Virus record (IMG/VR): IMGVR_UViG_3300012956_000001
Coordinates: 153,730-217,729 of that record
Length of the DNA stretch: 64,000 bases
From: a virus
Taxonomy: Duplodnaviria > Heunggongvirae > Uroviricota > Caudoviricetes
Direction: 5' to 3' (one strand)
The notes beneath the pieces were generated by a model. The model saw nothing but the letters and a program-made list of their open reading frames with translations, searched no databases and was not told where the DNA came from. This document shows positions 1 to 64,000 of this stretch, in pieces. How positions within the stretch are numbered: the stretch's first letter is position 1; the number at the start of each line of letters is the position of its first letter. The position numbers and the translations under genes are program-made.

Positions 1-94
1 CGAACCGGACGAACTCTCCGATATTTGACGTATAGAGTCTATTTATAGCGGTATAATGCAGGTTTCTAATGTATATTTTAAGGAGTAATACAAT

Positions 95-865
95 ATGTCT
101 TCTGAAGTCCAATATCCAACTGAAATAGTAGATCTACCGTCCAAAGGATGGTACTATCCAGAGAGTCACCCGTTGGCATCTGGTCAAATTGAAATCTACT
201 ATATGACGGCTAAGCATGAGGACATCCTCACCAGCCGAAATCTAATTCAGCGTGGTGTCGTTATTGATAAGCTCGTTGAAGCGTTGATCGTGAGTAAGGA
301 TATCAAGTATGAAGATTTGCTTGTCGGTGACAAGAATGGTTTGATGGTTGCTGCACGTATCATGGGATACGGTAAGGACTATAATACCACGATTGAATGT
401 CCAGCGTGTGAACAATCTACGTCACATACGATCAATCTTGAAGAGATCGGTAACAAAGAATTGACGTTTAGTGACAAAAACAAGAACAAGAATGAGTTTG
501 AGTTCAAGCTGCCGTTTAGCAAGCGAACCATCACGTTCCAGTTGTTGAGTCACAAGGATGAACGAGCAGTTCAGGCTGACCTTGATGCAGTAAAGAAAAT
601 GGTTAAGAGTGAAATAACAGCCGACGTTACCACTCGTATGAAAAAGTCTATCTTATCAGTTGATGGAGTACGAGACGGTAAGGCAGTTCGTGAGTTTGTT
701 GACTCAATGTTGGCGCGTGACGCGCAGGCGTTTCGAGAATACGCACGAACCGTAAATCCAGATATCGATTTGACATTTGATTTTGAATGTCCGTCGTGTG
801 GACACCGAGCTCGGTTAGAGGTGCCGATTGATGTAAACTTTTTTTGGCCTAACTCCAGCGTATAA
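95..865 (+). CDS. virion-module protein with two CxxC zinc-ribbon motifs (possible baseplate hub/assembly protein)
   Basis: 256-aa ORF with RBS-like AAGGAG upstream; motifs ECPACEQS and ECPSCGH; position immediately upstream of tape-measure gene. Confidence 0.4.
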   Translation: MSSEVQYPTEIVDLPSKGWYYPESHPLASGQIEIYYMTAKHEDILTSRNLIQRGVVIDKLVEALIVSKDIKYEDLLVGDKNGLMVAARIMGYGKDYNTTIECPACEQSTSHTINLEEIGNKELTFSDKNKNKNEFEFKLPFSKRTITFQLLSHKDERAVQADLDAVKKMVKSEITADVTTRMKKSILSVDGVRDGKAVREFVDSMLARDAQAFREYARTVNPDIDLTFDFECPSCGHRARLEVPIDVNFFWPNSSV

Positions 866-893
866 GTTAGAATTACACGATAGCATTTTTAGT

Positions 894-1064
894 ATGGTTA
901 CGTATGGTAAAGGTGGATGGACATATTCGGATTTGTACAATATGCCCGTCTTCCTTCGTATGTACTATATGAAAAAGCTAGCAGATGCAATTCAAAAAGA
1001 AAACAACGCTACAAAGTCTATGGATCACGGTCATGCTACACGACCCAACATAAGGCCGAAATAA
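894..1064 (+). CDS. small hypothetical protein (56 aa), ORF below the 60-aa track cutoff
   Basis: ATG at 894 to TAA at 1062-1064, packed exactly between stop of upstream gene and ATG 1066 of next gene. Confidence 0.3.
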   Translation: MVTYGKGGWTYSDLYNMPVFLRMYYMKKLADAIQKENNATKSMDHGHATRPNIRPK

Positions 1065-1065
1065 T

Positions 1066-1305
1066 ATGTCTGATACTCCCGCACGTAAACTAACACGATT
1101 ATTCATGGAGTCTTCCACCGAAGATCGTGAGCGAAAGTTTAAGAAATTCTTGGCTAAACACAAAGGCTTTCAACGTCTTTCCAACGAGGTTGATCGCCTG
1201 GAAAAGGAATTGCATAATTCTTTCATGAAGTTAGACAAGGACCATCCGAGACGTAAAGGTTACGAAGATTATTTTTCCTCTGACGAATGGAAGAAACATC
1301 TCTAA
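1066..1305 (+). CDS. small charged protein (79 aa), possibly tail assembly chaperone
   Basis: ORF immediately upstream of tape measure gene with TAATG overlap at 1303-1307. Confidence 0.35.
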   Translation: MSDTPARKLTRLFMESSTEDRERKFKKFLAKHKGFQRLSNEVDRLEKELHNSFMKLDKDHPRRKGYEDYFSSDEWKKHL

Positions 1306-4232
1306 TGTTTGACGAATCTCAGTTTGATAGGATGACAAAAAAAGCTGAAAAGTTTGAGAAGATACTACAACGATCTAAATCTTTGGGTATGTTGAGTGGT
1401 ATTGAAAAAAGTATTAAGTCTCTGTCTGGGGCAAATGAACAGACTAGAGCTTTGTTGGATCGTATCACCAAACTTGAAAAAATAACAAATCAAATTGCTC
1501 GAAGTGATGCGGGTATCACTAAGCGTATGTATGATCGTGTAAAATTCTATGATAAACAAAATGAGTTAATTAATAAGACTGTCGCTGAAATCAATAAACA
1601 GAGAGATGCAAACAGTGCTGCTTCGACTGAGGCTATATCCCAAACTGCATTAGAAATTTCAAAAATTGAACGTCAAATTGCAACACGACAAAAGTTTCAA
1701 AATAATCTAGCAGCCGAATATGAACTACGACGAGACGTTGCGGGATTTGACGATGCTGGTGTTATCGATGTTGCAGAACAGTATGGTGCGTCATTAAAAA
1801 AGCAACTTGAACTAAAGAACAAACTAGCATCGTTAGAACAAGTTAAAACACGTTTACAAGATGCTAGTGATGCAAAAGAAACCGAACTGAATAATAAGCT
1901 AAAAACTCAAAGTAAAATAAGAGAAGAAATCCTTGCACTAAAGGAGGCAGATAAACTCGTTCTTGCTGCGGAAAGAAAACAAGCTGCTAAGAACTTCTTA
2001 ACTAAGGAATTTGGCGGTGGTATTGTTGGTCAGGTCAAAGAATTAGGCAGCGCATTAAAGGCAATGGGCGCCGGCTTTGCTATTTTTGCTCTTATTGCAC
2101 TGGCCCTAAAGGCTATCCTTGGTTCTTACGTCAATGCACTGAAAGAAACTATTGACCAAGGATTGGACGCGTCTCAACGATTCTCTCAAATACAAAACAG
2201 TAGAGATGTTGTTGGAATGGGCGCTGCTCAGTGGGCACTTCTTGATCTAGCAGAAGTACAAAAGCAAACTGGTGCATTGAGTGATAAATTTGGTACCCTA
2301 GAAATACCAAGTGATTTGATTCTTCGTGCATCGTTGCTCAATAGACAACTTGGTTTGTCTGCTGATGAAACATCAACTATCCTTGAATACTTTGTTCGTA
2401 TTCGAGGCGAATCGGCTGCTGCCGCATCTAGTTCTGCACTAGTATTGAAGGCTACCGCGTTGGCAAACAATGCCAACCCAGCTCGAGTTATGCGTGACGT
2501 TGCTGCTAATGCAGCCAACTTTGCTAAGTCTGGTAAGGCTAGTGCTGATGAAATGGGTCGTGCTGCAATCCTCGTCCGTCGATTGGGTACGGAACTATCA
2601 ACCATTAGTGGTATTGCAGATCGTATCGTCACCGACTTTGAAGGTACATTAGAAGCACAAGCATCCATTGCTACGTTTGCACCAGGCATTGACATGACTG
2701 GATTGATGATTGCTTCACAATTTGGTACCGATGAAGATATTGCAACACAATTGAAGGCTACTGTAGATTCTATGGGCATGAATTTTGATAAGATGCCGCG
2801 TAGTTTTAAGTTGGCTATTTCCAGTGGTCTTGGTATCTCTGTACAAGAGCTCGCCAATATTGCTAACGCTACAAATGAAGCTATGAAAGTTACATCGCCG
2901 GGTGAGGATGCAATGATCAAAGCAAACAACAGTGCATTAAATGAATTGCAACAGGCCGTAGCAAATCCATTGGATTCTATTTCACGGGCAGTTATGGGCA
3001 TCTTCTCGTTCTTGACGACTCGTTGGGGCAGAAACGCCGAAGAAAAAGTCAAGGGTATGAACGACCAAGACTTGGCCAAGGCGGCTGGTAGCGGCTACTT
3101 CGTCGGCCGTGCCGGTGTTAAAGAAATGGATCGCCGTTCACTTGAACGTCAAATTCAAGATCTTTCACAGATAACACCGAAGACAAAAGAACAAAAGGCT
3201 CAGATTGACAAAACAATAGCGGATGCTCAGAAACAACTTGACTCAATGAGCGGCGAATCTCGTGCAGTTGGCGGAGTAGTTGGTAAAGACTCAGCACCAT
3301 CTGTATCATTGATGTCTATATTCAAAAACCTAAAGTCGAATGAAGTACCTACCATTCTACATCGCGGCGAAGCAGTACTGAACAAGGCACAAATGGGCAT
3401 CTTGTCTCAGATGACTTCCATCCAATCGAAGTTGAGTACATCACTAACAGGATTTATTGGATCGCTTGGAAAGACCATGACTAGCAAGGGCGGTATTCTT
3501 GACAAAGTTGGTGGTATATTCAACAGCGCTAAATCAGCTGGTGGCATTTTTGGTAAGATTGGTGGTCTCCTCGGTGCTTCAAAGCCAGCTGGAATTCTAA
3601 GTGGTGTTCTGGGTGGTACTGGCGGCGGCCTTCTTAAGAGCATCACCGGCGCATTGTCGGGTGGAGGCCTTGGTGGCATCGCTAAGAGTGTTGGTAGTTC
3701 ACTCGGCCTCGGCAAGATTGGCGCAATAGCTGGATCGGTTGTTCCTGGCCTTGGTACACTATTAGGTGGTGGATTGGGATCGGTTCTCGGTTCACTAGCA
3801 ACATCAGGCATTGGCAAGGCAGTCACCGGACTCATCGGTAAGGTGCCAGGTGTAGGCAGTGTTGTAAAGGGCGTAGGCAGTGTCGTTGGTAAGGTTGGTG
3901 GATTTATCGGTGGCTTGTTTGGCAAAAAGAAAAAGAAGCCAGTACCAGTGCAACCAGATATATCGCAAATGGCCGGTGATGCAGGTATTCTTAACCTGTT
4001 AACGTCTCTGGGCATTCCGGGCCTACAACAAGGTTTTTCCATTGGATCGCCAATCATGGGTTCTGCTACAGGCATGAGTGCTAATGGCGGATTCAGTTCA
4101 GCAAGTACACTAGGTATAGAACAGAAGTTGGATACGCTTATCAATCTACTACGTAGTGGTGCCATCGCGGTCAATATGGATGGTAAAAAAGTCTCTAGCT
4201 CGTTAATCGACGCTAATCGGTATGGAACATGA
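1287..4232 (+). CDS. tail tape measure / tail length determinator protein (true start may be ATG 1305)
   Basis: 981 aa; long N-terminal coiled-coil-like region rich in K/E/Q/L, internal hydrophobic segment FAIFALIALALKAILG, C-terminal Gly-rich repeats (GGIFGKIGGLLG...). Confidence 0.7.
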   Translation: MEETSLMFDESQFDRMTKKAEKFEKILQRSKSLGMLSGIEKSIKSLSGANEQTRALLDRITKLEKITNQIARSDAGITKRMYDRVKFYDKQNELINKTVAEINKQRDANSAASTEAISQTALEISKIERQIATRQKFQNNLAAEYELRRDVAGFDDAGVIDVAEQYGASLKKQLELKNKLASLEQVKTRLQDASDAKETELNNKLKTQSKIREEILALKEADKLVLAAERKQAAKNFLTKEFGGGIVGQVKELGSALKAMGAGFAIFALIALALKAILGSYVNALKETIDQGLDASQRFSQIQNSRDVVGMGAAQWALLDLAEVQKQTGALSDKFGTLEIPSDLILRASLLNRQLGLSADETSTILEYFVRIRGESAAAASSSALVLKATALANNANPARVMRDVAANAANFAKSGKASADEMGRAAILVRRLGTELSTISGIADRIVTDFEGTLEAQASIATFAPGIDMTGLMIASQFGTDEDIATQLKATVDSMGMNFDKMPRSFKLAISSGLGISVQELANIANATNEAMKVTSPGEDAMIKANNSALNELQQAVANPLDSISRAVMGIFSFLTTRWGRNAEEKVKGMNDQDLAKAAGSGYFVGRAGVKEMDRRSLERQIQDLSQITPKTKEQKAQIDKTIADAQKQLDSMSGESRAVGGVVGKDSAPSVSLMSIFKNLKSNEVPTILHRGEAVLNKAQMGILSQMTSIQSKLSTSLTGFIGSLGKTMTSKGGILDKVGGIFNSAKSAGGIFGKIGGLLGASKPAGILSGVLGGTGGGLLKSITGALSGGGLGGIAKSVGSSLGLGKIGAIAGSVVPGLGTLLGGGLGSVLGSLATSGIGKAVTGLIGKVPGVGSVVKGVGSVVGKVGGFIGGLFGKKKKKPVPVQPDISQMAGDAGILNLLTSLGIPGLQQGFSIGSPIMGSATGMSANGGFSSASTLGIEQKLDTLINLLRSGAIAVNMDGKKVSSSLIDANRYGT

Positions 4233-6454
4233 CATACAAAGGTATGACGGATCGGTTTGAAGAAAAAATGGATCGTCTCTACGGCAAATATTCTGCACGG
4301 GGTATCGATGGCGTAGGACAACCATTTTTAGAAATCAAGCCGAACGACCCGGACAGATCTAAAACAGCACACGACACACGATTGTCGCCGGGCCGATCAG
4401 CATCACTTGATCGATCACGTATTGCTGCATTCCTAAAGTCGCCAGCAGGCGTCAGATTCATGTTGAGTCAGGCAGAGTTACAGACAGGTAATACCTTCTC
4501 TGAAACTCGTCTGTACAATCCACTGTTTCCATTTGGACGATTAGATGCTAATTGGCTTCGTATTACTCGACCATTGGGCACTGCTCGTGGTGTAGGCGTA
4601 GGTGGTAACGGATCTACCAATATACTAGGAAGTGTGGTAAAGGGTTTGCTTACTGGTGATAATACCGTAGACCTTGCTGCACAAAAATCGCCTGGCTCTG
4701 ATGACAAGGTTGGTGGTGCTGGTAGACTTCAACGTGCAACATCACGTACGGTAGTAGATCGTGTAGTTGGTCGTAGTGGACCAACGGGACTATTAAACCT
4801 ACTACCACCAAACAAATTGACGCGTGTGGTCTCTGCCGTTAAGGGTGTACTAGAGACGGGCATATTAGATGTCAACGAACGACCAGAACTTGACATTGAT
4901 GGTCAATATTTTAGTATTGCACTATGGACAGGATTCTCACGAGTTCAGAAAGAACCAAATTCCTTTGTAAAGGCTGGTGCCGCTCTTCGTAAGGGTGATA
5001 TTGGTAGTGCATTGAGCAGCTTTGGCAGCGGTATAGTCAATACTATCAAAAAGAGCGTAGTCGGTACGAAGGGGTCGCCAATTCCAAACAAGGCAATAAC
5101 TGGAAGAAACGATCCCTCACGTACCGACTTAAGTGGTCTTCGATACTTCATTGTTAACAAGAATGATGCAGATCGATACTTACAAAATTCTATGCAAGGT
5201 ACACTTCCATCATTAGAATATTTGCATCGGTTGCCATATAAACTACAGGGCACTTCGCCGTTACTTACAAACACACCAAATACGTCTACAGCAACATCTG
5301 CTGCGGATAAACAAAAGCAAGTACAACGAGACACTGAGAAGAAAAAGAGCTTTCTTAGTAAGGTTGGTGGGTTTGTTAAGAGTGCCGCGACTATATTAAT
5401 TGGTGGTACCGCCAAGGCTGGTACAAACATTAACATCGGACCAACCGACCCAACCACAGGTCGATTGATTTCTGGTGCACAAACATCAAATCCGTTTGCA
5501 CAGAATCCTGCAGAAGAACGAATGTTGTTTGGTGAAATGTCACTAGGCAGCAAATACGAATCTGCCGATGGCGATGTAAAAGTATTTAAAGCCGATCTCG
5601 AAGAACAGACCAAGATATGGCAAGCTGACATTCGACAGCTTGTAACCGATAGAACCTATAATCTTGGATACGTCGGTGGTCTTACACCAGGCGTGAAGAT
5701 TGTTGACGATTTTGGTATCTTTGCATCCAAGAGAACAAAAGTTGACGGTGGCCGATACTTCAGCGACGGCGCTGCTGGATCGCCTGCAATTATGACCAAC
5801 AAAGAAAGTGATGTCGGCGGTAGAACGGTCAATGCAGATCTAAAAACAGAAATTCGTGACACATATAAGGATCTCATAGACTTCATGTTTCACGATTACG
5901 TTAACAATCAAGTCATTCCATTTAGAGCATCACTTACCCAGATTGCAGAATCAGTTACGGCAGATTTTGACGCACAACGATACATCGGACGTACAGAAAA
6001 GAATGTCGTATATGCTGGCGCTGGTAGAGAATTGACGTTTACGTTTTATGTACAAGCATATAGCAAAAAAGAGTTAGACTTTATTTGGAAAAAGATAAAC
6101 TATCTGACGGGTTTGTGTTTTCCAGCATCGTATGCTGATGGATTCATGGTTCCACCATTTGTACAATTGACCATCGGTAACTACTACGTCGATCAGCCAG
6201 GATACATTAAGAGCATCAATCACACAGTAGAAGATAATACATCATGGGACATTGATGTTGATGCACAAGTTCCTATGGGCATGACTATATCGGTAAGCTT
6301 CTCAGTAATAGAGAAGACACAGGTTCGAACAGGCTATAGCTTCTATGGCTATCCAGAACCGCCGCCGCGCACACAAGATAATCAGCCAGGATCACAGACC
6401 GTAGCAATTAATACAGCGGGCGTACCGTCTGCCACCGAACCGAGAACCGCATGA
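4229..6454 (+). CDS. tail/baseplate structural protein
   Basis: 741-aa ORF, ATGA overlap with tape measure stop; Gly/Thr-rich, no enzymatic motif recognised. Confidence 0.45.
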   Translation: MTYKGMTDRFEEKMDRLYGKYSARGIDGVGQPFLEIKPNDPDRSKTAHDTRLSPGRSASLDRSRIAAFLKSPAGVRFMLSQAELQTGNTFSETRLYNPLFPFGRLDANWLRITRPLGTARGVGVGGNGSTNILGSVVKGLLTGDNTVDLAAQKSPGSDDKVGGAGRLQRATSRTVVDRVVGRSGPTGLLNLLPPNKLTRVVSAVKGVLETGILDVNERPELDIDGQYFSIALWTGFSRVQKEPNSFVKAGAALRKGDIGSALSSFGSGIVNTIKKSVVGTKGSPIPNKAITGRNDPSRTDLSGLRYFIVNKNDADRYLQNSMQGTLPSLEYLHRLPYKLQGTSPLLTNTPNTSTATSAADKQKQVQRDTEKKKSFLSKVGGFVKSAATILIGGTAKAGTNINIGPTDPTTGRLISGAQTSNPFAQNPAEERMLFGEMSLGSKYESADGDVKVFKADLEEQTKIWQADIRQLVTDRTYNLGYVGGLTPGVKIVDDFGIFASKRTKVDGGRYFSDGAAGSPAIMTNKESDVGGRTVNADLKTEIRDTYKDLIDFMFHDYVNNQVIPFRASLTQIAESVTADFDAQRYIGRTEKNVVYAGAGRELTFTFYVQAYSKKELDFIWKKINYLTGLCFPASYADGFMVPPFVQLTIGNYYVDQPGYIKSINHTVEDNTSWDIDVDAQVPMGMTISVSFSVIEKTQVRTGYSFYGYPEPPPRTQDNQPGSQTVAINTAGVPSATEPRTA

Positions 6455-6729
6455 GCAATAGAGCACAGGCTAGATATACAACCAAGCTAGTAGAAAAAAA
6501 GCTTCCTGACGGTCGAACGGTGTATCAAACAGCAAAACCAAAGCCGATATCACCAGATATAGACGATATCATCATTACGGCCGATGAACGAGACCGATCT
6601 GATATCATTGCTAACAATGTATTCGGATCTGCCATGGAATGGTGGCGTATTGCTGCCGCCAACGGTCGTGTCGATGGAAGCTTGCACTTTACACCCGGAC
6701 AAAGAATCATCATTCCACGTAAGCGGTAA
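6451..6729 (+). CDS. LysM-like small tail protein (P2 gpX / T4 gp53-like fold)
   Basis: 92 aa; segment DIIANNVFGSAMEWWRIAAANGRVDGSLHFTPGQRIIIP resembles LysM peptidoglycan-binding motif; ATGA overlap with upstream gene. Confidence 0.5.
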   Translation: MSNRAQARYTTKLVEKKLPDGRTVYQTAKPKPISPDIDDIIITADERDRSDIIANNVFGSAMEWWRIAAANGRVDGSLHFTPGQRIIIPRKR

Positions 6730-6732
6730 TCC

Positions 6733-9700
6733 ATGTCAGACAAAGAAGAAGATCGTAGACCCTTTCCACAACTAAATTCATTCCGCCCTTGGACTAGTGC
6801 TGAATTAAAGAAGCGCCGAACAACATGGCCGACGCCAATTACCGCGCCATTTGTTCGTATGACTTCGTGCAATGAAGATACGTTCATTGGATACAAATAT
6901 TTCACACTTGGTTTGCACGGATTTGACGCGTCTAACGATACCAATCTCTTTGACCTGACATATGGTGCAAATAGAGACATTGTAGGGTATGCATATAAAG
7001 ATGGAAAGAAGACGCTCATCGATTCTACACAGATCAAGTATGTTACGCCCGACTTTAAAGACTTCAATAATTTGGCAGAAGACCACCCAAAGCGAAAGGC
7101 AGCGAACCAGCGAGTCCAACAGTCACAAGCATTGCAAGATCAAACAACTGCACTTGGCGCACACCCGATACCGGGTATTACGGCTGTTCAAGTCAAGCGA
7201 AGTGGTCTTGCCGCGCCGCTTATTGCCGAGGTTCGTTGGCAGTGTTACAACCAACAACAACTTGAATTTCTACGAAATCACTTTTTGGTGGTTGGTAGCT
7301 ATATTGTGCTGGAATGGGGTCACAAGTATCATGATAATGATAAGCGACCAAGTACAATCCTAGACTTTAACAGTGAAACCATTGAAGATACACTGACCGA
7401 AATTGTTGTTCGTGGACGAAAAGAAGTCATTGAAAAATTCTCACAACAAAATTCTGGAAATTACGACATTATAGTAGGTCAGGTTGGTAACTTTACCGTC
7501 GATATAGATCCAGCAACCAACATCTACAAGTGTAGCACGAGAATTGTATCTATTGGTGAAAACGTATGGGGCTTGAGTACTCAACAAACTGTTACTGTCA
7601 TTGAAAGCGGCAAAGACCCCAACAACGTTAACAGAATAAGTGACATACACAGTTATTTTGCACAAGGCGCTGGCTTTGATCAATTGTTGGGTAAGCTCGA
7701 AGCAACTTCTGCTGGTGCAAAATATGTTCGGCCACAACAAAAGGCATATGGCGAATCGGCACCCACGACAAATGAAACCGCTGAAGTAGGAGCAAATCCC
7801 AAGGATACTGCTTTCATTAGTTGGAAGGGATTTACCACCGATGTAGTTAATGACATCATAAAAATGTTTGATAACGTCAGTACGGATTCTACTACACAGG
7901 AGATGTACAACAAGCTAAAAACAGAACTTCGTGTATTGTTGACGCTCGGCGACGAACCAGACATCAATCTGTCACGACCAGAACTATACGATGAACAAAG
8001 AAAAATATATGACCGGGAGTGGATAGGCAATCATCCAGAATTGCGATCTATTGATCCCAATCTGTTAATCTTGATTACTCCCAAGGTTGCCGCCAATTCG
8101 CCTGCAACGGAATGGTTGGGCAATGGGTTGTTCGGTGAGGGTGCCCCAGATGAAAAACGTGCCAAGCTAAACAAGGGGTTGTGGATTAGCGCCGGATTGA
8201 TTCGTGATTCATTCTTACGAACCACCACCCTCCAAGCAGCAATACAACAGATCTTAAACGGCATGAATATTGCAGTTGGCGGCTATTGGCAGTTGCAATT
8301 GTTCTATGACGATGAAATTTCTGTGTATAAAATTATTGACTATAAGTTTGATGATACCGAAACGACACTCAAGACGCCGTTCTATGTATTTAACTCAAAT
8401 CAAAACGAACATCATAACGAAGTACTAGACATACAGTTCGATTCGGCGTTTCCGCCTGAGTTAATTACGCAGATGATGGTCGTTTCTATGATTCAAACGT
8501 CCACAGCTGAAGAACAGGCAGCGTATTTTGAAAAGTATCCAATGATCAACAATACTTCGCCATTTATGTTTGCGGTTAATTGGACATCATTGACCGATAT
8601 GTTGAAGAAGCGAATAACTGCACGTCGTAAAGAGTTTAGTGCGCCATTAGGTACTACGACATTAACCGTGTCTAAGGGAAATGAACAAAATGAGACCATC
8701 AATCTATCTCAGGGTAATCGAACGGGTGATATAGGCAACATTGGGCCACAGACGGGTAATACACCAACTGATTCTGCATCAGAAGGAACACCCAGAACGG
8801 TTATTGGATCATTGCCTAGTACACCAAAGGTTGAAGAGACGCCAACTGCTCCTGCGCCGCGAGGAACCGCCAAGCCGCCTACGAATCCAAATGAATTTGC
8901 ATTGACGCACAATCCACTGGATTCGATGACTATTACATCTGGGTTTGGTGCTCGATCTGCTCCGACGGCGGGCGCATCGAATGATCATCCTGGTCTGGAT
9001 ATTGCCACGCCACAGGGCACGCCGGTCAAAGCCGCCAGATCAGGCGTTGTTATTGACTCTGCATCAAACGTTAGAGGATACGGTGGTATTGTAAAAATCA
9101 TGCATAGTGATGGACACGAAACATGGTATGCACATCTAAGTAATACAACAATAGTAGAAAAAGGAGCATATGTTACTGGGGGTCAAACAATTGCACTATC
9201 TGGTGGTAGACCAGGCACCCCAGGCGCCGGAACATCTACTGGGCCACATTTACACTTTGAAGTACGATATAGGGGTGTTCCAAAGAATCCAAGCGATTCA
9301 TTATCTAAAGTGGGAACGCAACCCGCCAGACCAGATTCGCTGTTTGATAGATCTACAGCAATAATAATACCACCTGCTGCGTCAGATTCAACAAGCGGCT
9401 TTAAGGTATCAGCACCACAACAACCGCCAAGCAAGACCGAAGATCCTGCTGCTGTACAAAAGGCATTGGAGTATCAAAAGAAATTTGGTGATGACATCAT
9501 CAAGCTCATCCATCCAACAGCATCCATCTTACGTAACACCATTACGAAGCATGGATACGAAAATCTATCGGATACTATGATTAACGCATTTGTCTCGCCG
9601 TTTCCAACAACAACTTCGGTAGATGTACGTGTACAAGGTATAACTGGTATTAGCATTTCGGATGGATTCATGGTTGACAAATTGCCATTTATATTTGCTA

Positions 9701-9828
9701 GTTATGGTGTATTCCAAGTTACTGAATTGACTGATAGTATTACCGATAAGGGCTGGTATACTAACATTCGAGGATACTTCAAGATGATATGGCCCACCGG
9801 CACCGGCGGCTTGCGAGATGATCTATGA
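6733..9828 (+). CDS. baseplate hub / tail-associated protein with C-proximal M23 (lysostaphin-like) peptidase domain
   Basis: 1031 aa; HPGLDIATPQG (HxxxD) ... HLHFEV (HxH) M23 metallopeptidase signature. Confidence 0.75.
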   Translation: MSDKEEDRRPFPQLNSFRPWTSAELKKRRTTWPTPITAPFVRMTSCNEDTFIGYKYFTLGLHGFDASNDTNLFDLTYGANRDIVGYAYKDGKKTLIDSTQIKYVTPDFKDFNNLAEDHPKRKAANQRVQQSQALQDQTTALGAHPIPGITAVQVKRSGLAAPLIAEVRWQCYNQQQLEFLRNHFLVVGSYIVLEWGHKYHDNDKRPSTILDFNSETIEDTLTEIVVRGRKEVIEKFSQQNSGNYDIIVGQVGNFTVDIDPATNIYKCSTRIVSIGENVWGLSTQQTVTVIESGKDPNNVNRISDIHSYFAQGAGFDQLLGKLEATSAGAKYVRPQQKAYGESAPTTNETAEVGANPKDTAFISWKGFTTDVVNDIIKMFDNVSTDSTTQEMYNKLKTELRVLLTLGDEPDINLSRPELYDEQRKIYDREWIGNHPELRSIDPNLLILITPKVAANSPATEWLGNGLFGEGAPDEKRAKLNKGLWISAGLIRDSFLRTTTLQAAIQQILNGMNIAVGGYWQLQLFYDDEISVYKIIDYKFDDTETTLKTPFYVFNSNQNEHHNEVLDIQFDSAFPPELITQMMVVSMIQTSTAEEQAAYFEKYPMINNTSPFMFAVNWTSLTDMLKKRITARRKEFSAPLGTTTLTVSKGNEQNETINLSQGNRTGDIGNIGPQTGNTPTDSASEGTPRTVIGSLPSTPKVEETPTAPAPRGTAKPPTNPNEFALTHNPLDSMTITSGFGARSAPTAGASNDHPGLDIATPQGTPVKAARSGVVIDSASNVRGYGGIVKIMHSDGHETWYAHLSNTTIVEKGAYVTGGQTIALSGGRPGTPGAGTSTGPHLHFEVRYRGVPKNPSDSLSKVGTQPARPDSLFDRSTAIIIPPAASDSTSGFKVSAPQQPPSKTEDPAAVQKALEYQKKFGDDIIKLIHPTASILRNTITKHGYENLSDTMINAFVSPFPTTTSVDVRVQGITGISISDGFMVDKLPFIFASYGVFQVTELTDSITDKGWYTNIRGYFKMIWPTGTGGLRDDL

Positions 9829-10244
9829 GTTTTTCTAATGACCCCATTGGCGACTACCTTCGCGTCACAAAGATAAAAAACGCAATCCGACCGCCGGATA
9901 TGATTCCATATACGCCTATCATCTCAGAACGAGATCGTCGTAATGGTGAAATTGTCAGATATTTTGGCCGATTCATTACTCATACTGATCCATCGGACAT
10001 TGTAGAAGTATCTAAGACAACATACAACTTGTTAACACAGAATGCTCTCTATCAAACAGTAAAAATTAGATGGAAAGTTTCTGGTCGATTGGAAGACGAG
10101 TATGGGTTGCCTAACGGTAACACACAGATTAGATTGTATACTGGACCTCTCACAGCAAACAGACTAAGTGTAGAATTTGCCGACGAGTTATTACCAGGCA
10201 TTGCAAGCTACATTACCGACTACACGAGATTTTGGGAACCATAA
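9825..10244 (+). CDS. hypothetical baseplate-module protein
   Basis: 139-aa ORF with ATGA overlap to hub gene. Confidence 0.35.
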   Translation: MSFSNDPIGDYLRVTKIKNAIRPPDMIPYTPIISERDRRNGEIVRYFGRFITHTDPSDIVEVSKTTYNLLTQNALYQTVKIRWKVSGRLEDEYGLPNGNTQIRLYTGPLTANRLSVEFADELLPGIASYITDYTRFWEP

Positions 10245-10247
10245 TAC

Positions 10248-11606
10248 ATGCAATTGTTAGAAACGGTTACAGATGTAGAAACGGTTATGGAAAGGCTACA
10301 AAAACAGGATATTTTGATTGTTCCGATCCTAACCGATACAAAAACGCACCCGGCTGTAAATCCCGTGTGCGTTTTGTGCATTTCTACGTCTACGGAGTCG
10401 TTTTTAATCGGTTTGGACCACAATGAGATGGAAGTGCTCGATAAGTCCGTTTTATTGCGCCTGGCGTCAAGCCAGAGGGTCTGGGCAGCTGATAAAAAGG
10501 CTCTTTTCCATAGCTTTCCCGACCTGGCGACCGACGATGTGGCCTCGTTGGAGTATCTTGTCTCTGGTGAGGTCACAAAGGCGGAGACGTTCTATACCAT
10601 CACGCATAGGCACATGATGAATGTCTATGATACTGCGGTCAAAGTCAATAAAAGCATACCAATCATGCAGCATATCGCATTTTTGGAGGGCTATGTCGCA
10701 CATTTGTGGTCCGTAATTAATAATCATGTATCAATATGTGACACCACCGCATACAAGTGGTTGAATGAACAAGCAATACCCGCGTTGTCGTTTATTGAAT
10801 CGAATGGAATTCATGTTGACAGGCAACTTGCCGTACAACGATATCCAGATAAACGGCTGGGGAGACATTTAGCAACGGGATTGTTGTATTCGGAATATAA
10901 TCTATTCACCAAAACAGGTCGATGTTCCAATAAATTTGCTGGAATCAACTATGCTGCACTAAACAAACGTGACGGCACTCGTAAAATGTTCACGAGTAGA
11001 TACGAAACCGGCATGATGGTAATGGTTGACTTTGAAAGTTTCCACTTACGATTGATTGCTGACATGATTGGTTATGAATTTCCAACCAACATACCAGTAC
11101 ACCAATATCTGGGTCAGCAATACTTCGACAAACCAAATTTGACACCAGAAGAATATGACGAAGGCAAGAAAATTACGTTTCGATTGCTCTATGGCGAAGA
11201 TCGAGATGATAACATACCAGAATTCTTCAAAGCAGTCTATCAATACATTGATATGTTAATGGTGTTGCTCAACAAAAATGGCTATATTCTATCGCCATAC
11301 AACAAGCGACATATTGAACGAGACAAGATTGAAGACCCCACACCATCTAAGGTGTTCAATTACATGGTTCAGCTAGCAGAAACTGAAGTGAACCTGACGA
11401 GCATCAATAAAATGAAGACATTGTTTGAAAACACAAACTCTAAGCCTATGTTGTACACATATGATAGTATTTTGTTTGATTATGATGTACATGATGGAAA
11501 GAAACTTCTGATGGATGCTATTGCTATACTATCACACGACAACAAATTTCCGATGCGTGTGTATTACGGAAAAACGTATGACGAATTAACGGAGGTATCG
11601 GTATGA
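10248..11606 (+). CDS. highly diverged minimal family-A (Pol I-like) DNA polymerase-like protein
   Basis: 452 aa; VDFESFHLRLIADMIG resembles PolA motif A (DYSQIELR), GKKITFRLLYGE resembles motif B (K...F..YG), YTYDSILFDYDVHD resembles motif C. Confidence 0.5.
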   Translation: MQLLETVTDVETVMERLQKQDILIVPILTDTKTHPAVNPVCVLCISTSTESFLIGLDHNEMEVLDKSVLLRLASSQRVWAADKKALFHSFPDLATDDVASLEYLVSGEVTKAETFYTITHRHMMNVYDTAVKVNKSIPIMQHIAFLEGYVAHLWSVINNHVSICDTTAYKWLNEQAIPALSFIESNGIHVDRQLAVQRYPDKRLGRHLATGLLYSEYNLFTKTGRCSNKFAGINYAALNKRDGTRKMFTSRYETGMMVMVDFESFHLRLIADMIGYEFPTNIPVHQYLGQQYFDKPNLTPEEYDEGKKITFRLLYGEDRDDNIPEFFKAVYQYIDMLMVLLNKNGYILSPYNKRHIERDKIEDPTPSKVFNYMVQLAETEVNLTSINKMKTLFENTNSKPMLYTYDSILFDYDVHDGKKLLMDAIAILSHDNKFPMRVYYGKTYDELTEVSV

Positions 11607-12442
11607 CGACGATTGGGTTGGTTGGTCGAGGCTTTATAGGCGAAGCATTTTACCAACACATGAAAGAGTTTTACGATGTAAAAGTTTGGGATGTCGATCC
11701 AACAAAATGTAACGTTGAGTCGTTAGAAGAATTGGTTCATCGTGCATCTGTAATATTTGTATCGGTTCCCACGCCAATGAATTTGAAAACGGGTACGTGT
11801 GATACAAGTATTGTTGAAGATGTAGTCTCCAAGATTAACTTCATTGCCACCACCGACAAAATTGTAGTCATTAGATCGACGGTGCCGCCTGGCACGTGCA
11901 AGAGTTTGGACAAATCACCGAATGGCGTATCGATTGTGTTCAATCCAGAATTTTTAACAGAAGCAAATCATATTAGAGACTTTGAAGAACAAGATAGAAT
12001 TGTTCTTGGTGGTCAGCCTTTACAAAGTAAGGTGGTGGCAGATATTTATGCTACTGCGTTTCCGCTAGCGTTCATTGTGTTACTGGATTGGACATCCGCT
12101 GAAATGGTCAAATACACTGCCAATACGTTCTTAGCAACTAAAGTAACGTTTGCCAATGAAATAAAGCAAATATGTGACAAATTGAACATTTCGTATGATG
12201 GCATGATTAATGTGGTGAGTATGGATCGCCGCATTGGAGCATCCCATTGGTCTGTGCCCGGCCCTGATGGTCATTTAGGCTTTGGTGGAACGTGTTTTCC
12301 AAAGGATATTAACGCGTTGATTGCCCATGCAAAAAAATTGAAGGTCAAAGTCCCACTATTAGAAGCGGTTTGGAAGAAGAACCTACAATTGCGGCCAGAG
12401 CGTGATTGGGAGCAATCTAAGGGACGTGCCGTAACGCCTTGA
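11603..12442 (+). CDS. UDP-glucose/GDP-mannose 6-dehydrogenase family protein, C-terminally truncated (no UDP-binding domain)
   Basis: N-terminal GLVGRGFIG Rossmann motif; GFGGTCFPKDINAL matches catalytic-Cys motif GFGG[ST]CFPKD; only 279 aa; ATGA overlap with upstream gene. Confidence 0.6.
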   Translation: MTTIGLVGRGFIGEAFYQHMKEFYDVKVWDVDPTKCNVESLEELVHRASVIFVSVPTPMNLKTGTCDTSIVEDVVSKINFIATTDKIVVIRSTVPPGTCKSLDKSPNGVSIVFNPEFLTEANHIRDFEEQDRIVLGGQPLQSKVVADIYATAFPLAFIVLLDWTSAEMVKYTANTFLATKVTFANEIKQICDKLNISYDGMINVVSMDRRIGASHWSVPGPDGHLGFGGTCFPKDINALIAHAKKLKVKVPLLEAVWKKNLQLRPERDWEQSKGRAVTP

Positions 12443-12500
12443 GAGTATTGAGTTTACTACTTATGATGTAGTTCTGTTACATCATATTGGAGTTTGTTAC

Positions 12501-12914
12501 ATGAGCATAAATACTCAGTTACTTTGCACGTTTTGTACGGTTGAAACGCTGGAAGACACCCTCTCTAACATTGTTGCTAGTTACGACGTTGTATTCGATA
12601 CCATTTACGTACTTGAAAACGTAGATAGTCCTGAATCTCTCTGTTGTACGTATAATGTAGACACCGCCGTACCCCATCGCGGTGAAGTACCACCGGCCAC
12701 AATTTCCCTTCATCGTAAAAAGGCAACAAACACGTTATACACTATTAATGCACTTAACTTATTAATTGCTGATCTAAATAATGGTAACGTAGATAAAGGC
12801 TTTAAGGTGCCATGGGAAGATTATCGAAATACGATTTTGGTCACAGCATATAACAAGCTTAAAAAGATTACTACCAAGTTAAACGAGATTGTTAAAGTTC
12901 AAGATATCGCTTGA
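12501..12914 (+). CDS. hypothetical protein
   Basis: 137-aa ORF preceded by GGAG RBS. Confidence 0.4.
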   Translation: MSINTQLLCTFCTVETLEDTLSNIVASYDVVFDTIYVLENVDSPESLCCTYNVDTAVPHRGEVPPATISLHRKKATNTLYTINALNLLIADLNNGNVDKGFKVPWEDYRNTILVTAYNKLKKITTKLNEIVKVQDIA

Positions 12915-12938
12915 CAAACGCAGTAGTTTGAACTATCT

Positions 12939-12962
12939 TATGACCATGCCCGCACAGTAAAA
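12939..12962 (+). terminator. hairpin (cccgcacag-taaaat-ctgtgcggg) flanked by AGTAGTTT/AAACTACT inverted repeat
   Basis: 9-bp perfect stem seen directly; no clear U-tract. Confidence 0.35.
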
Positions 12963-13066
12963 TCTGTGCGGGAACATCGTCGAGAAACTACTTATAAGCA
13001 ATGGTTACGTTTTTAGATTCAAAACGATTTATCATTTACTAATTAAAAATCATTAGGAGTAATTTT

Positions 13067-13891
13067 ATGGCATTAGACGTATCGGCACTTCGTCAGAAAT
13101 TGAACGAACTAAAGGGTGGATCGGCGCGGAACGACATTCTTTGGAAGCCAACAGAAGGTGAGAACCTTATCCGTATTGTCCCGCTCAAGGACAACCCATC
13201 AAATCCATTCACTGAGCTATACTTCCATTATCTAGGTCGAAACACGTATCTATCACCAATCACATTTGGTGAACGTGATCCTATTGCTGAATTCGGCGAT
13301 GCGCTGATTTCTGGTGGTGGTCTATCCAAGGAAGAGTATCGTGAGGCAAAGAAGTTCACGCCACAGTGCAGAACCTTTGTACCGATCATCGACCGCAAGA
13401 AGCCCGAACAGGGCGTTCGTTACTGGGCGTTTGCTAAGACAGTATACACGGAATTGTTAAACATCATGGCCGACCCAGAAGTGGGTGATATCACCGATCC
13501 GCAGTTGGGTCGTGACTTGAAGATTACGTTCATTCCACAGGAAAAGTCCGACACGGGCTTTGCTAAGACCACGGCACGTATTGCGTTGAAGCAAACACCA
13601 TTGACGACGAACGCCGAGGAGCTTGAACTTTGGTTGAATGAGCAGCCAGATTTGATGTCGCTTAAGCAGCACAAGCGATTGAGCTACGATGAACTGAATG
13701 TCATCTTGAAGACATTCGTTGATGGTCCTTCCGCAGCACCAACCACTCGAAAGGTTGTCGAAACGAACGATAGTGACTGGGGTTCTGCCGCAGATGTTTC
13801 TCCGACTGCTTCCAAGTCAGCCAAAGCCACTAAGAAGGCTTCCGCTGTAGACGTAGAAGATCAGTTCGCAGAAATGTTTGACGAAGCATAA
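13067..13891 (+). CDS. gp32: single-stranded DNA-binding protein, T4 gp32-like
   Basis: 274 aa; core resembling gp32 OB region (LIRIVPLKDNPSNPFTELYFHYLG), acidic C-terminal tail VDVEDQFAEMFDEA typical of gp32; AGGAG RBS. Confidence 0.75.
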   Translation: MALDVSALRQKLNELKGGSARNDILWKPTEGENLIRIVPLKDNPSNPFTELYFHYLGRNTYLSPITFGERDPIAEFGDALISGGGLSKEEYREAKKFTPQCRTFVPIIDRKKPEQGVRYWAFAKTVYTELLNIMADPEVGDITDPQLGRDLKITFIPQEKSDTGFAKTTARIALKQTPLTTNAEELELWLNEQPDLMSLKQHKRLSYDELNVILKTFVDGPSAAPTTRKVVETNDSDWGSAADVSPTASKSAKATKKASAVDVEDQFAEMFDEA

Positions 13892-13899
13892 TTGATATT

Positions 13900-13928
13900 G
13901 GGGCAGGCTGAGCAATCAGTTCTGCCCC
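13900..13928 (+). terminator. hairpin ggggcag-N15-ctgcccc downstream of SSB gene
   Basis: 7-bp G/C-rich perfect stem seen in sequence. Confidence 0.4.
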
Positions 13929-13956
13929 ACAATACCCTTAACTATTGTGAGCGTTT

Positions 13957-15087
13957 ATGGCAACAACTAAAAAGAAAACAAATGATACCCGAGAAGACGA
14001 ACTAGCGTTATCTATTGTGGATGCGCTCAATAAGTCATTCAAGGATGGTCAGGTTGCTTATATCATCGGACAAGAGGAAACTCCAACCGATCTCACAGAT
14101 TTTGTAGGCACTGGTAGCTCACTATTAGATATCGCAATTAGCAATAGAGTAAATGGCGGCATTGCATGTGGTCGTATTACTGAGTTGACTGGATTGGAAG
14201 GTTCTGGTAAGAGTCTGATTGCTGCACATATGATGGCCAATGTTCAGCGTGAGGGTGGTGTCGTGGTTCTACTAGACACGGAGAATGCAGTTAATCCTGA
14301 ATTCTTTGATGCTATTGGACTAAATCTAGGACGTATGGTATATGCACAACCCGACACGGTAGAAGACATTTTCGTAATGATTGAGACAATCATTAATCGT
14401 GTGTGTGAAAAGAAAAGCAATGACAAGAAAGTTATTATCGTTGTAGACTCCGTAGCCGCTGCGCCTACCAAGCAGGAACTAGAAGCAGACTATGACAAGG
14501 ATGGATACGCAACGGGTAAGGCGATCATTCTTAGCAAGGCAATGAGAAAAGTCACACAGATTATTGCCAAGCAAAAGGTTGCTCTCGTATTCACCAATCA
14601 ACTCAGACAAAAGATGAATGCACCAGCATTTTCTGATCCGTGGACAACCTCGGGTGGAAAGGCTATCGCATTCCATGCAAGTGTGAGACTTCGATTGGCG
14701 GTTACTGGTAAAATCACGAACAAGGACAAGGAAGTAATTGGTGTATCAGTTAAAGCATCAGTTGTAAAAAACCGATTGGGTCCGCCGCATAGAACGACCG
14801 AGTTTAACGTGTATTTTGATCGTGGTATTGACGACGAAGATTCGTGGTTAAAGTTCTGTAAAGACAAGGATCTATTGTCAACTGGCGGCGCGTATGTTAC
14901 CTATACGGCACTTGATGGAAGTGAACATCGGTTTGCCAATAAAGAATGGAAGTCATTCTTGACAACCAATCCAACCCTTAAAACCGAAATCTACAATCGT
15001 ATGGCTGAGACAATGATCATGAGCTATTCGTCAGAGGGTCTGACGGAAGACGACATAGAACTATCAGCAGGAGCACTAGAGGAATGA
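13957..15087 (+). CDS. uvsX: RecA-family recombinase UvsX
   Basis: 376 aa; Walker A GLEGSGKS, RecA-core layout, Walker B-like VVVLLDTE. Confidence 0.9.
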   Translation: MATTKKKTNDTREDELALSIVDALNKSFKDGQVAYIIGQEETPTDLTDFVGTGSSLLDIAISNRVNGGIACGRITELTGLEGSGKSLIAAHMMANVQREGGVVVLLDTENAVNPEFFDAIGLNLGRMVYAQPDTVEDIFVMIETIINRVCEKKSNDKKVIIVVDSVAAAPTKQELEADYDKDGYATGKAIILSKAMRKVTQIIAKQKVALVFTNQLRQKMNAPAFSDPWTTSGGKAIAFHASVRLRLAVTGKITNKDKEVIGVSVKASVVKNRLGPPHRTTEFNVYFDRGIDDEDSWLKFCKDKDLLSTGGAYVTYTALDGSEHRFANKEWKSFLTTNPTLKTEIYNRMAETMIMSYSSEGLTEDDIELSAGALEE

Positions 15088-15323
15088 TGACCGTCAAGCA
15101 GCTTCGAGAAATTCTCGAAAATTATAAACCAACTGATTTAGTGATTCTGTCATCTGATGGCGAAGGTAATAGCTTCTCACCATTAGCAGATTCAACACGG
15201 GGCTTTTACATTCCAGATACAACATGGGATGGCGACTTTGTTGACGAAGATGATGTTGATGACGATGACGATATAAACCTTGAAGGAGCTTCACGAGCAA
15301 TAGTCTTGTGGCCTACTAACTAA
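15084..15323 (+). CDS. small highly acidic protein (79 aa)
   Basis: C-terminal run DFVDEDDVDDDDDINLE; ATGA overlap with uvsX stop. Confidence 0.45.
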   Translation: MMTVKQLREILENYKPTDLVILSSDGEGNSFSPLADSTRGFYIPDTTWDGDFVDEDDVDDDDDINLEGASRAIVLWPTN

Positions 15324-15324
15324 T

Positions 15325-16362
15325 ATGAATCTCGCAGAAAAGCTTAAACAATTTTCTGCATCTAATGAAGTAGTTGAGCCCATTGGTCGAGACAGCAAGG
15401 TGCTGTTGGTTGATGGGCTCAATTCGTACCTTAGATGCTTTGTTGCCACACCAACGATGAACGATGATGGTATGCATATTGGTGGGATGAGTGGATTCTT
15501 GCGTTCTGTTGGACTTGCCATCCGCCAATTCAAACCAACGCGATGTGTCATTGTGTTTGATGGCAAAGGTGGTAGTCAACGTAGACGAGAGATATTCAAA
15601 GACTACAAGGGCAACCGAAAGTCGATGACTAAACTAAATCGTACGTATGATTTCCAAACGATTGATGAGGAAGTAACCTCACAGAAACATCAGCTCAGAT
15701 TGTTAATCAATGCCATGCAACATTTGCCAGTTACGATTGTTGCCCCGGACAATGTGGAGGCCGATGACGTGCTTGCTTACTATGCCAACTTGATTGCTGA
15801 TCGTGGTGGTAATGCTATCATTATGTCTACCGATAAAGACTTCCTACAGCTTATCAATAAAAACATCAAGGTATGGAATCCAGTAAAGAAAAAGATGTAT
15901 GACGTTGATGCTGTATTAGAAGAATATGGCATTCATCCAAACAACTTTATCATCCTACGAACCATTGTTGGTGATGACAGCGACAATATTCCAGGCGTCA
16001 AGGGCATTGGACCAGCAACACTAAAGAAACATTTTCCCGAATTGGCAAATGAAACAATGGTGCCATGGGATCACATCTTTGCATCGGCAGAAAACAATAC
16101 CAGTAAAGCTGCTCAATTGCTATTGAATAGTAAGACGTTGCTTGAAATGAATACAACACTCATGCGATTAGATGAACAACAAATGAGTGGTAATACAAAA
16201 GCAAAAATTCTTGATCAGTTCGATGCTCCAATTGGATTACTTAACAAGTTGGGCTTGACACAGATGTTCGTTCATGATAGATTGATGAGTGCATTTCCTA
16301 ACCTAGATGATTGGTTGTTAAATACATTCGGTCCACTCACTCGTTTCAGCCACAAGGATTAA
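15325..16362 (+). CDS. rnh: RNase H / 5'-3' flap endonuclease (T4 rnh-like, FEN family)
   Basis: LLVDGLNSYLR, EADDVLAYYAN, IIMSTDKDFLQL correspond to the FEN/RNase H acidic-cluster motifs. Confidence 0.85.
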   Translation: MNLAEKLKQFSASNEVVEPIGRDSKVLLVDGLNSYLRCFVATPTMNDDGMHIGGMSGFLRSVGLAIRQFKPTRCVIVFDGKGGSQRRREIFKDYKGNRKSMTKLNRTYDFQTIDEEVTSQKHQLRLLINAMQHLPVTIVAPDNVEADDVLAYYANLIADRGGNAIIMSTDKDFLQLINKNIKVWNPVKKKMYDVDAVLEEYGIHPNNFIILRTIVGDDSDNIPGVKGIGPATLKKHFPELANETMVPWDHIFASAENNTSKAAQLLLNSKTLLEMNTTLMRLDEQQMSGNTKAKILDQFDAPIGLLNKLGLTQMFVHDRLMSAFPNLDDWLLNTFGPLTRFSHKD

Positions 16363-16363
16363 C

Positions 16364-17791
16364 ATGAAAGAAGATTTCCGCGAAGAAAATTTAGACACAC
16401 TACAAAAATTCGGTACCACGTTTCAAACAAAGGCTATTTCGTGTCTGCTCAATAGTCGGGAATTTTTGGATCAATCATACGACATTGTTGTACCTCATTA
16501 CTTCGAGAGTGATGCAAACAAGTGGATCGTAGAAAAGATATTGTGGTACTTCATTGAATATAAAAAGGCACCAACGCCAGAAGTGTTCAAACAGGAAGTG
16601 GACAAACTCACCCCGGAACAGAGTGTGTTACGCGTTTCTATTATTGAACAGCTCAAGCACGTATACAAGAATACTAAATCAGAAGATTTAGCATATGTAC
16701 AAAACGAGTTTCTAACCTTCTGTAAGAATCAAGCCATTAAGAATGCCGTTCTGCGTAGTGCAGACATGCTTAAGCGTGGCAAGTATGATGACATTAAGGT
16801 GATGGTGGATCGGGCCCTTCGATCTGGTCAGGAACGTAACATCGGACACGTATGGGCCGAAGACATTGAATCTCGTGTCACCAAGCTTGCTCGTGATGTT
16901 ATTCCGACGCCGTGGCCGTGTATCAACGAATTGATTGATGGTGGCTTGGGTGCTGGTGAACTTGGTTGTATTATTGCGCCGTCTGGTATTGGTAAAAGTT
17001 GGTTGCTTCGTGCCATCGGTGCCGAGGCGCTGCGCCGTGGAAAACGTGTCGTAGACTACACCTTTGAACTATCAGAAACATATGTCGGTCTTCGATATGA
17101 CACCATTATCACTGGTATCGAACCATCACACATTAAGAACAACGTACAAGCTGTCAAAAATCAAATCGATCAAATCGATGGTGAGTTGTTCATTAAGTAT
17201 TTCCCAACACGATCCGCATCTGTGAACCATCTCATGGCACACATCAATAGAATGACACAACTTGGGTATCCACCCGACTTGGTTATTGTAGACTACGCAG
17301 ATCTAATGCGATCCACCGAGAAGTCCAACGCACGACACGAAGAACTTGGATTCATCTATGAAGAACTTCGTGGTATGTTGGGTGAACTAAAGATTCCGGG
17401 TTGGACCGCATCACAAAGTCAACGATCTGCTCTTCAAGATGATGTTGTTGAGGCTGATAAGATTGCTGGTGCATATGCAAAGATATTCGTATCTGACTTC
17501 GTAATTTCAGCAAGTCGTAAATTGGCGGACAAGGTAAGTAACACCGGCCGAGTTCACGTAATTAAGAATCGATTTGGCGCAGATGGCATGACATTCCCAG
17601 CGAACATGGACCTCACACACGGTCAAATCGAAATCTATGATGAAAAGTCATCGGATGGTATGCTCATTAAGAATCGTATGCAAAACGGACAAGGGGTGGT
17701 CAAGCAACTTCTCCAAAAGAAGCTACTAGACATAGGTAAGGTCCAACACGCACTAGACGAGGGCGATACAGAATCCATTCAGTTAGATTAA
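16364..17791 (+). CDS. gp41: replicative DnaB-family helicase (T4 gp41-like)
   Basis: 475 aa; Walker A IAPSGIGKSW, Walker B DLVIVDY, RecA-like C-terminal domain. Confidence 0.85.
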   Translation: MKEDFREENLDTLQKFGTTFQTKAISCLLNSREFLDQSYDIVVPHYFESDANKWIVEKILWYFIEYKKAPTPEVFKQEVDKLTPEQSVLRVSIIEQLKHVYKNTKSEDLAYVQNEFLTFCKNQAIKNAVLRSADMLKRGKYDDIKVMVDRALRSGQERNIGHVWAEDIESRVTKLARDVIPTPWPCINELIDGGLGAGELGCIIAPSGIGKSWLLRAIGAEALRRGKRVVDYTFELSETYVGLRYDTIITGIEPSHIKNNVQAVKNQIDQIDGELFIKYFPTRSASVNHLMAHINRMTQLGYPPDLVIVDYADLMRSTEKSNARHEELGFIYEELRGMLGELKIPGWTASQSQRSALQDDVVEADKIAGAYAKIFVSDFVISASRKLADKVSNTGRVHVIKNRFGADGMTFPANMDLTHGQIEIYDEKSSDGMLIKNRMQNGQGVVKQLLQKKLLDIGKVQHALDEGDTESIQLD

Positions 17792-17802
17792 CAAAGTAGT
17801 AG

Positions 17803-17837
17803 ATGCTCACAGATACTAAATCTTGTCTCTGTGAGCA
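17803..17837 (+). terminator. intrinsic-terminator-like hairpin (atgctcacaga ... tctgtgagcat) followed by T-rich tract
   Basis: 11-bp perfect stem then actatttatcttt. Confidence 0.55.
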
Positions 17838-17882
17838 TACTATTTATCTTTCCATTCACCACTTTAGAATTAGAGATGTACT

Positions 17883-19733
17883 ATGAACCTTAGTAGCAAG
17901 ATTTTGTCCGACCTTACCACCCACATGAAATATTCGAAGTATCTCCCCGAATTCAATCGTCGTGAAACCTGGCAAGAGACTGTAACACGTAACAAACAAA
18001 TGCATCTGAAGAAGTTTCCTCAACTTGCAGATGAAATTGAACAAGCTTATCAATATGTCTATGATAGAAAAATCCTACCATCAATGCGATCCGTACAATT
18101 TGCAGGTAAGGCTGTTGAACTGAATCCGGCCCGAATTTACAATTGTTCATTTTTGCCTATTGACAGCGTTGATGCGTTCTCAGAAATTATGTTTTTGCTT
18201 CTATCTGGTGTGGGTGTTGGATATTCAGTCCAACGGCATCACGTAGAAAAACTTCCTCCAATTAATAAGAACAAAAAGACTCGTCGATTTGTTATCGGTG
18301 ATAGCATTGAAGGATGGGCCGACTCCATTAAAGTATTAATCCGTGCGTATCTGGACGGCAAGCCGACGCCAGTATTTGATTTCTCAGATATTCGTCCAAA
18401 GGGTGCACGATTGGTGACTTCTGGCGGCAAAGCACCGGGACCAGAACCACTTAAGGACTGCTTGCACAACATTCAGAAGATTCTAGATCGTAAGGATACT
18501 GGCGATCAACTACGACCAATTGAAGTACACGATATTTGTTGTTATATTGCCGATGCTGTATTAGCCGGTGGCATTCGTCGGTCTGCTATGATTGCATTGT
18601 TCAATATTGACGACGAAGACATGCTATCAGCAAAGACGTTTGATGAATTGGAACGTAACCCACACCGTCACCGTTGTAACAATAGTGCTGTCATCATTCG
18701 TCACAAGATTGAGAAAGAAGTGTTCCTTGATTTGTGGGCGAAGATCGAGGCATCGAAGTCTGGTGAGCCGGGCTTCTTTATGACGAACAGCGCCGATTGG
18801 GGATTGAATCCCTGTGCTGAAATCAGCCTACGACCATTCCAATTCTGTAACCTCACTACGATTGACGTTACTGATCTTGAAACCCAAGAAGAATTTGATG
18901 CACGAGCAAAGGCTGCAGCATTCATTGGTACACTACAGGCATCATACACAAACTTCCATTATCTTCGTGATATCTGGAAGCGTACGACCGAGAAGGAAGC
19001 GTTAATTGGCGTCAGTATGACTGGTATCGCGTCGGGTAACGTTCTCGCGTTGAACATGAAGACTGCTGCTGGGATTGTGAAGGAAGAAAATGCTCGTGTG
19101 GCTGCATTAATTGGCATTAACAAGGCCGCTAGAACCACTACGATTAAGCCCGAAGGAACTACTTCATTGGTATTGGGTGCCTCGTCTGGTATTCACGCAT
19201 GGCACAATGATTACTACATTCGTCGTATTCGTGTCGGTAAGAACGAAGCAATCTATCATCACCTAAACCAATACCATCCACAGTTGCTGGAGGATGAATT
19301 CTTCAAGCCAAACCAACAAGCCGTCATTGCTATTCCGGTCAAGGCACCAACTGGCGCTATAACACGACAAGAATCAGCCATTGATCTATTGTCACGCGTC
19401 TCTAAGGTGTGGAAGGAGTGGGTTAAGGCAGGGCATCGCCGTGGTGACAACGTAAACAACGTATCAGCAACCATTACTGTTAAGGATGAAGAATGGGTGG
19501 ATGTTGGTGAATGGATGTGGACGAACCGAGAACATTATACTGCACTATCTGTATTGCCATACGCGGACCACAACTACATTCAGGCACCATTTGAAGACAC
19601 CACACAGGAAGTGTATGACGAAATGATGTCACACATTGAAGCATTAGATTTGTCGCAGGTGTACGAACCAGAAGATGAAACCGAGTTGCAGCAGACCGTT
19701 GCGTGTGGCGGCGGCAGTTGCGAAGTGGTCTAA
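17883..19733 (+). CDS. nrdJ: adenosylcobalamin-dependent ribonucleoside-triphosphate reductase (class II, monomeric)
   Basis: 616 aa; active-site NPCAEISL motif, C-terminal CGGGSCEVV redox tail typical of class II RNR. Confidence 0.8.
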   Translation: MNLSSKILSDLTTHMKYSKYLPEFNRRETWQETVTRNKQMHLKKFPQLADEIEQAYQYVYDRKILPSMRSVQFAGKAVELNPARIYNCSFLPIDSVDAFSEIMFLLLSGVGVGYSVQRHHVEKLPPINKNKKTRRFVIGDSIEGWADSIKVLIRAYLDGKPTPVFDFSDIRPKGARLVTSGGKAPGPEPLKDCLHNIQKILDRKDTGDQLRPIEVHDICCYIADAVLAGGIRRSAMIALFNIDDEDMLSAKTFDELERNPHRHRCNNSAVIIRHKIEKEVFLDLWAKIEASKSGEPGFFMTNSADWGLNPCAEISLRPFQFCNLTTIDVTDLETQEEFDARAKAAAFIGTLQASYTNFHYLRDIWKRTTEKEALIGVSMTGIASGNVLALNMKTAAGIVKEENARVAALIGINKAARTTTIKPEGTTSLVLGASSGIHAWHNDYYIRRIRVGKNEAIYHHLNQYHPQLLEDEFFKPNQQAVIAIPVKAPTGAITRQESAIDLLSRVSKVWKEWVKAGHRRGDNVNNVSATITVKDEEWVDVGEWMWTNREHYTALSVLPYADHNYIQAPFEDTTQEVYDEMMSHIEALDLSQVYEPEDETELQQTVACGGGSCEVV

Positions 19734-19746
19734 CAGGAGAAAGATA

Positions 19747-20331
19747 ATGACAGGTTATGTAAATCATAGTGGTGGATGTAAAGGCGCTGATATGGCGTGG
19801 GAAGTTGCTTGTGATGCACACGGTGTAAAGACGATTGCATATTCATTTCACAATCACATTAATGAATCTGCAAATCCATATATTATGACAATTGATGAAC
19901 TTAAAGAAGGATACGAACAAGCGTTAATTGCTGATAAGTCTTTGCATCGTCAATTTACACGTACATTCCCAACATATGAAGATCCATTGCACATGTATGT
20001 AAAGAATTTAATATGTCGTAATTGGTTTCAAGTCAAACATGCTGAGTCAATTTATGCTATTGGCACATTTGCCACTAAAAACAAAACACAAGTAAATGGT
20101 GGCACCGGATGGGCAGTTCAAATGGCAGTAGATAATAGCAAGCCTGTACTTTTCTTTGATCAAGACTCAGATGGATGGTACATCTATGATTATTCTGTTG
20201 GCAGATTTGAATACATCGAGGGGACGCCAATATTGACGGTTCAATTTGCGGGTATAGGTACGAGAGACATTAAAGACAATGGTCTTCAAGCAATACTAGA
20301 TGTGGTGGAACACACTTTCTCACCAAAGTAA
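19747..20331 (+). CDS. Rossmann-fold SLOG/DprA-LOG-like nucleotide-binding protein
   Basis: N-terminal GGCKGADMAWEVA resembles the GxxxGxD motif of DprA/LOG/SLOG proteins; start set at ATG 19747 after AGGAGA RBS rather than the track ORF start that overlaps nrdJ. Confidence 0.4.
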   Translation: MTGYVNHSGGCKGADMAWEVACDAHGVKTIAYSFHNHINESANPYIMTIDELKEGYEQALIADKSLHRQFTRTFPTYEDPLHMYVKNLICRNWFQVKHAESIYAIGTFATKNKTQVNGGTGWAVQMAVDNSKPVLFFDQDSDGWYIYDYSVGRFEYIEGTPILTVQFAGIGTRDIKDNGLQAILDVVEHTFSPK

Positions 20332-20412
20332 TCTTCGAATTGAAACTTCGAATGTTGTTTTTGATTTGAACTTCAACTACTTATAGTTGAAGTATGGAAA
20401 CAAGAGGGTTTT

Positions 20413-20967
20413 ATGGGTAATAAGCGCCGATCAAAATATGAAAACAAATTTGCCAGTGGTCACACATTTGGCCACTGGCAGGTAACCACGGGCCAGATCG
20501 TTGGCTCACCAGCAACCATTGAAGTTAAGTGTGTTTGTGGTCATACCAAGTTTGTTGATGTATATACGTTGGTCAACGGTAAGTCGGTTAGTTGTGGCTG
20601 TGTTCGCGTAGGCGAGAACGCTCCCAACTGGAAGGGTGTCAAGGGGGTTGCCACGGCAACACTCTCACGAATGATCGGAACGAGCAATGTGTCTGCCAAT
20701 TATGCATCGGTGGTGTACAATGCTCAGAATGGACATTGTGCTCTTACAGGACAGACGCTAACCGCAACATCTGCTCGAGTAGCTCCTATCGATGTATCCA
20801 AGCCCATCTCTGGATCTAATGTAATGCTCGTACACAATAGTATTGCTAGTACTGCTAATGCACTTGGTGCATATGGTACACAAGCAATATCTAATCAGAT
20901 TGTCTCCAATACTTCATTTTCAAACAACATTTTCGATAAGTTAGGATTCAAACCTAACGGAGACTAA
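20413..20967 (+). CDS. HNH-like homing endonuclease (degenerate), paralog of 23034-23654
   Basis: N-terminal FGHW...C.CGH...SCGC zinc-binding block shared with the 23034 ORF; HCALTGQTL...ID...NVMLV resembles a DRID-type HNH core. Confidence 0.45.
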   Translation: MGNKRRSKYENKFASGHTFGHWQVTTGQIVGSPATIEVKCVCGHTKFVDVYTLVNGKSVSCGCVRVGENAPNWKGVKGVATATLSRMIGTSNVSANYASVVYNAQNGHCALTGQTLTATSARVAPIDVSKPISGSNVMLVHNSIASTANALGAYGTQAISNQIVSNTSFSNNIFDKLGFKPNGD

Positions 20968-20969
20968 TC

Positions 20970-21149
20970 ATGTGTTACGTTCGCTCTTGTTGCAACTGTT
21001 GTGGCTGTAGATGCTGTCACGGATATCATTATGTGGCACCACGACCAATATACATTTCACCAGTTACAACCACAACTGTAGTTACCACCACAACCACCAC
21101 ACGTACTAACGTCCTAGATAAACTAGGCTTCAATAAAAGAGGTTACTAA
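20970..21149 (+). CDS. cysteine-rich, Thr-rich mini-protein (59 aa) not in ORF track
   Basis: MCYVRSCCNCCGCRCCHGYHY...TTTTVVTTTTTT...LDKLGFNKRGY; 2-nt and 1-nt spacers to flanking genes. Confidence 0.45.
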   Translation: MCYVRSCCNCCGCRCCHGYHYVAPRPIYISPVTTTTVVTTTTTTRTNVLDKLGFNKRGY

Positions 21150-21150
21150 T

Positions 21151-21915
21151 ATGGCTACCAAGACTACCAAGACTGTAAAGAAGACAGTCAAAGCAAAGAA
21201 GACTACATCGAAGAATACCGCCAAAAAGACTTATGTAGCCATTGTTCTTGATCGTTCTGGCTCAATGGGTGGACTTGTAAAGGAAACTGTTGCTGGATTA
21301 AACGAACAGTTTGCTGCACTTCGCCGAGACGCTGATCTAGGCGGTGAAACCGAAGTTACTCTGGTACAGTTTGATGATCGTATTGATATCATACTGGATG
21401 GACAGCCGGCTAAGGAACTGGTTAATTGGACGGACAAAGATTTCCAACCGCGTGGCATGACCGCTATGTACGATGCCATCTGGACAGCCATCACCAACTT
21501 GAAGTCCAAGCATGAAACAGAAGATACGGGCTTTTTGGTATGTGTTATTTCCGATGGTCACGAAAATTCATCCCGCGAAATTACCCAACCAGCTCTATCA
21601 GCAGAAATCAAGCGTCTTCAAGATAGTGGCAAGTGGACATTTACGTACATGTTGGCAAATCAAGACATTCATCAGGCGGCTGCAACGCTTGGAGCCAACA
21701 TCAACAATGTCAGTTCATGGACGACCACGACTGCAGGTGCCGGAATTGCATATACAAGTAATGCCGTCGGCGCAGCATCATATCTAGGTGCTCGTAATTC
21801 TGGGTTGAGATCGGTAAGCAACTTTTATGCTAGTGCCACACCCACGGTAGCTAACATTGATCCAAATTCAACTGCTGCACCATCAACCACAACAGCCAAT
21901 ACACAAGGTAAGTAA
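21151..21915 (+). CDS. von Willebrand factor A domain protein with Lys-rich histone H1-like N-terminal tail
   Basis: MIDAS motif VLDRSGSMGG (DxSxS), downstream T and D residues (ISDGHENSS); N-terminus MATKTTKTVKKTVKAKKTTSKNTAKK. Confidence 0.75.
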   Translation: MATKTTKTVKKTVKAKKTTSKNTAKKTYVAIVLDRSGSMGGLVKETVAGLNEQFAALRRDADLGGETEVTLVQFDDRIDIILDGQPAKELVNWTDKDFQPRGMTAMYDAIWTAITNLKSKHETEDTGFLVCVISDGHENSSREITQPALSAEIKRLQDSGKWTFTYMLANQDIHQAAATLGANINNVSSWTTTTAGAGIAYTSNAVGAASYLGARNSGLRSVSNFYASATPTVANIDPNSTAAPSTTTANTQGK

Positions 21916-21916
21916 T

Positions 21917-22228
21917 ATGACCGAACTCACCCCGTCTGAATTTGACACACTAGTAACCACCAATGACATGTTTGTAATAAAGTTTTGGGCGGGGTGGTGC
22001 GAGTCTTGTATGGAAGCAGATCCTATTATTGAATCCGTCGCATCTACAACAGAAATACCATTTTATTCTGTGAATGTAGATTTGTATCCAGAAATTAAAC
22101 ATAGTGCACGTATAAAAGCGATCCCGGCTGTTTTATTTTACAAAGAGCGCCGTGTGCGATCATTTTTATTTGGCAATATTACAGAAGATAAAATCAAACA
22201 ACGACTATTGATGTTGGAGAGAATGTAA
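21917..22228 (+). CDS. thioredoxin-like protein
   Basis: FWAGWCESCM contains WCxxC active-site motif; start taken at ATG 21917 one nt after vWA stop. Confidence 0.7.
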   Translation: MTELTPSEFDTLVTTNDMFVIKFWAGWCESCMEADPIIESVASTTEIPFYSVNVDLYPEIKHSARIKAIPAVLFYKERRVRSFLFGNITEDKIKQRLLMLERM

Positions 22229-22229
22229 T

Positions 22230-22688
22230 ATGAACATAGGTTTTATGAAATTAGATCCAAAAGCAACCATTCCCACCAAAGCACATGATGATGATCTTGG
22301 ATTTGATTTGTATGCTTTAGAAGATGTAGACATTCTCGCAGGCGATGTAACAAAGGTACGAACGGGTATCGCAATGCGGTCACCCTCTAAATTCTTTACG
22401 AATGGATTGCTGACTACATTGGTAAACTATGGTGGAATACTAAAGGATCGATCCAGCGTGGCCACCAAGCAAAAAGTGTTCGTGGTTGCTGGGGTTATTG
22501 ATCCTCAATATACGGGTGAAATACTCGTAGCATTTGCTAATCCTCTTAATAAGGATGTAATGTTTAAGGCCGGTGATAAAATTGCACAGTTGGTACTAGT
22601 AGCTAGTCATCCAGCAGATGCACATGAAATTTTTGAAATTCAACCAACTACACGAGCCGACAAAGGTTTTGGGAGCAGCGGAACATGA
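22230..22688 (+). CDS. dut: dUTP pyrophosphatase
   Basis: 152 aa; GFDLYA, RSPS, GVIDPQYTGEI motifs of trimeric dUTPase. Confidence 0.85.
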   Translation: MNIGFMKLDPKATIPTKAHDDDLGFDLYALEDVDILAGDVTKVRTGIAMRSPSKFFTNGLLTTLVNYGGILKDRSSVATKQKVFVVAGVIDPQYTGEILVAFANPLNKDVMFKAGDKIAQLVLVASHPADAHEIFEIQPTTRADKGFGSSGT

Positions 22689-22999
22689 ACTTAATTGATT
22701 GGATTGATTCAAAGCCATTTGAATTCAAGAAAATCAACGTTCGTCCGTGGGGCGGATTTGAGCTATCCGTAAGCAAAGATGCTACTAATTGGATTGCTTT
22801 TAGCCGCCCCTTTGGCTCTGGATTCACTGAAAAGGAAGCATTTGAAAGCCTCTTGATTGAATCGTTACAATCTGATATATTACGTCCACAAATTACCAAT
22901 TGGATCGGTGAGGAATGGATTAAAGAATTGCAAGAAATCCCACAACCACAGGTTACTGATGTTCCAGAACATATGCATTTGACACCATACACTAGCTAG
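22685..22999 (+). CDS. hypothetical protein
   Basis: 104-aa ORF with ATGA overlap to dut. Confidence 0.4.
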   Translation: MNLIDWIDSKPFEFKKINVRPWGGFELSVSKDATNWIAFSRPFGSGFTEKEAFESLLIESLQSDILRPQITNWIGEEWIKELQEIPQPQVTDVPEHMHLTPYTS

Positions 23000-23033
23000 T
23001 TATACAGTATAATAACTACACATATGGTGATTC

Positions 23034-23654
23034 ATGAAATATTCTATGTTACAAATTGCAAGCAATAGTAAGTATATTAATTTTGTTAAGCTAAATGAAT
23101 GTTTTGGTCATTGGCGTATATTAGATATTACCGCACATGTGACAAAAAATAAAAGACAAAGCGGCATTTATTTTTTATGCAAATGTAATATATGCCAAAT
23201 AAAAACTCAGTTTGTTAACATACATCAATTAAAAAAACATAAGTCTTTTAATTCTGGTGGGTGTATTTCTTGTTCTAGGAAGCGTAATACGCCGTCGGGA
23301 AATGAAAGTATATTATGGAAGGGTTACGAAGAAATACCGATGTCGTATATACACAACATACGAAATTCTGCAATTAGAAGAAATTTGAAATGGGATGTAG
23401 ATTTGCCTTATTTGTGGAATTTATTTCTACACCAAAATAGAATGTGTAAAATTTCTGGTGTGTCATTGAATTTTTCATCTTCTATAAATTTACGAGATGG
23501 AACAGCATCATTAGATCGTATTGATAGATCTATAGGATATATTCGTGGTAATTTACAATGGGTACACAAAATTGTAAATGAAATGAAGTGGGACATGACG
23601 GATGTTGAATTAATCAATTGGTGTAATACTATATCACATTATAATGGTAAATAA
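23034..23654 (+). CDS. freestanding HNH homing endonuclease, markedly AT-rich
   Basis: N-terminal FGHW..C.C..C zinc module; C-terminal SLDRIDRSIGYIRGNLQWV HNH core; local AT-rich composition and flanking palindrome AGTTATAcagTATAACT at 22997-23016. Confidence 0.7.
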   Translation: MKYSMLQIASNSKYINFVKLNECFGHWRILDITAHVTKNKRQSGIYFLCKCNICQIKTQFVNIHQLKKHKSFNSGGCISCSRKRNTPSGNESILWKGYEEIPMSYIHNIRNSAIRRNLKWDVDLPYLWNLFLHQNRMCKISGVSLNFSSSINLRDGTASLDRIDRSIGYIRGNLQWVHKIVNEMKWDMTDVELINWCNTISHYNGK

Positions 23655-23660
23655 TACTAG

Positions 23661-26225
23661 ATGTATAACAATATATTTATAACAAATAGAACTGCCGATC
23701 AAGACTCTATTGTATATGTGTGGGGTGACGGCCAACATAATGATTCAGGATTGCACACATACAATTGGTCAGATTTTAACTATTCTTATAAGCTTGATCG
23801 TAATGGTGATAAGCAAACCATTTACGGTGATCGTGTAAGTCGTACAACACGATGGACCGAGGGTGCAAGCAATATATTCGAGAGCGATGTACCGCGTGAA
23901 ACCCGCGTACTCACCGACCTATATCTTGACAGCGACGAAGTAGCCAAGAATCATCGACTGCTTGTATTCGACTTGGAAGTGGAACGTGTTGCTGGTGCAT
24001 TTGCCTCGGTCGAAAAGGCTGATGGTAGAATCACCGCAATTGGTTGTTATGCCGACGTTCGTGATGAGTACGTGGTGTTTCTGCTCGATGATAAACAAAG
24101 ATTCTCCCCAAGAAAACAAACCGTAAAGAACGAAACCATTATTGCATTTGACTCTGAGAGTGAAATGCTTGAAGCGTTTCTATCCTATTATAGTGACTAT
24201 GCACCAACGTTGCTAACTGGATGGAACATCTATGCATATGACGTACCATATCTGTATCGTAGATTGATGGTGTTGTTTGACAAAGAAACGGCCAACTCAC
24301 TCAGTCCGATTGGAATGGTCAAATACTCCAAGCGCCGCGGGCAGTATCAAATTGCTGGTGTAAGTTGTTTGGACTATCTTGAAATGTATCAGAAGTTTAC
24401 ATTCTCACGCCGTCCGAGTTATCGCTTGCATGACATTGGATTGTATGAAGTAGAGATGGGTAAGATCGAATACGATGGCAGTCTAGATGACTTCTACAAA
24501 AACGACCTACCAGGCTTTATTGAGTACAACCTTCAAGACGTGCGTATCGTTGTTGAAATTGACAAGAAGATGAAGCTTGTGGATCTGGTCAAGAATATCA
24601 GTCACGTTGGCCATACACAATACGAAGATTATCGTTACAGTTCAAAGTACATTGAAGGTACGATTCTAACTTATCTACATCGTCAGGGTCGTGTCGTACC
24701 CAACAAGCGTGCTGAAGGACGTGCTGAATTTGAAGAAAAGCTTGAACTAGACGAGGAAGGATTCAAGGGTGCGTATGTAAAGGAACCAGAGACGGGCTTG
24801 TATAATTGGGTGTATAACCTAGACTTACAATCACTGTATCCGTCAATCATTATGTCATTGAACATTAGTCCAGAGACAAAGATTGGATACGTCAAGAATT
24901 GGAACCTTGACCAGCATTTAAAGAAAACTGCAACACATTACATTGTTGAGATTGGATCGGCAGAAAATCTACTGACCAGAGATCAGTTTATTCAATTCAT
25001 GAAAGACGAAAAGTTCATGGTATCGTCCAATGGTGTATTGTATCGATCCGACAAGCTCGGCGTCATTCCAGAAATTCTAGATGTGTGGTTCAATCAGCGA
25101 CTAGAATTTAAGAGCCTACAGAAGAAATACAAGAAAGAGGGTAATGTCGATCTTGCTGGGTACTATGATCGTCGTCAGCACGTGCAGAAGATTTTGCTGA
25201 ATTCGATTTATGGTGTTCTTGGATTGCCTATCTTTAGATTCTACGATCTGGACAATGCATTGGCTGTTACTGCGACCGGACAAGATGTTATCAAGATGAC
25301 CGCAAAATTCATCAATCAAAAATACATCAAACACACCGGGGACACCGATAAGACAGATTGGTGTATTTACATCGACACTGACTCTGTATATTTCAGTGCA
25401 GAACCATTTTTTGATGGCACCGAGAAAACCGACGAAGATCGTATTAAGAAAACGATTGAAGTTGCTGCGGATGCGGAAGAATCAGTAAACAAGTTCTATG
25501 ATGTGATGTCACGCGTTTCATTCTTCTGTATGAATCATCGATTTGTCATTAAACCAGAATATGTTTCACGTAGAGCAATGTGGGTGGCCAAGAAGCGATA
25601 TGCATTATGGACCGTACACGATTTAGACAATAATGTGCCGGTTACATCTACAGAACCATCCGTCAAGGGATTAGACATTCGTCGATCAAGTTTCCCACCA
25701 GCGTTCAAGGATTTGATGAACAATTGCTTGACCGGCATTCTTAATGACGCACCAAAGGAAGAATTGGATGTCATTATCTTGAAGTTTAGATCGGATATGA
25801 ACTCTATGTCATTTAAGACTATCGCACGAAATACATCAGTGAAGAATGTTTCAGAGTTCGATGTCAAGGGTGCAGTAGGATACCAAAAGTTTCCTAAGAA
25901 GGCCGCTGCTCACGTAAAGGCATCGGTATCATACAATCGTTGGCTCCGAGCACACAAGATGGATAAATCGCATGGTGTGATTCGTGACGGTGATAAGATC
26001 AAGTGGTGTTACTTGAAGAAAAACGAATTTGGTATTAAGACAATGGCGCTTAAAGGATATGATGATCCCGAGGAACTACAAGAACTCGTATACAACAATA
26101 TTGACCACCAGACCCTATTCGACAACGAATTAAAGAATAAACTGGATGATTTTTACTCTGCTATGGGGTGGGGATTGGTGCCAACCTCAGTCAATCAGTC
26201 GGCCGCGACCTTCTTTGACTTCTAG
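23661..26225 (+). CDS. gp43: family-B DNA polymerase (T4 gp43-like)
   Basis: 854 aa; exo motif LVFDLEVE, motif A DLQSLYPSII, motif C YIDTDSVYF, KKRY motif. Confidence 0.9.
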   Translation: MYNNIFITNRTADQDSIVYVWGDGQHNDSGLHTYNWSDFNYSYKLDRNGDKQTIYGDRVSRTTRWTEGASNIFESDVPRETRVLTDLYLDSDEVAKNHRLLVFDLEVERVAGAFASVEKADGRITAIGCYADVRDEYVVFLLDDKQRFSPRKQTVKNETIIAFDSESEMLEAFLSYYSDYAPTLLTGWNIYAYDVPYLYRRLMVLFDKETANSLSPIGMVKYSKRRGQYQIAGVSCLDYLEMYQKFTFSRRPSYRLHDIGLYEVEMGKIEYDGSLDDFYKNDLPGFIEYNLQDVRIVVEIDKKMKLVDLVKNISHVGHTQYEDYRYSSKYIEGTILTYLHRQGRVVPNKRAEGRAEFEEKLELDEEGFKGAYVKEPETGLYNWVYNLDLQSLYPSIIMSLNISPETKIGYVKNWNLDQHLKKTATHYIVEIGSAENLLTRDQFIQFMKDEKFMVSSNGVLYRSDKLGVIPEILDVWFNQRLEFKSLQKKYKKEGNVDLAGYYDRRQHVQKILLNSIYGVLGLPIFRFYDLDNALAVTATGQDVIKMTAKFINQKYIKHTGDTDKTDWCIYIDTDSVYFSAEPFFDGTEKTDEDRIKKTIEVAADAEESVNKFYDVMSRVSFFCMNHRFVIKPEYVSRRAMWVAKKRYALWTVHDLDNNVPVTSTEPSVKGLDIRRSSFPPAFKDLMNNCLTGILNDAPKEELDVIILKFRSDMNSMSFKTIARNTSVKNVSEFDVKGAVGYQKFPKKAAAHVKASVSYNRWLRAHKMDKSHGVIRDGDKIKWCYLKKNEFGIKTMALKGYDDPEELQELVYNNIDHQTLFDNELKNKLDDFYSAMGWGLVPTSVNQSAATFFDF

Positions 26226-26312
26226 TTGTATAGATTGTATACAACCTAGTATATCTTGAAATTGGTATACTAATTGAGTATCTTTATACAATGACCCGAA
26301 CCAGAGGATATA

Positions 26313-26759
26313 ATGAAGCTATACATTCCGCGCATTGGCGAAATTATTGAACTGTCTGCCCCGTGGCAGTTCGACTTGTTTTATGAAAATCGCAATGAGA
26401 GCGTATGGATGAAACTTAATCTTCCACTTGCTATGCCTCAACCAGGCGGATTTAACTATTTTGGGGCAAGCACAGCATTTGATCCCACCGATATTACCGT
26501 ACATAATCTTACAATGATTCCTCGTGAGAAATTTCCACCCACATCATGGAACAGATATATTGTATCTGCACCAGTGGAGTTTCCGACCGGGACAAAACTT
26601 AGTATCGAAAAAATTCAAATTCGTAGAGGTATGCGCCAATTTGATTCTATTACATTTCGAGTTCAACCCGGCACCACACCCGGATTTGAAAAAGGCAAGC
26701 CTAAATTCTGGGCCAAACTAGATCAAGTAAATACTATGGAGTGTGTTGACCGTGTATAA
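26313..26759 (+). CDS. hypothetical protein
   Basis: 148-aa ORF, GAGGA RBS; 3' end overlaps ligase start. Confidence 0.4.
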   Translation: MKLYIPRIGEIIELSAPWQFDLFYENRNESVWMKLNLPLAMPQPGGFNYFGASTAFDPTDITVHNLTMIPREKFPPTSWNRYIVSAPVEFPTGTKLSIEKIQIRRGMRQFDSITFRVQPGTTPGFEKGKPKFWAKLDQVNTMECVDRV

Positions 26760-27861
26760 GATCATCCATTCGTCACCCGAACTTGTGTCCACCACCAGAA
26801 CTGGTAGTCAGAAGTTCTGGCAAGGTCATGTTGGTAATGATGGCTCGAAGTGGTACACCCAAACTTCATATTGGCAAGTCAACAAGGCTGGCAAAAAGTC
26901 ACTGGTCCAATTTTCTGATCCGTATGAAGCAACGGTCAAGAATGCCGGGCGCGCCAACGAAACTAATCCCGAACAACAAGCAAATTTTGAATTCACTAGT
27001 ATGGTTCAAAAACAACGTGACAAGGGCTACACCGAAGTTGGTGCGAAATCCACGGTATTGCCATTGCCTATGTTGGCAGAGAAGTTCAAGGATCGTGGTC
27101 ATAAGATTACGTGGCCTGCGTATGTACAACGTAAGTACAACGGTCAGAGAATGCTGTTTGATGGGTGGGTTGGCTGGTCACGGGGAGGCAAGTATATCAT
27201 CCCCGAGGTCATTCAACACCTAAAGAATGGAACCACACTCAATTATATTCTTGATGGTGAATTGATCCTGCCTAATAATCTCTTGTTGCAAGAGACAATG
27301 AAGGCATCAAAGAAATACACCAAGGGATTGTCTGATCAGCTTCTATATATCGTATATGATATCGTTATTCCTAACGAACCATTTAGCAAGCGATTGGAAA
27401 TTCTCAAAAAGCTTATGCCAACTATGCCTGCCAACGTTAAGCTGGCTGAGACATATTTGGTTCACGATGTTTCCGAAGTGGCTACTTATCAAAAGCAATT
27501 TACCGCCGCTGGATACGAAGGTACGATGATTCGTGACGATTCTGGTGGTTATGAGATTGGGCATCGGTCAAATCAGCTACAAAAGTTGAAGGACTTTGTA
27601 GACGCTGAATTTAAGATTGTCGGTGTCAATGAAGGATCGGGTCGTTTTGCCGGGGCCGCCATCTTCTCGTGTGACAACGGCTACGGACAACTCTTTGACT
27701 GTGTGCCCGAGGGCACAATGGAATATAAACGAGATTTGTTTAATACCCGTGACTCACTGATCGGTCAATGGTTGACCGTTCGATATCAAGAATTGTCTAA
27801 GGACAAGGTTCCGATCTTTCCTGTTGGTGTGACGATCCGAGACGAGGCAGACTTTAAATGA
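26743..27861 (+). CDS. ATP-dependent DNA ligase
   Basis: motif I RKYNGQRML (KxDG-type adenylation lysine), nucleotidyltransferase domain followed by OB domain; GTG/TTG start. Confidence 0.8.
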   Translation: MLTVYKIIHSSPELVSTTRTGSQKFWQGHVGNDGSKWYTQTSYWQVNKAGKKSLVQFSDPYEATVKNAGRANETNPEQQANFEFTSMVQKQRDKGYTEVGAKSTVLPLPMLAEKFKDRGHKITWPAYVQRKYNGQRMLFDGWVGWSRGGKYIIPEVIQHLKNGTTLNYILDGELILPNNLLLQETMKASKKYTKGLSDQLLYIVYDIVIPNEPFSKRLEILKKLMPTMPANVKLAETYLVHDVSEVATYQKQFTAAGYEGTMIRDDSGGYEIGHRSNQLQKLKDFVDAEFKIVGVNEGSGRFAGAAIFSCDNGYGQLFDCVPEGTMEYKRDLFNTRDSLIGQWLTVRYQELSKDKVPIFPVGVTIRDEADFK

Positions 27862-28145
27862 CCACATATCGTGACAATCTTGGACACTTTTATATTCCGC
27901 CTCATTTGTTGGAATTGTCTGAAAAGTACGTTCCAGAAAAGTCTACATACGATCAGGTGTTTTCGCCGGACGTTGGTCCGGCCGTATGGACGGTTGTAAA
28001 ATCATTCAAGGCATCAAAGGGAACCTCCACGCATACAGTTGAGCGTAAGGGAAATGAATTGAAGTGTTCATGTCAATCGTTTCGTATTCAAAAGATGGGT
28101 TCTTGCAAGCACACAGTTGCAGTTGCTGAGGAACTCGGCATCTAA
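27858..28145 (+). CDS. hypothetical protein with C/H cluster
   Basis: 95 aa; CSCQSF...CKH possible zinc site. Confidence 0.35.
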   Translation: MTTYRDNLGHFYIPPHLLELSEKYVPEKSTYDQVFSPDVGPAVWTVVKSFKASKGTSTHTVERKGNELKCSCQSFRIQKMGSCKHTVAVAEELGI

Positions 28146-28157
28146 TGGAGTTGAATT

Positions 28158-28517
28158 ATGTCATATTGTAGATTTAGTAATGGTGATGTGTACATGTACC
28201 TTCATGCAGATGGTTTCATTGAATGTTGTAGCTGTTCATTCGAACCCACCACAAAAACCAATATGGGTGCGTTAGCAAAAATGCTAGGGCTTACACCAAA
28301 AACACATCCAGAACTGTATGAAGATTTTGATATGCCCGGTTCAGCACAGTTCAATCTTCGAAGTGAAGCAATTGAACATTTGTTGAAGCATAGAGAAGCC
28401 GGACATAGCATTCCAAAATATGCAATTGAAAAACTAAACAAGGAAATTCGAAACGATGGGGATTCTGTCAAGCCCGATGAAGATGGGGCATCATCCATCG
28501 TAGATTTAGGTAGTTGA
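28158..28517 (+). CDS. hypothetical protein
   Basis: 119-aa ORF. Confidence 0.35.
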   Translation: MSYCRFSNGDVYMYLHADGFIECCSCSFEPTTKTNMGALAKMLGLTPKTHPELYEDFDMPGSAQFNLRSEAIEHLLKHREAGHSIPKYAIEKLNKEIRNDGDSVKPDEDGASSIVDLGS

Positions 28518-28562
28518 GTTATACACTTGACTTTTGAATGGTTATGAGTTAGATTTACTACG

Positions 28563-28612
28563 TATAGATGAACAACGAAAGATGTTTTCGGACAAGTAGT
28601 TGTTCATCTATA
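28563..28612 (+). repeat. 14-bp perfect inverted repeat TATAGATGAACAAC / GTTGTTCATCTATA with 22-nt loop
   Basis: seen directly; lies between hypothetical gene and NAD-salvage genes. Confidence 0.6.
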
Positions 28613-28623
28613 ATAAAATACAC

Positions 28624-28648
28624 CTTAGATACAGATACGAGGTAACAT
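28624..28648 (+). promoter_or_regulatory. copy 1 (diverged) of repeated upstream element CTTAGATACA(A)GATA...
   Basis: accttagatacagatacgaggtaacatATG directly upstream of NMNAT gene. Confidence 0.4.
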
Positions 28649-29584
28649 ATGAGCAACGATACCCCTACAACGGATGTGGGCGTTATTATCGGTAGATTTC
28701 AAGTTCATCAGTTGCATGAAGCTCACATTGAGCTGATTGAGACGGTGAACAAGAAGCACGATAGGACGCTCATTTTTATTGGCCTGAGCCCACTCCGCAA
28801 CACCACCAGAAATCCTATGGACTTCAACACGCGTCGAAAGATGATTCTTGAATCATTTCCGCAGGTTGAAGTTTATTATATCGAAGATCATCGTAGTGAC
28901 GAAGTTTGGTCTGCCAACTTGGACCGAGAAATTACTAAGTGGTTGAAGCCCCACCAAACCGTCACACTCTATGGTAGTCGGGATAGTTTTATTTCGTCTT
29001 ATCATGGACGATACCAGACTGTTGAATTGCAGTCGAGCAAGATTATCTCTGGATCAGAAATCCGGCGGCGTATTTCGAATTCCTTTGAAAAGGATAAGTC
29101 GTATCGTGCCGGTGTGATTGCCGCGACATTTGATCGATATCCTACCAGTTACACGACCGTTGACATCGCAATCATAAACGAAAAGAATGAAGTTTTGCTG
29201 GGCAAGAAGCCCGGTGAGTTTGCTCTTCGATTCATCGGCGGATTCGCCAGCCCTGATTCCGACACATTCGAACAGGATGCTCGTCGTGAAGCAATGGAAG
29301 AAACTGGACTGAGCATTGATACTCTACGATATGTTGGATCGGCCAAGATCGATGACTGGCGGTACCGTGGTGAGATAGACAAAATCAAAACACTGTTCTT
29401 TGTAGGAAATTACATGTACGGTGCTCCCGAAGCAGGAGATGACATCGAATACGTGGAATGGGTAGATATGACGAGTCTGTTTTCTGGTAAGATTCACATT
29501 GTACCCGAACACATTCCGCTCGTTGTTATGCTCGGTGAATATGTGGGACAAAAGGCTTCGATTTTCAACAACAAAACCTCTTAG
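28649..29584 (+). CDS. bifunctional nicotinamide-nucleotide adenylyltransferase / Nudix hydrolase (NadM-Nudix type)
   Basis: N-terminal GVIIGRFQVHQLHEAH (cytidylyltransferase-fold HxGH-type motif), C-terminal Nudix box REAMEETGL. Confidence 0.7.
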   Translation: MSNDTPTTDVGVIIGRFQVHQLHEAHIELIETVNKKHDRTLIFIGLSPLRNTTRNPMDFNTRRKMILESFPQVEVYYIEDHRSDEVWSANLDREITKWLKPHQTVTLYGSRDSFISSYHGRYQTVELQSSKIISGSEIRRRISNSFEKDKSYRAGVIAATFDRYPTSYTTVDIAIINEKNEVLLGKKPGEFALRFIGGFASPDSDTFEQDARREAMEETGLSIDTLRYVGSAKIDDWRYRGEIDKIKTLFFVGNYMYGAPEAGDDIEYVEWVDMTSLFSGKIHIVPEHIPLVVMLGEYVGQKASIFNNKTS

Positions 29585-29607
29585 ATACAAGATATAGGAG
29601 AAATACA
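29580..29607 (+). promoter_or_regulatory. copy 2 of repeated upstream element CTCTTAGATACAAGATATAGGAGAAaTACAATG
   Basis: near-identical 33-nt string also at 29913-29945. Confidence 0.5.
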
Positions 29608-29910
29608 ATGACACCCGAAATCAGAACTATGGAAGAACAGGTACGAGAATTACAGAAGAAAATTGAATCTGCAAAAGCCGCTGAGTTGGAAGCAAATGAT
29701 CCGGCTAAAAAAGTTGCCGATTTGATCCATACCGTAACCTGTCACTCCAATCATGTCGATATGTGTGGCTGGGAGTATGAAAATTCAGAATCATATAAAA
29801 AGCCCGGTACCACTAGAAATCGATATTATGTTCGCGCACAAAAGCTTATTGTGAACGAAAATGTAAAGGAACTCATTCGTATTATCACCAAATTTCATTC
29901 AACCAGATAA
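29608..29910 (+). CDS. hypothetical protein between the two NAD salvage genes
   Basis: 100 aa, own copy of the repeated upstream element. Confidence 0.4.
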   Translation: MTPEIRTMEEQVRELQKKIESAKAAELEANDPAKKVADLIHTVTCHSNHVDMCGWEYENSESYKKPGTTRNRYYVRAQKLIVNENVKELIRIITKFHSTR

Positions 29911-29914
29911 CACT

Positions 29915-29942
29915 CTTAGATACAAGATATAGGAGAATTACA
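29915..29942 (+). promoter_or_regulatory. copy 3 of repeated upstream element CTCTTAGATACAAGATATAGGAGAAtTACAATG
   Basis: seen directly. Confidence 0.5.
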
Positions 29943-31322
29943 ATGACAAATTCCATTATGACCACGAGCAACATTCTTCGTAGTGACTCATACAAGGTCA
30001 GTCACCACAAGCAATATCCAGAAGGCACCACAGGCATCTATTCGTATATGGAGAGCCGCGGCGGCGCATTCCCCGAAACAGTGTTCTTTGGTCTTCAATA
30101 TTACTTGAAGGAATATCTCTCCCGCCAGATCACAATGGCCGATGTAGATTATGCCGAACAACGTATGAACAAGCACCTTGGGCCCGGCATTTTCAATCGT
30201 GCTGGTTGGGAACGTATTGTGACCAAGCACAACGGCTATCTGCCTGTTCGTATTAAGGCGGCACCAGAGGGGTTGGTCATTCCTACGCGTAACGTATTGA
30301 TGACCATTGAGAATACCGATCCTGAGTTGCCGTGGGTTACCAATTATGTCGAGACAATGTTGCTGAAAACATGGTATCCCATTACGGTCGCCACCATTTC
30401 CCGCGAAATCAAAAAGCTGATTCACCGATATCTTGATGAAACAGGTGACGTTAGTGGCATCGATTTCAAGTTGCATGACTTCGGATATCGTGGTGTGAGC
30501 TCCGAGGAGTCGGCGGCTATTGGTGGTATGGCACACCTTGTCAACTTCAAGGGTACGGACACCATGATTGCCCTTGAAGCCGCTGATATCTACTACGGCG
30601 AGGATATGGCCGGATTCAGCATTCCTGCCGCAGAACACTCGACCATTACCGCATGGGGTCGTGAGTTTGAATATGAAGCATATCAAAACATGATTCAACA
30701 GTTTGGTAATGGCCCATTGTACGCCGTGGTCAGCGACTCCTACAACATCTATGATGCATGTGAAAAGTTGTGGGGTGGGTCGTTGAAGGCACAAGTACTT
30801 GCTGCACCGGGCACATTGGTCATTCGTCCTGACTCTGGTGTACCACATGAAGTGGTTCGTCAGATTACCGAAATTCTCGGCCGTCAGTTTGGTTATACAA
30901 CCAACGACAAGGGCTATAAGGTACTGAATAAGGTTCGTGTCATTCAGGGCGACGGCATCAACTACGAAGAAATTGGTCGCATCCTTGAAGCATTGAAGAT
31001 TCGTGGATGGAGTGCTGACAACGTGGCATTCGGCATGGGCGGTGCCCTACTTCAGCAGTCGAACCGAGACACACAGAAGTTTGCCATTAAGGCGTCGAGC
31101 ATGGTTCGTAATGATCGTATTCGTGATGTATGGAAAGATCCGGTCACGGACAACGGTAAGCGCTCTAAGCGTGGTCGGTTGAAGCTTGTGTGGAATAGTG
31201 GCGTATTGGAAACGGTGGAAGAACATCAGCCCGGCCACGATGTAATGCAAACGGTTTGGGAAAATGGTGAATTGTTGGTGGATCAGACGTTTGATACCAT
31301 CCGTGGATCGGCCAAAATTTAA
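29943..31322 (+). CDS. nadV: nicotinamide phosphoribosyltransferase (Nampt/NadV)
   Basis: 459 aa; N-terminal ILRSDSYKVSHHKQYP and overall type-II PRTase layout characteristic of NadV. Confidence 0.85.
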   Translation: MTNSIMTTSNILRSDSYKVSHHKQYPEGTTGIYSYMESRGGAFPETVFFGLQYYLKEYLSRQITMADVDYAEQRMNKHLGPGIFNRAGWERIVTKHNGYLPVRIKAAPEGLVIPTRNVLMTIENTDPELPWVTNYVETMLLKTWYPITVATISREIKKLIHRYLDETGDVSGIDFKLHDFGYRGVSSEESAAIGGMAHLVNFKGTDTMIALEAADIYYGEDMAGFSIPAAEHSTITAWGREFEYEAYQNMIQQFGNGPLYAVVSDSYNIYDACEKLWGGSLKAQVLAAPGTLVIRPDSGVPHEVVRQITEILGRQFGYTTNDKGYKVLNKVRVIQGDGINYEEIGRILEALKIRGWSADNVAFGMGGALLQQSNRDTQKFAIKASSMVRNDRIRDVWKDPVTDNGKRSKRGRLKLVWNSGVLETVEEHQPGHDVMQTVWENGELLVDQTFDTIRGSAKI

Positions 31323-31339
31323 AACGGGGGGCATGTAAT

Positions 31340-32014
31340 GTGTTGCAATTTCTTAAAGAATATCAACTAACTGAATCGTTTATTGTTGATGCAAGCAACG
31401 CGGCCTCGTGGCCATTAGATGTACTTAAACCTCTAGTAAGAACACATGAATCATTTGTGGCTGGTGGATACTTCAAAGATTTATTCAGTTCACCGCCCAA
31501 AGATCCTCGTGATATTGATGTGTATTTTTACAATCAAGAATCATTTGATCTAATGTATGATAAATTTAATGCGTCACCGGTATACAAAAAGAAGCACCGC
31601 GGTACAAATGCAATCGCATATGAACATATACCAACTGGACATAGTATTGATTTGGTAACTTCAATTTTTGGCAAGCCACAGGAAGTATTGCGGTCGTTTG
31701 ATTTTACTATAACTAAATGTGCATTAGTACAAAAATTTGGTGAATTTCATCTACTGATGCATGATCAGTTTATGGATCATGTCAACAACAAAGTTCTAAC
31801 TACAGATGCGTATATAGATGTAGGTGTGGATCTGACCTTTGAAGATTTAAATATTACCGCAGTAAAAGACATTGATTGTAATAAACTGTTCAATCGAATG
31901 ATAAAGTATACCTTGTATGGGTATAAGCCATCACACGAATTGAAGACACAACTATTTAGATCAATTAAAGTACAAAAGATCGACACAATTACACCAGTAA
32001 TTACAGAATATTGA
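31340..32014 (+). CDS. pol-beta-superfamily nucleotidyltransferase-like protein
   Basis: VAGGYFKDLFSSPPKDPRDIDVYF fits hG[GS]-x(9-13)-DhDh minimal nucleotidyltransferase motif; GTG start after GGGGGG. Confidence 0.4.
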   Translation: MLQFLKEYQLTESFIVDASNAASWPLDVLKPLVRTHESFVAGGYFKDLFSSPPKDPRDIDVYFYNQESFDLMYDKFNASPVYKKKHRGTNAIAYEHIPTGHSIDLVTSIFGKPQEVLRSFDFTITKCALVQKFGEFHLLMHDQFMDHVNNKVLTTDAYIDVGVDLTFEDLNITAVKDIDCNKLFNRMIKYTLYGYKPSHELKTQLFRSIKVQKIDTITPVITEY

Positions 32015-32020
32015 TACATC

Positions 32021-32050
32021 TAAACCACTCTTGATTTTAAGGGTGGTTTA
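32021..32050 (+). terminator. hairpin TAAACCAC-N14-GTGGTTTA
   Basis: 8-bp stem directly after stop. Confidence 0.45.
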
Positions 32051-32089
32051 GTGTATATTGGATCTTGTTCTTTTACCTCAGAGGAGTAC

Positions 32090-32809
32090 ATGAAAAAGAG
32101 TTTACTTGAACGGTTTATTTCGAAGTACAATCTAGCTGGTGCGGTTGACGGAGTTACGTGGACCGCTGATGCTACAGGCCTATCCACAGAATTTGTAAGT
32201 GACGACAAGCACGTTATCGGCAAGATCAAAACCCCAAACATTAAATTTGATGATGGCAAGTATTCCATCTATGAGACGAAGGCGTTTCGTAGTTTGTTGG
32301 GTGTCTTAGACGATGAGATTGCTGTGTCCGTCAATCTTACCAACAATAAGCCACGGTCTTTGTCCATTAAGGATGATTCTACAAAGGTGGCATTCGTTCT
32401 TGCAGACCCGGCCAACATTCCGGGTGTTGCTACTTTGAAGCAGTTGCCTACGTTTGAAAACGTTATCACCTTGGACAAGACATTTGTTGACCGATTCATT
32501 AAGTCAACTGGTGCATTGGTAGATGTAGAAACGTTCACGGTCTTGTCTGATGGCAAGAAGGCTGAGATTGTGGTTGGATACGACAATAACAACACCAATC
32601 GCGTAACACTCTCCGTCACTGGCACACAGCTACAGAAGTGTGATCCCATTGATTTCCATGCACGATACATGAAGGAAATTTTGATGGCGAATCGTGAAGC
32701 CACGAGCGGTAAGTTTGAAGTGGCCAACGCTGGACTAGCACGTATCACATTTGAAATTGAAGATTTCGAAGTTGTGTACTATCTTCCCGTGGTCAAGCGA
32801 GAGAACTAA
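32090..32809 (+). CDS. gp45: sliding clamp (T4 gp45-like), start placed at ATG 32090 after GAGGAG
   Basis: about 240 aa, two-domain beta-rich protein located in clamp/clamp-loader synteny upstream of gp44 and gp62 homologs. Confidence 0.55.
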   Translation: MKKSLLERFISKYNLAGAVDGVTWTADATGLSTEFVSDDKHVIGKIKTPNIKFDDGKYSIYETKAFRSLLGVLDDEIAVSVNLTNNKPRSLSIKDDSTKVAFVLADPANIPGVATLKQLPTFENVITLDKTFVDRFIKSTGALVDVETFTVLSDGKKAEIVVGYDNNNTNRVTLSVTGTQLQKCDPIDFHARYMKEILMANREATSGKFEVANAGLARITFEIEDFEVVYYLPVVKREN

Positions 32810-33982
32810 ATGAGTTTAGATCAGTTTTTTGATACACCACAATTTGATGTAGAGGCCGAGAAGGTTCGGTTTATCGAACACCTAGATCGCCTAAAAGCGA
32901 TGGATGTTCGTGAACAAACTCTATATCAGAAATGGTATGAATTGTCCACCGAATACAAGTGGGCATCAAACAAAGCATCCATCTTGAAGGCCAATATCTG
33001 GCGACCCACGAATATACAGGATCGTGACGGAACCATTGCCGAATTGAAGGCCCTTCGTCCTAGGCTGCGTTTTATCGAAAAGACTGATAAGAAGGGTATT
33101 GAGGATTGGCTCATTTATCGTGTATTGATGAGTACGTTTAACTTCGACCAAAATCCGGGCCGATTCCTCAGATTTCTCGTTGAAGATGAAGTAACGGACA
33201 AGGTGCTTGGTATTACGTCACTGGGCTCTGATGTCATTAACATTGGATGCCGTGACCGATATATTGGTTGGAATGAAACCGACAAGTTGGCGGGCATGTT
33301 GAATCACACTGCCATTGGCACAACCATTGTCGCAACTCAGCCATTCGGTTACAACTTCCTTGGTGGTAAGCTTATCGCTGCCTTACTTGTGACGCCTACC
33401 ATTCGAGACATTTGGAAGCGTGAATACGGCGAGACATTGGTGGGCATTACTACCACTTCGTTGTATGGCGACGGATCAATGTATAACAGCATTCCGTGGT
33501 GGAAGTCATTGGGTGAAACCACTGGTAAGATTCCATTGAAGCCCACGGATGAATACTACATGCCATGGCACGAGATCATCAAAACCAAATATCCAGAACA
33601 ATATGATAAGTTGTTGTGGAACGCTGTTGGTGGTCCGTCCACTGGCGTTAAACAGAAAATCATTAACGTGATTTTCAAAGAAGTGGGCGTCAAGCCATCA
33701 CAGTATGTACACGGTTTCAATCGTGGTGTCTACTTTGCTTCGTTGTACGAAAACACCAAAGAGTTTCTCCGTAAGGAAATCACCGATGCTGAATTGATAC
33801 CAATCAAGCGATCAACGTCGATGGACGCCGTTATGGAGTGGTGGACAAAGAAAGCCATTTCACGATACGAGAAGTTACATGCCGAAGATAGACTAAAGCC
33901 CGAAGTGTTGTTCTATAATGATGTAATGTTCCAAACATGGGACGAAACAAAAACCAAATATCTTGGTGAGGTTGGCCGATAA
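32810..33982 (+). CDS. hypothetical 390-aa protein inserted between clamp and clamp-loader genes
   Basis: no motif recognised; TAAATG overlap with clamp gene. Confidence 0.45.
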   Translation: MSLDQFFDTPQFDVEAEKVRFIEHLDRLKAMDVREQTLYQKWYELSTEYKWASNKASILKANIWRPTNIQDRDGTIAELKALRPRLRFIEKTDKKGIEDWLIYRVLMSTFNFDQNPGRFLRFLVEDEVTDKVLGITSLGSDVINIGCRDRYIGWNETDKLAGMLNHTAIGTTIVATQPFGYNFLGGKLIAALLVTPTIRDIWKREYGETLVGITTTSLYGDGSMYNSIPWWKSLGETTGKIPLKPTDEYYMPWHEIIKTKYPEQYDKLLWNAVGGPSTGVKQKIINVIFKEVGVKPSQYVHGFNRGVYFASLYENTKEFLRKEITDAELIPIKRSTSMDAVMEWWTKKAISRYEKLHAEDRLKPEVLFYNDVMFQTWDETKTKYLGEVGR

Positions 33983-34188
33983 TGTCATCAATACGAAAAA
34001 ACAAACGAATGTTATTCAATAGAGCATTTGGCCGTCGAAGTGCAAAGGAAGAACCACAAAACTTGCCGGCGATACCAAACCCAAATGCATATCCTGTTAG
34101 GCACAAGCCATTAGGCAGATCGTCGGGAAGTGTAGAGGGTGTTGCCGGGTGGCGGTCAAATTACTATAAATTGGATGAAATCAAATGA
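33982..34188 (+). CDS. small basic hypothetical protein
   Basis: 68 aa; overlaps flanking genes by 1 and 4 nt. Confidence 0.3.
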   Translation: MSSIRKNKRMLFNRAFGRRSAKEEPQNLPAIPNPNAYPVRHKPLGRSSGSVEGVAGWRSNYYKLDEIK

Positions 34189-35102
34189 ATCATAGTTTGT
34201 GGGTTGAACAATACAGACCAACCACACTTGACGATTACATTGGCAACGATGCTTTGAAGGCCAAGGTTGGTCGTATGATTGCAGATGGCGACATTCCACA
34301 TCTATTGTTGAGTGGTCCACCGGGCACGGGCAAGACGACTGTTGCTAAGATCATCGTCAAAAACATTGAGTGTGATTACCTATACATCAATGCATCAGAT
34401 GATAACAACGTCGAAACCGTCCGTACTAAGATCAAGTCATTCGCATCTACCATCGGCTTCAAGCCAATGAAGATCATTATCTTGGACGAGGCAGATTACA
34501 TCACGATCAACGGCCAGGCTGCTCTCCGTAACATCATGGAGACGTTCTCACGGACCACGCGGTTTATCCTAACATGTAACTTCGTGGAACGAATCATTGA
34601 TCCGATTGTCAGTCGTACACAACAGTTTCATGTTGTACCACCGACTAAAATCGATGTTGCCAAGCACGTTGCTGGTCTTTTGAAAAAGGAAGATGTGAGT
34701 TATCAACCAACCGATGTGAAGTTGTTGGTGGATGCCCATTATCCCGATATTCGAAAAATCATTAATGAAGCCCAATTGAACACGATGAACGGTCAACTGA
34801 CCATTGATGCTGAAGAAGTCGTGTCGAGCGACATCAAGTTGAAGGTGGTTGAGTTGCTCGGTCAGAAGGGCGATGCAAAGAAACGATTCCAAGATATTCG
34901 TCAATTGGTTGCCGATGCTGGCATTCGAGACTTTTCGGACATGTATACGCTTCTATACGAGAAGGTCGATCAGTATGGCAAGAGTCATGTGAGTCAAGTC
35001 ATCTTGCATATTGCTGAAGGTCAGAAATATGATGGTCAGGTAGTGAATAAAGAAATCAACATGATGAGCACAATCATCAACATACTTCAAACCATAGGAT
35101 AA
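34185..35102 (+). CDS. gp44: clamp loader large subunit, AAA+ (T4 gp44 / RFC-like)
   Basis: EQYRP...LLLSGPPGTGKTT Walker A, IIILDEAD Walker B, SRT/SRC-like sensor (VSRTQ). Confidence 0.9.
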   Translation: MNHSLWVEQYRPTTLDDYIGNDALKAKVGRMIADGDIPHLLLSGPPGTGKTTVAKIIVKNIECDYLYINASDDNNVETVRTKIKSFASTIGFKPMKIIILDEADYITINGQAALRNIMETFSRTTRFILTCNFVERIIDPIVSRTQQFHVVPPTKIDVAKHVAGLLKKEDVSYQPTDVKLLVDAHYPDIRKIINEAQLNTMNGQLTIDAEEVVSSDIKLKVVELLGQKGDAKKRFQDIRQLVADAGIRDFSDMYTLLYEKVDQYGKSHVSQVILHIAEGQKYDGQVVNKEINMMSTIINILQTIG

Positions 35103-35332
35103 CACATGTTTACATTACTAATCATAGGATTTGCCGGCTATGTCGGATACAAAATTGGCAAGTCCGATAAATAAGATCATTCATGCGGTTACTAACCCCG
35201 GTTCGATGCCTGCATTTCATGCTAAGACAATGCAACGGCATCGAACCGAATGGCCCGCCCTGTGGTCTGCAATAGATGAGTTAATTCAACAACAAGGTAC
35301 TACTTATAGTAGAAACCTACTAGGAGACAAAA

Positions 35333-35668
35333 ATGAGCATTGAAACTGGCATGGGCAATATAACGGGTGCAAGTCCGGTACAACTGGATATCTCAGCAAC
35401 CACTCCGGTTGTATGTGAATGTGGTAATTACACATTTGTACATTCGGTATTTTTGCGAGAAGTATCTGCACTAGTATCACCGTCTGGTAAGGCTGGTATT
35501 GTGCCAGTGCCAACGTTTACATGTAATTCATGTGGTCGCGTGCCTGACCAAGTAGTACCGCCGTTCTTGAAGACGGAGAAGCAGGGCACCACCGCAGCAA
35601 TACCCGCAGGATCGGTTACAACCACACCAAGTTTGTCAAAGGGTGGATTAACCCTGTTGACTGACTAA
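35333..35668 (+). CDS. hypothetical zinc-ribbon protein
   Basis: CECGN...CNSCGR. Confidence 0.35.
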   Translation: MSIETGMGNITGASPVQLDISATTPVVCECGNYTFVHSVFLREVSALVSPSGKAGIVPVPTFTCNSCGRVPDQVVPPFLKTEKQGTTAAIPAGSVTTTPSLSKGGLTLLTD

Positions 35669-35670
35669 TT

Positions 35671-35970
35671 TTGGAGAACGTGATGTCAAATTTAAGTCTT
35701 GAAGTTGAAAACATTAAGGATTACATGCGTAAGGGCATGCCCGAGGGCGCTGAACCTGTAATCAAGTCTATTAATGTATTGTTCCGTCGAATCGAAGAAC
35801 TAGAACATGCCTTGATTCCATTTGCTCGCCAGGGATTGGCTAGCAACGAAGACAAGCCATTGATCCTAGTCTATCACAAGCACTGTCAGGCCGCTTACAA
35901 AACGTTGTCTGCTCGTGTTGCTGAATCGGTTCGTCCACCTGAGCCAGAGTATCTCCCAGCAGAGGTCTAA
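35671..35970 (+). CDS. hypothetical protein
   Basis: 99-aa ORF, GGAG RBS. Confidence 0.35.
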   Translation: MENVMSNLSLEVENIKDYMRKGMPEGAEPVIKSINVLFRRIEELEHALIPFARQGLASNEDKPLILVYHKHCQAAYKTLSARVAESVRPPEPEYLPAEV

Positions 35971-36330
35971 ATGCCGTTCTATAGAAAGAAGCCTGTAGTT
36001 ATTGAAGCAGTTCAATGGACAGGCAGCAATATTAATGACGTAGTAAGTATGCCTAGAAACTTTGATCTTAGTCATCTTATTGTAAATTGGAATGGTACGC
36101 TTAGCATTAAGACTCTTGAAGGTGTGATGCAAGCTGAGATCGGTGACTTCATCATCTGCGGCGTCCAAGGTGAATTATATCCGTGTAAGCCTGATATCTT
36201 TAAGCAGACATACGAGGATATAGAAGCCGAAGCGAAGTCAGCATTACCATCTCAGTTTAAAGAATTGAAGTCATTCATTTCTGATCTGAAGAATCGAGCA
36301 CAAAATAGACTTGATGAGCTAACCAAATAG
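35971..36330 (+). CDS. hypothetical protein
   Basis: 119-aa ORF, TAAATG overlap. Confidence 0.35.
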   Translation: MPFYRKKPVVIEAVQWTGSNINDVVSMPRNFDLSHLIVNWNGTLSIKTLEGVMQAEIGDFIICGVQGELYPCKPDIFKQTYEDIEAEAKSALPSQFKELKSFISDLKNRAQNRLDELTK

Positions 36331-36337
36331 AGGATCT

Positions 36338-36784
36338 GTGTCTCAAAAAACGCCGTTCGATCATATCAACGCCATATACAATAATCAGCGACTTGATTAT
36401 TATGATACACTAACCGACCACGACAAGAAAACATTCAATGCCTATGTGATTAGCATGGGCATTAGTATGAACTGGGATTTCTTGCCTATTGTCAATATAG
36501 CAAATCGATATTGGGATGAACTATCTCCACGATCATTGTATTTGTTCTATAGCCAGCTCATCCCGAAGGGCAAGTATTTCAACAAGTGGGTCAAGGGTAA
36601 AAAGGATGCCTCGTATGAGCCATGGCTGATTCAGTTGGTTTCCAAGAAATACGAAATTTCACACGATGAAGCAACAGTATATATTTCGATCTTTCTAAAG
36701 ACTGACGAGGGCCGCGCTGAACTACGAGAGATCTGTACTGGCTTTGGTGTAGACGAGAAGAAACTCAAGAAGGCAAAACTGTAA
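36338..36784 (+). CDS. gp62: clamp loader small subunit (T4 gp62-like)
   Basis: LIPKGKYFNKWVKGKKDASYEPWLIQLVSKKYEISHDEATVYISIF parallels gp62 region AVPRGKRYGKWAKL...LAKRYQVNTNDAINYKSIL. Confidence 0.6.
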   Translation: MSQKTPFDHINAIYNNQRLDYYDTLTDHDKKTFNAYVISMGISMNWDFLPIVNIANRYWDELSPRSLYLFYSQLIPKGKYFNKWVKGKKDASYEPWLIQLVSKKYEISHDEATVYISIFLKTDEGRAELREICTGFGVDEKKLKKAKL

Positions 36785-36794
36785 GGAGTGTCTT

Positions 36795-37121
36795 ATGTGG
36801 GAAGGTTTAGACAATCTGCCAGAATCGTTGATTCGTAAAACTAATGATGACGTATTCGTATGCATCTATTGTGGCAATAAAGATCTAAAACGTTGTAATA
36901 CACCATTGGATTCTATACTATCATCAAATCCAAGTAAGATGCGTGCCGAAGTAACTTGTGGTAAATGCCATCGTGAATTGCCATATTTGAATGAACGTTG
37001 GTATGGATTGAAATCACGAGAACTCATGAAGAACTACGGATATTCTAAAACTAACCCCTGCCCATTTTGGACGGGCAAGTTACCATTTTGGGCGATAAGC
37101 AATGCCAAAAAAACCGATTAA
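36795..37121 (+). CDS. hypothetical zinc-finger protein
   Basis: CIYCGN...CGKCH. Confidence 0.4.
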   Translation: MWEGLDNLPESLIRKTNDDVFVCIYCGNKDLKRCNTPLDSILSSNPSKMRAEVTCGKCHRELPYLNERWYGLKSRELMKNYGYSKTNPCPFWTGKLPFWAISNAKKTD

Positions 37122-37241
37122 GCAACAATCAGGCAAAGGCGACACGCCGAGACCCATCGCCGTCGATCCAAACCAATACGAATTGAATTGGGAACGAACA
37201 TTTGGATCACCGAGTAAAAAAACAGATAAACTAGATGATAA

Positions 37242-37276
37242 ACACCCCACACCTTGACTTTTCGGTTGTGGGGTGT
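37242..37276 (+). terminator. hairpin ACACCCCACA-N15-TGTGGGGTGT
   Basis: 10-bp perfect stem. Confidence 0.5.
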
Positions 37277-37310
37277 TACATTTGTACAACACCTATTTGT
37301 CGAGAGTCCA

Positions 37311-38219
37311 ATGACTGATGAAGCAGTTTTAGATATTCCAAAGGTTCGATCTGTAAGTTATAGTCAATATACATTATGGGCTACTTGTCCTGAGCAATGG
37401 AAGATTCGTTATGTTGACGGCGTAAAGTCTGAGTCTGGTATCGAACTGGTATTCGGAACTGCCATGCATGATACGATTCAACATTGGCTGACATTATTGT
37501 ACGGACCAAATCCAGAGAAGGCGAAAATATTTGATGTGAAGGGATATCTCAAAGAACGATTGATGCTTCATGTCAAGAAAGAATTGTTCTTGGAAGATCG
37601 AAAGCTTACCACAAAGGAAGAAGTCGCTGAGTATTACGCTGATGGATGTAATATCATCGATCACGTACTTCAGCACAAGAAAGATTTCTTTCCAAAAAAC
37701 TATGAGTTGGTTGGTATCGAAGTTCCGCTGGAGTTGGAGGCATCGCCTGGTGTACGGTTTCGCGGCTTTATTGACGTAGTGTTGTATCATAAGGCGGCAA
37801 AAACATATTACATCTATGACTTCAAAACGTCACGTTACGGCTGGTTCTCACAGAAGAAAGATCACAAGAAACTCGACCAGCTTCTACTATACAAGAAATA
37901 CTACAGCGAAGTATTGGGTGTGTCGCCTGACAACATCAATGTCAAGTTCATTATTCTCAAGCGTAAGGTTAACGAAAATTCTGACTATGCCGTAAAGCAT
38001 ATGGTTGGGTTTGAGCCGTCGCATGGTTCGACCAGCATGAAGCGTGCCAATGAGCGATTCTCTAAGTTCCTCGAATTGTTTGACGAGAATGGTGTTCCAA
38101 AGTTGGATACTATTCGACCTACGCCATCTGAGTCGGCATGTAAATATTGTATTGCAAAAAATGATCCGAAGATGTGTGCATTTTCATTTTACAAGTCCAA
38201 TAAAAAATCACTGGTATAA
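37311..38219 (+). CDS. Cas4/RecB-like PD-(D/E)xK exonuclease with four-Cys cluster
   Basis: GFIDVVLY...YIYDFKTS nuclease core; one N-terminal Cys (CPEQW) plus C-terminal CKYCIAKNDPKMC; start moved to ATG 37311 (track ORF begins at TTG inside terminator). Confidence 0.65.
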   Translation: MTDEAVLDIPKVRSVSYSQYTLWATCPEQWKIRYVDGVKSESGIELVFGTAMHDTIQHWLTLLYGPNPEKAKIFDVKGYLKERLMLHVKKELFLEDRKLTTKEEVAEYYADGCNIIDHVLQHKKDFFPKNYELVGIEVPLELEASPGVRFRGFIDVVLYHKAAKTYYIYDFKTSRYGWFSQKKDHKKLDQLLLYKKYYSEVLGVSPDNINVKFIILKRKVNENSDYAVKHMVGFEPSHGSTSMKRANERFSKFLELFDENGVPKLDTIRPTPSESACKYCIAKNDPKMCAFSFYKSNKKSLV

Positions 38220-38224
38220 CGACT

Positions 38225-38842
38225 ATGATTCTTAAAAAATGGAAGGATGCGCTGTTGCGTAAGAGTGATGAAGAATCGTTAGATTCTCAAGCGGTTACCG
38301 ATCTAAAAAATCAGATCATGGAATCGTATAAAGATTTACATCAAAGAACCCAAAATATGCAGCGCGCGTTAAAAATACCGCCACCAACTTCCGGCCCAAG
38401 TGGTGCTGCGCCGCTACCACCGACTAACTCCGGTATAATTCCCAATGCTATGTTACAGGGCGGGATGTCCATACCAACACAATCAGCATATACGATTGGA
38501 AGTGGATCAATTGGTCCGGGCCAAATCAGTATAAGTCATGGACAAGCATTTGGTCCACTTAATGGTCCATCTACTACCATTTCTGATCTAGAAAAACATG
38601 TTGATGATATGGAAGTAAGGATAAAGAAACTCATTGTGGAACGTGATGAAGCCCGCAAATATGCTGAATTGTATCGAGACAAGTACATTCAGTTAAAACG
38701 TGGTGTGACTGTTGCTGATGCTAAAAGACACGATGCCATTCGAAAGCAGTTATGGAATTCGGATTTGCTAAATCAAAATGATCCAGTAATCAAAAATATT
38801 CAAGAACAATTTGACAGCATGTTTAACGAGGATCAAAAATGA
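38225..38842 (+). CDS. hypothetical protein with Pro/Gly-rich middle and coiled-coil C-terminus
   Basis: 205-aa ORF. Confidence 0.35.
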   Translation: MILKKWKDALLRKSDEESLDSQAVTDLKNQIMESYKDLHQRTQNMQRALKIPPPTSGPSGAAPLPPTNSGIIPNAMLQGGMSIPTQSAYTIGSGSIGPGQISISHGQAFGPLNGPSTTISDLEKHVDDMEVRIKKLIVERDEARKYAELYRDKYIQLKRGVTVADAKRHDAIRKQLWNSDLLNQNDPVIKNIQEQFDSMFNEDQK

Positions 38843-39234
38843 GTGGATGGCGAGGAGTAGACTTGGACGGCACCCTAGCAGAATATCATCATGGTGATCT
38901 ACGAACGCACGGATGGACATATATCGGACCACCAGTTCCAGCGATGGTCGAACGTGTTAAGCAATGGCTCGCACAAGGCGACGAAATTCGAATTTTTACT
39001 GCCCGTGTATCCGAGGAACATCCAGGCGAATTAGCCAAAATTCGTGAAGCTATTGAAAATTGGTGTGAAGAACACATTGGACAAAAGCTCATAGTAACTA
39101 ATGTAAAAGATTACAGTATGTTTGAATTGTGGGATGACCGCGCCGTACAGGTCATACCGAATACTGGTGAAAATGCCGCTGAAGCTGCATATGATAGGGG
39201 CTACGAAAATGCCATTATGGGTGAGGGGTACTGA
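38839..39234 (+). CDS. HAD-superfamily hydrolase-like small protein
   Basis: VDLDGTLAEY matches HAD motif I DxDG[TS]. Confidence 0.45.
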   Translation: MSGWRGVDLDGTLAEYHHGDLRTHGWTYIGPPVPAMVERVKQWLAQGDEIRIFTARVSEEHPGELAKIREAIENWCEEHIGQKLIVTNVKDYSMFELWDDRAVQVIPNTGENAAEAAYDRGYENAIMGEGY

Positions 39235-39236
39235 AA

Positions 39237-39764
39237 ATGATATTGGACTATAATGAAGTGGCGGAGTGGATCGAAGTACATACCCGACGAGTTTCGCCTA
39301 TGCAAACTGGCTCACTCACCTTCAAACTAAATGAGTTTCAACAGACTCTACTATATGAGATTTGTAAATTTGATCGAATCATTACGGTCAAGGAACGTCA
39401 AGTTGGTGCATCTACATTATTGATGGGATTTGCACTGTACGTATCTGATGTACACAAGCAGGGAGTTGCATACTACACCCACACACCGGGCAACGAAGGC
39501 CGTAGATTTCGTAAGATAAATGGACATACAAGTGCAGATACCATTGATAGAATAAGATTTTGTCAACGAATAGAAAATATCTCTAGTTGGAATATATCCA
39601 CTGTTATTAGTGATACGCATGATATCTTTAGTCCAAATTTAGCACATGACATTCCAACAACAGCCAATTGTATAGGCCCCAACGATATAGCAAAGACTAT
39701 AATCGTCATTGATAAAATTCCAGAAATGGTGAAGGGAAAATATGCCGCTGATCACTACAAATAA
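39237..39764 (+). CDS. hypothetical protein
   Basis: 175-aa ORF. Confidence 0.35.
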   Translation: MILDYNEVAEWIEVHTRRVSPMQTGSLTFKLNEFQQTLLYEICKFDRIITVKERQVGASTLLMGFALYVSDVHKQGVAYYTHTPGNEGRRFRKINGHTSADTIDRIRFCQRIENISSWNISTVISDTHDIFSPNLAHDIPTTANCIGPNDIAKTIIVIDKIPEMVKGKYAADHYK

Positions 39765-40335
39765 ACCTCGTGTGTTGTATCTTGATGTTGACGATACACT
39801 TTTGATTTGGCAACGGACCACCGATGGCACGGATGGTGTTTCTGGATTTGCGGCACCAAGAGCTGCTGAATTCATTCGGTGGGCTGTGGAACACTTCGAG
39901 GTTCGTTGGTTGACCATGTGGTGCCCGCCGGGCACACTAGACCAACATTCAGCAGATGAATTGGAATACAGATTCAACAAGCGTATTTCTGCCCAAGAAT
40001 TTATGGCCATTCGCAATCCAATGAAATTTGAAGCAGGGCTTAAGACGGATGCTATTGATTTTGATGATCCCCTCCCGTGGGTCTGGGTCGAAGATGATAT
40101 AATGCTGACCGAGGAACAACTCCTACGTCGCAAGCATCTATACGATAACTTCTATCCTACGAATGTGAGCATAGACCCAACCAGATTACAATTAACGTGG
40201 CAAAAACTTGCACATCGATTTATGCTGCCCGATGCACCTAGTATCATTACCACGGAAGTAGATCACCCACCAACCGCCGTCCTAACCGAGGTGGAAATCA
40301 TGAAAATGTTTAGACCGAAAATGAGGATTTTATGA
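39742..40335 (+). CDS. HAD-like hypothetical protein
   Basis: LYLDVDDTLL resembles HAD motif I. Confidence 0.4.
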   Translation: MPLITTNKPRVLYLDVDDTLLIWQRTTDGTDGVSGFAAPRAAEFIRWAVEHFEVRWLTMWCPPGTLDQHSADELEYRFNKRISAQEFMAIRNPMKFEAGLKTDAIDFDDPLPWVWVEDDIMLTEEQLLRRKHLYDNFYPTNVSIDPTRLQLTWQKLAHRFMLPDAPSIITTEVDHPPTAVLTEVEIMKMFRPKMRIL

Positions 40336-40961
40336 CCGATGTAGTACAAATATCAGCCGATAAGGCACGATTCATAAGTGACACGCACTATGGACATGCC
40401 AATATCATCAAGTATTGTGGTCGTCCGTTTACGTATCCAGACACGTATCTAATGGACATGACAATGCTCAATCACTTCAAGGAAGCTGACGCATCTGGTA
40501 AGATCGTATTCCATTGTGGTGACTTCCTGTTCAACACCAAGAATCTTCTCAAAGATGATTGGCGACCAACCGGACAACACTACATTGTTCTTGGTAATCA
40601 CGACAAAGGTGCTGATCCAACTGGTAAGCATCGAGCCCTATATAGTGAATACTTTACACACATCATAGGTACGTCCTCAACGTGGAAAACACACACCCTA
40701 CGAATTTTGGTAGATGGTGTGGCCGTGGTACTGAGTCACGAACCACAAAGGCATCTCGGGGATGCACAGTATAATGTGTATGGACACCATCACAATAATC
40801 TGGTCAGACCGAACACCCACGACCCAGAACTAGTAGAACGAGACTATGGGTGGATATTCGACAATGATCGATACTACAATGCTGGCGTAGAACTCACCAA
40901 CTATAAGGCAGTCTCCCTCGAAGAACTGTCCACTCTCCCTAGACCCACGAAGTCGGCGTAA
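40332..40961 (+). CDS. calcineurin-like metallophosphoesterase
   Basis: ISDTHYGH (GDxHG-like) and LGNHDKG (GNHD) motifs. Confidence 0.7.
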   Translation: MTDVVQISADKARFISDTHYGHANIIKYCGRPFTYPDTYLMDMTMLNHFKEADASGKIVFHCGDFLFNTKNLLKDDWRPTGQHYIVLGNHDKGADPTGKHRALYSEYFTHIIGTSSTWKTHTLRILVDGVAVVLSHEPQRHLGDAQYNVYGHHHNNLVRPNTHDPELVERDYGWIFDNDRYYNAGVELTNYKAVSLEELSTLPRPTKSA

Positions 40962-40980
40962 CTGCCGACTTCTGTGTTTT
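40949..40980 (+). terminator. intrinsic terminator GAAGTCGGC-gtaact-GCCGACTTC then TGTGTTTTTC
   Basis: 9-bp perfect stem plus T-tract, overlapping stop codon. Confidence 0.6.
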
Positions 40981-41028
40981 TCTACTATCTTCTACTATTT
41001 ATAGTCAGTACCTTAACGGAGATAGTAC

Positions 41029-41208
41029 ATGGTCAAGCCACCTAATGACGCGGAATACGGAACGATTCAAATCCGGCGTCATGTCAAAGATCAAGTCGTA
41101 GATTTTTGTAATCGAAAAGGATTGAAAATCGGTCGATTTGTAGAGAATTTGTTTTTACACGCTGTATCTGGCTCCGGCGGAACATTCAGCGGATCTATGG
41201 AGAAATAA
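41029..41208 (+). CDS. small ribbon-helix-helix (CopG/Arc-like) DNA-binding protein, 59 aa, not in ORF track
   Basis: GTIQIRRHVKDQVVDFCNRKGLKIGRFVENLFL = beta-strand then two helices; GGAGA RBS; stop 1 nt before next ATG. Confidence 0.45.
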   Translation: MVKPPNDAEYGTIQIRRHVKDQVVDFCNRKGLKIGRFVENLFLHAVSGSGGTFSGSMEK

Positions 41209-41209
41209 T

Positions 41210-41473
41210 ATGAAAGTATGGAAATTGTGTATTGCATTAATTCGTGAGTACGGACTATTCGGCGAATTGACAGATTTAAACTTTTCAAAGTATACACCAC
41301 TAGTCAACAAGACTCTATCAGTACCTCTGAAAGATGGCGAAAATTTGAAAGTAGATTACAGAGAGGTAGATAAAATACTTCGAACCACACCAGGCGGAGG
41401 ATTCGTCGCCACTCATAATAATTGGTCAACCAGTACAAAAGATCCCATCAACGACAAGCCGGTTGGATCATAA
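41210..41473 (+). CDS. hypothetical protein
   Basis: 87-aa ORF immediately after RHH-like ORF. Confidence 0.4.
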   Translation: MKVWKLCIALIREYGLFGELTDLNFSKYTPLVNKTLSVPLKDGENLKVDYREVDKILRTTPGGGFVATHNNWSTSTKDPINDKPVGS

Positions 41474-41476
41474 ATT

Positions 41477-42058
41477 ATGACAACATCAGAAATTGTTACT
41501 CCTGCTGTAACTAAGCCACCCAGAGATGGTTGGCTACCCAAGGATCAACGTAAGAAGATACTGTTGTTAAGTGACGATCTCCGCATGCCGAGTGGCGTTG
41601 GCGTTATGTCCAAGGAAATCGTTTCTCAAACATGTCATCGACTAAACTGGGTTCAACTGGGTGCTGCTATCAACCATCCAGAGGTAGGTAAGGGTGTGGA
41701 TGTATCAGAATCGTTGAGTGCTGAAGTGGGCGTTGAAGACACGTACCTTCGTGTGTTTCCCTACAACGGATATGGTGACCCGGGCATTCTTCGTTGGTTG
41801 TTGAAGACGGAAAAGCCCGATGCCATTATGCACTTTACCGATCCTCGCTTCTGGGGATGGCTCTATCAGATGGAACACGAAATTCGTAGAGAAATTCCAA
41901 TTACATATTTGCACGTTTGGGACGATGTACCATTCCCCCGATATAACAGAGATTTCTATAGATCGTGTGATGCCATTTTTAGCATTTCTAAGCAAACACA
42001 TAATATCGTAAAGCAGGTTGTAGGTGTTGAAAATGTTGAATCCATTAAAGTGTATTGA
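41477..42058 (+). CDS. glycosyltransferase family 4 (GT-B), N-terminal half; ends at in-frame TGA
   Basis: KILLLSDDLRMPSGVGV resembles GT4 N-terminal Rossmann; same frame as 42065 ORF. Confidence 0.5.
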   Translation: MTTSEIVTPAVTKPPRDGWLPKDQRKKILLLSDDLRMPSGVGVMSKEIVSQTCHRLNWVQLGAAINHPEVGKGVDVSESLSAEVGVEDTYLRVFPYNGYGDPGILRWLLKTEKPDAIMHFTDPRFWGWLYQMEHEIRREIPITYLHVWDDVPFPRYNRDFYRSCDAIFSISKQTHNIVKQVVGVENVESIKVY

Positions 42059-42064
42059 GGATAT

Positions 42065-42985
42065 ATGCCACAACCAAAGCGTGAACATGATGAATCCAAG
42101 TTAAAAATTGCGTATATCCCACACGGCGTAGATTCAAATCTGTGGAAGCGTCTCACCACAGAAGAAGAACTGAAGGCCGCAGCAGAAGTACGTACCAGAA
42201 TGTTTGGTGCTGATGCTGACAAGGTTAAGTTCGTTGTACTATACAACAACCGAAATATTCGTCGTAAGATGACGGGTGATGTAATTTTGGCATATCAACG
42301 ATTCCTAGAAAAGCTTACACCACAAGAACGTGATGCATGCAGATTGCTATTTCATACGGCTCCTGTGGACGACAATGGTACCGACCTCTTTGCTGTTCTC
42401 CGCGATCTTGCACCAGAGGTTAAGGCCATATTCTCCACAGATCGTGTGTCCACAGAAGATATGGTGAAGATTTACCATAACTGTGATGTGGTCATCAATC
42501 TGGCGTCGAACGAAGGCTTTGGTATAGGAACACTGGAAGCGATCATGTCAGAGAAGATGATCGTTGCTAATGTCACCGGCGGACTTCAAGATCAGATGGG
42601 TTTTGTAGACGAAGATGGTAACTCATTAGACGCTGATGTACATTACAATGCAGAATGGAGCACCAACGCCGATGGCACATATCGTGAACATGGTGAGTGG
42701 GTAGTTCCTGTATTTCCAAACAACCGTGCCTTGATCGGGTCACCTCCAACCCCATACATCTTCGATGATCGTTGTGATTGGCGTGACGCAGCTGATGCAC
42801 TACACGAAGTATACAAGCTTGGACCAGAGGAACGAGCCCGTCGAGGCAAGCTAGGTCGTGAATGGGCTATGAAGCCTTCCGTGGGCATGACGGCCGAAGA
42901 GATGGGCCAACGACTATTAAAGGCATTTGATAATGTCTTTACCACATGGACGCCAAGAAAGTCATTTGGCATTTACAAGGCATAA
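42065..42985 (+). CDS. glycosyltransferase family 4, C-terminal donor-binding half
   Basis: VINLASNEGFGIGTLEAIMSEKMIVANVTGG matches GT4 E-x7-E region. Confidence 0.65.
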   Translation: MPQPKREHDESKLKIAYIPHGVDSNLWKRLTTEEELKAAAEVRTRMFGADADKVKFVVLYNNRNIRRKMTGDVILAYQRFLEKLTPQERDACRLLFHTAPVDDNGTDLFAVLRDLAPEVKAIFSTDRVSTEDMVKIYHNCDVVINLASNEGFGIGTLEAIMSEKMIVANVTGGLQDQMGFVDEDGNSLDADVHYNAEWSTNADGTYREHGEWVVPVFPNNRALIGSPPTPYIFDDRCDWRDAADALHEVYKLGPEERARRGKLGREWAMKPSVGMTAEEMGQRLLKAFDNVFTTWTPRKSFGIYKA

Positions 42986-43280
42986 TATGACAGACAAACT
43001 AACTCCCGTGATGGAAGAGCTTCAACCTGTATTGGATAGCTTTTTGAAGATACACATCAATCAGCCATTGACAGATGAACTGAAAGAAATCCTAGTTCAT
43101 CTATTGGACGCCAAACTCACCGACGCAGGTTACACAGATCGACTGATTCGTGTTACAGAAGCGTTACCTGGCGAACCAACGATGATTATGGTGTTTACCA
43201 GAAATGACAATGATAAGGCAGAGAACAAGATTACAGCTACTACAATTTCTATTAGAGATACTATAGATGGGGACATTTGA
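42927..43280 (+). CDS. hypothetical protein
   Basis: 117-aa ORF. Confidence 0.3.
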   Translation: MIMSLPHGRQESHLAFTRHNMTDKLTPVMEELQPVLDSFLKIHINQPLTDELKEILVHLLDAKLTDAGYTDRLIRVTEALPGEPTMIMVFTRNDNDKAENKITATTISIRDTIDGDI

Positions 43281-44635
43281 TAATGAATAAACCGATGTGT
43301 ATAATTCAAAGCCCACTAGAAACACGTTCTGGCTATGGTGACATGGCCCGAGATATCGCACGTCATATTATTGAGTTGGATCTATATGATGTAAAGCTTG
43401 TTAGTTTGCCGTGGGGTGCCACGCCAATGAATGCACTAGATCCGGTCAAGGATATAGAGCTCATCAAGCGAATTGCACAACCACCAGTTCAGCTGCCCCG
43501 TCAGCCGGAATTGTTTATTCAGATTTCTGTACCAAATGAATTTCAACCAATCGGTAAGTACAATATTGGCATTACGGCTGGTATTGAAACCACACTAGTA
43601 TCGTTACCGTGGATTCAAGGTTGTAACCGAATGAATGCCATTTGGACGATCTCACAACACTCGAAGGAAGTGTTGATGAACACCACCATAGAAGAAAAGG
43701 ATCAATCGGGTCGAGTCACTGCGACAACAAAGTTAAACGTACCAATTGACATTTTACACAATTGTATACATCCAGACATTATCAAGAAGATTACCGTAGA
43801 AGAAATTTCTGATCCGGTACGATCTGTGATGAGCAATGTAAAGGAAAAGTTTGCTTATCTGTTTGTTGGTCATTGGCTCCGTGGTAACATGGGCGAGGAT
43901 CGAAAGAATGTTGGTCTATTAATTAAAATCTTCTGTGAGACATTCAAGACGACTTCCTCCGTGAATCGACCGGCTCTTATACTAAAGACCTCAGGCGCCG
44001 GATTCAGCATCCTCGACCGAGAAGATTGTTTGAACAAGATTCAACAAATTCGTGGTAGTGTGGGTCCGAACTGTCCAAACGTATACTTGCTTCACGGCGA
44101 ACTGTCTGATTCAGAAATGAATCAATTGTACAATCACCCAAAGGTTAAGGCACACGTTAGCTTTACGAAGGGTGAGGGCTTCGGCCGTCCACTTCTAGAG
44201 GCTACCATAAGTCAAAAGCCAGTAATTGCATCTAATTGGTCAGGCCATCTAGACTTCTTAAATGTTGATGAAGCCATATTGGTTCCTGGCGAATTACGGC
44301 CTGTAGAGCCGGGTGCTGTCTGGGAGAACGTCATCATTCCACAGTCGGCATGGTTTAACGTGGACCCCAACAATGCCGCGTCAGCATTGATGCATGTGTT
44401 TAAGCGATATGATCAATTCTTGCTACCAGCCAAGAGGCTGGCCAAGAAGAATCTTGAACAGTTCTCGTACGAGGCCATTAAGAAGCAGACAGCTGATCTA
44501 TTGGCCAAGTATGTACCGGCATTCGTCATGGAAGTACCTGTCAATCTGCCTACCTTAAAGAAGCTTGGCGGCAAGCCCGCACAACCTACCGTCTTACCTA
44601 CACTAAAGAAGATTGTTGCAAATGAAGAAAACTAA
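43277..44635 (+). CDS. glycosyltransferase family 4
   Basis: SFTKGEGFGRPLLEATISQKPVIASNWSG GT4 signature; 452 aa. Confidence 0.7.
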   Translation: MIMNKPMCIIQSPLETRSGYGDMARDIARHIIELDLYDVKLVSLPWGATPMNALDPVKDIELIKRIAQPPVQLPRQPELFIQISVPNEFQPIGKYNIGITAGIETTLVSLPWIQGCNRMNAIWTISQHSKEVLMNTTIEEKDQSGRVTATTKLNVPIDILHNCIHPDIIKKITVEEISDPVRSVMSNVKEKFAYLFVGHWLRGNMGEDRKNVGLLIKIFCETFKTTSSVNRPALILKTSGAGFSILDREDCLNKIQQIRGSVGPNCPNVYLLHGELSDSEMNQLYNHPKVKAHVSFTKGEGFGRPLLEATISQKPVIASNWSGHLDFLNVDEAILVPGELRPVEPGAVWENVIIPQSAWFNVDPNNAASALMHVFKRYDQFLLPAKRLAKKNLEQFSYEAIKKQTADLLAKYVPAFVMEVPVNLPTLKKLGGKPAQPTVLPTLKKIVANEEN

Positions 44636-45041
44636 GCTTCCACTTCAAAGTGCTAAGCTCGAATCTGAAAGTGCCCAACACTTGGCAAGTCACAGATCGT
44701 ATATGTCAAATGCAACAAAGATTACTCCAAAGCAAATCTCGGTGGGCGATGTAATTCAGTTCATGTATGACGGCGAACAGCGAACGGTCTATGTGATGAA
44801 TCCAGATTGGGCAATGAAGTTACACGGACTGTCCATGAAGGCAATTGATCGCAGAACATTGATGGTTGAAGTCGTAGCTAAGTCAGATCTGTATAAGAGT
44901 CCACAAGACTTCTATACACGCGTACTAAGTCAAGGTCCGGTGAGTAAAACAGATTCGTATAGAACGTATGATCTCAGAAAGATGGGCAACATCATGAAGG
45001 TTGAATATCAAATCGATGAACGGGGTCGTGAAGAACTATGA
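44613..45041 (+). CDS. hypothetical protein
   Basis: 142-aa ORF. Confidence 0.3.
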   Translation: MLQMKKTKLPLQSAKLESESAQHLASHRSYMSNATKITPKQISVGDVIQFMYDGEQRTVYVMNPDWAMKLHGLSMKAIDRRTLMVEVVAKSDLYKSPQDFYTRVLSQGPVSKTDSYRTYDLRKMGNIMKVEYQIDERGREEL

Positions 45042-45778
45042 TCAATGTCATATATCGGTTGAGTGACAACGGATACAACAAGCCCAAGTTTCCTAATGCA
45101 ACAAAACTGCACTGCTTTAAAAACATGTTGTCTCAATTTCATCCAAATTGGGTACATGTCTTTGTAGACGAAACTAATTTGTTGCCGGAAACTAGACAGG
45201 CAATGATCGATGAGAACAATCATTGGTGGGCAGAATACGGAGATCAAATTGGAGCCGGATTTGGACACTTTGAATTCTACACGGCTGGTAGTTCAGCAGC
45301 CAGTTGGCGACATGTTTTTGACTTTGCACTAAATAAGTTTCGACCGGAAGAATATGTGTACTTTGTGGAAGATGATTATCTACATCTGGAAGGTGCACGG
45401 TCAATATTAACACAGGGATTACAAATTGCAGATTACGTTAGTCTGTACGATCATAATGACAAGTACATACCAGCATCCCAAGGTGGCAATCCGTTCATTG
45501 ATGAAGATGCAGGCGAAGTAACCAAGGTATTTCGTACCAAAGATGTACACTGGAAGCTTACCAATAGTACCACGATGACGTTTGCTACTACGGTTGCTCA
45601 ACTACGTGAAGATGAGGCCACTTGGCGTGAATTTACACAAGGATCACATCCAAACGATTTCTCTTGTTTTTTGAAACTACGTGAACTTGGTCGATCATTG
45701 ATTACACCCATCCCCGGCTATTCCACACACTGCGAACCACGCTGGGCAAGTCCTGGCACTGATTGGGATGTCGTATGA
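45038..45778 (+). CDS. putative GT-A-fold glycosyltransferase
   Basis: YVYFVEDDYLH DxD-like motif; context. Confidence 0.35.
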   Translation: MINVIYRLSDNGYNKPKFPNATKLHCFKNMLSQFHPNWVHVFVDETNLLPETRQAMIDENNHWWAEYGDQIGAGFGHFEFYTAGSSAASWRHVFDFALNKFRPEEYVYFVEDDYLHLEGARSILTQGLQIADYVSLYDHNDKYIPASQGGNPFIDEDAGEVTKVFRTKDVHWKLTNSTTMTFATTVAQLREDEATWREFTQGSHPNDFSCFLKLRELGRSLITPIPGYSTHCEPRWASPGTDWDVV

Positions 45779-46629
45779 AAGATTTGTTAATTGGTGCAGC
45801 TGATCTATATGATTGGTCCAAGATAAAGGTATGGGCCACTTCAGCACGCCAAAGTGGCTTTACGGGTGATATTGTATTGTTGACGTATCGCGTTGCACCG
45901 GATGTAGTTGAACATGCCAGTAAGCTAGGCGTCGATGTATATCAAATTGAGCACAATTCCTTTGGTGGTCCGATTACACATAATGATAAGGGGCGAGATA
46001 CCCAGGCACATCAGTTGCGATTCTTTCATATGTGGCAATTCTTATCCACTGATGACAAATATCAAGAATATGATCGTATTATAACTACCGATGTTCGGGA
46101 TGTGTGGTTTCAAAAAAATCCGTCAGATTGGTTAGATAAACATCGTGATATATTATGTAAGTCGCCACTGGTAGCATCATCAGAGGGCATCAAATATAAA
46201 GATGAACCGTGGGGCGCTGATAACATGATTAACGGATTTGGGCCTTTAGTATGGAATGTTGCAAAAGAATGGACCATATACAACGTTGGAGTGGTGGCTG
46301 GACAATCATTTCGTATGATGGGGTTGTTCTTAACGTTGTATCACATGACTACTGGTAGATACATCCCATCAGATCAATCTGCATATAACATATTAACCAA
46401 TCAAACCATGGCTACTCAATTTATGAACACTATGCACATTGATGATTGGGCATGCCAATGTGGTACGGTTCTAGATCCACAAAAATCTCATTTGGAATTG
46501 TCTGACCAACGACCAATCGTATTACCAGATGGTCATGTCATAAATCCTAGTGGTGAAGAATACCACATTGTACATCAGTATGATCGAGTTCCAAAAATAC
46601 TTTCCTTAGTGGAGTCGTTATATGCCTGA
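45775..46629 (+). CDS. hypothetical protein, possible nucleotide-sugar transferase (DxD: TTDVRDVWF)
   Basis: ATGA overlap at 45775; context in glycosylation island. Confidence 0.3.
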   Translation: MKDLLIGAADLYDWSKIKVWATSARQSGFTGDIVLLTYRVAPDVVEHASKLGVDVYQIEHNSFGGPITHNDKGRDTQAHQLRFFHMWQFLSTDDKYQEYDRIITTDVRDVWFQKNPSDWLDKHRDILCKSPLVASSEGIKYKDEPWGADNMINGFGPLVWNVAKEWTIYNVGVVAGQSFRMMGLFLTLYHMTTGRYIPSDQSAYNILTNQTMATQFMNTMHIDDWACQCGTVLDPQKSHLELSDQRPIVLPDGHVINPSGEEYHIVHQYDRVPKILSLVESLYA

Positions 46630-46744
46630 TATACCACCCAAGCCTAAGCCACCAGAACTAGAAGATCTCCCCGATCACATCAGTCCGTGGTTCGCCCTAT
46701 TATTTGTAATTCCCTTTGTCATCCTCATCATTCGGTCTCTATGA
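46622..46744 (+). CDS. 40-aa Pro-rich peptide with C-terminal transmembrane anchor, not in ORF track
   Basis: MPDIPPKPKPPELEDLPDHISPWFALLFVIPFVILIIRSL; start overlaps upstream stop, stop overlaps downstream ATG (cTATGAt). Confidence 0.35.
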   Translation: MPDIPPKPKPPELEDLPDHISPWFALLFVIPFVILIIRSL

Positions 46745-48210
46745 TATCCATCGTTGTATGTTATCGTAATCGTGAAGAACATCTCAAAAAGTTTGTACCG
46801 CATATGCGACAATTCTTTAGAGATACACCACACGAAATCATCATTGTTGAACAGGCCGACAATCTTCGGTTCCGCCGTGGCAATCTATTGAACGAAGGCG
46901 TTCGTATTGCCAAGGGCGATGTGATTGCTTTGCATGACGTAGATTACCTACCAACGGAAGGTACATCATATTGGCAGGATGGAACCGATGTACACCGACC
47001 AGCTGGCCGTGTAGAATTTATTTTGATGGACGGGTCGCCCCGACCAGAAGAAGATATTCCATCTGGCTATCGTCACTTTAAAGATAAGGTAGATGATGAT
47101 TTCTTTGGCGCTGTGACGGTGTTTAGCAAAGAAGCAATTTGGAAAATTAACGGATTTAACCCACTATATGACGGATGGGGATTAGAAGATGCAGATCTCA
47201 GACAAAGGATTGCTGCCAGCGGATTGCACGTGTCCAGCGGACACAACCTGTTCCAGGCCTTGCCGCATGCGGACTCATTCCCAGGCCTCAGCGACGAGGG
47301 GTTCCAGCATAACCAAAGGATATTTTCCCAGGCAGATGAATTTCGACTACTTGGCATTAACACAACCTTCCCAACCGTCATGGCTCGATCAGATAAGGCT
47401 AAGGAATGGGGCGTGGATCAATGGATTGAAGCAACGAATTTTACGGCGGTTTCGCCGGAATTAACAGCGTACATGACCGTAGACAACGTATCTGAGATGT
47501 ACGAAGATACACCTGATGTGCATACATTAATCTGGAAGAACTTCAAGACGCTTGTCAACGCAACGCCACATTTAAAAGAACATCGTGATTGGGTTGTTCA
47601 AAATAACTGGGGCTATGGCAATCGAGCATTTCACTGGATGTGGAATATTCTAATTCAGCAGGCACCACAAAACTTCAAGTTCTTGGAGATTGGTGTATTC
47701 AAGGGTCAAACGATTAGCTTGATTTCCATGTTAAATGGAATTCACCGGAAGAACGGTACAGTATACGGCGTCACTCCATTGAGTAAGTCTGGTGACAAGT
47801 ATGCAACACACCCAGATATTAATTACGAAGAATGTATACAACACATCTATGGTCAATTTAAGCTTGATGCATCCGATCTCAATATCATTGAAGGATACAG
47901 TAATGACCAAGCAATTATTGACATATCCACACAAGAAGGCCCGTATGATTTTGTATATGTGGATGGCTGTCATGACTATGATGTAGTCGTTTCCGACCTA
48001 GAGAAATATGGCGATATGCTCCGGGTTGGTGGATACTTAGTAGTAGACGATAGTAGTAATAATCTACAGATTCCAGATGGACTAATTCGCATGAATTGGC
48101 GTGGACTGCCAGATGTTACGAAGGCCGTTGAGGATGTACTAGAAACAAATTCCAAATTCACTCATCGGTTTGCCGTCGGGCACAATCGAATCTTTCAGAG
48201 GATTGCATGA
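46741..48210 (+). CDS. bifunctional glycosyltransferase (GT-A, beta-4-galactosyltransferase-like) / class I SAM methyltransferase
   Basis: N-term SIVVCYRNREEHL...IIIVEQ...FRRGNLLNEG...HDVDYLP (GT-A DxD); C-term LEIGVFKGQT and DFVYVDGCHDYD (Methyltransf_24-like). Confidence 0.6.
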   Translation: MISIVVCYRNREEHLKKFVPHMRQFFRDTPHEIIIVEQADNLRFRRGNLLNEGVRIAKGDVIALHDVDYLPTEGTSYWQDGTDVHRPAGRVEFILMDGSPRPEEDIPSGYRHFKDKVDDDFFGAVTVFSKEAIWKINGFNPLYDGWGLEDADLRQRIAASGLHVSSGHNLFQALPHADSFPGLSDEGFQHNQRIFSQADEFRLLGINTTFPTVMARSDKAKEWGVDQWIEATNFTAVSPELTAYMTVDNVSEMYEDTPDVHTLIWKNFKTLVNATPHLKEHRDWVVQNNWGYGNRAFHWMWNILIQQAPQNFKFLEIGVFKGQTISLISMLNGIHRKNGTVYGVTPLSKSGDKYATHPDINYEECIQHIYGQFKLDASDLNIIEGYSNDQAIIDISTQEGPYDFVYVDGCHDYDVVVSDLEKYGDMLRVGGYLVVDDSSNNLQIPDGLIRMNWRGLPDVTKAVEDVLETNSKFTHRFAVGHNRIFQRIA

Positions 48211-48848
48211 TGCTATTACAGAAAAAGATTGCAGGTATACTTGAAGACCTAAAGGCAGGCAAGCCCGTTATTGTCGTTGACAATTATGATCGTGAAAATG
48301 AAGGCGATCTGGTCATGGCTGCTGAGAAGGTAGATGCCAAGACACTTGCATTTATTGCACGAGAAGCTCGAGGCATCATGTGCATTCCTACAGCAAAGAC
48401 CATTCTTGATAGACTTGAAATTCCGATGAGTCCATCAAACAACAATGACAAGTTTAGTACGCCGTTTACGGTGAGTATTGATGCTCGTGATGGCGTCACA
48501 ACGGGTGTAAGCGTAGAAGATCGTATGGTTACAATTGGATTGGTGCTTGACGAAACCACCAAGCCAGAACAGTTGGCCTATCCGGGTCACCTATTCCCAC
48601 TTCGTCCTCGTCGTGGATTGCTTAAGGAACGTCAGGGACACACCGAAGCGTCGGTACAACTGTGCTTGATGGCGAAGATGAAGCCGGTTGCAATTATCTG
48701 TGAAATTATGAATAATGATGGTTCTATGGCACGCGTTCCCGATCTAGAACTATTCTCTATTGAACACAATTTGAATATGATCTCAATTGATGAAATTATA
48801 GAGTTCTGTGAACATGCTGGATGGGAGCCATCGGAGGATGTAGGCTAA
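48207..48848 (+). CDS. ribB: 3,4-dihydroxy-2-butanone-4-phosphate synthase
   Basis: VIVVDNYDRENEGDLVMAAE matches DHBP synthase signature (DDEDRENEGDL), about 213 aa as for RibB. Confidence 0.75.
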   Translation: MMLLQKKIAGILEDLKAGKPVIVVDNYDRENEGDLVMAAEKVDAKTLAFIAREARGIMCIPTAKTILDRLEIPMSPSNNNDKFSTPFTVSIDARDGVTTGVSVEDRMVTIGLVLDETTKPEQLAYPGHLFPLRPRRGLLKERQGHTEASVQLCLMAKMKPVAIICEIMNNDGSMARVPDLELFSIEHNLNMISIDEIIEFCEHAGWEPSEDVG

Positions 48849-49792
48849 TGGAAATTAATGCACGTGCATATAACACATTTGAATTACGACCAAACGGACT
48901 AATCAAAAAATCTAGTCCGACCGAACGACTTGCAGATGAAATTGGCTATTATAGAATCGTTCAACGTGACATCAACAAGTCTATATTCTTTCCACGACTT
49001 GTGGCATCGCAAATGGGCAATCCAAATTGGATTCTAATGGAACGGTACGGATACAAAAATCTGGGAGAATATCTCGTGGGCCGTGCCGGCACAGTTCCAG
49101 ACTGGACTGAATTGTACACTCAGTTGGCTATGACACTCAGCCAATTTGAAATGTTTACTGATACCCAACCGGGCAATTCAGCATACATCATTGACATGCT
49201 CATTACAAAGACCGAACGTGAAATGAAGGCGCTTGCTGATGCTCGTCCTGATTTAGCGTCGTTGTTTACACGGGACACCGTTACACTCAATGGTGTGGTA
49301 CTAACAAACTTCCACAAAATCTGGCCGGAAGTGTCCAAGTACATCATGTCGGACATGTTGGAGTATAACAGTTCTATGATTCATGGCGATATGTGCTTTA
49401 GCAATATTCTGTATGAAGATGGCATCATGAAGTTTATTGATCCTCGTGGATCATTTGGCAAAAAGGGCATCTTTGGTGACATTCGATACGATGTGGCAAA
49501 GTTGTATCACTCGGTCGATGGTGGATACGAATTCTTGATTAACGACGAATATGAATTGATCACCGTTGAAGACCAATATACATTGTATTACTCGTGCAAC
49601 AGCATTAAAGCCGCGGCTCAACAAGAGTTTGAAAGTATGTTTTTACGTGGTGCCTTTAACAAGAAGCACATTAAGATCATTGAAGGATGTATCTTTATCG
49701 GTATGGCCGCACGACACTATGATTCAACACTTAGACAAAAAGCCATGTATCTCATTGGCGTTCGTTTACTAAACGAGGCAATGAAACTATGA
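48848..49792 (+). CDS. APH/choline-kinase-family small-molecule kinase (LicA/AmgK-like)
   Basis: Brenner motif IHGDMCFSNIL and FIDPRGSFG...D; start placed at ATG 48848 (TAATG overlap). Confidence 0.65.
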   Translation: MEINARAYNTFELRPNGLIKKSSPTERLADEIGYYRIVQRDINKSIFFPRLVASQMGNPNWILMERYGYKNLGEYLVGRAGTVPDWTELYTQLAMTLSQFEMFTDTQPGNSAYIIDMLITKTEREMKALADARPDLASLFTRDTVTLNGVVLTNFHKIWPEVSKYIMSDMLEYNSSMIHGDMCFSNILYEDGIMKFIDPRGSFGKKGIFGDIRYDVAKLYHSVDGGYEFLINDEYELITVEDQYTLYYSCNSIKAAAQQEFESMFLRGAFNKKHIKIIEGCIFIGMAARHYDSTLRQKAMYLIGVRLLNEAMKL

Positions 49793-50556
49793 ACGTATTA
49801 ATCTTGATGGCCGGTGATGGTAAACGGTTTGTTGATGAAGGCATCAACATGCCAAAGCCATTGATTGAGGTAAATGGAAAGACCATTCTAGAATGGACCA
49901 CTCGTTCTATTCCGTTCATAAATCATGACAATGAAAATCCAGATGGTCTACCATCAAACCGATTGTATTTTGCTATTCGTGAAGAGCATGAGGAACAGGG
50001 CATTAGTGACAGGTTAAAGTCAATTTATGGCGATGATATCAACATCATCACGTTTAAGAAGTTGACTAATGGCAATCTTGAAACCGCATATATGTGTGCA
50101 ACATTAATAGATGAAGATGAACCTCTGCTGGTATTGGATAGCGACAACAAATATAACGATAACAACATACTAGAGACATTTGTTGAGTCGTTGGATTTTG
50201 ATCATAGCATGGTCGTGTCGTACTTTGATCCAATTGATGACAGTTCCAAGTGGGCATTTATATACACAGATGGTGCGGTTGTCAAGAAAATTGTCGAAAA
50301 AGATCCTAAGGCATTAGAACAGGGCGGTCTTCCATTGGTGGGTACATTCTGGTTTAAGACCAATAGACTGTTCTTGGATCTGTCAGAGTATATCATTGCT
50401 AATGGTTTTAAAGTAGGCACGCCTGGGAAGGAAGAATTCTATATGACACAAGTACCAGCATTACATGCTGCCAATGGCGGTGCTGTATTTGCCCACAAGG
50501 TTGATGGCGTGGTGCCGCTTGGTACTCCCGCCGATGTAGCGAAGTTCAGAGTATGA
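49789..50556 (+). CDS. sugar-phosphate nucleotidyltransferase (LicC/MurU-like, GT-A fold)
   Basis: MNVLILMAGDGKRFVDEGINMPKPLIEVNGKTILEW matches N-terminal G-x-G-x-R-x-(n)-K-P-L signature. Confidence 0.7.
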   Translation: MNVLILMAGDGKRFVDEGINMPKPLIEVNGKTILEWTTRSIPFINHDNENPDGLPSNRLYFAIREEHEEQGISDRLKSIYGDDINIITFKKLTNGNLETAYMCATLIDEDEPLLVLDSDNKYNDNNILETFVESLDFDHSMVVSYFDPIDDSSKWAFIYTDGAVVKKIVEKDPKALEQGGLPLVGTFWFKTNRLFLDLSEYIIANGFKVGTPGKEEFYMTQVPALHAANGGAVFAHKVDGVVPLGTPADVAKFRV

Positions 50557-50927
50557 AGCAACTACGACTGTGTTTTGACGTTGATGGAACTATCTGTACC
50601 AATAAAACGGGCGACGAATCTTATGAAGATGTAGTTCCGTTGCCTGGTGCTATAGAATCACTCCAAGCATTAAAAGATCAAGGCCATTACATTATTCTAC
50701 AAACTGCACGGCACATGAAAACCTACGCCGGCAACGAGGGACAAATTCTTGCACAATTTGGATATTTCTACAAGTGGTTAGAAAAATGGAATGTACCATA
50801 TGATGAAATTTACATTGGTAAGCCTCACGCAGATTTATTCATCGACGACAAAGGCAGACAACATTTAGATTGGTCACAAACATCAACTCTCATAGAAACA
50901 TTTGGAAGGTCACATGACAACGGTTAA
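50553..50927 (+). CDS. HAD-superfamily phosphatase
   Basis: CFDVDGTICT (DxDGT) motif I; small cap-less 124 aa. Confidence 0.55.
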   Translation: MKQLRLCFDVDGTICTNKTGDESYEDVVPLPGAIESLQALKDQGHYIILQTARHMKTYAGNEGQILAQFGYFYKWLEKWNVPYDEIYIGKPHADLFIDDKGRQHLDWSQTSTLIETFGRSHDNG

Positions 50928-51771
50928 GCAAACTCCACTATTCTTTTTTGACACAGCAGATCTAGATGTAATCCAAAACGTATGGGATAGATTGGGACCA
51001 TACGTTCCAGACGAAGCAATGGCCGGCATCACCACCAATCCAAGTGCATTGGCAAAGGTCAACTGTGATGATCTTGACAAGTTTGAAACACTTACATACA
51101 AGTTGGCTCGATTTGTAAGCAGCGTACGCAAGAATGATATCAATTTTGAAACTGGTACGGTACACGTTCAATTGCCAAGTTCCACGGCAACAGAAGCTGA
51201 GTTGGTGGCATGGACCAACTACGTTAAGGATCTCGGCGACGGCCGGTGTCATATTGCTATGAAAATTCCACCGTACAAGCATATTCTGGACATTGTAAGT
51301 GCACGTAGCCTAGAAGAAAAGGTACAGATCAATGTCACTGGTACCTCAGACGCGGCCACGGCCCTACGGTGTTTCAGCTATCCACAGGTTTCGTATGTAA
51401 GCATCATTCCAGGCAGAATGGAAGAAGTGGGCATTGATGCAACCAAGCACCTAAATTTGGTACATCAACGTTACAAGGCCTTCGCCGGTGAACAGTATGT
51501 AATTGCTGGTTCCATGCGAACGGTTGATGGATTAAAGCGATCCATTGCTGCTGGTTGTGTACCAACCATTGGTCAACGTGTGTGGGATGCTATGACCGAT
51601 CAAGACTATAAAGAATTTGCATCGTGGTGGTCCACCATCACACCGACCAGTTCGTACATTGATGATATTCCTCAGATTGATCAAACTAACATTGATCTAA
51701 CAGATGCTTTCTTCAAGCAAATGGACGAGTTGGGCCAGCCACTCTACAAGGCATTTGCCGCAACAGTATGA
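50914..51771 (+). CDS. transaldolase / fructose-6-phosphate aldolase family protein
   Basis: FFFDTADLDVIQ and GITTNPSAL are transaldolase-family signatures. Confidence 0.65.
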   Translation: MTTVKQTPLFFFDTADLDVIQNVWDRLGPYVPDEAMAGITTNPSALAKVNCDDLDKFETLTYKLARFVSSVRKNDINFETGTVHVQLPSSTATEAELVAWTNYVKDLGDGRCHIAMKIPPYKHILDIVSARSLEEKVQINVTGTSDAATALRCFSYPQVSYVSIIPGRMEEVGIDATKHLNLVHQRYKAFAGEQYVIAGSMRTVDGLKRSIAAGCVPTIGQRVWDAMTDQDYKEFASWWSTITPTSSYIDDIPQIDQTNIDLTDAFFKQMDELGQPLYKAFAATV

Positions 51772-52505
51772 AAATTGCTCTGTGCATGAGTGGTCATGCT
51801 AGAACCTACGCACAGACATTTGAAACGTGGCGTGATAATCTCCTGGCACACCACGATGTTGATGTATTTTTTCATGTGTGGGATACACTCGGACCAAGAA
51901 CATATGGCAGAGGAGCCCCGGGCCACTCAGGCATAGAACAAAGTGAATTACTAAATTTAGATCACTTAATTAACATATGGCATCCTACACTTGCCATCAT
52001 GGACAAGTATGTATATTTTCATCAACACTTTGATACAAAGTCTGCCAAGTGGTATCGTACCAGAGAAGCATTAGGATTACGAGACATTGATCGACCACTA
52101 GGCAATATGTCAATGTATTACAAGTGGCGTGAGTGTAACAACCTTCGACTCCGCCATGCAGAACAACATAACATCACCTACGATATGGTCATTCGGTCGA
52201 GGCCGGACATAGCATTGCGGGAACAGTTGCCAGCAGAATGTTTTCATAATAATTCGGTTACCTATATTCCTATTGCTGGGTCTTGGGCAGAAAACGAAAT
52301 TAGTGATTACATCACACTCGGCACATCCGAACAGTTAAATCACTGGTGTAGCATATACGATCAGCTGGACGAAAAGTATACTTCAGCATTAGAAAGCAAC
52401 GACTTTACAAAAGCGTTATATCCACACAAATTGTTCTACCATCACTTTGTCGATCATAACCAACCATTTAAACAGGTTCCTATTAATTGTGAGATCATTA
52501 GATGA
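51768..52505 (+). CDS. hypothetical protein, tandem paralog A
   Basis: MKIALCMSGHARTY...TF...DVFFHVWD parallels next gene. Confidence 0.4.
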   Translation: MKIALCMSGHARTYAQTFETWRDNLLAHHDVDVFFHVWDTLGPRTYGRGAPGHSGIEQSELLNLDHLINIWHPTLAIMDKYVYFHQHFDTKSAKWYRTREALGLRDIDRPLGNMSMYYKWRECNNLRLRHAEQHNITYDMVIRSRPDIALREQLPAECFHNNSVTYIPIAGSWAENEISDYITLGTSEQLNHWCSIYDQLDEKYTSALESNDFTKALYPHKLFYHHFVDHNQPFKQVPINCEIIR

Positions 52506-53224
52506 AAACTGCACTAATCCTTAGCGGACAGCCACGCTCTGTAGAAAAGACATTCCCACTTATCAAACAACACATTCTCGACATTAACCAGCCGGATGTA
52601 TTCATTCATACCTGGCGAGATGATAGATTGTGTGGCCGGTCACCTGTGTCATCCGGTGGTGTGGTGGCATCTGATCCCATTCCAGAAAACATCAACGAAA
52701 TTATCTTAAACTTGTATAATCCTGTTGCAATTAAAATTGAACGGCCGATTGAGTTTAATGAGTTCAATTTCAATGATAACAAATATCCACAGATTAAACC
52801 GAAGAATTCCCTTAGCCAGAGATATTCTGTTCGGGAGTCATTCAAGTTGTTACTAGATCACGCTGCATGGACCGACACAACTTATGATTATGTCATTCGT
52901 ATGCGGTTTGATTGGGCGATTCAAATGGACATAGATGTAACTACATTGCCAACGGACACAATCACCACACCTAACGACTGTCCACATCAAGGTGGATTGA
53001 ATGATCAATTTGCTGTGGCTCCACAACACTTAATGTTGCACTATGTTCAACTATTTGATCAAATTCCAAGATTATTTTCGTATGGTGTGCCGTTTTGTGA
53101 TGAAATTCTTCTTGGGGAACATCTACGAAGTGCCAATATTGTAGCAAATGCCATACCGATACCATATACAATTCAGCGTTCGTCAACAGGCGTTACCAAC
53201 ATTCTACATACGGATGTAATATGA
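52502..53224 (+). CDS. hypothetical protein, tandem paralog B
   Basis: MKTALILSGQPRSV...TF...DVFIHTWRD. Confidence 0.4.
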   Translation: MKTALILSGQPRSVEKTFPLIKQHILDINQPDVFIHTWRDDRLCGRSPVSSGGVVASDPIPENINEIILNLYNPVAIKIERPIEFNEFNFNDNKYPQIKPKNSLSQRYSVRESFKLLLDHAAWTDTTYDYVIRMRFDWAIQMDIDVTTLPTDTITTPNDCPHQGGLNDQFAVAPQHLMLHYVQLFDQIPRLFSYGVPFCDEILLGEHLRSANIVANAIPIPYTIQRSSTGVTNILHTDVI

Positions 53225-53952
53225 TTAAGTTGGTCGATACAAAGGACAAATACACGAATGATCAGGCGGCCAAGCAACAATTGGCTGATCTGTTTGGTGA
53301 CACCACAAAGTATACTCTAGAGTTTGATCCATTTTGGAATGAGATGGTACCTCAAGCGATCAAGATGCACAATCGTCATGGTATGGGTGAATATGCCGGA
53401 TCGGGCTGTGTGGACTATAACGAGGCTAAGGCACTATACATTTTTACTCGGCTATTGCGTCCAAAGATTGTTGTAGAACTCGGGTATGCGGGAGGCATAT
53501 CCACCAGTTTTATTGCACGTGGATTAGAAATGAATGGTGCCGGCCAAGTTCACACCGTTGATCTATCGCCAGAATACTGGGATGTATGTCCCACGTTTCA
53601 ACAGTATCGTAAACAAGAAACGATTGTACAGTATCATGCTACTGATGCTATTCAATTCTTGAAAGACACCGACGTAGCCCCGATCCTAACGTTTAGTGAT
53701 GCCACTCACGAAGAAGAACCCACTCGACAAATTGCTGAATTACTAAAAAAGAAGTGGCCTCATGCCGTACACTTATATCACGAATGGGGTATGAGTAATA
53801 AAAGTGCTGCAGAAGAACGATCCTATGTCAGCATGCAAAATTTAATTGGTACACAATATGAACGTGATGCCTTTGAGAGTGTATTTGGCGATCAATATAG
53901 ACACGGTGGATTGTATGGGTCGTGTGGCCTTGGAATTGTGATGCCTCTATGA
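53221..53952 (+). CDS. class I SAM-dependent methyltransferase (Methyltransf_24/TylF-CmcI-like)
   Basis: IVVELGYAGGIST glycine-rich SAM loop, acidic residue downstream (HTVDLS). Confidence 0.55.
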   Translation: MIKLVDTKDKYTNDQAAKQQLADLFGDTTKYTLEFDPFWNEMVPQAIKMHNRHGMGEYAGSGCVDYNEAKALYIFTRLLRPKIVVELGYAGGISTSFIARGLEMNGAGQVHTVDLSPEYWDVCPTFQQYRKQETIVQYHATDAIQFLKDTDVAPILTFSDATHEEEPTRQIAELLKKKWPHAVHLYHEWGMSNKSAAEERSYVSMQNLIGTQYERDAFESVFGDQYRHGGLYGSCGLGIVMPL

Positions 53953-54314
53953 TAATAACAAGCATTGATCCGACCGAGATAAAATCATACGCAAAGTCGT
54001 ATATAAGTGAGGTGGCGGCCACGTATTTTGAAATTCGAAAGTCGTGGGGCCCTGGCTGGAAAGTGTTCGAATCGCCCGAGGACATAGAACGTATCATATA
54101 TTATCTTATAGATAGATGTTGTGAAACACCGACTGGCAATACCATTGACACTACCGGCATAAAAGTACGTGTCCAACGAGCAATATTTACAGAAGACGCC
54201 CGTGTACACTATGACTCGAAATATCCAAAACATAGTCGTGCAGCAAACGGTAAGGGACTACAAGATTATACCAGTTTGGATATAACCTTCATTCTATCGG
54301 ATCGTACTAAGTAA
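53949..54314 (+). CDS. hypothetical protein
   Basis: ATGA overlap at 53949. Confidence 0.3.
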   Translation: MIITSIDPTEIKSYAKSYISEVAATYFEIRKSWGPGWKVFESPEDIERIIYYLIDRCCETPTGNTIDTTGIKVRVQRAIFTEDARVHYDSKYPKHSRAANGKGLQDYTSLDITFILSDRTK

Positions 54315-54354
54315 AATGTATACATCTTAACACATCTAGATTTTGTACCTCAAT

Positions 54355-54403
54355 CCGGTTAGATTTATCACGTTCCTTGTAGGACGTTTCCAAATCTAAC
54401 CGG
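54355..54403 (+). repeat. 12-bp perfect inverted repeat CCGGTTAGATTT / AAATCTAACCGG with 25-nt spacer
   Basis: seen directly upstream of SPFH lipoprotein gene. Confidence 0.55.
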
Positions 54404-54415
54404 AGTTTTTATACA

Positions 54416-55249
54416 ATGAAGTTCACACGATTTGTTCCTCTTATTGCTCTTTTGACCCTCGCGGCCTGTGAGCGGGTCGATCAGACCGAATATTGTGTAA
54501 AGACACAATACGGCAACGTCACCGATAAGGGCTTGGAGCCCGGATTGACCAATACGGCGTCTCCCGGTGTCTCGCTGACCTGTTTCTCCCTAACGGATCA
54601 AAACTTCCCTGAGAAGACGAGCGATGAAGATCCGGGCACATTGACCCTCGAAGTCCAGACGGGCGGCGGCGAACAGCCACTAACCATTGCGGTCGAAGTC
54701 AGCGCAGTATATGCATTTGATCGTGCCTCGGTCTATGATGTATTCGTTGCCAAGCGTACCGAAGATGCTGCTGAAGTAGAAGTCTTTAACAGCATTCAGG
54801 AAGGTACTCGTGCGGCCTTCGGATCGTGGACGGTTACGGAAATCTTCTCCGATCAGCGTGCCACATTGTCGGACAGCCTTCGGGCCCACATTCAACGAAA
54901 GCTTGGCAATCGTGCGATTATGAAGAACGTGTTCGTGAAGCGAATTTCCTTGCCTAAGGCCATTGAAGATGCACGAATTGCATCGGCACAACAGGCACAG
55001 ATTTTGGCGAAGGCACAACAGCAATTTGTAATTGACAGTCAGAATGCCCGTGGTGTTCTTATGAAGGCCGAGGCCGACGCCAAGGCAAACGAACTTCGTG
55101 GTCAGTCATACCAGTCAAATCCCAAGTTGCTTGACCTTGAAATCGCCAAGGCGTGGTCCGATGGATTGAAGGGTGCATGTAATGGCGCATCAACTTGTAT
55201 CATCGGTGGCCAGGCACTTGATCTCCTTCCTCTCCGAAATCGTCAATAA
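54416..55249 (+). CDS. SPFH/band-7 (stomatin-prohibitin-HflK/C-like) lipoprotein
   Basis: signal peptide with lipobox LTLAAC; Ala/Gln-rich coiled coil ...AKAQQQFVIDSQNARGVLMKAEADAKANELRGQ typical of SPFH C-terminus; GC clearly above window average. Confidence 0.7.
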   Translation: MKFTRFVPLIALLTLAACERVDQTEYCVKTQYGNVTDKGLEPGLTNTASPGVSLTCFSLTDQNFPEKTSDEDPGTLTLEVQTGGGEQPLTIAVEVSAVYAFDRASVYDVFVAKRTEDAAEVEVFNSIQEGTRAAFGSWTVTEIFSDQRATLSDSLRAHIQRKLGNRAIMKNVFVKRISLPKAIEDARIASAQQAQILAKAQQQFVIDSQNARGVLMKAEADAKANELRGQSYQSNPKLLDLEIAKAWSDGLKGACNGASTCIIGGQALDLLPLRNRQ

Positions 55250-55261
55250 TTAACGTGGAAT

Positions 55262-55284
55262 GGGGTGAGCTAATAACTCACCCC
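55262..55284 (+). terminator. hairpin GGGGTGAG-N7-CTCACCCC
   Basis: 8-bp G/C-rich stem after SPFH stop. Confidence 0.5.
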
Positions 55285-55292
55285 AACTCATA

Positions 55293-55601
55293 ATGTATAT
55301 ACTTAATGGATTTGGCGTATGGGTTGTTTTGTTGTTTGTAATATTGATGGTACTCAAGTTTGGCGGTCATGTAGTCAATGATAAAGAAAACTGGGCAGTC
55401 GGCGCAGCCGATTTGGCAGCTGAGTTTAGAGAGGCACCAATTCACACCATCGGCATTTTTGGAATTGTTAGTGTTATCGTTATTGGTGCATGGCCGATCA
55501 TTCTTACCGTAATGGCATTGGCCTTCGCGGCATTTCTCATTGGCGGGGTTCCATACATTGTATTTACCCGTACTATATCAACGCCTAAGCAGGAGAAGTA
55601 A
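55293..55601 (+). CDS. small integral membrane protein (3 predicted TM segments)
   Basis: hydrophobic stretches VWVVLLFVILMVL, IGIFGIVSVIVIGAWPIILTVMALAFAAFLIGG. Confidence 0.4.
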   Translation: MYILNGFGVWVVLLFVILMVLKFGGHVVNDKENWAVGAADLAAEFREAPIHTIGIFGIVSVIVIGAWPIILTVMALAFAAFLIGGVPYIVFTRTISTPKQEK

Positions 55602-55603
55602 TC

Positions 55604-55810
55604 ATGGTTATTTTCGCTGAACTATTTTTGTTTGCTATGGTTCTTTTTGGCGTCTTTCGGTTCTTGAAGAATGAAATTGAAATCAAGGTTCTTCGAGCAA
55701 AGAATGCCAAGCTTGAAGAGGATGTCATTGAACTTCAAAAGATTCTTCTTCAAGATGAAGTTGACGAATTTGGCAAGGCGCCAAGGGGCAAGCAAATTCT
55801 TCATGGATGA
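55604..55810 (+). CDS. single-pass membrane protein with coiled-coil tail
   Basis: MVIFAELFLFAMVLFGVF then KNEIEIKVLRAKNAKLEEDVIELQK. Confidence 0.4.
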   Translation: MVIFAELFLFAMVLFGVFRFLKNEIEIKVLRAKNAKLEEDVIELQKILLQDEVDEFGKAPRGKQILHG

Positions 55811-55813
55811 CAT

Positions 55814-56353
55814 ATGACACAACAGAACTATGATGAATTGTACGCTCAATTAACATCACACCCGACTGTAGGTGAGACAGGGCCGCCGCATGCAGAATTT
55901 CTTATGCATGCGGCGAGACAGTCAAATGCAAAAGTCATTGTTGAAATTGGGTTCAATCGAGGCAGTTCAGCTTTATCGTTACTTATGTCGAGTGATGACT
56001 GCGTGGTGTATTCGGTGGATATTCGTACACCAGAAGAAGTTCGGGCATCGTGTGATTTCTTGACTGCACAATTTCCAAATCGATTTCACTACATCCACGG
56101 TAACAGTAGAGAATTATTGTCGTTGTTGCCCATTAGTAATGCTGATCTTGTATTCATTGACGGGGATCATTCGTATGATGGTGTGCGAAATGACGTTGAA
56201 CAATCCTTACAACTAAATCCTCGATGTATCGTATTTGATGATTATTATCACGGGTCACACCGACATGATATTCAACGGGTCATTGACGAATTTCAGTTAG
56301 TTGTAGCAGAAACAAGTGATATTGGATGTGGGCAGGCGTTTGTCAATCGATAG
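55814..56353 (+). CDS. class I SAM-dependent O-methyltransferase-like protein
   Basis: VIVEIGFNRGSS glycine loop, DLVFIDGDHSYD motif. Confidence 0.6.
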   Translation: MTQQNYDELYAQLTSHPTVGETGPPHAEFLMHAARQSNAKVIVEIGFNRGSSALSLLMSSDDCVVYSVDIRTPEEVRASCDFLTAQFPNRFHYIHGNSRELLSLLPISNADLVFIDGDHSYDGVRNDVEQSLQLNPRCIVFDDYYHGSHRHDIQRVIDEFQLVVAETSDIGCGQAFVNR

Positions 56354-56422
56354 TCCATTTCTACTATTTTATGATACTACTTATTAGTGGTGTTACTGGT
56401 CATAGTTTAGTGGAGAAACATC

Positions 56423-57169
56423 GTGGGACAAAAGCCAGCAGAAATAATATATGGAATATGTGAATTGTGTAGGGTCCAATTTGCATATCCAGACAAGACA
56501 ATAAATAAGAACCGAAGATTTTGTTCCGGTTTTTGTGCTAAATCACACAATGGTTTATCTAATAAAGGACGAGAGAGAACCAATGAATGGAAGTTGTGGG
56601 CAAAACAATATTTTTTAGGTGAGAATAATCCGTTCTATGGCAAGACACACACATCAGAATCAATTTCACGGATGTCACAAGCAAGTAAAGGCCGTCCATG
56701 TAAACCGGAAGTGAAACAATTTTTCTCCGATTTGTATTCCGGTGAGGGCAATCCATTTTATGGAAAGACACATTCCGAGCAGACTCTCTTAAAAATAAAA
56801 CAGCATGCTAACTCGGAGCAGGGTCGTAGAATTAGAAGAAACAACGCCATAAAGAAAAATCAATTCACACCAAATTATAGTAAAGATGCGTGTGAGTTGT
56901 TTGATGAAATCAATCGTGAACTTAGTTGGAATGGACAACATGCAGAAAACGGTGGCGAGTTTTTTATCAAAGAGTTAGGCTACTGGGTGGATTACTACGA
57001 GCCAAATCTTAATATTGTGATTGAATACGATGATAAATCGCATAACTTGAAGTCAAAGAAAGAACGAGATGCAAGAAGACAACAAGAAATTGAACAACAT
57101 CTCGGTTGTAAATTTTATAGAATCCCATTTAATAGGAAGGCAGGATGGAAAAAAATTATACAGTCCTAG
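56423..57169 (+). CDS. homing endonuclease-like protein: Zn finger + two NUMOD3 repeats + C-terminal Vsr/DUF559-like PD-(D/E)xK domain
   Basis: NNPFYGKTHTSESISRMS and GNPFYGKTHSEQTLLKIK (NUMOD3); C-term NIVIEYDDKSHN...ERDARRQQEIEQHLGCKFYRIP; GTG start after GGAGAAA. Confidence 0.6.
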   Translation: MGQKPAEIIYGICELCRVQFAYPDKTINKNRRFCSGFCAKSHNGLSNKGRERTNEWKLWAKQYFLGENNPFYGKTHTSESISRMSQASKGRPCKPEVKQFFSDLYSGEGNPFYGKTHSEQTLLKIKQHANSEQGRRIRRNNAIKKNQFTPNYSKDACELFDEINRELSWNGQHAENGGEFFIKELGYWVDYYEPNLNIVIEYDDKSHNLKSKKERDARRQQEIEQHLGCKFYRIPFNRKAGWKKIIQS

Positions 57170-58182
57170 TGACTGGCGCAGCAGGGCTATTGGGTTCTAG
57201 ATTAGCTGAATATTTGATAGCTACCAAACAAAATGTAACGGTGGTTGGCGTAGACGATCTATCCGGTGGATTTGTTGAGAACATACATCCATCGGTAATA
57301 TTTCATCAACACGATGTTGGTGATCCAGAAAGCCTAGATAAGTTGTTTGCCACACATAAATTTGATGTCGTCTATCACTTTGCTGCGTATGCTGCAGAAG
57401 CATTAAGTCCTTTTATTCGACAATTCAATTATACCAACAACTTACTCAATACGGCCAATGTCGTCAACTTGTGTATCAAGTATGATGTTGGCCGTTTGGT
57501 GTTTACATCAAGCATGGCGGTCTATGGAACAGGCATCCCACCATTTGACGAGTCACAACCACGTAATCCAGTTGATCCATACGGTGTCGCCAAGGCGGCC
57601 TGTGAAATGGATATTGAGATTGCCGGTGAACAACACGGACTAGATTACTGTATCATCCGACCACACAACGTATACGGTCGTAATCAAAATCTGTGGGACT
57701 CGTATCGTAATGTGTTGGGCATTTGGATGTACAAGCATATGAACGGTGATCCACTTACCATATTTGGTGATGGTGAACAGCTCAGAGCATTTAGCGAGAT
57801 GAACGATGTGCTTGAACCGTTCTGGGTTGCAGGCACAGACGAGAAGGCATCTAGACAGATCATCAATCTCGGCGGTATCCATGAAACAAGCATTAAGGAT
57901 GCGGCAAATATTCTGACTGATGTAATGGGTGGTGGCACGATCATTCATCTTCCACCACGACACGAAGTAAAGTACGCATATCCAACGTGGAAGAAGTCTG
58001 TTGAATTGTTGGGCTTTGAGCATAAGACTTCATTACATCATGGATTGTCTAATATGTGGTCATGGGCACAACAACAGCCAAAGAGAGAACGATTTATCTG
58101 GTCGAAGTATGAACTGGATAAAGGCATGTATGATTATTGGAAACCAGAAGCTCTGAAAGACGGGCATTGGAGAACATCATGA
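57145..58182 (+). CDS. NAD-dependent nucleotide-sugar epimerase/dehydratase (extended SDR)
   Basis: VLVTGAAGLLGS (GxxGxxG), YGVAKAACE (YxxxK). Confidence 0.8.
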   Translation: MEKNYTVLVTGAAGLLGSRLAEYLIATKQNVTVVGVDDLSGGFVENIHPSVIFHQHDVGDPESLDKLFATHKFDVVYHFAAYAAEALSPFIRQFNYTNNLLNTANVVNLCIKYDVGRLVFTSSMAVYGTGIPPFDESQPRNPVDPYGVAKAACEMDIEIAGEQHGLDYCIIRPHNVYGRNQNLWDSYRNVLGIWMYKHMNGDPLTIFGDGEQLRAFSEMNDVLEPFWVAGTDEKASRQIINLGGIHETSIKDAANILTDVMGGGTIIHLPPRHEVKYAYPTWKKSVELLGFEHKTSLHHGLSNMWSWAQQQPKRERFIWSKYELDKGMYDYWKPEALKDGHWRTS

Positions 58183-58445
58183 AATTTTGTGACCCATATA
58201 ATTTGCCTATAGAAATTGGTGACGGCGTTATAAACATGGATTTATTTCCTACAAGATATCCAATTTCAGGCGGATTTCCATACTCTAGAGAAGATATAGC
58301 GACTGTCATAGAAGTTGGACCGGCCTCGGGATCTAGCGACGGGCATCGTTACGCACAGGTAACCATACAATGGCCACCTAGATATGGCAGCTCCGGCACA
58401 TACACATACCAAGCAGCAAGTTTGTTACTCGTATCTAAACCATAG
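58179..58445 (+). CDS. hypothetical protein
   Basis: ATGA overlap at 58179-58182. Confidence 0.3.
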   Translation: MKFCDPYNLPIEIGDGVINMDLFPTRYPISGGFPYSREDIATVIEVGPASGSSDGHRYAQVTIQWPPRYGSSGTYTYQAASLLLVSKP

Positions 58446-58454
58446 GAGGTTGGT

Positions 58455-58739
58455 GTGACGAATCACGAAACCAATCCTTTGCTAGAATTAGCAAAGGATG
58501 AAGCTATACAGAAAAAAAACAAAGTAGTTTTCGATGGAGTCTTTGGTAGAAAATACCCAGGCTGTTCTGTCGATTTTGAGAAAAACGTTATTACCTGTGA
58601 AGAAGATGGTGTCGTAACGTCGATGTCATTCGCGGTGGCAATTCAATTAATGGTATTGCACAATATGAACATGGATGATATTGTGGAAAATCTCCGTAGT
58701 CTATTTGAAATTCTAGACGTTGATGGACAATTAATATAA
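58455..58739 (+). CDS. hypothetical protein
   Basis: GTG start after GGAGG. Confidence 0.3.
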   Translation: MTNHETNPLLELAKDEAIQKKNKVVFDGVFGRKYPGCSVDFEKNVITCEEDGVVTSMSFAVAIQLMVLHNMNMDDIVENLRSLFEILDVDGQLI

Positions 58740-59539
58740 TGTCAAATGTTACATTGATTATTCCGTCGTATCGTAATCCCAAGTATCTTGATCTCTGCCT
58801 TAAGTCAGCAGTCGAAAATCGAGTTGATCCAAAGAACGGAATCACTGTCATACTAGATGGCTATGTCGAAGAAAATCGTGAAGTGATTGCTTTATATGAA
58901 GATGCTGTAGATTTTATTGAACTAGAAGAAAATCAAGGCATGCAAACGGCACTCAACTACGGCGTAATGCAAGCCACTACACCATATGTCTTTATTATCA
59001 ATGACGACAATGTAATGCCTAAGGAATGGGATACTCGTCTCATGAAAGATGTGTTGGTAATGGGCGATAAGTTTGCACTTACTGTCGATCAGATAGAACC
59101 CACAGGACCAGGCATGTTCAAGTTTCCGGTTCATGATTTGGGGCAAGATGTAGATTCATTCGACTATAAAGCTTGGTTAGAATATGAATATTCTACAAAA
59201 CAAATGATGGTCGCCGGTGATGGCCGAATCTTTCCATTTGTTATGAAGAAGAAGTATTATCTGGCGTGCGGTGGGTTTGATACGTTTTATGATAGTCCAA
59301 ATATCTGTGATTGGGATTTCTTTTTGAAATTGGAATTGCTTGGGTTCAGCTTCCCACGCACCAGATCATTACGACTCTATCATTTTGGATCGGTGGCTAC
59401 AAAGAAAAATGCAGAGTCTACTCAGTTCACAGAACGTGAACGACATGCATATGAAATGTATAATTGGAAGTGGGGCGCACTACCATACAACGGTAATCAA
59501 AATACAAAAATTCATCCGAGCGGATTCAGAGGGTTTTAA
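58739..59539 (+). CDS. glycosyltransferase family 2 (GT-A)
   Basis: LIIPSYRNPKYLDLCLKS and FIINDDN (DxD). Confidence 0.6.
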   Translation: MSNVTLIIPSYRNPKYLDLCLKSAVENRVDPKNGITVILDGYVEENREVIALYEDAVDFIELEENQGMQTALNYGVMQATTPYVFIINDDNVMPKEWDTRLMKDVLVMGDKFALTVDQIEPTGPGMFKFPVHDLGQDVDSFDYKAWLEYEYSTKQMMVAGDGRIFPFVMKKKYYLACGGFDTFYDSPNICDWDFFLKLELLGFSFPRTRSLRLYHFGSVATKKNAESTQFTERERHAYEMYNWKWGALPYNGNQNTKIHPSGFRGF

Positions 59540-59541
59540 TC

Positions 59542-60087
59542 ATGATTCAGGTTATTGGTATTTCTGGCAAGGCCGGAAGCGGCAAAGATTACATCAGTCA
59601 TCAGTATCTTGCCCCATTGGGATTCAAACAATGGAGCCTGGCTTGGCACTTTAAGGTGTGGATTGTGGGCAAGGGGCTGGCAACACACGAAGAAACATTT
59701 GTGACCAAGCCGCCACATATTCGGAACGAACTTCAACTTGAGGGAACCGAACGTGGTCGAATGGTATATGGCGACGATGTATGGTGTGAGACCGCCCGTG
59801 AATGGTTTACGGTGTTACATGAACAATGGGGGATTGATAAGTTTGTGATCCCCGATGTTAGATTTCCAAATGAAGTAAAATTCATAAGAAATATGGGCGG
59901 CAAAGTTATCAGATTACATGCACCCAATAGAATTTTAAACAGTTCGTTGACTGAATCTGCCCGCCAGCACATTAGCGAAACTGCTCTGGATCATTTCATA
60001 CCAGCACAATTCGATGGCATCATAAACAACGATCCCGAATATGCACACACAGTACAAGATCAATTAATGCATATATTGGCACAATAA
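59542..60087 (+). CDS. P-loop kinase resembling T4 gp1 deoxynucleoside-monophosphate kinase
   Basis: MIQVIGISGKAGSGKDYIS vs T4 gp1 MKLIFLSGVKRSGKDTTADF. Confidence 0.55.
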   Translation: MIQVIGISGKAGSGKDYISHQYLAPLGFKQWSLAWHFKVWIVGKGLATHEETFVTKPPHIRNELQLEGTERGRMVYGDDVWCETAREWFTVLHEQWGIDKFVIPDVRFPNEVKFIRNMGGKVIRLHAPNRILNSSLTESARQHISETALDHFIPAQFDGIINNDPEYAHTVQDQLMHILAQ

Positions 60088-60104
60088 TACAACTAAAGGT
60101 TATC

Positions 60105-60848
60105 ATGAAAAAGCTAAATTTGATATTCGATCTTGACGATACACTGGTGGATTGTAGTAAGTTCTATAAGCAGCAACAGGAAGCATTTGCACAATATCAG
60201 CACGAACGCACGGGCTTGTCTGTTGACCTAATTAAAAAGGTTCGTGAAGACATCGACGTTAACTTTATGTCTACACCAGATGGGTTTAGCCGTGCCAGAT
60301 TTCCACGATCATTTGCCGCTACATCAATGACCATTGATATGATGTTGGGCAATTCTATGGATGAAGAAGCTGCGAGGCAAAGTTTTGAACTGGGTGATCT
60401 AGTATTTGACGCGGAGTATCCACTATGCCCCGGTGTAGATGTCATGTTATCAGCATACAAAGATGCCGGTCATAATTTGTTTCTTGTCACAAAGGGCGAT
60501 TTTGCCGTACAAACCAAAAAGATAGAAATGAACGGCTTATCGAACTGGTTTTCTACTGACAAAATCTATATTGTTGCACAAAAGTCACACGTAGAATATG
60601 GTCGAGTGTTGCATGATCACCACTTAGACAAATCAGATACTTGTATTATTGGTGATTCAATACGTGATGACATGATTAGTGCTGAACACCTTGCAGTTTC
60701 TTGTGTATGGGTACACGGTAGGCACAATACCGGCTGGTCATATGAAAATGCAAAATATAAACCAATATTCAGTATAGAACATGCTGCAGATCTTGTAACT
60801 TTAATTGACCCAATTACTGGAAAGTTGTTGGCTGATCCCCTCGTGTGA
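60105..60848 (+). CDS. HAD-superfamily hydrolase (phosphatase)
   Basis: IFDLDDTLVD motif I, VTKGD motif III-like, IGDSIRDD motif IV. Confidence 0.6.
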   Translation: MKKLNLIFDLDDTLVDCSKFYKQQQEAFAQYQHERTGLSVDLIKKVREDIDVNFMSTPDGFSRARFPRSFAATSMTIDMMLGNSMDEEAARQSFELGDLVFDAEYPLCPGVDVMLSAYKDAGHNLFLVTKGDFAVQTKKIEMNGLSNWFSTDKIYIVAQKSHVEYGRVLHDHHLDKSDTCIIGDSIRDDMISAEHLAVSCVWVHGRHNTGWSYENAKYKPIFSIEHAADLVTLIDPITGKLLADPLV

Positions 60849-60892
60849 TACTTATACGTGTAGTTTGCTGTATAATTTCACAGGAGAACAAT

Positions 60893-61219
60893 ATGTTGCA
60901 GGATACTTTGGCAGTAGTTACACCAACAACCGGATCGGAATTGATCTTGTATTGGGTCACATTGCTAGCAGGCGCAGCATCTGGATATGCTGTAAAGGGT
61001 CTTGAAAAGGTAAAGGCATTCGCTGGTAAGTTGACCGAATTTGTTAAGCTAGCCGTAGTTGCTGGTCTATCATTTGTAGGCCTAAAGTTCGCTGTATATT
61101 TTGGCCTTGCTCTACCAGACAATCCTCTAAGCTGGGACCCAATTGCAGTAAACACGGCATTGTCCACCATACTAGGTTATGTCGTTGCTAAGACTGGTCT
61201 GGTAAAAAAGACTTCATAA
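60893..61219 (+). CDS. small membrane protein with 3 hydrophobic helices (holin-like topology)
   Basis: start at ATG 60893 after AGGAGA; LILYWVTLLAGAASGYAV, LAVVAGLSFVGLKFAVYFGLAL. Confidence 0.4.
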   Translation: MLQDTLAVVTPTTGSELILYWVTLLAGAASGYAVKGLEKVKAFAGKLTEFVKLAVVAGLSFVGLKFAVYFGLALPDNPLSWDPIAVNTALSTILGYVVAKTGLVKKTS

Positions 61220-61250
61220 AAACCCTCTGATACTCGGAGTATCAACTATC

Positions 61251-61700
61251 ATGTCTCGTATTCTTAAGAATCTTTTTGTATTTATGGCACTGGTCGGATG
61301 TACACCGGCCTTGTCAGCAGCTCCAGTTGTAAAGCCTGCCGCAAAGACCGCAATTGCTCGTCCAGCTATGGCCACCGCGATTGTTGCTGGTGACACCATT
61401 CTTGTTCGTGCAACTTGTGACACCGACGCACCAAGCGTTGCTTGCTTCATCACGGTTCGTGACTCCATCGCAGGCACCACCGTTCTAAATAACGTTCGCG
61501 TTACCTTGGGACAGACCGTTTCCCTACCGCCACGACTTTGTACAGTTCCGGGTCCGGTGGTATATACAGCGTCATTTGTAGGTGTTACTGCGTCAGGCCG
61601 TACCTCAGCAACAACAAACGCACGTGGCGAAGTAACATGCGACCCAGCGGCCGCACCAGCCCGTGCAACTTTGATAGTCGAAATCCGACCAGGCGGTTAA
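61251..61700 (+). CDS. secreted/lipoprotein of unknown function
   Basis: signal peptide MSRILKNLFVFMALVGCTPALSAA with lipobox-like LVGC; GC elevated. Confidence 0.45.
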   Translation: MSRILKNLFVFMALVGCTPALSAAPVVKPAAKTAIARPAMATAIVAGDTILVRATCDTDAPSVACFITVRDSIAGTTVLNNVRVTLGQTVSLPPRLCTVPGPVVYTASFVGVTASGRTSATTNARGEVTCDPAAAPARATLIVEIRPGG

Positions 61701-61701
61701 T

Positions 61702-63201
61702 ATGAATATCACGCGAAAATTACTCGCGTGGGCATCATTGGTGGCGTTGGGGTATATCACTCCAGCGCCACTTGTTGCTCAAGCGCAGGTAAGCTTATCT
61801 CATTGGATCGTACAACCAGCAGAAGTAAAGGATATAGATTCACTAGAAGTTGTCATAAAGAATATCGGTGGAACATTGGAAAAACCCGATATTAAGATGT
61901 ATTTGATTCATGCACCTTGGTTAGCTGCACGCGACTCACTATTCCTACGTACCGACGCAAGTCGATATGGTGTGGTTGGAAAGCACGTTGCAGTAACTGG
62001 TCCGTGGAAGCGGTTTATATCGTTTATTGAATTGGATGGTTTGGTAGAAATTGCCCCCGATTCTCTTATTGATAATGAGGCAGCAAGTCCTCAAAGTTTT
62101 GCTGTTTGGTCAATTCCCTTTCACGGCGCTGATTTAGCATGGCAAATGGGTGCCCGTGGACAAGGCACCGTCGGCGCAGGCGCGGATACTGGAATTGACC
62201 AATTTCATAGAGAGTTTAGTGGTCGATTTCTTCGTGGACTTAATGTTGGCACGAACGGCACTAATCCGGTAGATTCGACCAATTTTACGGATACCATCGG
62301 TGGATGTAATGGGCACGGAACACACACCACCAGTAGTATTGTCGGTGCTACGGTTGGCATGGCACCAGATGCATCTGCTGTACATTATCGTGTATTTGAT
62401 AGTGGCGGCGGAGGATGCTTGGCCTATGCCTCATCGACAACTAGGGCGATTCTTGACGCAACCCGCGTCGGCTACGATGCAGTAAATGTCAGTATCGGCC
62501 ACGGCGGCTTGCCTTATTCACTTGGGGTTGCGGTCACCGGATTTAGAAATGCTGGCGGCATAGTTTGTGGGTCCAATGGCAACAGTGGAACGTCGGGACT
62601 TTTTGCGCCTGCAGGATTTGCAGACGCAGTCGCATCGGCCGCCGTGGATGGGTCTGGTAATAGAGCAGGCTTTTCACAGTATGGTGCTGAAACAGATTTT
62701 GGGTCCGCAGGCGTTGGTGTCAATGGCGCTATGCCCGGTGGTGGATATGCCGCTAAATCCGGCACTTCTATGGCAAGTCCAACCACATGCGGACTATTCT
62801 TACAATTATTTAGTACACCAGAATTTAAAGCAATGGCAAGAAATCGTGCCAAAGTAGATTCAGCACAAGCGCTACTCTGTGCAAGTGCAGAACGTAAACC
62901 GGCCGGTGGTCGAGATGTATACACAGGCTGCGGAACCCCAAATATAGCACGTGCCATTGCTATGATGCGTGGCGGCGTAGAAATTGCGGGAGTAAAAACG
63001 GACACCATTCCACCAGCAGCACAAATTCCACCATCTACATGTAAAACGGTGGTATCAACAAAACCGTGGTCAGCAACAACTGATTCACCGTGGATTACGT
63101 TATCATCTACACCAACACAACTATGTTATAGTGTCAATCCTAGTTTAATTCCAGCAGGCGTGTCAAGTACTACAGCTATTATCAATTATAGATCAAATTA
63201 A
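61702..63201 (+). CDS. secreted subtilisin-like serine protease (peptidase S8)
   Basis: signal peptide; Asp GADTGID, His NGHGTHTTS, Ser GTSMASP catalytic triad motifs. Confidence 0.85.
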   Translation: MNITRKLLAWASLVALGYITPAPLVAQAQVSLSHWIVQPAEVKDIDSLEVVIKNIGGTLEKPDIKMYLIHAPWLAARDSLFLRTDASRYGVVGKHVAVTGPWKRFISFIELDGLVEIAPDSLIDNEAASPQSFAVWSIPFHGADLAWQMGARGQGTVGAGADTGIDQFHREFSGRFLRGLNVGTNGTNPVDSTNFTDTIGGCNGHGTHTTSSIVGATVGMAPDASAVHYRVFDSGGGGCLAYASSTTRAILDATRVGYDAVNVSIGHGGLPYSLGVAVTGFRNAGGIVCGSNGNSGTSGLFAPAGFADAVASAAVDGSGNRAGFSQYGAETDFGSAGVGVNGAMPGGGYAAKSGTSMASPTTCGLFLQLFSTPEFKAMARNRAKVDSAQALLCASAERKPAGGRDVYTGCGTPNIARAIAMMRGGVEIAGVKTDTIPPAAQIPPSTCKTVVSTKPWSATTDSPWITLSSTPTQLCYSVNPSLIPAGVSSTTAIINYRSN

Positions 63202-63238
63202 TGAAATGCCTCGGCGTAACCCGAGTGGAGATACAGTA

Positions 63239-64000
63239 ATGAAAATTATAAAAGCAGCATTGGCACTATGTTTGTGGTTGGTACCATCTGTAATGGTTGC
63301 ACAAAAGCCTACATCTGTTCGTATAACAACGGTAGATATGGTCGATTCGGTAAAAATCACCGTATCGTGGCCCAAGCTTACCAACTATAACACCTACGAT
63401 GTGTTAACCTTCAGCAATCCTCGATTGTTTGAAACAGAACAACTTCGTATCGTTACTGGTACAAGTTGGTCTTTGTTTATACCAAAGAGCAAATTAGTTG
63501 ATGGATTAAAGTTTTACGCCAGCGTCCGCGCGTCATCAACACCGACATATGGATCTATAACATATACGCCGGTTGTGACTCCGCCGCCGGATACAGTAAT
63601 TGTCACCCCACCACCAACAGATACCGTAGTTACTCCGCCGCCAGTTGTGGTGCCGCCATTTGATGGTTCTTTGCCACCACACCCACGAGTTTGGATGGAT
63701 GCCTCTCGTATAACACATTTAAAAGCTCAACGGGCTGCTAATGCGGTTCGTTGGACGCGAGTTTTGGCTGCAGCGGATGGTCAGGTTGGCCGAACCACAT
63801 TTAACATCGTTGATCTGGACAAGGTACCCGATCTTTGTTTGGTGTACCTTGCCACGGATGATGTACGATATGCACAGCGAGTAGGCGTAATTCTTACAGC
63901 ATATGCTACAGAGGCAAACAACCTTACTGGTGATTCTGGTTATGGTGTAAGATTCAACTTGCCGCTTGTTACTATGGGACTAGATTGGTGTTACAACGGA
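63239..64000 (+). CDS. partial secreted protein (continues beyond window): signal peptide, beta-rich domain, Pro/Thr-rich linker, then possible polysaccharide-lyase-like domain
   Basis: MKIIKAALALCLWLVPSVMVAQ signal peptide; TPPPDTVIVTPPPTDTVVTPPPVVVPP linker; open to window end. Confidence 0.4.
   Translation, partial: MKIIKAALALCLWLVPSVMVAQKPTSVRITTVDMVDSVKITVSWPKLTNYNTYDVLTFSNPRLFETEQLRIVTGTSWSLFIPKSKLVDGLKFYASVRASSTPTYGSITYTPVVTPPPDTVIVTPPPTDTVVTPPPVVVPPFDGSLPPHPRVWMDASRITHLKAQRAANAVRWTRVLAAADGQVGRTTFNIVDLDKVPDLCLVYLATDDVRYAQRVGVILTAYATEANNLTGDSGYGVRFNLPLVTMGLDWCYNG

Follow-up and report, generated by a model that had tools for sequence, protein, structure and literature searches.

The window, by which we mean the whole 64-kb stretch of phage DNA that was analysed, has a GC content of 42.9%, and all but one of its 75 ORFs (those picked at a length of at least 80 aa) lie on the plus strand. 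The gene studied here, which encodes a nucleotidyltransferase (NTase) of 224 aa, has the following setting:

26743–27861, plus strand: ATP-dependent DNA ligase
27858–28145, plus strand: SWIM zinc-finger protein
28649–29584, plus strand: NMNAT-Nudix protein (cytidylyltransferase-like/Nudix, NatV-like), upstream of NadV
29943–31322, plus strand: NAMPT (NadV), the upstream neighbour, 459 aa (Pfam NAMPT_N, 3.3e-31, and NAPRTase, 2.5e-56; phrog_448, 1.2e-163)
31340–32014, plus strand: NTase gene assigned to the Gad2 family, 224 codons, GTG start, stop codon ending at 32014
32020–32051, plus strand: terminator-like hairpin with a 14-bp stem, in the 75-nt gap between the NTase gene and the sliding-clamp gene
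32051–32809, plus strand: sliding-clamp-like protein
32810–33982, plus strand: DruA-like protein
34185–35102, plus strand: clamp loader

The ORF at 31340–32014 is a real gene. A 100% identical copy of its product (P0001) is called on the 217,729-bp JGI contig, and a relative with ~50–53% identity (P0002) is encoded on a sister contig of 197,464 bp (L008). The 224-aa protein is matched by phrog_4400 with an E-value of 2.1e-26 and by 96 phage records in tblastn, an exhaustive HMMER search returned 557 cluster representatives at E ≤ 1e-3, and relatives are encoded in 481 IMG/VR stretches; with this many identical and related proteins, the reading frame is not a chance ORF. The gene lies directly downstream of NAD salvage genes, as the initial annotation had described: it starts after a 17-nt gap from the stop codon of NadV, which itself follows the NatV-like gene. 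No terminator-like site was found in the gap between NadV and the NTase gene, and because this gap is so short and the hairpin comes only after the NTase gene, the two genes are probably co-transcribed, as far as the sequence can tell. On the far side, the clamp product of the sister contig is 239 aa long, and the ATG start of the window clamp is therefore placed at about 32090. The DruA-like gene lies one gene beyond the clamp, downstream of the NTase gene. The pair TAGATA-N16-TACAAT was considered as a phage promoter consensus and rejected, as it proved to be a 28-nt duplication flanking an inserted ORF.

Megablast found no match for the region among 50,697 phage records, which makes the phage new at the level of DNA. 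Its clamp loader reaches at best 49% identity, to the clamp loader of an uncultured 484-kb phage; the counterpart in Microcystis phage Mel-JY01 shares 42%. The genome belongs to a novel uncultured jumbo phage whose replication core is T4-like. No tRNA genes were detected when the whole window was scanned, and an RNA ligase like that of a related 124-kb contig (L010) was not found in the window.

To describe the protein we use the features below; conservation is counted over 242 aligned relatives, which include both verified Gad2 N-terminal domains.

31451–31528, plus strand: motif A, residues 38–63, SFVAGGYFKDLFSSPPKDPRDIDVYF, with the h-G-G turn and the DxD metal-binding carboxylates D58 and D60
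31649–31651, plus strand: D104, candidate third acidic residue, in strand 101–110 of the model; E or D in 228/242
31697–31717, plus strand: motif-B-like block F120-D121-F122-T-I-T-K126, in place of the RRDxTIN of CCA-adding enzymes
31811–31870, plus strand: lineage-specific insertion, about residues 158–177, with 17 residues gapped in the sister allele P0002; pLDDT 52–61
31895–31921, plus strand: neck-helix motif R186-M-I-K189-Y190-T-L-Y193-G194, aligned by HMMER to E. coli Cca neck residues 142–165
32009–32011, plus strand: C-terminal tyrosine Y224, the last residue, in a flexible tail (pLDDT 48–64); Y in 230/242

The nucleotidyltransferase signature consists of G42-G43, a spacer of 14 residues (YFKDLFSSPPKDPR) and D58-I-D60-V; the motif reported in the initial annotation is thus real, with its spacer one residue longer than the 13 given there. 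Both glycines are nearly invariant (G42 in 240/242 and G43 in 241/242 relatives), position 46 is K or R in 238/242, and F63 is kept in 237/242. The two motif aspartates, whose conservation in homologues the initial annotation had made a test of its reading, are retained in 240/242 (D58) and 242/242 (D60). Motif A aligns to motif A of human TRNT1 (family profile, E-value of 0.0019) and to motif A of E. coli Cca. Further along, F120, D121, F122 and K126 occur in 241, 242, 240 and 215 of the 242 relatives, respectively, their correspondence to motif B having been assigned by inspection against E. coli Cca. The neck-helix motif is equally well kept, with R186 in 240/242, K or R at position 189 in 240/242, Y190 in 235/242, Y193 in 224/242 and G194 in 238/242. 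D104 is possibly catalytic; the position holds Q in 13 relatives, the two verified Gad2 proteins among them. As Gad2 has Gln at a position that is E or D in 94% of the family, the catalytic chemistry may differ between the verified Gad2 proteins and the 224-aa protein. The equivalent of Y224 lies within a terminal LYxGxD motif in most relatives, and the verified Gad2 proteins have MYGIN(Y/L)D at the equivalent place, followed by an extra domain. The preservation of these residues suggests that the 224-aa protein is probably an active enzyme.

An AlphaFold model built from a 91-sequence alignment had a pLDDT of 83.7 and a pTM of 0.80, compared with a pLDDT of only 40.7 from a 2-sequence alignment. 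Structure comparison with this model confirmed the proposed pol-beta-superfamily fold and placed it close to class II enzymes: the structural score was highest for the Thermotoga CCA-adding enzyme (3h37_A, 14.7, 184 residues aligned), followed by an A-adding enzyme (4wby_A, 13.8), the bacterial poly(A) polymerase (3aql_A, 12.8) and the class II enzymes 3wfo_A (12.0), 1miv_A (11.9), 9kma_A (11.3) and 1ou5_A (9.1). Lower scores were obtained for the terminal nucleotidyltransferase TENT5B (8.7) and for a 191-residue protein deposited as 'CCA-adding enzyme head domain' (2la3_A, 8.6). The model has the pol-beta head, the GG turn, the DxD carboxylates and the helical neck that characterize class II. 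It thus depicts the 224-aa protein as the stand-alone head and neck of a class II pol-beta NTase of the CCA-adding/poly(A) polymerase type; at only 224 residues, the protein is too short to contain the tRNA-holding body and tail domains. The initial annotation had leaned towards the CD-NTase/OAS group, an assignment that gives way to this CCA-adding type of head and neck, as neither a cGAS/DncV-type fold nor a match to a CD-NTase sequence model was found.

The sequence signals agree with a class II assignment but are weak. Pfam PolyA_pol (PF01743) did not match the 224-aa protein at E ≤ 10; it matched 30/69 relatives weakly at E ≤ 1 (best E-value, 8.9e-5), and for a fusion relative (P0048) the score of 21.8 bits fell below the cut-off of 23. 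When the family was compared by hhalign with E. coli Cca as a single sequence, only motif A aligned, at a probability of 0.7%; a local HMM search with Cca picked up two weakly similar, colinear patches. Neither result is strong enough to map the motifs residue by residue. In class II enzymes, motif B 'RRD' and motif D 'EDxxR' serve in ribose and base selection. In place of 'RRD' the family has the invariant F120-D121-F122, and no 'EDxxR' was recognizable by inspection upstream of the R186..K189-Y190 block; the registration, which comes from inspection and a weak HMM alignment, is uncertain. The 224-aa protein is not a strict member of the CCA-adding/poly(A) polymerase family, because it falls short of the Pfam threshold, shows neither motif B nor motif D, and lacks the body and tail as well as a tRNA context. 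The conserved tyrosine-containing tail that closes the domain is a further departure from canonical CCA-adding enzymes.

The family to which the protein does belong is Gad2. PF26128.2 is recorded on the identical copy, on the sister protein and on every match listed, and a contig look-up names this model 'Gad2'; the family is thus already catalogued, and the earlier idea of an uncharacterized family no longer holds. A local Pfam hmmscan of the 224-aa protein gave no match, and nor did either of the two verified Gad2 sequences in the same local copy, which indicates that this copy lacks the PF26128 model and that the two results do not contradict each other. BLASTP against the verified Brevibacillus laterosporus Gad2 (394 aa) gave 25% identity over 130 aa (E-value of 1e-9), and hhalign of the family alignment against the same protein gave a probability of 98% and an E-value of 2.5e-13 over 157 columns, covering Gad2 residues 22–180 (Gad2 sequences from the supplement of 10.1101/2023.05.01.538930). 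NCBIfam and PADLOC gave no match for the 224-aa protein, and a PDB search with the single sequence returned chance kallikrein matches only. With the profile and structural evidence combined, we are highly confident that the protein is a class II-type NTase of the Gad2 family.

What the 224-aa protein shares with Gad2 is the catalytic half. It ends at the equivalent of about Gad2 residue 200, and so does not have the full Gad2 architecture, in which about 200 aa of C-terminal domain follow the NTase; this second half is likewise missing from the relatives, as BLASTP matches beyond Gad2 residue 170 were found in 0/263 of those collected. The family members listed are mostly 185–270 aa long, and in the larger fusions (440–590 aa) the additional parts contained no recognizable Pfam domain and in no case the Gad2 C-terminal domain. 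Judged from these sequences, the short catalytic-only form appears to be the commonest in the Gad2 family. As the family is catalogued and the phenotype of one member is known, the protein is a new family member rather than a new kind of enzyme; what is new here is the assignment of the fold class, the dominance of the short catalytic-only form and the hotspot behaviour described below.

The sister contig has the same gene order as the window, and the genes around the NTase are strongly conserved between the two: protein identity is 94.6% for the ligase, 96.8% for NatV, 97.4% for NadV, 95.6% for the clamp, 98.2% for the DruA-like protein and 99.0% for the clamp loader. Overall, the conserved neighbours are 92–99% identical in protein, compared with about 53% for the NTase. 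At the DNA level, identity is about 0.9 and falls to 0.56–0.71 exactly within 31296–31989, the lowest value (0.37) belonging to a single 100-nt bin that contains an indel, and it is back to 0.96 from 31990. The NTase gene has a dN of 0.357, a dS of 1.12 and a dN/dS of 0.32, against 0.006–0.047, 0.18–0.68 and 0.011–0.123, respectively, in ten conserved neighbours, ranges that leave out the small ORF at 33982–34188, which is as divergent as the NTase gene. As dS is also about twofold above that of the neighbours, the fast divergence could reflect relaxed constraint or replacement of the allele by recombination. The divergence within the protein is a mosaic, in which the catalytic blocks are conserved and the segments between the motifs are variable: blocks 28–63, 103–139 and 178–206 are 83%, 73% and 76% identical to the sister protein, whereas segments 1–27, 64–102 and 140–177 are 19%, 28% and 18% identical, with a 17-residue indel inside the last of these. 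By its sequence pattern, the NTase gene behaves like an accessory gene in an arms race.

A similar picture emerges from the distribution of the gene. In Streptococcus thermophilus phages it sits between the exonuclease and SSB genes, and it is absent between exonuclease–SSB flanks of 91–94% identity in P5641, CHPC1014, CHPC952, CHPC1062, CHPC926, P7951 and CHPC663, as well as in S. salivarius phage SA-TP2, whose flanks are 86% identical; in 7A5, B5, STP1, 7T, V2 and SW9 it has other flanks. Across the family, the following contexts (X, the NTase gene) were found:

RecT–nuclease–X–SSB
ERF–X–SSB
PD-(D/E)XK-type DUF3799–X
dCMP hydroxymethylase and dUTPase genes
between the genes for ribonucleotide reductase subunits
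in gut phages, PAPS-reductase-like, MazF-like, radical SAM and methylase genes
adjoining a YonV_C protein

NadV is near the gene in only 3/95 related loci, namely two contigs of the window lineage (the sister contig and L009) and the 124-kb contig, in which the NAD genes are in a rearranged order and the NTase and NadV are 31% and 62% identical to those of the window; it was found within the flanks of 0/80 IMG/VR loci. The functional link to the NAD module that had been read from the adjacency in the window is therefore not borne out. Given the presence/absence pattern, the varied flanks and the rare linkage to NAD genes, the gene is a constant component of neither the NAD pathway nor the recombination machinery; it is an accessory cassette, mobile and evolving fast, of regions for early replication, recombination or DNA modification.

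Several lines of published work bear on what such a cassette may do. Gad2 of phage SPbetaL7 is a 400-aa protein whose deletion leaves the phage fully sensitive to Gabija, and its B. laterosporus homologue abolishes Gabija; AlphaFold predicted an NTase domain in Gad2, and SPbetaL7 Gad2 is toxic on overexpression (10.1101/2023.05.01.538930). The Gad2-family protein gp22 of phage Emajogi is also toxic on overexpression. Gabija reportedly acts at phage DNA ends without RecBCD activity and blocks genome circularization. According to a review of February 2026, the mechanism of Gad2 is still not elucidated, so that to say a protein 'works like Gad2' specifies no reaction. The anti-defence leaning of the initial annotation nevertheless gains support from the family of verified anti-Gabija Gad2. 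We read the 224-aa protein as a stand-alone, active counter-defence NTase of the Gad2 family, and give this overall reading about even odds (roughly 0.5). The counter-defence role taken by itself is, in our analysis, evenly balanced as well, and a specifically anti-Gabija role is suggested only tentatively.

According to this counter-defence reading, an NTP and two metal ions would be bound in the cleft between head and neck by D58, D60 and possibly D104, and the nucleotide would be transferred, untemplated, onto an acceptor hydroxyl. The acceptor would most likely be a DNA or RNA 3′-OH end, with DNA ranked somewhat above RNA, and less likely a protein or small molecule. It would probably not be a whole tRNA measured in the canonical manner, since neither the domains that dock tRNA nor the selectivity motifs of CCA-adding enzymes are present. 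A reaction at nucleic-acid 3′ ends combined with counter-defence is ranked likeliest because Gabija acts at DNA ends and the neighbours are recombination, ligase and DNA-modification genes; that the enzyme may act on cellular molecules would fit the toxicity of SPbetaL7 Gad2 and Emajogi gp22. As the product of an accessory gene, transcribed with NadV within an immunity-evasion cluster, the enzyme would weaken Gabija or another nuclease-type defence and would play no part in making NAD. A point against this reading is the missing second half of Gad2, which could carry the specificity for Gabija or another target. A more daring and rather doubtful proposal is that the head–neck module suffices for counter-defence, with untemplated nucleotides, added to the 3′ ends of phage genome DNA or of recombination intermediates, or to the end of some other nucleic acid, hiding these ends from defences that, like Gabija, read free DNA ends; if true, a tRNA-enzyme fold would have been repurposed for immune evasion by end masking, and the missing mechanism of Gad2 would be supplied.

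Other functions are conceivable for a protein of this fold. One is an RNA 3′-end enzyme, either a minimal tRNA CCA-repair enzyme or a poly(A)/tailing enzyme, which might repair tRNAs cut by host nucleases at the anticodon or acceptor end, or tail host RNA for faster decay. We consider it unlikely, as the tRNA-binding body and tail are missing (224 aa, compared with 372–517 in the six PDB enzymes that match best), inspection showed 'xFD' in place of 'RRD' and no 'EDxxR', and the 224-aa protein obtains no Pfam PolyA_pol score at all. The lack of tRNA genes in the window and the frequency of the family in 30–40-kb Streptococcus phages beside recombination genes also argue against such an enzyme, and a conserved housekeeping enzyme for tRNA would not be expected to differ so much between sister phages (53% identity). 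The repeated placement between recombinase or exonuclease and SSB genes speaks for a DNA-end terminal transferase in phage recombination or replication, for instance one that prepares 3′ ends for the SSAP/exonuclease/SSB or the ligase without inhibiting any defence, and the ATP-dependent DNA ligase and the clamp and clamp-loader genes nearby in the window, the sister contig and the 124-kb contig point in the same direction. Such a role is nonetheless improbable in our view: the gene is dispensable, being missing from exonuclease–SSB modules that are 91–94% identical, its dN is 8–60 times that of the adjacent replication genes, and a verified member of the family inhibits defence.

The immediate neighbours in the window raise a different possibility, that of a third NAD-salvage enzyme that would, for example, adenylylate a pyridine nucleotide. 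The 17-nt gap after NadV without an intervening terminator-like site speaks for it, as does the linkage to NUDIX and NAMPT genes, which recurs in the sister contig and L009 and is rearranged in the 124-kb contig; the rarity of NadV near the gene elsewhere (3/95 related and 0/80 IMG/VR loci), the NMNAT function already provided by the adjacent cytidylyltransferase-like/Nudix protein and the 97% identity of NadV and NatV between sister phages, compared with 53% for the NTase, leave it with a very slight chance. A CD-NTase/OAS-like function, in which a nucleotide immune signal is made or destroyed to give anti-CBASS or anti-Thoeris activity, had been suggested from the NAD neighbours and the GG...DxD signature, which is generic and common to all pol-beta NTases; given the fold and model results above, we regard this as the least credible reading. 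There is a small chance of a toxin-like NTase in the style of MenT or AbiEii, acting in host shut-off or superinfection exclusion, for which we found neither a close structural or sequence match nor a cognate antitoxin partner. An antibiotic NTase was set aside, as the protein resembles such enzymes far less than it does class II enzymes and there is no resistance context.

We therefore return to a counter-defence NTase of the Gad2 family as the preferred reading. Because a divergence hotspot with conserved catalytic blocks adjoins NAD-reconstitution genes and lies near a DruA-like gene, the stretch is probably, on this sequence evidence, a counter-defence cluster in an uncultured jumbo phage. 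Gabija is a defence very common among bacteria, and Gad2 is one of the few enzymes that inhibit it; assigning the catalytic domain of Gad2 to the class II head–neck type narrows the chemistry to untemplated transfer onto an acceptor hydroxyl. As most of the family are module-only proteins of about 200 aa, a small, tractable enzyme is available for biochemistry. The labels 'CCA tRNA nucleotidyltransferase', 'polyA polymerase' and CD-NTase are all misleading for Gad2-family proteins, and annotations that carry them should be read with caution.

Finally, we compared the 224-aa protein with characterized NTases. Its similarity to MenT-type toxins, LnuA and ANT(2″) is far weaker than to class II enzymes, and the locus has no toxin–antitoxin or resistance context. 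NP_344798.1 (2la3_A), with 191 residues, has a lower structural score than the full CCA enzymes, and the family profile finds no sequence match to it at E ≤ 10. The class II CCA- and A-adding enzymes (3h37/5hc9 from Thermotoga maritima, 4wby, 1miv and 1ou5) are 12–19% identical to the 224-aa protein and have the body and tail domains, 'RRD' and 'EDxxR', which the latter lacks (motifs judged by inspection); PcnB (3aql) likewise has additional RNA-binding body and leg domains. Gad2 differs in being longer (394–400 aa), the additional C-terminal domain measuring about 200 residues, and in a Gln at the position of D104, and it is only for this long form that the anti-Gabija phenotype has been shown. 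Gad2 of SPbetaL7 and of the B. laterosporus prophage and the 224-aa protein are nevertheless alike in being encoded by phages or prophages and in their homologous N-terminal NTase domain, with the AGG...D(I/V/L)D, FDFT and R..KY motifs and a domain-terminal Y-G-x-x-D motif common to both.

Between the NMNAT-Nudix gene NatV (28649-29584) and the NAMPT gene NadV (29943-31322), we found a short ORF that is bracketed by two near-identical direct repeats and has no counterpart in the contig of the sister phage (L008).

29582-29609 and 29917-29944: direct repeats of 28 nt, TAGATACAAGATATAGGAGAA[A/T]TACAAT
29608-29910: ORF of 100 aa, phrog_12218

Each copy of the repeat contains a ribosome-binding site and extends into a start ATG. 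The ORF looks like a small gene cassette that entered the NatV-NadV interval through a duplication of the leader of NadV.

The comparison with the sister phage showed further sites of divergence in the window, of which the following were the second and third.

33982-34188 (+): ORF of 68 aa, flanked by the DruA-like and clamp loader genes
26333-26629: divergent stretch inside a 148-aa ORF (26313-26759), upstream of the ligase gene

The product of the 68-aa ORF is only 57% identical to its sister protein, with a dN of 0.35, while the adjoining genes are at 98-99%; the third stretch has 54-66% DNA identity to the sister contig. Pfam searches returned no match for either the 68-aa or the 148-aa ORF. 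The sister contig also carries an additional ORF of 193 aa, inserted between the ligase and SWIM genes (at about 27839-27847 of the window). The SWIM gene itself, which separates the DNA ligase gene from the NAD genes, is 92% conserved at the protein level in the sister phage.

27858-28145 (+): SWIM zinc-finger protein, 95 aa (Pfam E-value 4.2e-4, just above the cut-off)

On the other side of the NAD genes, the sliding-clamp gene is the only gene that separates the Gad2-like nucleotidyltransferase gene (31340-32014, +) from a DruA-like gene downstream, whose product is 98% identical between the window and the sister phage.

32810-33982 (+): DruA-like protein, 390 aa (Pfam DruA, 8.5e-26; phrog_19197, 2.4e-35)

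DruA is a defence protein of the Druantia system. Encoded by a jumbo phage of the lytic type, such a component of a defence system could serve as a decoy, or it could have been hijacked.

Elsewhere in the family, the Gad2-like gene has different neighbours. Loci L042-L092 belong to a lineage of human-gut phages in which the gene immediately upstream codes for a MazF/PemK-like toxin (4.4e-23) and the one immediately downstream is a radical-SAM gene, with PAPS-reductase-like and N6/N4 methylase genes close by; the sites noted in L046 are 5423-5959 and 6703-7224. Nine family members of 440-590 aa (P0033, P0048, P0060, P0078, P0081, P0106, P0135, P0139, and P0148) are fusion proteins that join a Gad2-type nucleotidyltransferase domain to extra regions, in which neither a Pfam family nor the Gad2 C-terminal domain was found.

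Finally, we compared the window protein with the verified anti-Gabija Gad2 proteins at the position of its residue D104. Of the 242 family members, 228 have Glu or Asp here, the window protein among them, but both verified proteins (SPbetaL7 and B. laterosporus) have Gln. The catalytic centre of these two proteins may therefore be unlike the one in the short forms.

Follow-up and report, generated by a model that had tools for sequence, protein, structure and literature searches.

A 20-kb sugar-chemistry island in a T4-like water phage and the candidate acceptors of its predicted methylated glycan

What would a large T4-like water phage build with ~17 sugar-chemistry genes gathered in a 20-kb island, and onto which acceptor would the product be placed? 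The question is raised by a 64,000-nucleotide stretch (hereafter, the window) of a ~218-kb deep-branching T4-like phage. An initial annotation of the window saw in the island a complete pathway for a methylated glycan and favored DNA hypermodification as its target. Searches of each ORF with Pfam/NCBIfam HMMs, complemented by structure work (AF2 models, Foldseek, and PDB matches), supported nearly all of its gene calls. The favored acceptor moves, tentatively, from DNA to a virion protein.

Extent, transcription, and content of the island

The island comprises 30 ORFs, all on the + strand and many with overlapping stop and start codons, from 41030 to the end of a terminal HAD gene at 60848; a transmembrane protein starts at 60893. 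The boundaries first proposed, and the claim of more than 25 co-directional genes between them, hold. Independent assemblies carry the island, and an assembly artefact was considered and rejected, as the identical gene order is repeated on ENA, Logan, and JGI contigs. The island occupies the replication/nucleotide-metabolism module without an adjacent structural gene. Its features, and one related gene outside it, are as follows.

11603–12442, +, UDP-glucose/GDP-mannose dehydrogenase-like gene, outside the island, without the C-terminal domain
40949–40980, +, intrinsic terminator-like hairpin and T-run ending the upstream unit (10-bp stem, 6 GC pairs, then TGTGTTTTTC)
40994–41004, +, promoter-like motif ACTATTTATAG at the island head
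41030–41473, +, ORFs of 59 and 87 aa, no family
41477–42058, +, N-terminal half of GT4a as its own ORF (Glyco_transf_4; Pfam/NCBIfam)
42065–42985, +, C-terminal half of GT4a (Glycos_transf_1, 5e-9)
42990–43280, +, small ORF, 96 aa
43283–44635, +, GT4b, conserved GT4a partner (Glycos_transf_1; Pfam/NCBIfam)
44622–45041, +, 139-aa ORF, kept in relatives
45038–45778, +, GT-A (GT2-like) glycosyltransferase (~2000 homologues, some scoring PF00535)
45775–46629, +, retaining-type GT-A (GT6/GT8-like) glycosyltransferase (AF2 pLDDT 96.2)
46741–48210, +, fusion of a GT7-like (beta4GalT7-like; GT7N/7C) domain and a CmcI/Methyltransf_24 sugar O-methyltransferase (Pfam/NCBIfam)
48207–48848, +, RibB, 3,4-dihydroxy-2-butanone-4-phosphate synthase (Pfam 6.6e-72)
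48848–49792, +, APH/choline-kinase-fold sugar(-phosphate) kinase
49789–50556, +, sugar-1-phosphate nucleotidyltransferase (NTase), MurU/GlmU/LicC-like
50553–50927, +, small HAD phosphatase, EcbF/BcbF type (2.8e-21)
50914–51771, +, short transaldolase/FSA-family class I aldolase (PDB 3r8r, 3s0c; MKIP lysine motif)
51768–53224, +, two tandem DUF7796 paralogs, GT-A fold (AF2 pLDDT 92; GT6/GT8 fold matches)
53221–53952, +, Methyltransf_24 SAM methyltransferase (8.9e-9)
53949–54314, +, 121-aa ORF
54416–55810, +, SPFH/Band-7 lipoprotein and two small membrane proteins, non-sugar
55814–56353, +, Methyltransf_24/O-methyltransferase (5.1e-14)
56423–57169, +, NUMOD3 homing endonuclease, mobile insertion (Pfam/NCBIfam)
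57145–58182, +, SDR NDP-sugar 4-epimerase-like enzyme (7.8e-46; PDB 4zrm UDP-hexose 4-epimerase, 3.5e-45)
58179–58739, +, ORFs of 88 and 94 aa
58739–59539, +, soluble GT2 glycosyltransferase, TM segment absent (2.5e-14)
59542–60087, +, T4 gp1-like dNMP kinase (DNMK), conserved right flank (PF21448, 33.1 bits, above cutoff)
60105–60848, +, HAD-IA hydrolase (HAD_2), pyrimidine 5′-nucleotidase-like (YjjG/PynA-type matches, under cutoffs)

The block appears to form one transcription unit. The terminator-like hairpin itself spans 40949–40972, with the T-run after it; the terminator-then-motif arrangement recurs in relatives, and the motif is kept in three of them (L108, L022, and L111). Its core, ACTAYTTAT, has seven matches, all intergenic and on the + strand, against 1.1 expected (seven was reached in 0 of 100 shuffles), and is also found upstream of gp32 and RNR. 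The island would be transcribed as a single unit from the phage promoter ACTAYTTATAG, of the same class as that serving those two genes.

Eight glycosyltransferase units were recognized: a two-ORF GT4, a second GT4, a GT2, the GT7–methyltransferase fusion, and four GT-A-fold enzymes including the two DUF7796 proteins. The three GT4 enzymes initially counted reduce to two, one being split by a TGA stop followed by a Shine-Dalgarno sequence and ATG; this split recurs in L022 and Mel-JY01, and L018 and immuto encode both halves as one fusion. The C-terminal half of GT4a best matches chlorovirus B736L in the PDB (1.5e-6), which resembles DNA glycosyltransferases equally, and shares 38–43% identity with its syntenic counterparts in Mel-JY01 and immuto; GT4b is 46% identical to their same-position genes. 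The resulting anchor, PD-(D/E)XK, GT4a, then GT4b, recurs at 38–55% identity in Microcystis and Flavobacterium phages, followed by lineage-specific sugar genes. The single GT2 and the fusion (PDB 3lw6, 7.6e-18) were as described, and the two to three GT-A-like enzymes were borne out for 45038–45778, with an invariant EDD and homologues annotated GT2, and for 45775–46629, with an invariant TDVRDVxFQxNP and Foldseek matches to alpha3GalT, glycogenin, the LH3 GT domain, and Mimivirus R699, all at probability 1.0. The tandem paralogs, real as a pair, were formerly of unknown family and are now assigned to DUF7796.

Elsewhere some calls required revision. Two stand-alone SAM methyltransferases were found rather than three, and the SDR epimerase/dehydratase is 4-epimerase-like. 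The gp1-like dNMP kinase was recovered as called; it is 59% identical to its counterpart in L109, is missing from most loci carrying the RibB cassette described below, and probably serves nucleotide metabolism rather than glycan synthesis. Two HAD phosphatases had been proposed, of which the small one stands and the last is more of the pyrimidine 5′-nucleotidase type than a sugar phosphatase. The sugar genes are real; however, the set is not continuous, being interrupted by the SPFH lipoprotein, membrane proteins, small unknown ORFs, and NUMOD3 (related homing endonucleases occupy other sites in L022 and L109). Elsewhere in the window lie NAMPT/NUDIX and a DruA-like gene, which are counter-defence-like.

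These annotations support the core of the initial reading, a largely self-contained pathway, richer than first described, in which the phage itself would make activated sugars and build a methylated sugar chain. The island is far beyond the T-even phages in breadth, as claimed, but it has precedents in the 24 "LPS" genes of P-SSM2 and the many found in pelagimyophages (PMC1079782, PMC7029224).

A five-gene cassette and its predicted unusual sugar

At the center of the island, RibB, the kinase, the NTase, the small HAD, and the TAL-like aldolase form a cassette present in at least 51 IMG/VR contigs. Each enzyme had been called correctly. RibB is sequence-canonical, with DRENEGD and GHTEA motifs and a TIGR00506 score of 210 bits (cutoff 177). 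The kinase has no Pfam match and is identified by an invariant HGDxCFSN...DPRG, APH-annotated homologues, and homology to the AfhE C-terminal domain (phmmer 2.2e-14). The NTase shows a weak NTP_transferase match just over the cutoff, and has both the kinase and the HAD as neighbours in 54 of 80 loci from viruses and 69 of 80 from bacteria; the HAD is an AfhF homologue (4.9e-10) from a family of capsule phosphatases; and the aldolase matches TAL_FSA (4.6e-12). Strict five-gene synteny in ~51 of the 80 viral loci, together with the fusion of RibB to the NTase in S-SKS1, ties RibB to the pathway of the kinase/HAD/NTase triad.

The cassette represents a pathway to an unusual sugar that is widespread among viruses and hitherto undescribed. 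By its homology to AfhE/AfhF, the triad shows that the phage makes activated sugars of its own. The AfhE/AfhF pathway converts a sugar phosphate through a 1,omega-bisphosphate and a sugar-1-phosphate into an NDP-sugar; here RibB and the TalC/FSA-type aldolase would supply the triad from ribulose-5-phosphate and the pentose-phosphate pool. DHBP is at odds with the logic of AfhE/F, and the product matches no simple known sugar. The DUF7796 paralogs, found together with the cassette in 37–41 viral loci, are candidate transferases for this sugar, and the dehydrogenase-like gene at 11603–12442 possibly supplies a uronic-acid donor.

Could RibB and the TAL-like enzyme instead be plain auxiliary metabolic genes (AMGs) merely located among glycan genes and serving riboflavin and pentose-phosphate flux, or could the product be an oligosaccharide or glycoside that stays in the cytoplasm or is secreted, or the acceptor a small molecule, RNA, or a host protein (e.g., in anti-defence)? 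The canonical RibB, the TalC-type transaldolases common among cyanophage AMGs (S-SKS1 has a separate annotated one), the lack of a simple known sugar that fits, and the counter-defence-like genes of the window are consistent with such explanations. However, the synteny and the fusion favor a single pathway over scattered AMGs, there is neither an FMN riboswitch nor a further riboflavin gene, and a set of eight glycosyltransferases implies that a polymer or oligomer is built on a defined acceptor. Explanations of this kind are improbable.

DNA as acceptor

DNA hypermodification would place the NDP-sugars, through GT-B or GT-A enzymes, on a hydroxylated or hydroxymethylated pyrimidine, the gp1-like kinase handling the modified nucleotide. 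In RB69/DLP3/HY126-type phages, API, AfhE, and AfhF make UDP-arabinofuranose for arabinosyl-5-hydroxycytosine DNA (PMC13326640), and the cassette's kinase and HAD are homologues of the latter two enzymes. Both systems place an APH-fold kinase (2e-14), a small HAD (5e-10), and a MurU/LicC-like NTase side by side in a T4-like replication module, with a ribulose-5-phosphate source and GT-B transferases nearby, and the DNA arabinosyltransferases of the AfhE/AfhF system are GT4-like GT-B enzymes. The dNMP kinase and nucleotidase-like HAD that abut the island, the promoter motif common to gp32 and RNR, and the existence of di- and trisaccharide DNA glycans also favor this acceptor.

The two systems nevertheless diverge. 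Two genes encode the kinase and the NTase here, against a single fusion there; the SIS isomerase API is replaced by RibB and the TAL/FSA-like aldolase; glycosyltransferases and O-methyltransferases are far more numerous here; and no homologue of the ThyA-type 5hodCMP synthase, the Tmk-like kinase, or HY126's DNA arabinosyltransferase was found in the sequence examined. As first noted, the window holds no pyrimidine hydroxymethylase, and extending the search by 10 kb on each side (~84 kb in total) revealed ThyX but no ThyA-type hydroxylase/hydroxymethylase, TET/JBP, or cytosine methyltransferase. ThyA is adjacent in the RB69 type, yet a homologue lies within 10 kb in 0 of 51 viral RibB/TAL-type loci. 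In Flavobacterium phage immuto, whose island has only the syntenic GT4a/GT4b pair in common with this one, the virion DNA contains canonical dA, dC, and dT (LC-UV-MS/MS). In the genome that carries the present island, 6-bp restriction sites are strongly avoided (6-mer palindrome depletion, Mann-Whitney p = 4.6e-14; CGATCG 0 observed vs. 19.7 expected, GGATCC 0 vs. 12), unlike the arabinosylated HY126 control. No known DNA glycan calls for as many as eight glycosyltransferases and three O-methyltransferase domains, and bacterial surface-polysaccharide loci hold closer triad homologues. The AfhE/AfhF homology is thus outweighed, and DNA hypermodification, the target favored initially, is very improbable.

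Virion protein or host envelope

Virion-protein glycosylation by a cytoplasmic phage glycan assembly line is the leading reading, with a probability of about 0.4; both alternatives listed by the initial annotation, virion glycoprotein and host surface, stay live. The whole line would be phage-encoded and cytoplasmic. The 4-epimerase-like SDR would diversify a common UDP-hexose, to which the UDP-sugar dehydrogenase elsewhere in the window may add; the eight soluble glycosyltransferase units would build a hetero-oligosaccharide, with two-subunit GT4a and GT4b as anchor and the GT-A enzymes following; and the three CmcI/Methyltransf_24 domains would O-methylate it. The acceptor, the least secure step, would be not DNA but most likely a phage structural protein. 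No TM segment occurs in the glycosyltransferases, methyltransferases, or sugar enzymes of the island, which holds no flippase, polymerase, polyprenyl-P transferase, priming transferase, ligase, or exporter gene. That the GT4 anchor is conserved and the sugar genes after it vary by lineage suggests that the acceptor is a constant, phage-side one and that the outer sugars differ. Acceptors that are universal and lipid-linked could account equally well for a pair conserved across phyla.

Chloroviruses, mimiviruses, and some mycobacteriophages make virion glycan coats. The PBCV-1 capsid protein is glycosylated by soluble, early-expressed viral glycosyltransferases, including the GT–GT–MT fusion A064R, with an additional O-methyltransferase, A061L (PMC9614988). 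The island resembles these systems in its soluble glycosyltransferases, its fused and stand-alone O-methyltransferases, its own nucleotide-sugar synthesis, and early expression, and its GT-A folds and GT4a recall Mimivirus R699 and B736L, respectively; the sequence relationships are fold-level only. Weighing against a virion acceptor are the lack of adjacent structural genes, the replication-module site with its gp32/RNR promoter class, the location of the closest non-viral triad homologues in bacterial surface-polysaccharide loci, the SPFH lipoprotein and small membrane proteins, the immuto island sharing the GT4 pair alone, and DHBP falling outside AfhE/F logic at the RibB/TAL step.

Several of these observations fit host-envelope remodelling, in which soluble glycosyltransferases at the inner membrane face would modify host lipid-linked intermediates or the LPS core, a flippase and a ligase of the host would export the methylated glycan, and the altered surface would block superinfection or progeny adsorption to debris. 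Of 80 bacterial loci sampled across many phyla, 63 or more have the triad at 25–54% identity, as kinase–HAD–NTase(–GT2) cassettes, and homologues of 30–37% identity lie in polysaccharide loci beside TM-anchored GT2, Wzx-like, and ABC exporter genes; unlike the phage cassette, these lack RibB and TAL, and the phage glycosyltransferases are all soluble. The EcbF/BcbF family, of which the small HAD is a member, consists of capsule phosphatases, GT4 (annotated RfaG-like in immuto) and GT8-like folds are typical of LPS core enzymes too, and island content is hypervariable among relatives, as in O-antigen loci. Envelope modification is also the standing interpretation of the P-SSM2 and pelagimyophage clusters (PMC1079782, PMC7029224), similarly large, hypervariable epimerase/transferase/synthase blocks of T4-like aquatic phages whose function, as with the S-SKS1 island, is read from sequence; S-SKS1 has the five-gene cassette at 27–51% identity. 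Those clusters lie next to tail-fibre genes, unlike the island here, and no counterpart of the GT4a/GT4b pair, the GT7–methyltransferase fusion, or the DUF7796 pair turned up in the cultured cyanophages among them. Against remodelling, the island lacks every priming, flipping, polymerizing, ligating, and exporting function, the anchoring GT4 pair is common to phages whose hosts differ in phylum and envelope, ~9% of the genome is a large cost for a transient surface change by a lytic-type phage, and in no cluster of this kind has such a function been demonstrated. Host-envelope remodelling is rather unlikely and ranks second after virion-protein glycosylation.

The evidence points away from decoration of DNA and toward coating of the virus particle or the host surface. 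Under virion-protein glycosylation, progeny virions would bear a lineage-specific methylated glycan coat.

Layout and gene content of the island

The window is part of a large T4-like phage genome and codes for a T4-type baseplate protein, gp32, UvsX, RNase H, a gp41-type helicase, RNR, dUTPase, a family-B DNA polymerase, ligase, the clamp loader gp44/62 and NAMPT plus NUDIX; tail sheath and tail-fibre genes lie in the left flank, outside the window. We take the genome to be ~218 kb, because identical proteins occur on a JGI contig of 217,729 bp and on two ENA contigs of 153,931 and 63,957 bp. Its nearest cultured relative by DNA polymerase is the Microcystis phage Mel-JY01 (39.6% identity), and uncultured IMG/VR contigs reach 50-65%. 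No match to the sugar gene island was returned by megablast against 50,697 phage records, and none to its GT7-methyltransferase fusion by a search of IMG/VR.

Several genes away from the island merit separate mention. NUDIX and NAMPT adjoin at 28649-31322 as an NAD+ salvage pair, and a homologue of the Druantia defence protein DruA (32810-33982; PF14236, E 8.5e-26) could be a decoy or counter-defence gene. Although the genome encodes a family-B replicative polymerase, a 452-aa ORF at 10248-11606 shows a DNA_pol_A match as well, which is no more than partial. Between this fragment and gp32, distant from the island, lies a UDP-glucose/GDP-mannose dehydrogenase-like gene (11603-12442) with an intact GxGxxG motif and a missing C-terminal UDP-binding domain. 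At 61251-63201, a secreted Ala/Pro-rich 149-aa protein and an S8 subtilase with a signal peptide are encoded in DNA of 47.5% G+C, compared with about 43%.

The principal features of the island are the following.

40949-40972, terminator-like hairpin followed by a T-run; left limit
41477-42058 and 42065-42985, + strand, GT4a, in two ORFs
43283-44635, + strand, GT4b
45038-45778, + strand, GT-A-like glycosyltransferase
45775-46629, + strand, GT-A-like glycosyltransferase
46741-48210, + strand, GT7-methyltransferase fusion
48207-48848, + strand, RibB
48848-49792, + strand, kinase
49789-50556, + strand, nucleotidyltransferase (NTase)
50553-50927, + strand, small HAD
50914-51771, + strand, short TalC/FSA-type aldolase (TAL)
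51768-53224, + strand, DUF7796 pair
54416-55810, + strand, SPFH/Band-7 lipoprotein and two small membrane proteins
56423-57169, + strand, NUMOD3-type homing endonuclease
60893, membrane-protein ORF; right limit

The initial annotation had seen more than 25 co-directional genes here, and 30 ORFs can be counted, all on the + strand and many with overlapping stop and start codons. Its GT4, GT2, GT7-methyltransferase, RibB, NTase, TAL/FSA, SDR and gp1-like dNMP kinase calls are backed by Pfam and NCBIfam. The GT-A-like calls also stand: the gene at 45038-45778 has ~2000 homologues, some scoring as Glycos_transf_2, with an invariant EDD motif (this 246-aa family had no match in a PDB profile search), and that at 45775-46629 gives a pLDDT-96 model whose best structural matches are retaining GT-A enzymes, namely, alpha-1,3-galactosyltransferase, glycogenin, the LH3 GT domain and Mimivirus R699. 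Two tandem paralogs that had been left without a family are indeed a tandem pair, and can now be placed as DUF7796 proteins of GT-A fold (pLDDT 92; GT6/GT8 matches). The GT4 count was too high, the first two "GT4" ORFs being the N- and C-halves of one GT-B enzyme, and in place of three further methyltransferases only two stand-alone ones (Methyltransf_24) were found. Both HAD calls are supported by Pfam/NCBIfam; as a sugar phosphatase the terminal one fares less well, being nearer to pyrimidine 5'-nucleotidases. To describe the island as far beyond anything in phages would be an overstatement, given the big sugar islands already known in aquatic T4-like phages.

In total, the island holds 8 glycosyltransferase units, 3 O-methyltransferase domains, one 4-epimerase-like SDR (top PDB match 4zrm, 3.5e-45) and a five-gene sugar-activation cassette, with at least 17 sugar genes. 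It is broken up by non-sugar genes: the SPFH lipoprotein, the two tiny membrane proteins and the homing endonuclease. In L022, an uncultured relative's locus, a Band-7 protein comes after the island. The homing endonuclease has a Vsr/PD-(D/E)XK-like C-terminus, and related endonucleases sit at other positions in L022 and a second such locus, L109. The island is not an assembly artefact, since its gene order is identical on the ENA, Logan and JGI assemblies.

Seven copies of the motif ACTAYTTAT(AG) lie in the window (12456, 12987, 17839, 20376, 35299, 40994 and 56376, + strand), against 1.1 expected, a count of at least seven being reached in 0 of 100 shuffles. Each of them falls between genes, in coding-strand orientation, at 25-71 nt 5' of a start codon, among these the starts of gp32, RNR, the homing endonuclease and the island head. 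The island-head copy lies directly 3' of the head terminator, and this terminator-motif pair is kept at the island heads of relatives. The motif probably represents a class of promoter specific to the phage. The T4 late-promoter consensus TATAAATA is not enriched in the window and has zero copies on the coding strand; scans for sigma-70 promoters and for terminators gave no more than chance would, the island-head terminator excepted.

The GT4 anchor and the sugar-activation cassette

A conserved GT4 pair stands at the left end of the island. Two cultured phages, Mel-JY01 and the Flavobacterium phage immuto, encode homologues of GT4b at 46% identity, and the order PD-(D/E)XK nuclease gene, GT4a, GT4b is common to all three phages. 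GT4a is split into N- and C-domain ORFs here, in L022 and in Mel-JY01, and is one fused ORF in immuto and in L018, another uncultured relative's locus. A pseudogene, readthrough or recoding at the in-frame TGA was considered and rejected: L022 has TAA at the same junction, the downstream halves carry their own Shine-Dalgarno and ATG, and other genes are free of in-frame stops. We take the split to be genuine, and GT4a looks like a natural two-subunit GT-B enzyme.

Beyond this anchor, gene content is re-assorted in L018, L022, L109, Mel-JY01 and immuto. Mel-JY01 continues with a lineage-specific GT-A, methyltransferase and GT2, and immuto with WecE aminotransferases, an acetyltransferase, an epimerase and other glycosyltransferases. 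In closer uncultured relatives, the mid-island genes are re-assorted and some gain GDP-fucose-type genes, GT11 or a RuBisCO-like protein; one that lacks RibB and TAL still has the right-hand SDR-GT2-dNMP kinase-HAD block. The RuBisCO-large-family proteins of these homologous islands (L018-L021 14070-15299, L109 1361-2581) point to further unusual pentulose-phosphate chemistry. L109 also carries a nucleoside 2-deoxyribosyltransferase-like gene (PF15891) inside its island, at 12683-13138.

Within the cassette, the kinase has no Pfam match. Its family is large and shares an invariant catalytic signature, HGDxCFSN...DPRG; some members show an APH domain. PDB sequence searches with the kinase, the NTase and the dNMP kinase were uninformative. 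By tblastn, the kinase matches Synechococcus phage S-SKS1 at 37.5% identity, with RibB again adjoining, and gives weak full-length matches in RB69-like coliphages. These coliphages offer a biochemical reference. The DNA of RB69, DLP3 and HY126 carries poly-arabinosylated 5-hydroxycytosine, and ribulose-5-phosphate is converted to UDP-arabinofuranose in three steps: an SIS isomerase acts first, AfhE (an N-terminal nucleotidyltransferase with a C-terminal APH-like kinase) forms a 1,5-bisphosphate, and the small HAD AfhF takes off the 5-phosphate (PMC13326640, a 2026 paper). In direct comparison, the C-terminal domain of HY126 AfhE matches the window kinase at 2.2e-14 (phmmer), and AfhF the small HAD at 4.9e-10. 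The island thus resembles the RB69/DLP3-type cluster in its AfhE-like kinase, nucleotidyltransferase and AfhF-like HAD, a triad here split over three genes with the NTase as a separate gene, and differs from it in lacking the SIS isomerase and the ThyA-homologue 5hodCMP synthase (D169N signature).

RibB and the short TalC/FSA-type aldolase, which retains its Schiff-base lysine motif, are predicted to take the isomerase's place. The RibB product DHBP is a C4 1-deoxy-ketose phosphate and as such at odds with a route through a 1,omega-bisphosphate, except if the aldolase lengthens or supplants it. One might instead regard RibB and TAL as plain AMGs, or the island as making other soluble products. 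RibB is canonical by motifs and score (TIGR00506, 210 bits vs a cutoff of 177); no other rib genes were found in the window, and no Rfam family, hence no FMN riboswitch. Strict synteny, together with a genuine NTase-RibB fusion in S-SKS1 (SWZG_00042, annotated as RibB; NTase residues 1-248, RibB 254-446; 12574-14001 in that phage's locus), places RibB in the sugar-activation pathway, and we consider the plain-AMG or other-product reading improbable. Literature searches returned no account of the RibB/TAL pair's product or of RibB-linked phage glycan pathways, and nothing usable on S-SKS1 glycosyltransferases.

The cassette is widespread among viruses. RibB and a TAL-like gene lie ≤10 kb from the kinase in 51-52 of 80 kinase-bearing viral loci from IMG/VR, and a DUF7796-type GT-A is also present in 37-41; by this co-occurrence, the latter is the best candidate user of the cassette product. 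The triad is also common in bacteria (364 matches; present in 63-69 of 80 sampled loci, from many phyla), without RibB and TAL. A membrane-anchored GT2 follows it and Wzx-like, ABC-exporter and epimerase genes lie nearby, neighbours that mark these as surface-polysaccharide loci. On such genomic grounds, we regard the triad as a module of general use that turns a sugar phosphate into an NDP-sugar; homology to AfhE/AfhF does not identify the acceptor.

DNA as a candidate acceptor

The initial annotation had favoured DNA hypermodification, with island sugars placed onto phage DNA bases. We now judge this highly improbable, given four lines of evidence: gene absence, ThyA-free loci, immuto DNA and palindrome avoidance.

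The first line concerns the enzymes that such chemistry requires in known systems. Pfam scans of all sizeable ORFs bear out the absence of a pyrimidine hydroxymethylase from the window. Across the window and its 10-kb flanks (~84 kb; precomputed Pfam for the flanks), neither a ThyA-type enzyme nor a TET/JBP dioxygenase nor a cytosine methyltransferase is detected, unlike the MT/5mYOX(TET)/GT clusters of cytosine hypermodification (bioRxiv 10.1101/2023.12.21.572611). Compared with the T-even glucosyl-hmC system (gp42, gp56, alpha/beta-glucosyltransferase and gp1), the window has only the gp1-like kinase and dUTPase, with neither a hydroxymethylase nor a T4-type glycosyltransferase. By phmmer, no window ORF matches the ThyA-like 5hodCMP synthase of HY126, and its DNA glycosyltransferase and Tmk-like kinase likewise lack counterparts among the window ORFs. 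The ~84 kb show a single gene of thymidylate-synthase type, that of the flavin-dependent ThyX, ~11 kb to the right of the island (19936-20619 of locus L025, outside the window) and followed by a GIY-YIG endonuclease.

Other viral loci provide the second line. In HY126, the ThyA-like gene shares a cluster with AfhE/AfhF; a ThyA homologue lies within 10 kb in 0 of 51 RibB/TAL-type viral loci, and the only two ThyA-like matches among viral kinase loci fall in loci without RibB and TAL. A search with the HY126 SIS isomerase (API) was negative for the window and for all 80 viral cassette loci.

Third, the virion DNA of immuto, as analysed by LC-UV-MS/MS, has canonical dA, dC and dT, with fdPreQ1 in place of dG and glycosylated nucleosides unreported (PMC10516641), yet this phage carries a sugar island together with the syntenic GT4a/GT4b pair. 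What speaks for DNA is that the island does hold GT4/GT-B enzymes; the HY126 glycosyltransferase has no detectable match among them, and immuto combines the orthologous GT4 pair with unglycosylated pyrimidines.

Finally, the window is depleted in 6-bp palindromes (mean log2 O/E -0.90; 45% depleted vs 5% of non-palindromes; Mann-Whitney p = 4.6e-14), to the same degree within and outside the island. Seven sites are absent; observed and expected counts are 0 vs 19.7 for CGATCG, 0 vs 12.0 for GGATCC, 0 vs 10.2 for GTCGAC, 0 vs 8.4 for TCCGGA, 0 vs 5 for GACGTC and 1 vs 10.7 for ACCGGT. GATC itself is not avoided, and the missing palindromes are GC-containing. An 18.9-kb stretch of arabinosylated HY126, taken as a control, shows no avoidance (mean log2 O/E -0.15). 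RB69/DLP3-type virion DNA is expected to be restriction-resistant, whereas the window avoids restriction sites. This loss is probably the footprint of the host's restriction enzymes, CGATCG-specific systems being common in cyanobacteria. Selection against such sites is not expected in a genome with a bulky glycan on every C or on any other base; as evidence this is indirect, and sparse or motif-specific modification is compatible with the pattern. Islands of this class are probably not DNA-modification systems.

Candidate virion and envelope acceptors, and what the island implies

No glycosyltransferase, methyltransferase or sugar enzyme of the island has a TM-like segment, Pfam finds no priming transferase, flippase, polymerase, ligase or exporter in it, and its only multi-TM proteins are ORFs of 68-108 aa. 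Given these absences, glycan assembly would take place in the cytoplasm, or on an acceptor already present at the inner face of the membrane. In this the island is unlike bacterial Wzx/Wzy- or ABC-dependent polysaccharide loci, which have a polyprenyl-phosphate priming transferase, a flippase/polymerase or an ABC exporter.

We favour glycosylation of virion proteins, at a probability of roughly 0.4. The GT4 pair is kept at 38-55% identity in phages that infect hosts of different phyla, in contrast to the variable outer-sugar genes; it would act on a conserved phage-side acceptor, the outer sugars being lineage-specific decoration. Chloroviruses offer a precise precedent, their capsid glycan being built by soluble, early-expressed viral glycosyltransferases, a GT-GT-methyltransferase fusion and an extra O-methyltransferase (PMC9614988). 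Moreover, ~9% of the genome is a heavy investment for a transient effect. Judged from its genes, the island shares soluble glycosyltransferases, NDP-sugar synthesis, O-methyltransferases and a GT-methyltransferase fusion with the protein glycosylation systems of chloroviruses, mimiviruses and mycobacteriophages. We rejected the likeness of GT4a to chlorovirus B736L as support: it does not discriminate, B736L matching the T4 and RB69 DNA glycosyltransferases equally well (HHpred), and its own acceptor is not established.

Remodelling of the host envelope is the traditional reading of the "LPS" clusters of cyanophages and pelagimyophages, which the island resembles in its T4-like backbone, its multi-gene block of NDP-sugar enzymes and glycosyltransferases, and its variation among relatives. 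The triad's bacterial affinities, the LPS-like glycosyltransferase families and the SPFH and membrane proteins embedded in the island all fit such a role. Two features count against it, namely, that export and priming functions are missing and that the GT4 pair is retained across phages of different host phyla, and we regard envelope remodelling as doubtful.

Three aspects are new: a widespread putative viral RibB-kinase-NTase-HAD-TAL (+DUF7796 GT-A) module, kin to the UDP-arabinose pathway with another entry chemistry; a conserved, predicted two-subunit GT4a/GT4b anchor common to culturable phages; and evidence that such islands are probably not DNA-modification systems. We infer the island's acceptor and sugar. 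The phage UDP-arabinose module, described only recently, emerges as one branch of a far wider family in bacteria and viruses, and AfhE/AfhF homology alone is no sign of DNA glycosylation. The union of RibB chemistry and a TalC-like aldolase with an AfhE/AfhF-like triad predicts a new nucleotide sugar, and the compact five-gene cassette is open to in vitro reconstitution.

The big sugar blocks of aquatic T4-like phages have been labelled "LPS genes" for twenty years without test. This locus makes the question concrete, as the anchor pair common to cultured Mel-JY01 and immuto renders knock-outs and virion glycoproteomics feasible. In a bolder proposal, which we hold only speculatively and as rather unlikely, the cassette and its co-travelling DUF7796 GT-A would be a widespread viral route from ribulose-5-phosphate, via RibB chemistry, to a new activated sugar or deoxy-tetrulose/tetritol unit, with which an abundant aquatic T4-like clade would build a methylated virion glycan coat; such a coat would be the bacteriophage counterpart of giant-virus glycocalyces. 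If virions are indeed glycosylated, this would bear on phage-host recognition, grazing, immune and lectin interactions, and the reading of metagenomic "AMGs".

Follow-up and report, generated by a model that had tools for sequence, protein, structure and literature searches.

A phage gene module proposed to lead from ribulose-5-phosphate to a nucleotide-activated sugar donor

Described routes to nucleotide-activated sugars

In the NDP-heptose pathway (GmhA, HldE/HddA, GmhB, and HldC/HddC), an omega-phosphosugar is phosphorylated at its anomeric position before a HAD phosphatase removes the distal phosphate and nucleotide transfer completes the activation. The same four-step logic is proposed here for a phage gene module, but the heptose kinases have a PfkB/GHMP fold whereas the phage kinase is protein-kinase-like, and the heptose pathway is fed by a SIS isomerase acting on sedoheptulose-7-phosphate whereas the phage module uses RibB, the 3,4-dihydroxy-2-butanone-4-phosphate (DHBP) synthase. 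The Afh pathway of RB69-like phages is outlined as leading from arabinose-5-phosphate via Ara-1,5-P2 and Ara-1-P to UDP-Araf (He et al. 2026, via PMC13326640), with AfhE and AfhF given as enzymes making this UDP-arabinofuranose (PMC13326640; also Lee et al. NAR 2026) and AfhF giving structural matches to GmhB (PMC13326640).

Our locus shares with the Afh pathway the ribulose-5-phosphate start, the kinase/phosphatase/nucleotidyltransferase (NTase) logic, its encoding by a phage, and the vicinity of glycosyltransferases, and its kinase and 1xpj-type HAD phosphatase are distantly homologous to the C-terminal kinase domain of AfhE (AfhE-CTD) and to AfhF, respectively. However, it appears to be fed by RibB and a variant transaldolase where the Afh pathway has an arabinose-5-phosphate isomerase (API), its kinase and NTase are separate genes and not a fusion like AfhE, its NTase has no significant similarity to the AfhE NTase domain, and no 5-hydroxycytosine synthase is found nearby in the window. 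If RibB performs its normal reaction, the product of the module would therefore not be arabinose. The closest sequence relatives of the kinase (27% to 38% identity) and the HAD phosphatase (40% to 53%) belong to uncharacterized bacterial kinase-HAD-NTase trios (Akkermansia, Legionella, Myxococcales, Planctomycetes, and others), which share the catalytic motifs and adjoin GT2, GT4, and WavE genes but come without RibB or transaldolase (66 of 80 loci).

Layout and enzymes of the module

The analyzed window is a 64-kb stretch of DNA that forms part of a jumbo-phage genome (source contig of 217,729 bp). An ORF check confirmed five translationally coupled genes on the plus strand at 48207-51771:

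48207..48848, + strand: RibB (DHBP synthase; Pfam PF00926 DHBP_synthase, 6.6e-72; TIGR00506, 210 bits, above the cutoff of 177 bits)
48848..49792, + strand: protein-kinase-like (APH/ChoK-type) sugar-phosphate kinase, 314 aa (phrog_21938, 4.5e-51)
49789..50556, + strand: sugar/alcohol-phosphate NTase, 255 aa (PF00483, 1.7e-4)
50553..50927, + strand: small HAD phosphatase (EcbF/BcbF, 1xpj, AfhF family), 124 aa (TIGR01689, 2.8e-21)
50914..51771, + strand: transaldolase/FSA-family enzyme of a phage subfamily, 285 aa (PF00923, 4.8e-12)

Start and stop codons overlap as ATGA at 48207, 49789, 50553, 51768, 52502, and 53221, as TAATG at 48848, and by 14 nt at 50914, matching the operon described in a first-pass annotation of this DNA. 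That annotation had also noted the lack of other riboflavin genes, and we likewise found none among the ~60 window ORFs profiled with Pfam, PHROGs, or NCBIfam (ORFs below ~150 aa were covered only in part); the view that this is not a riboflavin operon is supported.

The phage RibB is ~45% identical to RibBs of solved structure (8e-51 versus Vibrio cholerae RibB, VcRibB), and the VcRibB residues R38, E39, E41, D43, C68, H137, R151, H154, T155, E156, and E175 are all present in 42 cassette RibBs, among them the metal ligands Glu39 and His154 (PMC9305975). The DHBP synthase signature had been called intact before, and alignment with bona fide RibB bears this out, since no canonical catalytic residue is lost. 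Like the enzymes of riboflavin biosynthesis, it is thus a full-length family member, but it lacks RibA, RibD, RibH, and RibE as partners, is embedded among sugar-nucleotide enzymes, and is often fused to them in related loci. Compared to the nearest relatives, RibB is more conserved (75% to 80% identity) than its partner proteins (43% to 57%).

The kinase ORF spans 48821-49792 and could start at 48821, but comparison with relatives and the TAATG overlap place the true start at ATG 48848. Though it matched no Pfam family, a weak APH(3') match across the catalytic loop, homology to AfhE of phage HY126 over the entire kinase domain (BLASTP 2e-14, 23% identity), and the invariant residues K21, E31, HGDxxxxN (179-186), and D198 agree with its earlier assignment to the APH/choline-kinase fold. 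The NTase carries an N-terminal GxGxR...PKP motif and aligns to positions 3-243 (the N-terminal half) of phrog_3980, a family of NTase~RibB fusions. Its earlier description as a LicC-like enzyme stands as far as a sugar/alcohol-phosphate NTase is concerned, whereas a particular likeness to LicC is not demonstrable from the generic, weak matches to PF00483, TIGR03992, and GlmU/MurU-type enzymes. From their sequences, neither kinase nor NTase appears clearly specific for a common sugar. The HAD phosphatase, already recognized as such in the first reading, matches TIGR01689 ("capsule biosynthesis phosphatase"), PDB 1xpj (1e-16), and AfhF of HY126 (33% identity, 6e-12). Its DxDxT motif (D9, D11) is conserved across phage and bacterial members, between which we found no phage-specific conserved changes, while the kinases differ by only a few group-specific substitutions (e.g., R289 in phages versus Leu in bacteria and E125 versus Arg).

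The transaldolase ORF runs from TTG 50902 to 51771, but the start is probably ATG 50914 because an identical database protein has 285 aa; its homologues in the database number 438. In its AlphaFold model (pLDDT 91), the nearest structures are decameric TalC, fructose-6-phosphate aldolase (FSA), and sulfofructose transaldolase. With cyanophage TalC and E. coli FSA (transaldolase subfamily 5) it shares the fold (TM-score to target 0.75 to 0.80) and, as judged by sequence comparison, the Schiff-base Lys, the Asp, the donor-site Asn/Thr/Ser, and the phosphate-site Arg/Ser/Arg (invariant D13, TTNP40-43, K117, N140, T142, S163, R168, S200, and R202). However, cassette members invariably have Q86 for the catalytic Glu, as in FSA, and I165 for the Phe of transaldolases or Tyr of FSA, and they differ further in a ~60-aa C-terminal extension and in always accompanying RibB. 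Synechococcus phage S-SKS1 has, in addition, its own canonical talC in which Glu and Phe are present; together with Gln86 and Ile165, this suggests that the cassette enzyme is not a plain pentose-phosphate-pathway enzyme. The family assignment of the first-pass annotation therefore holds, but the supply or rearrangement of ketose phosphates that it proposed is weakened by the altered catalytic pair and the separate talC of S-SKS1.

The module lies within a larger set of glycan genes, preceded by a terminator-like hairpin at 40949-40972:

41477-42058 and 42065-42985, + strand: GT4 glycosyltransferase split in two ORFs
43277-44635, + strand: GT4 glycosyltransferase
44613-45041, 45038-45778, and 45763-46629, + strand: conserved unknowns
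46687..48210, + strand: fusion of a GT7-like (beta-4-GalT-like) glycosyltransferase and a Methyltransf_24/CmcI O-methyltransferase (PF13733, PF02709, PF13578, PF04989)
51768-52505 and 52502-53224, + strand: two paralogous DUF7796 proteins, predicted GT-A glycosyltransferases (weak PF25072, phrog_13607)
53221..53952, + strand: Methyltransf_24 class I methyltransferase (PF13578, 8.9e-9), its start overlapping the preceding stop
55814-56353, + strand: second Methyltransf_24
56423-57169, + strand: HNH homing endonuclease
57145-58182, + strand: SDR NDP-sugar epimerase/dehydratase
58739-59539, + strand: GT2 glycosyltransferase
59542-60087, + strand: dNMP kinase
60105-60848, + strand: HAD_2 hydrolase

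The upstream genes at 41477..46629 (PF13439, PF00534, phrog_2170) recur as the same set in the same order in relatives, the four genes from the SDR enzyme to the HAD_2 hydrolase are syntenic there as well, and the closest relatives also keep the 46687..48210 fusion gene, whose stop overlaps the RibB start, ahead of RibB. DUF7796-type genes adjoin the cassette in most loci, and a model of the 52502-53224 protein (pLDDT 93) matches GT6 and GT8 retaining glycosyltransferases with a Foldseek probability of 1.0. This GT-A fold implies a nucleotide-sugar donor and makes the DUF7796 proteins candidate users of the activated product. With these, further glycosyltransferases, and O-methyltransferases around the module, the glycosyltransferase and methyltransferase neighbors reported earlier are confirmed; S-SKS1 additionally has GDP-fucose genes and a fucosyltransferase.

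A conserved cassette with alternative feeders

S-SKS1 and more than 50 uncultivated phage contigs (50 TAL-anchored and 51 kinase-anchored, TAL being the transaldolase) carry the five functions side by side in an unchanged order. Since RibB identity among these phages drops to 38% to 47% and the contigs are independent, this arrangement is far beyond chance, and the module is essentially phage-borne and conserved. Its parts are also found covalently joined: NTase~RibB fusions occur at ~20 related loci and in phrog_3980, NTase~HAD fusions at loci L037/L062, and locus L067 (from a MAG) encodes an 817-aa RibB~NTP_transferase~kinase protein with a MobA-like NTP_transf_3 middle domain.

Among 80 kinase-anchored phage loci, RibB and TAL accompany the kinase in 51, API in 20, and neither feeder in 8, the remaining locus being truncated. 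API and the RibB/TAL pair are mutually exclusive, API-type cassettes lack TAL, and RibB alone or TAL alone was found at none of the contig-covered loci. Because the two never occur singly and API replaces both, RibB and TAL seem to be a joint feeder, as judged by this strict co-occurrence.

Proposed pathway and competing readings

We consider it likely that the five gene products work in a single NDP-activation pathway that begins with RibB chemistry, and we lean slightly toward a module that makes a nucleotide-activated sugar donor from ribulose-5-phosphate for a phage-encoded glycosylation system. Given its completely conserved catalytic residues, RibB would convert D-ribulose-5-phosphate to L-3,4-dihydroxy-2-butanone-4-phosphate (DHBP) and formate. 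Together with the variant transaldolase, it would hold the place of the arabinose-5-phosphate isomerase in the Afh pathway and make a phosphosugar. Speculatively, the transaldolase, which has kept its dihydroxyacetone donor site and phosphate site, could add a C3 unit from fructose-6-phosphate or sedoheptulose-7-phosphate to the carbonyl of DHBP, the methyl-ketone analogue of glyceraldehyde-3-phosphate, and thus yield a C-methyl-branched ketose phosphate able to cyclize. An aldol step on DHBP specifically is rather doubtful, and we know of no precedent for a transaldolase adding onto a ketone acceptor or for the activation of a 2-ketose by an anomeric kinase and NTase. The kinase would then place a phosphate on the anomeric hydroxyl, after which the small HAD phosphatase would take off the distal phosphate, relocating the phosphate by homology and analogy like AfhE/AfhF and HldE/GmhB, before the NTase would form the NDP-sugar. 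Finally, the GT-A DUF7796 enzymes, other glycosyltransferases, and O-methyltransferases may build a methylated glycan on a virion protein, a host surface structure, or DNA.

The first-pass annotation had instead suggested an NDP-activated four-carbon ketol/polyol or unusual sugar; in this version, DHBP or its reduced polyol would itself be NDP-activated as a C4 ketol donor while the transaldolase merely raises pentose-phosphate supply. A canonical RibB, the activation of simple alcohols by LicA/LicC-type pairs, and the prevalence of talC in cyanophages as a pentose-phosphate-pathway gene fit this idea, but DHBP is already phosphorylated so that the NTase alone would suffice. The conserved kinase and phosphatase therefore point to a transfer of the phosphate onto a different oxygen, which argues against a simple NDP-DHB, and a C4 2-ketose is unable to form a furanose ring with an anomeric hydroxyl. 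Considering also the altered TAL pair (Glu to Gln, Phe to Ile), the separate canonical talC of S-SKS1, and the absence of TAL from API-type cassettes, we regard a C4 donor as unlikely. What stands of the earlier proposal is that RibB and the other four enzymes act in a single pathway (by co-occurrence, fusions, translational coupling, the intact RibB active site, the AfhE/AfhF homology, and the adjoining glycosyltransferases and O-methyltransferases), while the C4 identity of the product is not established. Quite improbable in our view is that RibB and transaldolase are auxiliary metabolic genes for riboflavin and pentose-phosphate metabolism that travel with an unrelated trio making an NDP-pentofuranose (e.g., of arabinose or ribose) from host pentose-5-phosphate as in bacteria. 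Trios that lack RibB and TAL abound in bacteria, so that the trio intrinsically needs no DHBP-derived substrate, its kinase and HAD phosphatase are homologous to AfhE and AfhF, and talC is a known auxiliary gene of cyanophages. Yet RibB is fused to the NTase at ~20 loci and to an NTP-transferase-like domain and kinase at L067, and RibB and TAL are never found singly beside the kinase in the contig-covered loci and are both exclusive with API; moreover, other riboflavin genes are missing from the scanned window ORFs, the TAL active site is altered, and RibB would drain the very pentose phosphate that the trio requires.

A separate question, compatible with any of these chemistries, is whether the activated product serves DNA hypermodification, as in the arabinosylated 5-hydroxycytosine of RB69-type phages, and not a protein or surface glycan. 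The kinase and HAD phosphatase are homologous to DNA-glycosylation pathway enzymes and the cluster lies in a genome region devoted to replication and nucleotide metabolism; the dNMP kinase downstream and the QueC-like, deoxyribosyltransferase-like, and ThyX genes nearby in relatives therefore keep DNA among the possible targets. Nevertheless, it seems the less probable one, given that the 64-kb window yielded no thymidylate-synthase-like hydroxylase or hydroxymethylase, that ~ten glycosyltransferase and four O-methyltransferase domains better fit the assembly of an oligosaccharide, and that S-SKS1 has GDP-fucose and fucosyltransferase genes. We found no prior description of such a RibB-fed phage module in the literature, and we regard it as a previously undescribed form of sugar activation by kinase, phosphatase, and NTase.

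The RibB cassette and its genomic setting

The long ORFs of the window all lie on the plus strand and include a T4-type baseplate protein, gp32-like and UvsX-like proteins, a DnaB helicase, ribonucleotide reductase, family B DNA polymerase, DNA ligase, dUTPase, nicotinamide phosphoribosyltransferase, and a clamp-loader-like ATPase. The window is part of a jumbo-phage genome of 217,729 bp, and a similarity search among 50,697 deposited phage records found no relative of it at the nucleotide level. The five ORFs of interest had been placed correctly by the first-pass annotation and belong to the families named there, as judged by profile matches (Pfam, TIGR, and PHROGs); comparison with relatives shifted the starts of the kinase and transaldolase genes to 48848 and 50914, respectively:

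48207-48848, plus strand: RibB, synthase of 3,4-dihydroxy-2-butanone-4-phosphate (DHBP)
48848-49792, plus strand: kinase
49789-50556, plus strand: nucleotidyltransferase (NTase)
50553-50927, plus strand: HAD phosphatase
50914-51771, plus strand: TAL, a transaldolase/fructose-6-phosphate aldolase (FSA)-family enzyme

These genes are embedded in a row of nine, from a GT7-methyltransferase fusion at 46687 to the end of a methyltransferase gene at 53952, that overlap by 1 to 14 nucleotides, with six of the overlaps being ATGA. A strong terminator-like hairpin at 40949-40972 (10-bp stem with 6 G-C pairs and a T-rich tail) overlaps the stop of a phosphoesterase gene, with the glycan gene block immediately downstream, and is probably a transcription-unit boundary. 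Elsewhere on the same strand of the window, a NUDIX-domain protein and the nicotinamide phosphoribosyltransferase (phrog_448, 1e-163) are encoded close together (28649-31322) and jointly resemble a module for NAD+ salvage by the phage. Within 10248-12442, an ORF similar to UDP-glucose/GDP-mannose dehydrogenases (11603-12442) lacks some 70 N-terminal residues as well as the family's C-terminal domain, which may reflect truncation or rearrangement of the gene. It overlaps the stop of another ORF, of 452 aa, in which a weak DNA-polymerase-A-like stretch is the sole resemblance.

All five functions are adjacent in three independent samplings of related loci (10 RibB-anchored, 50 TAL-anchored, and 51 of 80 kinase-anchored loci), arranged either as RibB-kinase-NTase-HAD-TAL or as NTase-RibB-kinase-HAD-TAL with NTase and RibB separate or fused, and contigs from JGI, ENA, and Logan agree with these layouts. 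Among isolated phages, close homologues occur solely in Synechococcus phage S-SKS1, whose NTase-RibB fusion, annotated as DHBP synthase, precedes the kinase, HAD, and TAL homologues. Such NTase-RibB fusions (449-480 aa, the same as phrog_3980) occur in about 20 loci, and the related loci L037 and L062 encode a 369-aa NTase-HAD fusion. In one phage locus (L013, 7909-8448) a homing endonuclease gene, similar to the one in the window's own glycan cluster, is inserted between the cassette kinase and NTase. Beside the cassette, locus L014 (10828-13115) encodes a second NTase, which is IspD-like, together with proteins of 114 aa and 409 aa, the latter RuBisCO-like, and L020-L025, L049, and L059 do so too. 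This RuBisCO-like protein (PF00016, 5e-32; nearest solved relatives RLP 3nwr and form III RuBisCO) adjoins pentose-phosphate-handling enzymes in phages; it is absent from the window.

RibB and transaldolase as paired enzymes

The window RibB exceeds curated thresholds over its full length (PF00926, 241 bits with a cutoff of 26; TIGR00506, an equivalog family, 210 bits with a cutoff of 177) and aligns with Vibrio cholerae RibB (VcRibB) at 8e-51. The first-pass annotation had called for a comparison of active-site residues, since a homologue devoid of them would have spoken against its pathway, and our alignment of 42 rows (the window protein, 40 other cassette RibBs, and VcRibB) shows that the catalytic positions are retained. 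Positions R38, E39, E41, D43, C68, H137, R151, H154, T155, E156, and E175 of VcRibB keep the canonical residue in at least 95% of cases. The metal ligands of VcRibB are Glu39 and His154 (PMC9305975), with E30 and H145 as their equivalents in the window protein. The cassette RibB is therefore predicted to be catalytically intact. Its identity to the nearest relatives is 75-80%, compared to 43-57% for the partner proteins, which indicates that RibB is under stronger constraint.

To our knowledge, RibB elsewhere serves riboflavin synthesis only. The window RibB shows every property of the riboflavin-pathway enzyme that sequence can reveal, yet it sits outside a riboflavin operon: neither the about 60 window ORFs that we scanned nor the gene tables of related loci contain ribA, ribD, ribH, or ribE, and we rejected this assignment because the partner genes are absent. 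A host-derived contaminant was rejected as the source of RibB because the synteny and the RibB-NTase fusion recur across phages. Use of a longer ketose such as sedoheptulose-7-phosphate was likewise dismissed, given that every residue binding ribulose-5-phosphate (Ru5P) is conserved.

TAL matches PF00923. In two alignments, one with 14 and one with 25 family members, the Schiff-base lysine (K117) is invariant, as are D13, the TTNP motif (T40-P43), N140, T142, S163, R168, S200, and R202. The Asn/Thr/Ser set N140/T142/S163 contacts the C1 hydroxyl of the donor, while R168/S200/R202 form the phosphate site. What sets the enzyme apart is its catalytic pair, which is always Gln86 and Ile165: transaldolases have Glu and Phe instead, and FSA shares the Gln at the Glu position but has Tyr in place of Ile. 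The nearest structural matches of the AlphaFold model (pLDDT 91) are decameric TalC, FSA, and sulfofructose transaldolase. That TAL might simply be the ordinary talC of the phage was rejected because S-SKS1 has both, with a second, canonical talC (Glu and Phe) some 12 kb away from the cassette; this separate gene also argues against a role of the cassette enzyme as a simple booster of the pentose phosphate pathway. DHBP as the donor substrate of TAL was discarded as well, since the residues binding the C1 hydroxyl are kept and DHBP has a methyl group there.

The kinase-anchored phage loci reveal how RibB and TAL travel together:

Genes beside the kinase in 80 kinase-anchored phage loci
RibB and TAL beside kinase: 51/80
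Arabinose-5-phosphate isomerase (API) with AfhE-type fusion: 20/80
Neither feeder: 8/80
Contig ends before the RibB position: 1/80

Among the loci covered by their contigs, none has RibB alone or TAL alone beside the kinase. As the two never occur singly, we infer that the pair occupies the place of API, the phosphosugar supplier.

The activation trio and known sugar-nucleotide pathways

The kinase falls into no Pfam family but matches phrog_21938 (4.5e-51) and has the HGDxxxxN...D catalytic loop of the APH/choline-kinase superfamily; a PDB search with its profile gave only insignificant matches to protein-kinase N-lobes. The HAD protein is a member of TIGR01689 and of the family of PDB entry 1xpj. 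The NTase has weak matches to PF00483, GlmU, and MurU, and a PDB sequence search with it returned no match. Scanning GTDB with the kinase alignment at one genome per species yielded no fewer than 579 loci in bacteria and archaea; we inspected 80 of them. Kinase, HAD, and NTase lie side by side in 66 of these 80 without RibB and TAL, mostly among GT2, GT4, and WavE genes, and this frequent occurrence without the two enzymes suggests that the trio is a general activation module. Hosts of the bacterial trio, which is often found beside WavE-family (PF07507) and GT2/GT4 genes, include Akkermansia, Legionella, Myxococcales, Planctomycetes, Bacteroidota, and CPR, and one Nitrosopumilus MAG also carries the trio (L067-L146).

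The exceptions among the inspected GTDB loci are two MAG contigs, L067 and L069, with the full five-function cassette. The neighbours of L069 are phage-like, whereas L067 has 60% G+C and is flanked by bacterial-looking sugar-modifying genes, the only such context of the cassette that we found. An 817-aa fusion in L067 joins a DHBP-synthase domain, an NTP-transferase-like domain, and the kinase. This contig of a Planctomycetota MAG (JACQVS010000240.1, 1974-13054) also encodes a split transketolase, an APH-family kinase, a methyltransferase, a Zn-dependent dehydrogenase, and an RmlD-like reductase next to the cassette. Both cassettes came from the kinase-anchored scan; a pattern scan of 185,579 GTDB genomes confirmed no member of the TAL subfamily. 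RibB and TAL are thus an add-on to the trio that is essentially restricted to phages.

A close known parallel is the UDP-arabinofuranose (Afh) pathway of RB69-like phages. According to PMC13326640 (citing He et al. 2026), API converts Ru5P to arabinose-5-phosphate, AfhE phosphorylates this to the 1,5-bisphosphate, AfhF removes a phosphate to leave arabinose-1-phosphate, and the N-terminal domain of AfhE forms UDP-arabinofuranose. By homology, the cassette appears to share an AfhE-like anomeric kinase domain and an AfhF-like HAD. The C-terminal kinase domain of AfhE from phage HY126 aligns with the window kinase over its full length (BLASTP, 2e-14) with the K, E, HGDxxxxN, and D motifs in common, and AfhF is 33% identical to the window HAD (6e-12), both being of the 1xpj family. 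However, API is found neither in the window nor in any RibB-TAL locus and is confined to the 20 AfhE-type loci among the 80 kinase-anchored phage loci. The NTase is fused to the kinase in AfhE but encoded separately in the window, where its similarity to the AfhE N-terminal domain is not significant (G-loop match only, E 0.22). The 64-kb window also has no base hydroxylase of the thymidylate-synthase-like 5-hydroxycytosine synthase type. Without API, an AfhE-type NTase, and, within the window, a 5-hydroxycytosine synthase, the cassette does not belong to the Afh pathway, but by analogy it would work in a like manner to the Afh and NDP-heptose pathways.

Proposed chemistry and glycan context

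RibB would convert Ru5P to DHBP and formate, and the trio would then shift a phosphate and add a nucleotide, like the Afh and heptose enzymes; placing TAL as the connection between them is speculative. DHBP is a four-carbon 2-ketone that cannot form a furanose and has its sole primary hydroxyl phosphorylated, which makes it a poor direct substrate for an anomeric kinase. The NDP-activated four-carbon ketol envisaged by the first-pass annotation fits poorly with the gene set, because a simple NDP-dihydroxybutanone would require neither kinase nor phosphatase. The normal transaldolase acceptor is glyceraldehyde-3-phosphate, and DHBP is its methyl-ketone analogue with the phosphate equally far from the carbonyl. 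Since the donor and phosphate sites of TAL are kept and only two residues near the bond-forming carbons are changed, we tentatively propose, as a possibility that we consider rather unlikely, that TAL adds a dihydroxyacetone unit to the DHBP carbonyl (a ketone) by an aldol reaction. The product would be a C-methyl-branched ketose phosphate able to cyclise, which could then pass through the relay of kinase, phosphatase, and NTase. That RibB and a re-tooled TAL build such a branched sugar phosphate for nucleotide activation by this relay is, as a whole, likewise rather unlikely. We know of no precedent for aldol addition of the TAL type to the DHBP ketone, nor of an aldolase route from a riboflavin intermediate to a branched sugar nucleotide anywhere else in biology.

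The two genes right after TAL are paralogues of DUF7796, a type present alongside the cassette in most loci. The model of one of them (pLDDT 93) has a GT-A Rossmann-like fold that is most like retaining GT6 and GT8 enzymes (Foldseek probability 1.0 to both, TM-score about 0.45-0.5). Region 41477-60848 further encodes three GT4-type genes, the GT7-like methyltransferase fusion, a GT2, three further Methyltransf_24 proteins, an SDR epimerase/dehydratase, a dNMP kinase, and a HAD_2 hydrolase, and S-SKS1 additionally has GDP-fucose genes. This region looks like one for the assembly of a methylated oligosaccharide, and its candidate acceptors are virion proteins, components of the host envelope, and DNA.

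Several details of this region are worth recording. One GT4 (GT-B) is split into two ORFs, with the N-terminal Rossmann domain at 41477-42058 and the C-terminal part at 42065-42985, 6 nt apart; the identical split in all close relatives suggests that it may be a genuine two-subunit glycosyltransferase and not a sequencing error. The neighbouring ORFs at 42927 and 43277 share the opening sequence catTTGataATG, and translation of both may in fact begin at an ATG, two codons past the listed TTG. The HNH/NUMOD-type homing endonuclease gene within the cluster (56423-57169) overlaps the start of the epimerase gene with its end. Immediately after the last glycosyltransferase gene come those of the dNMP kinase (phrog_139, 7e-30) and the HAD_2 hydrolase (59542-60848), which relatives have in synteny; in phages, dNMP kinases often go with non-canonical nucleotides.

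Our literature searches on RibB or DHBP in the context of phage glycans, sugar nucleotides, or AMGs, on S-SKS1, and on bisphosphate/HAD/NTase pathways found no description of this cassette. There is a realistic chance of new chemistry and a new sugar. A second conserved role in which RibB catalyses the committed step towards a sugar nucleotide would be enzymologically new and would probably bring a new sugar with it. Sugar nucleotides made by phages are the basis of DNA hypermodification and virion glycosylation, which set sensitivity to restriction, other defences, and immune recognition. The cassette is widespread in uncultivated aquatic jumbo phages, and its presence in the cultivable cyanophage S-SKS1 makes it directly testable. 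Beyond phages, our findings draw attention to the uncharacterised kinase-HAD-NTase trio that hundreds of bacterial species carry, Akkermansia and Legionella among them. If the branched-sugar reading is true, dozens of aquatic phages would use a riboflavin intermediate as a carbohydrate building block.
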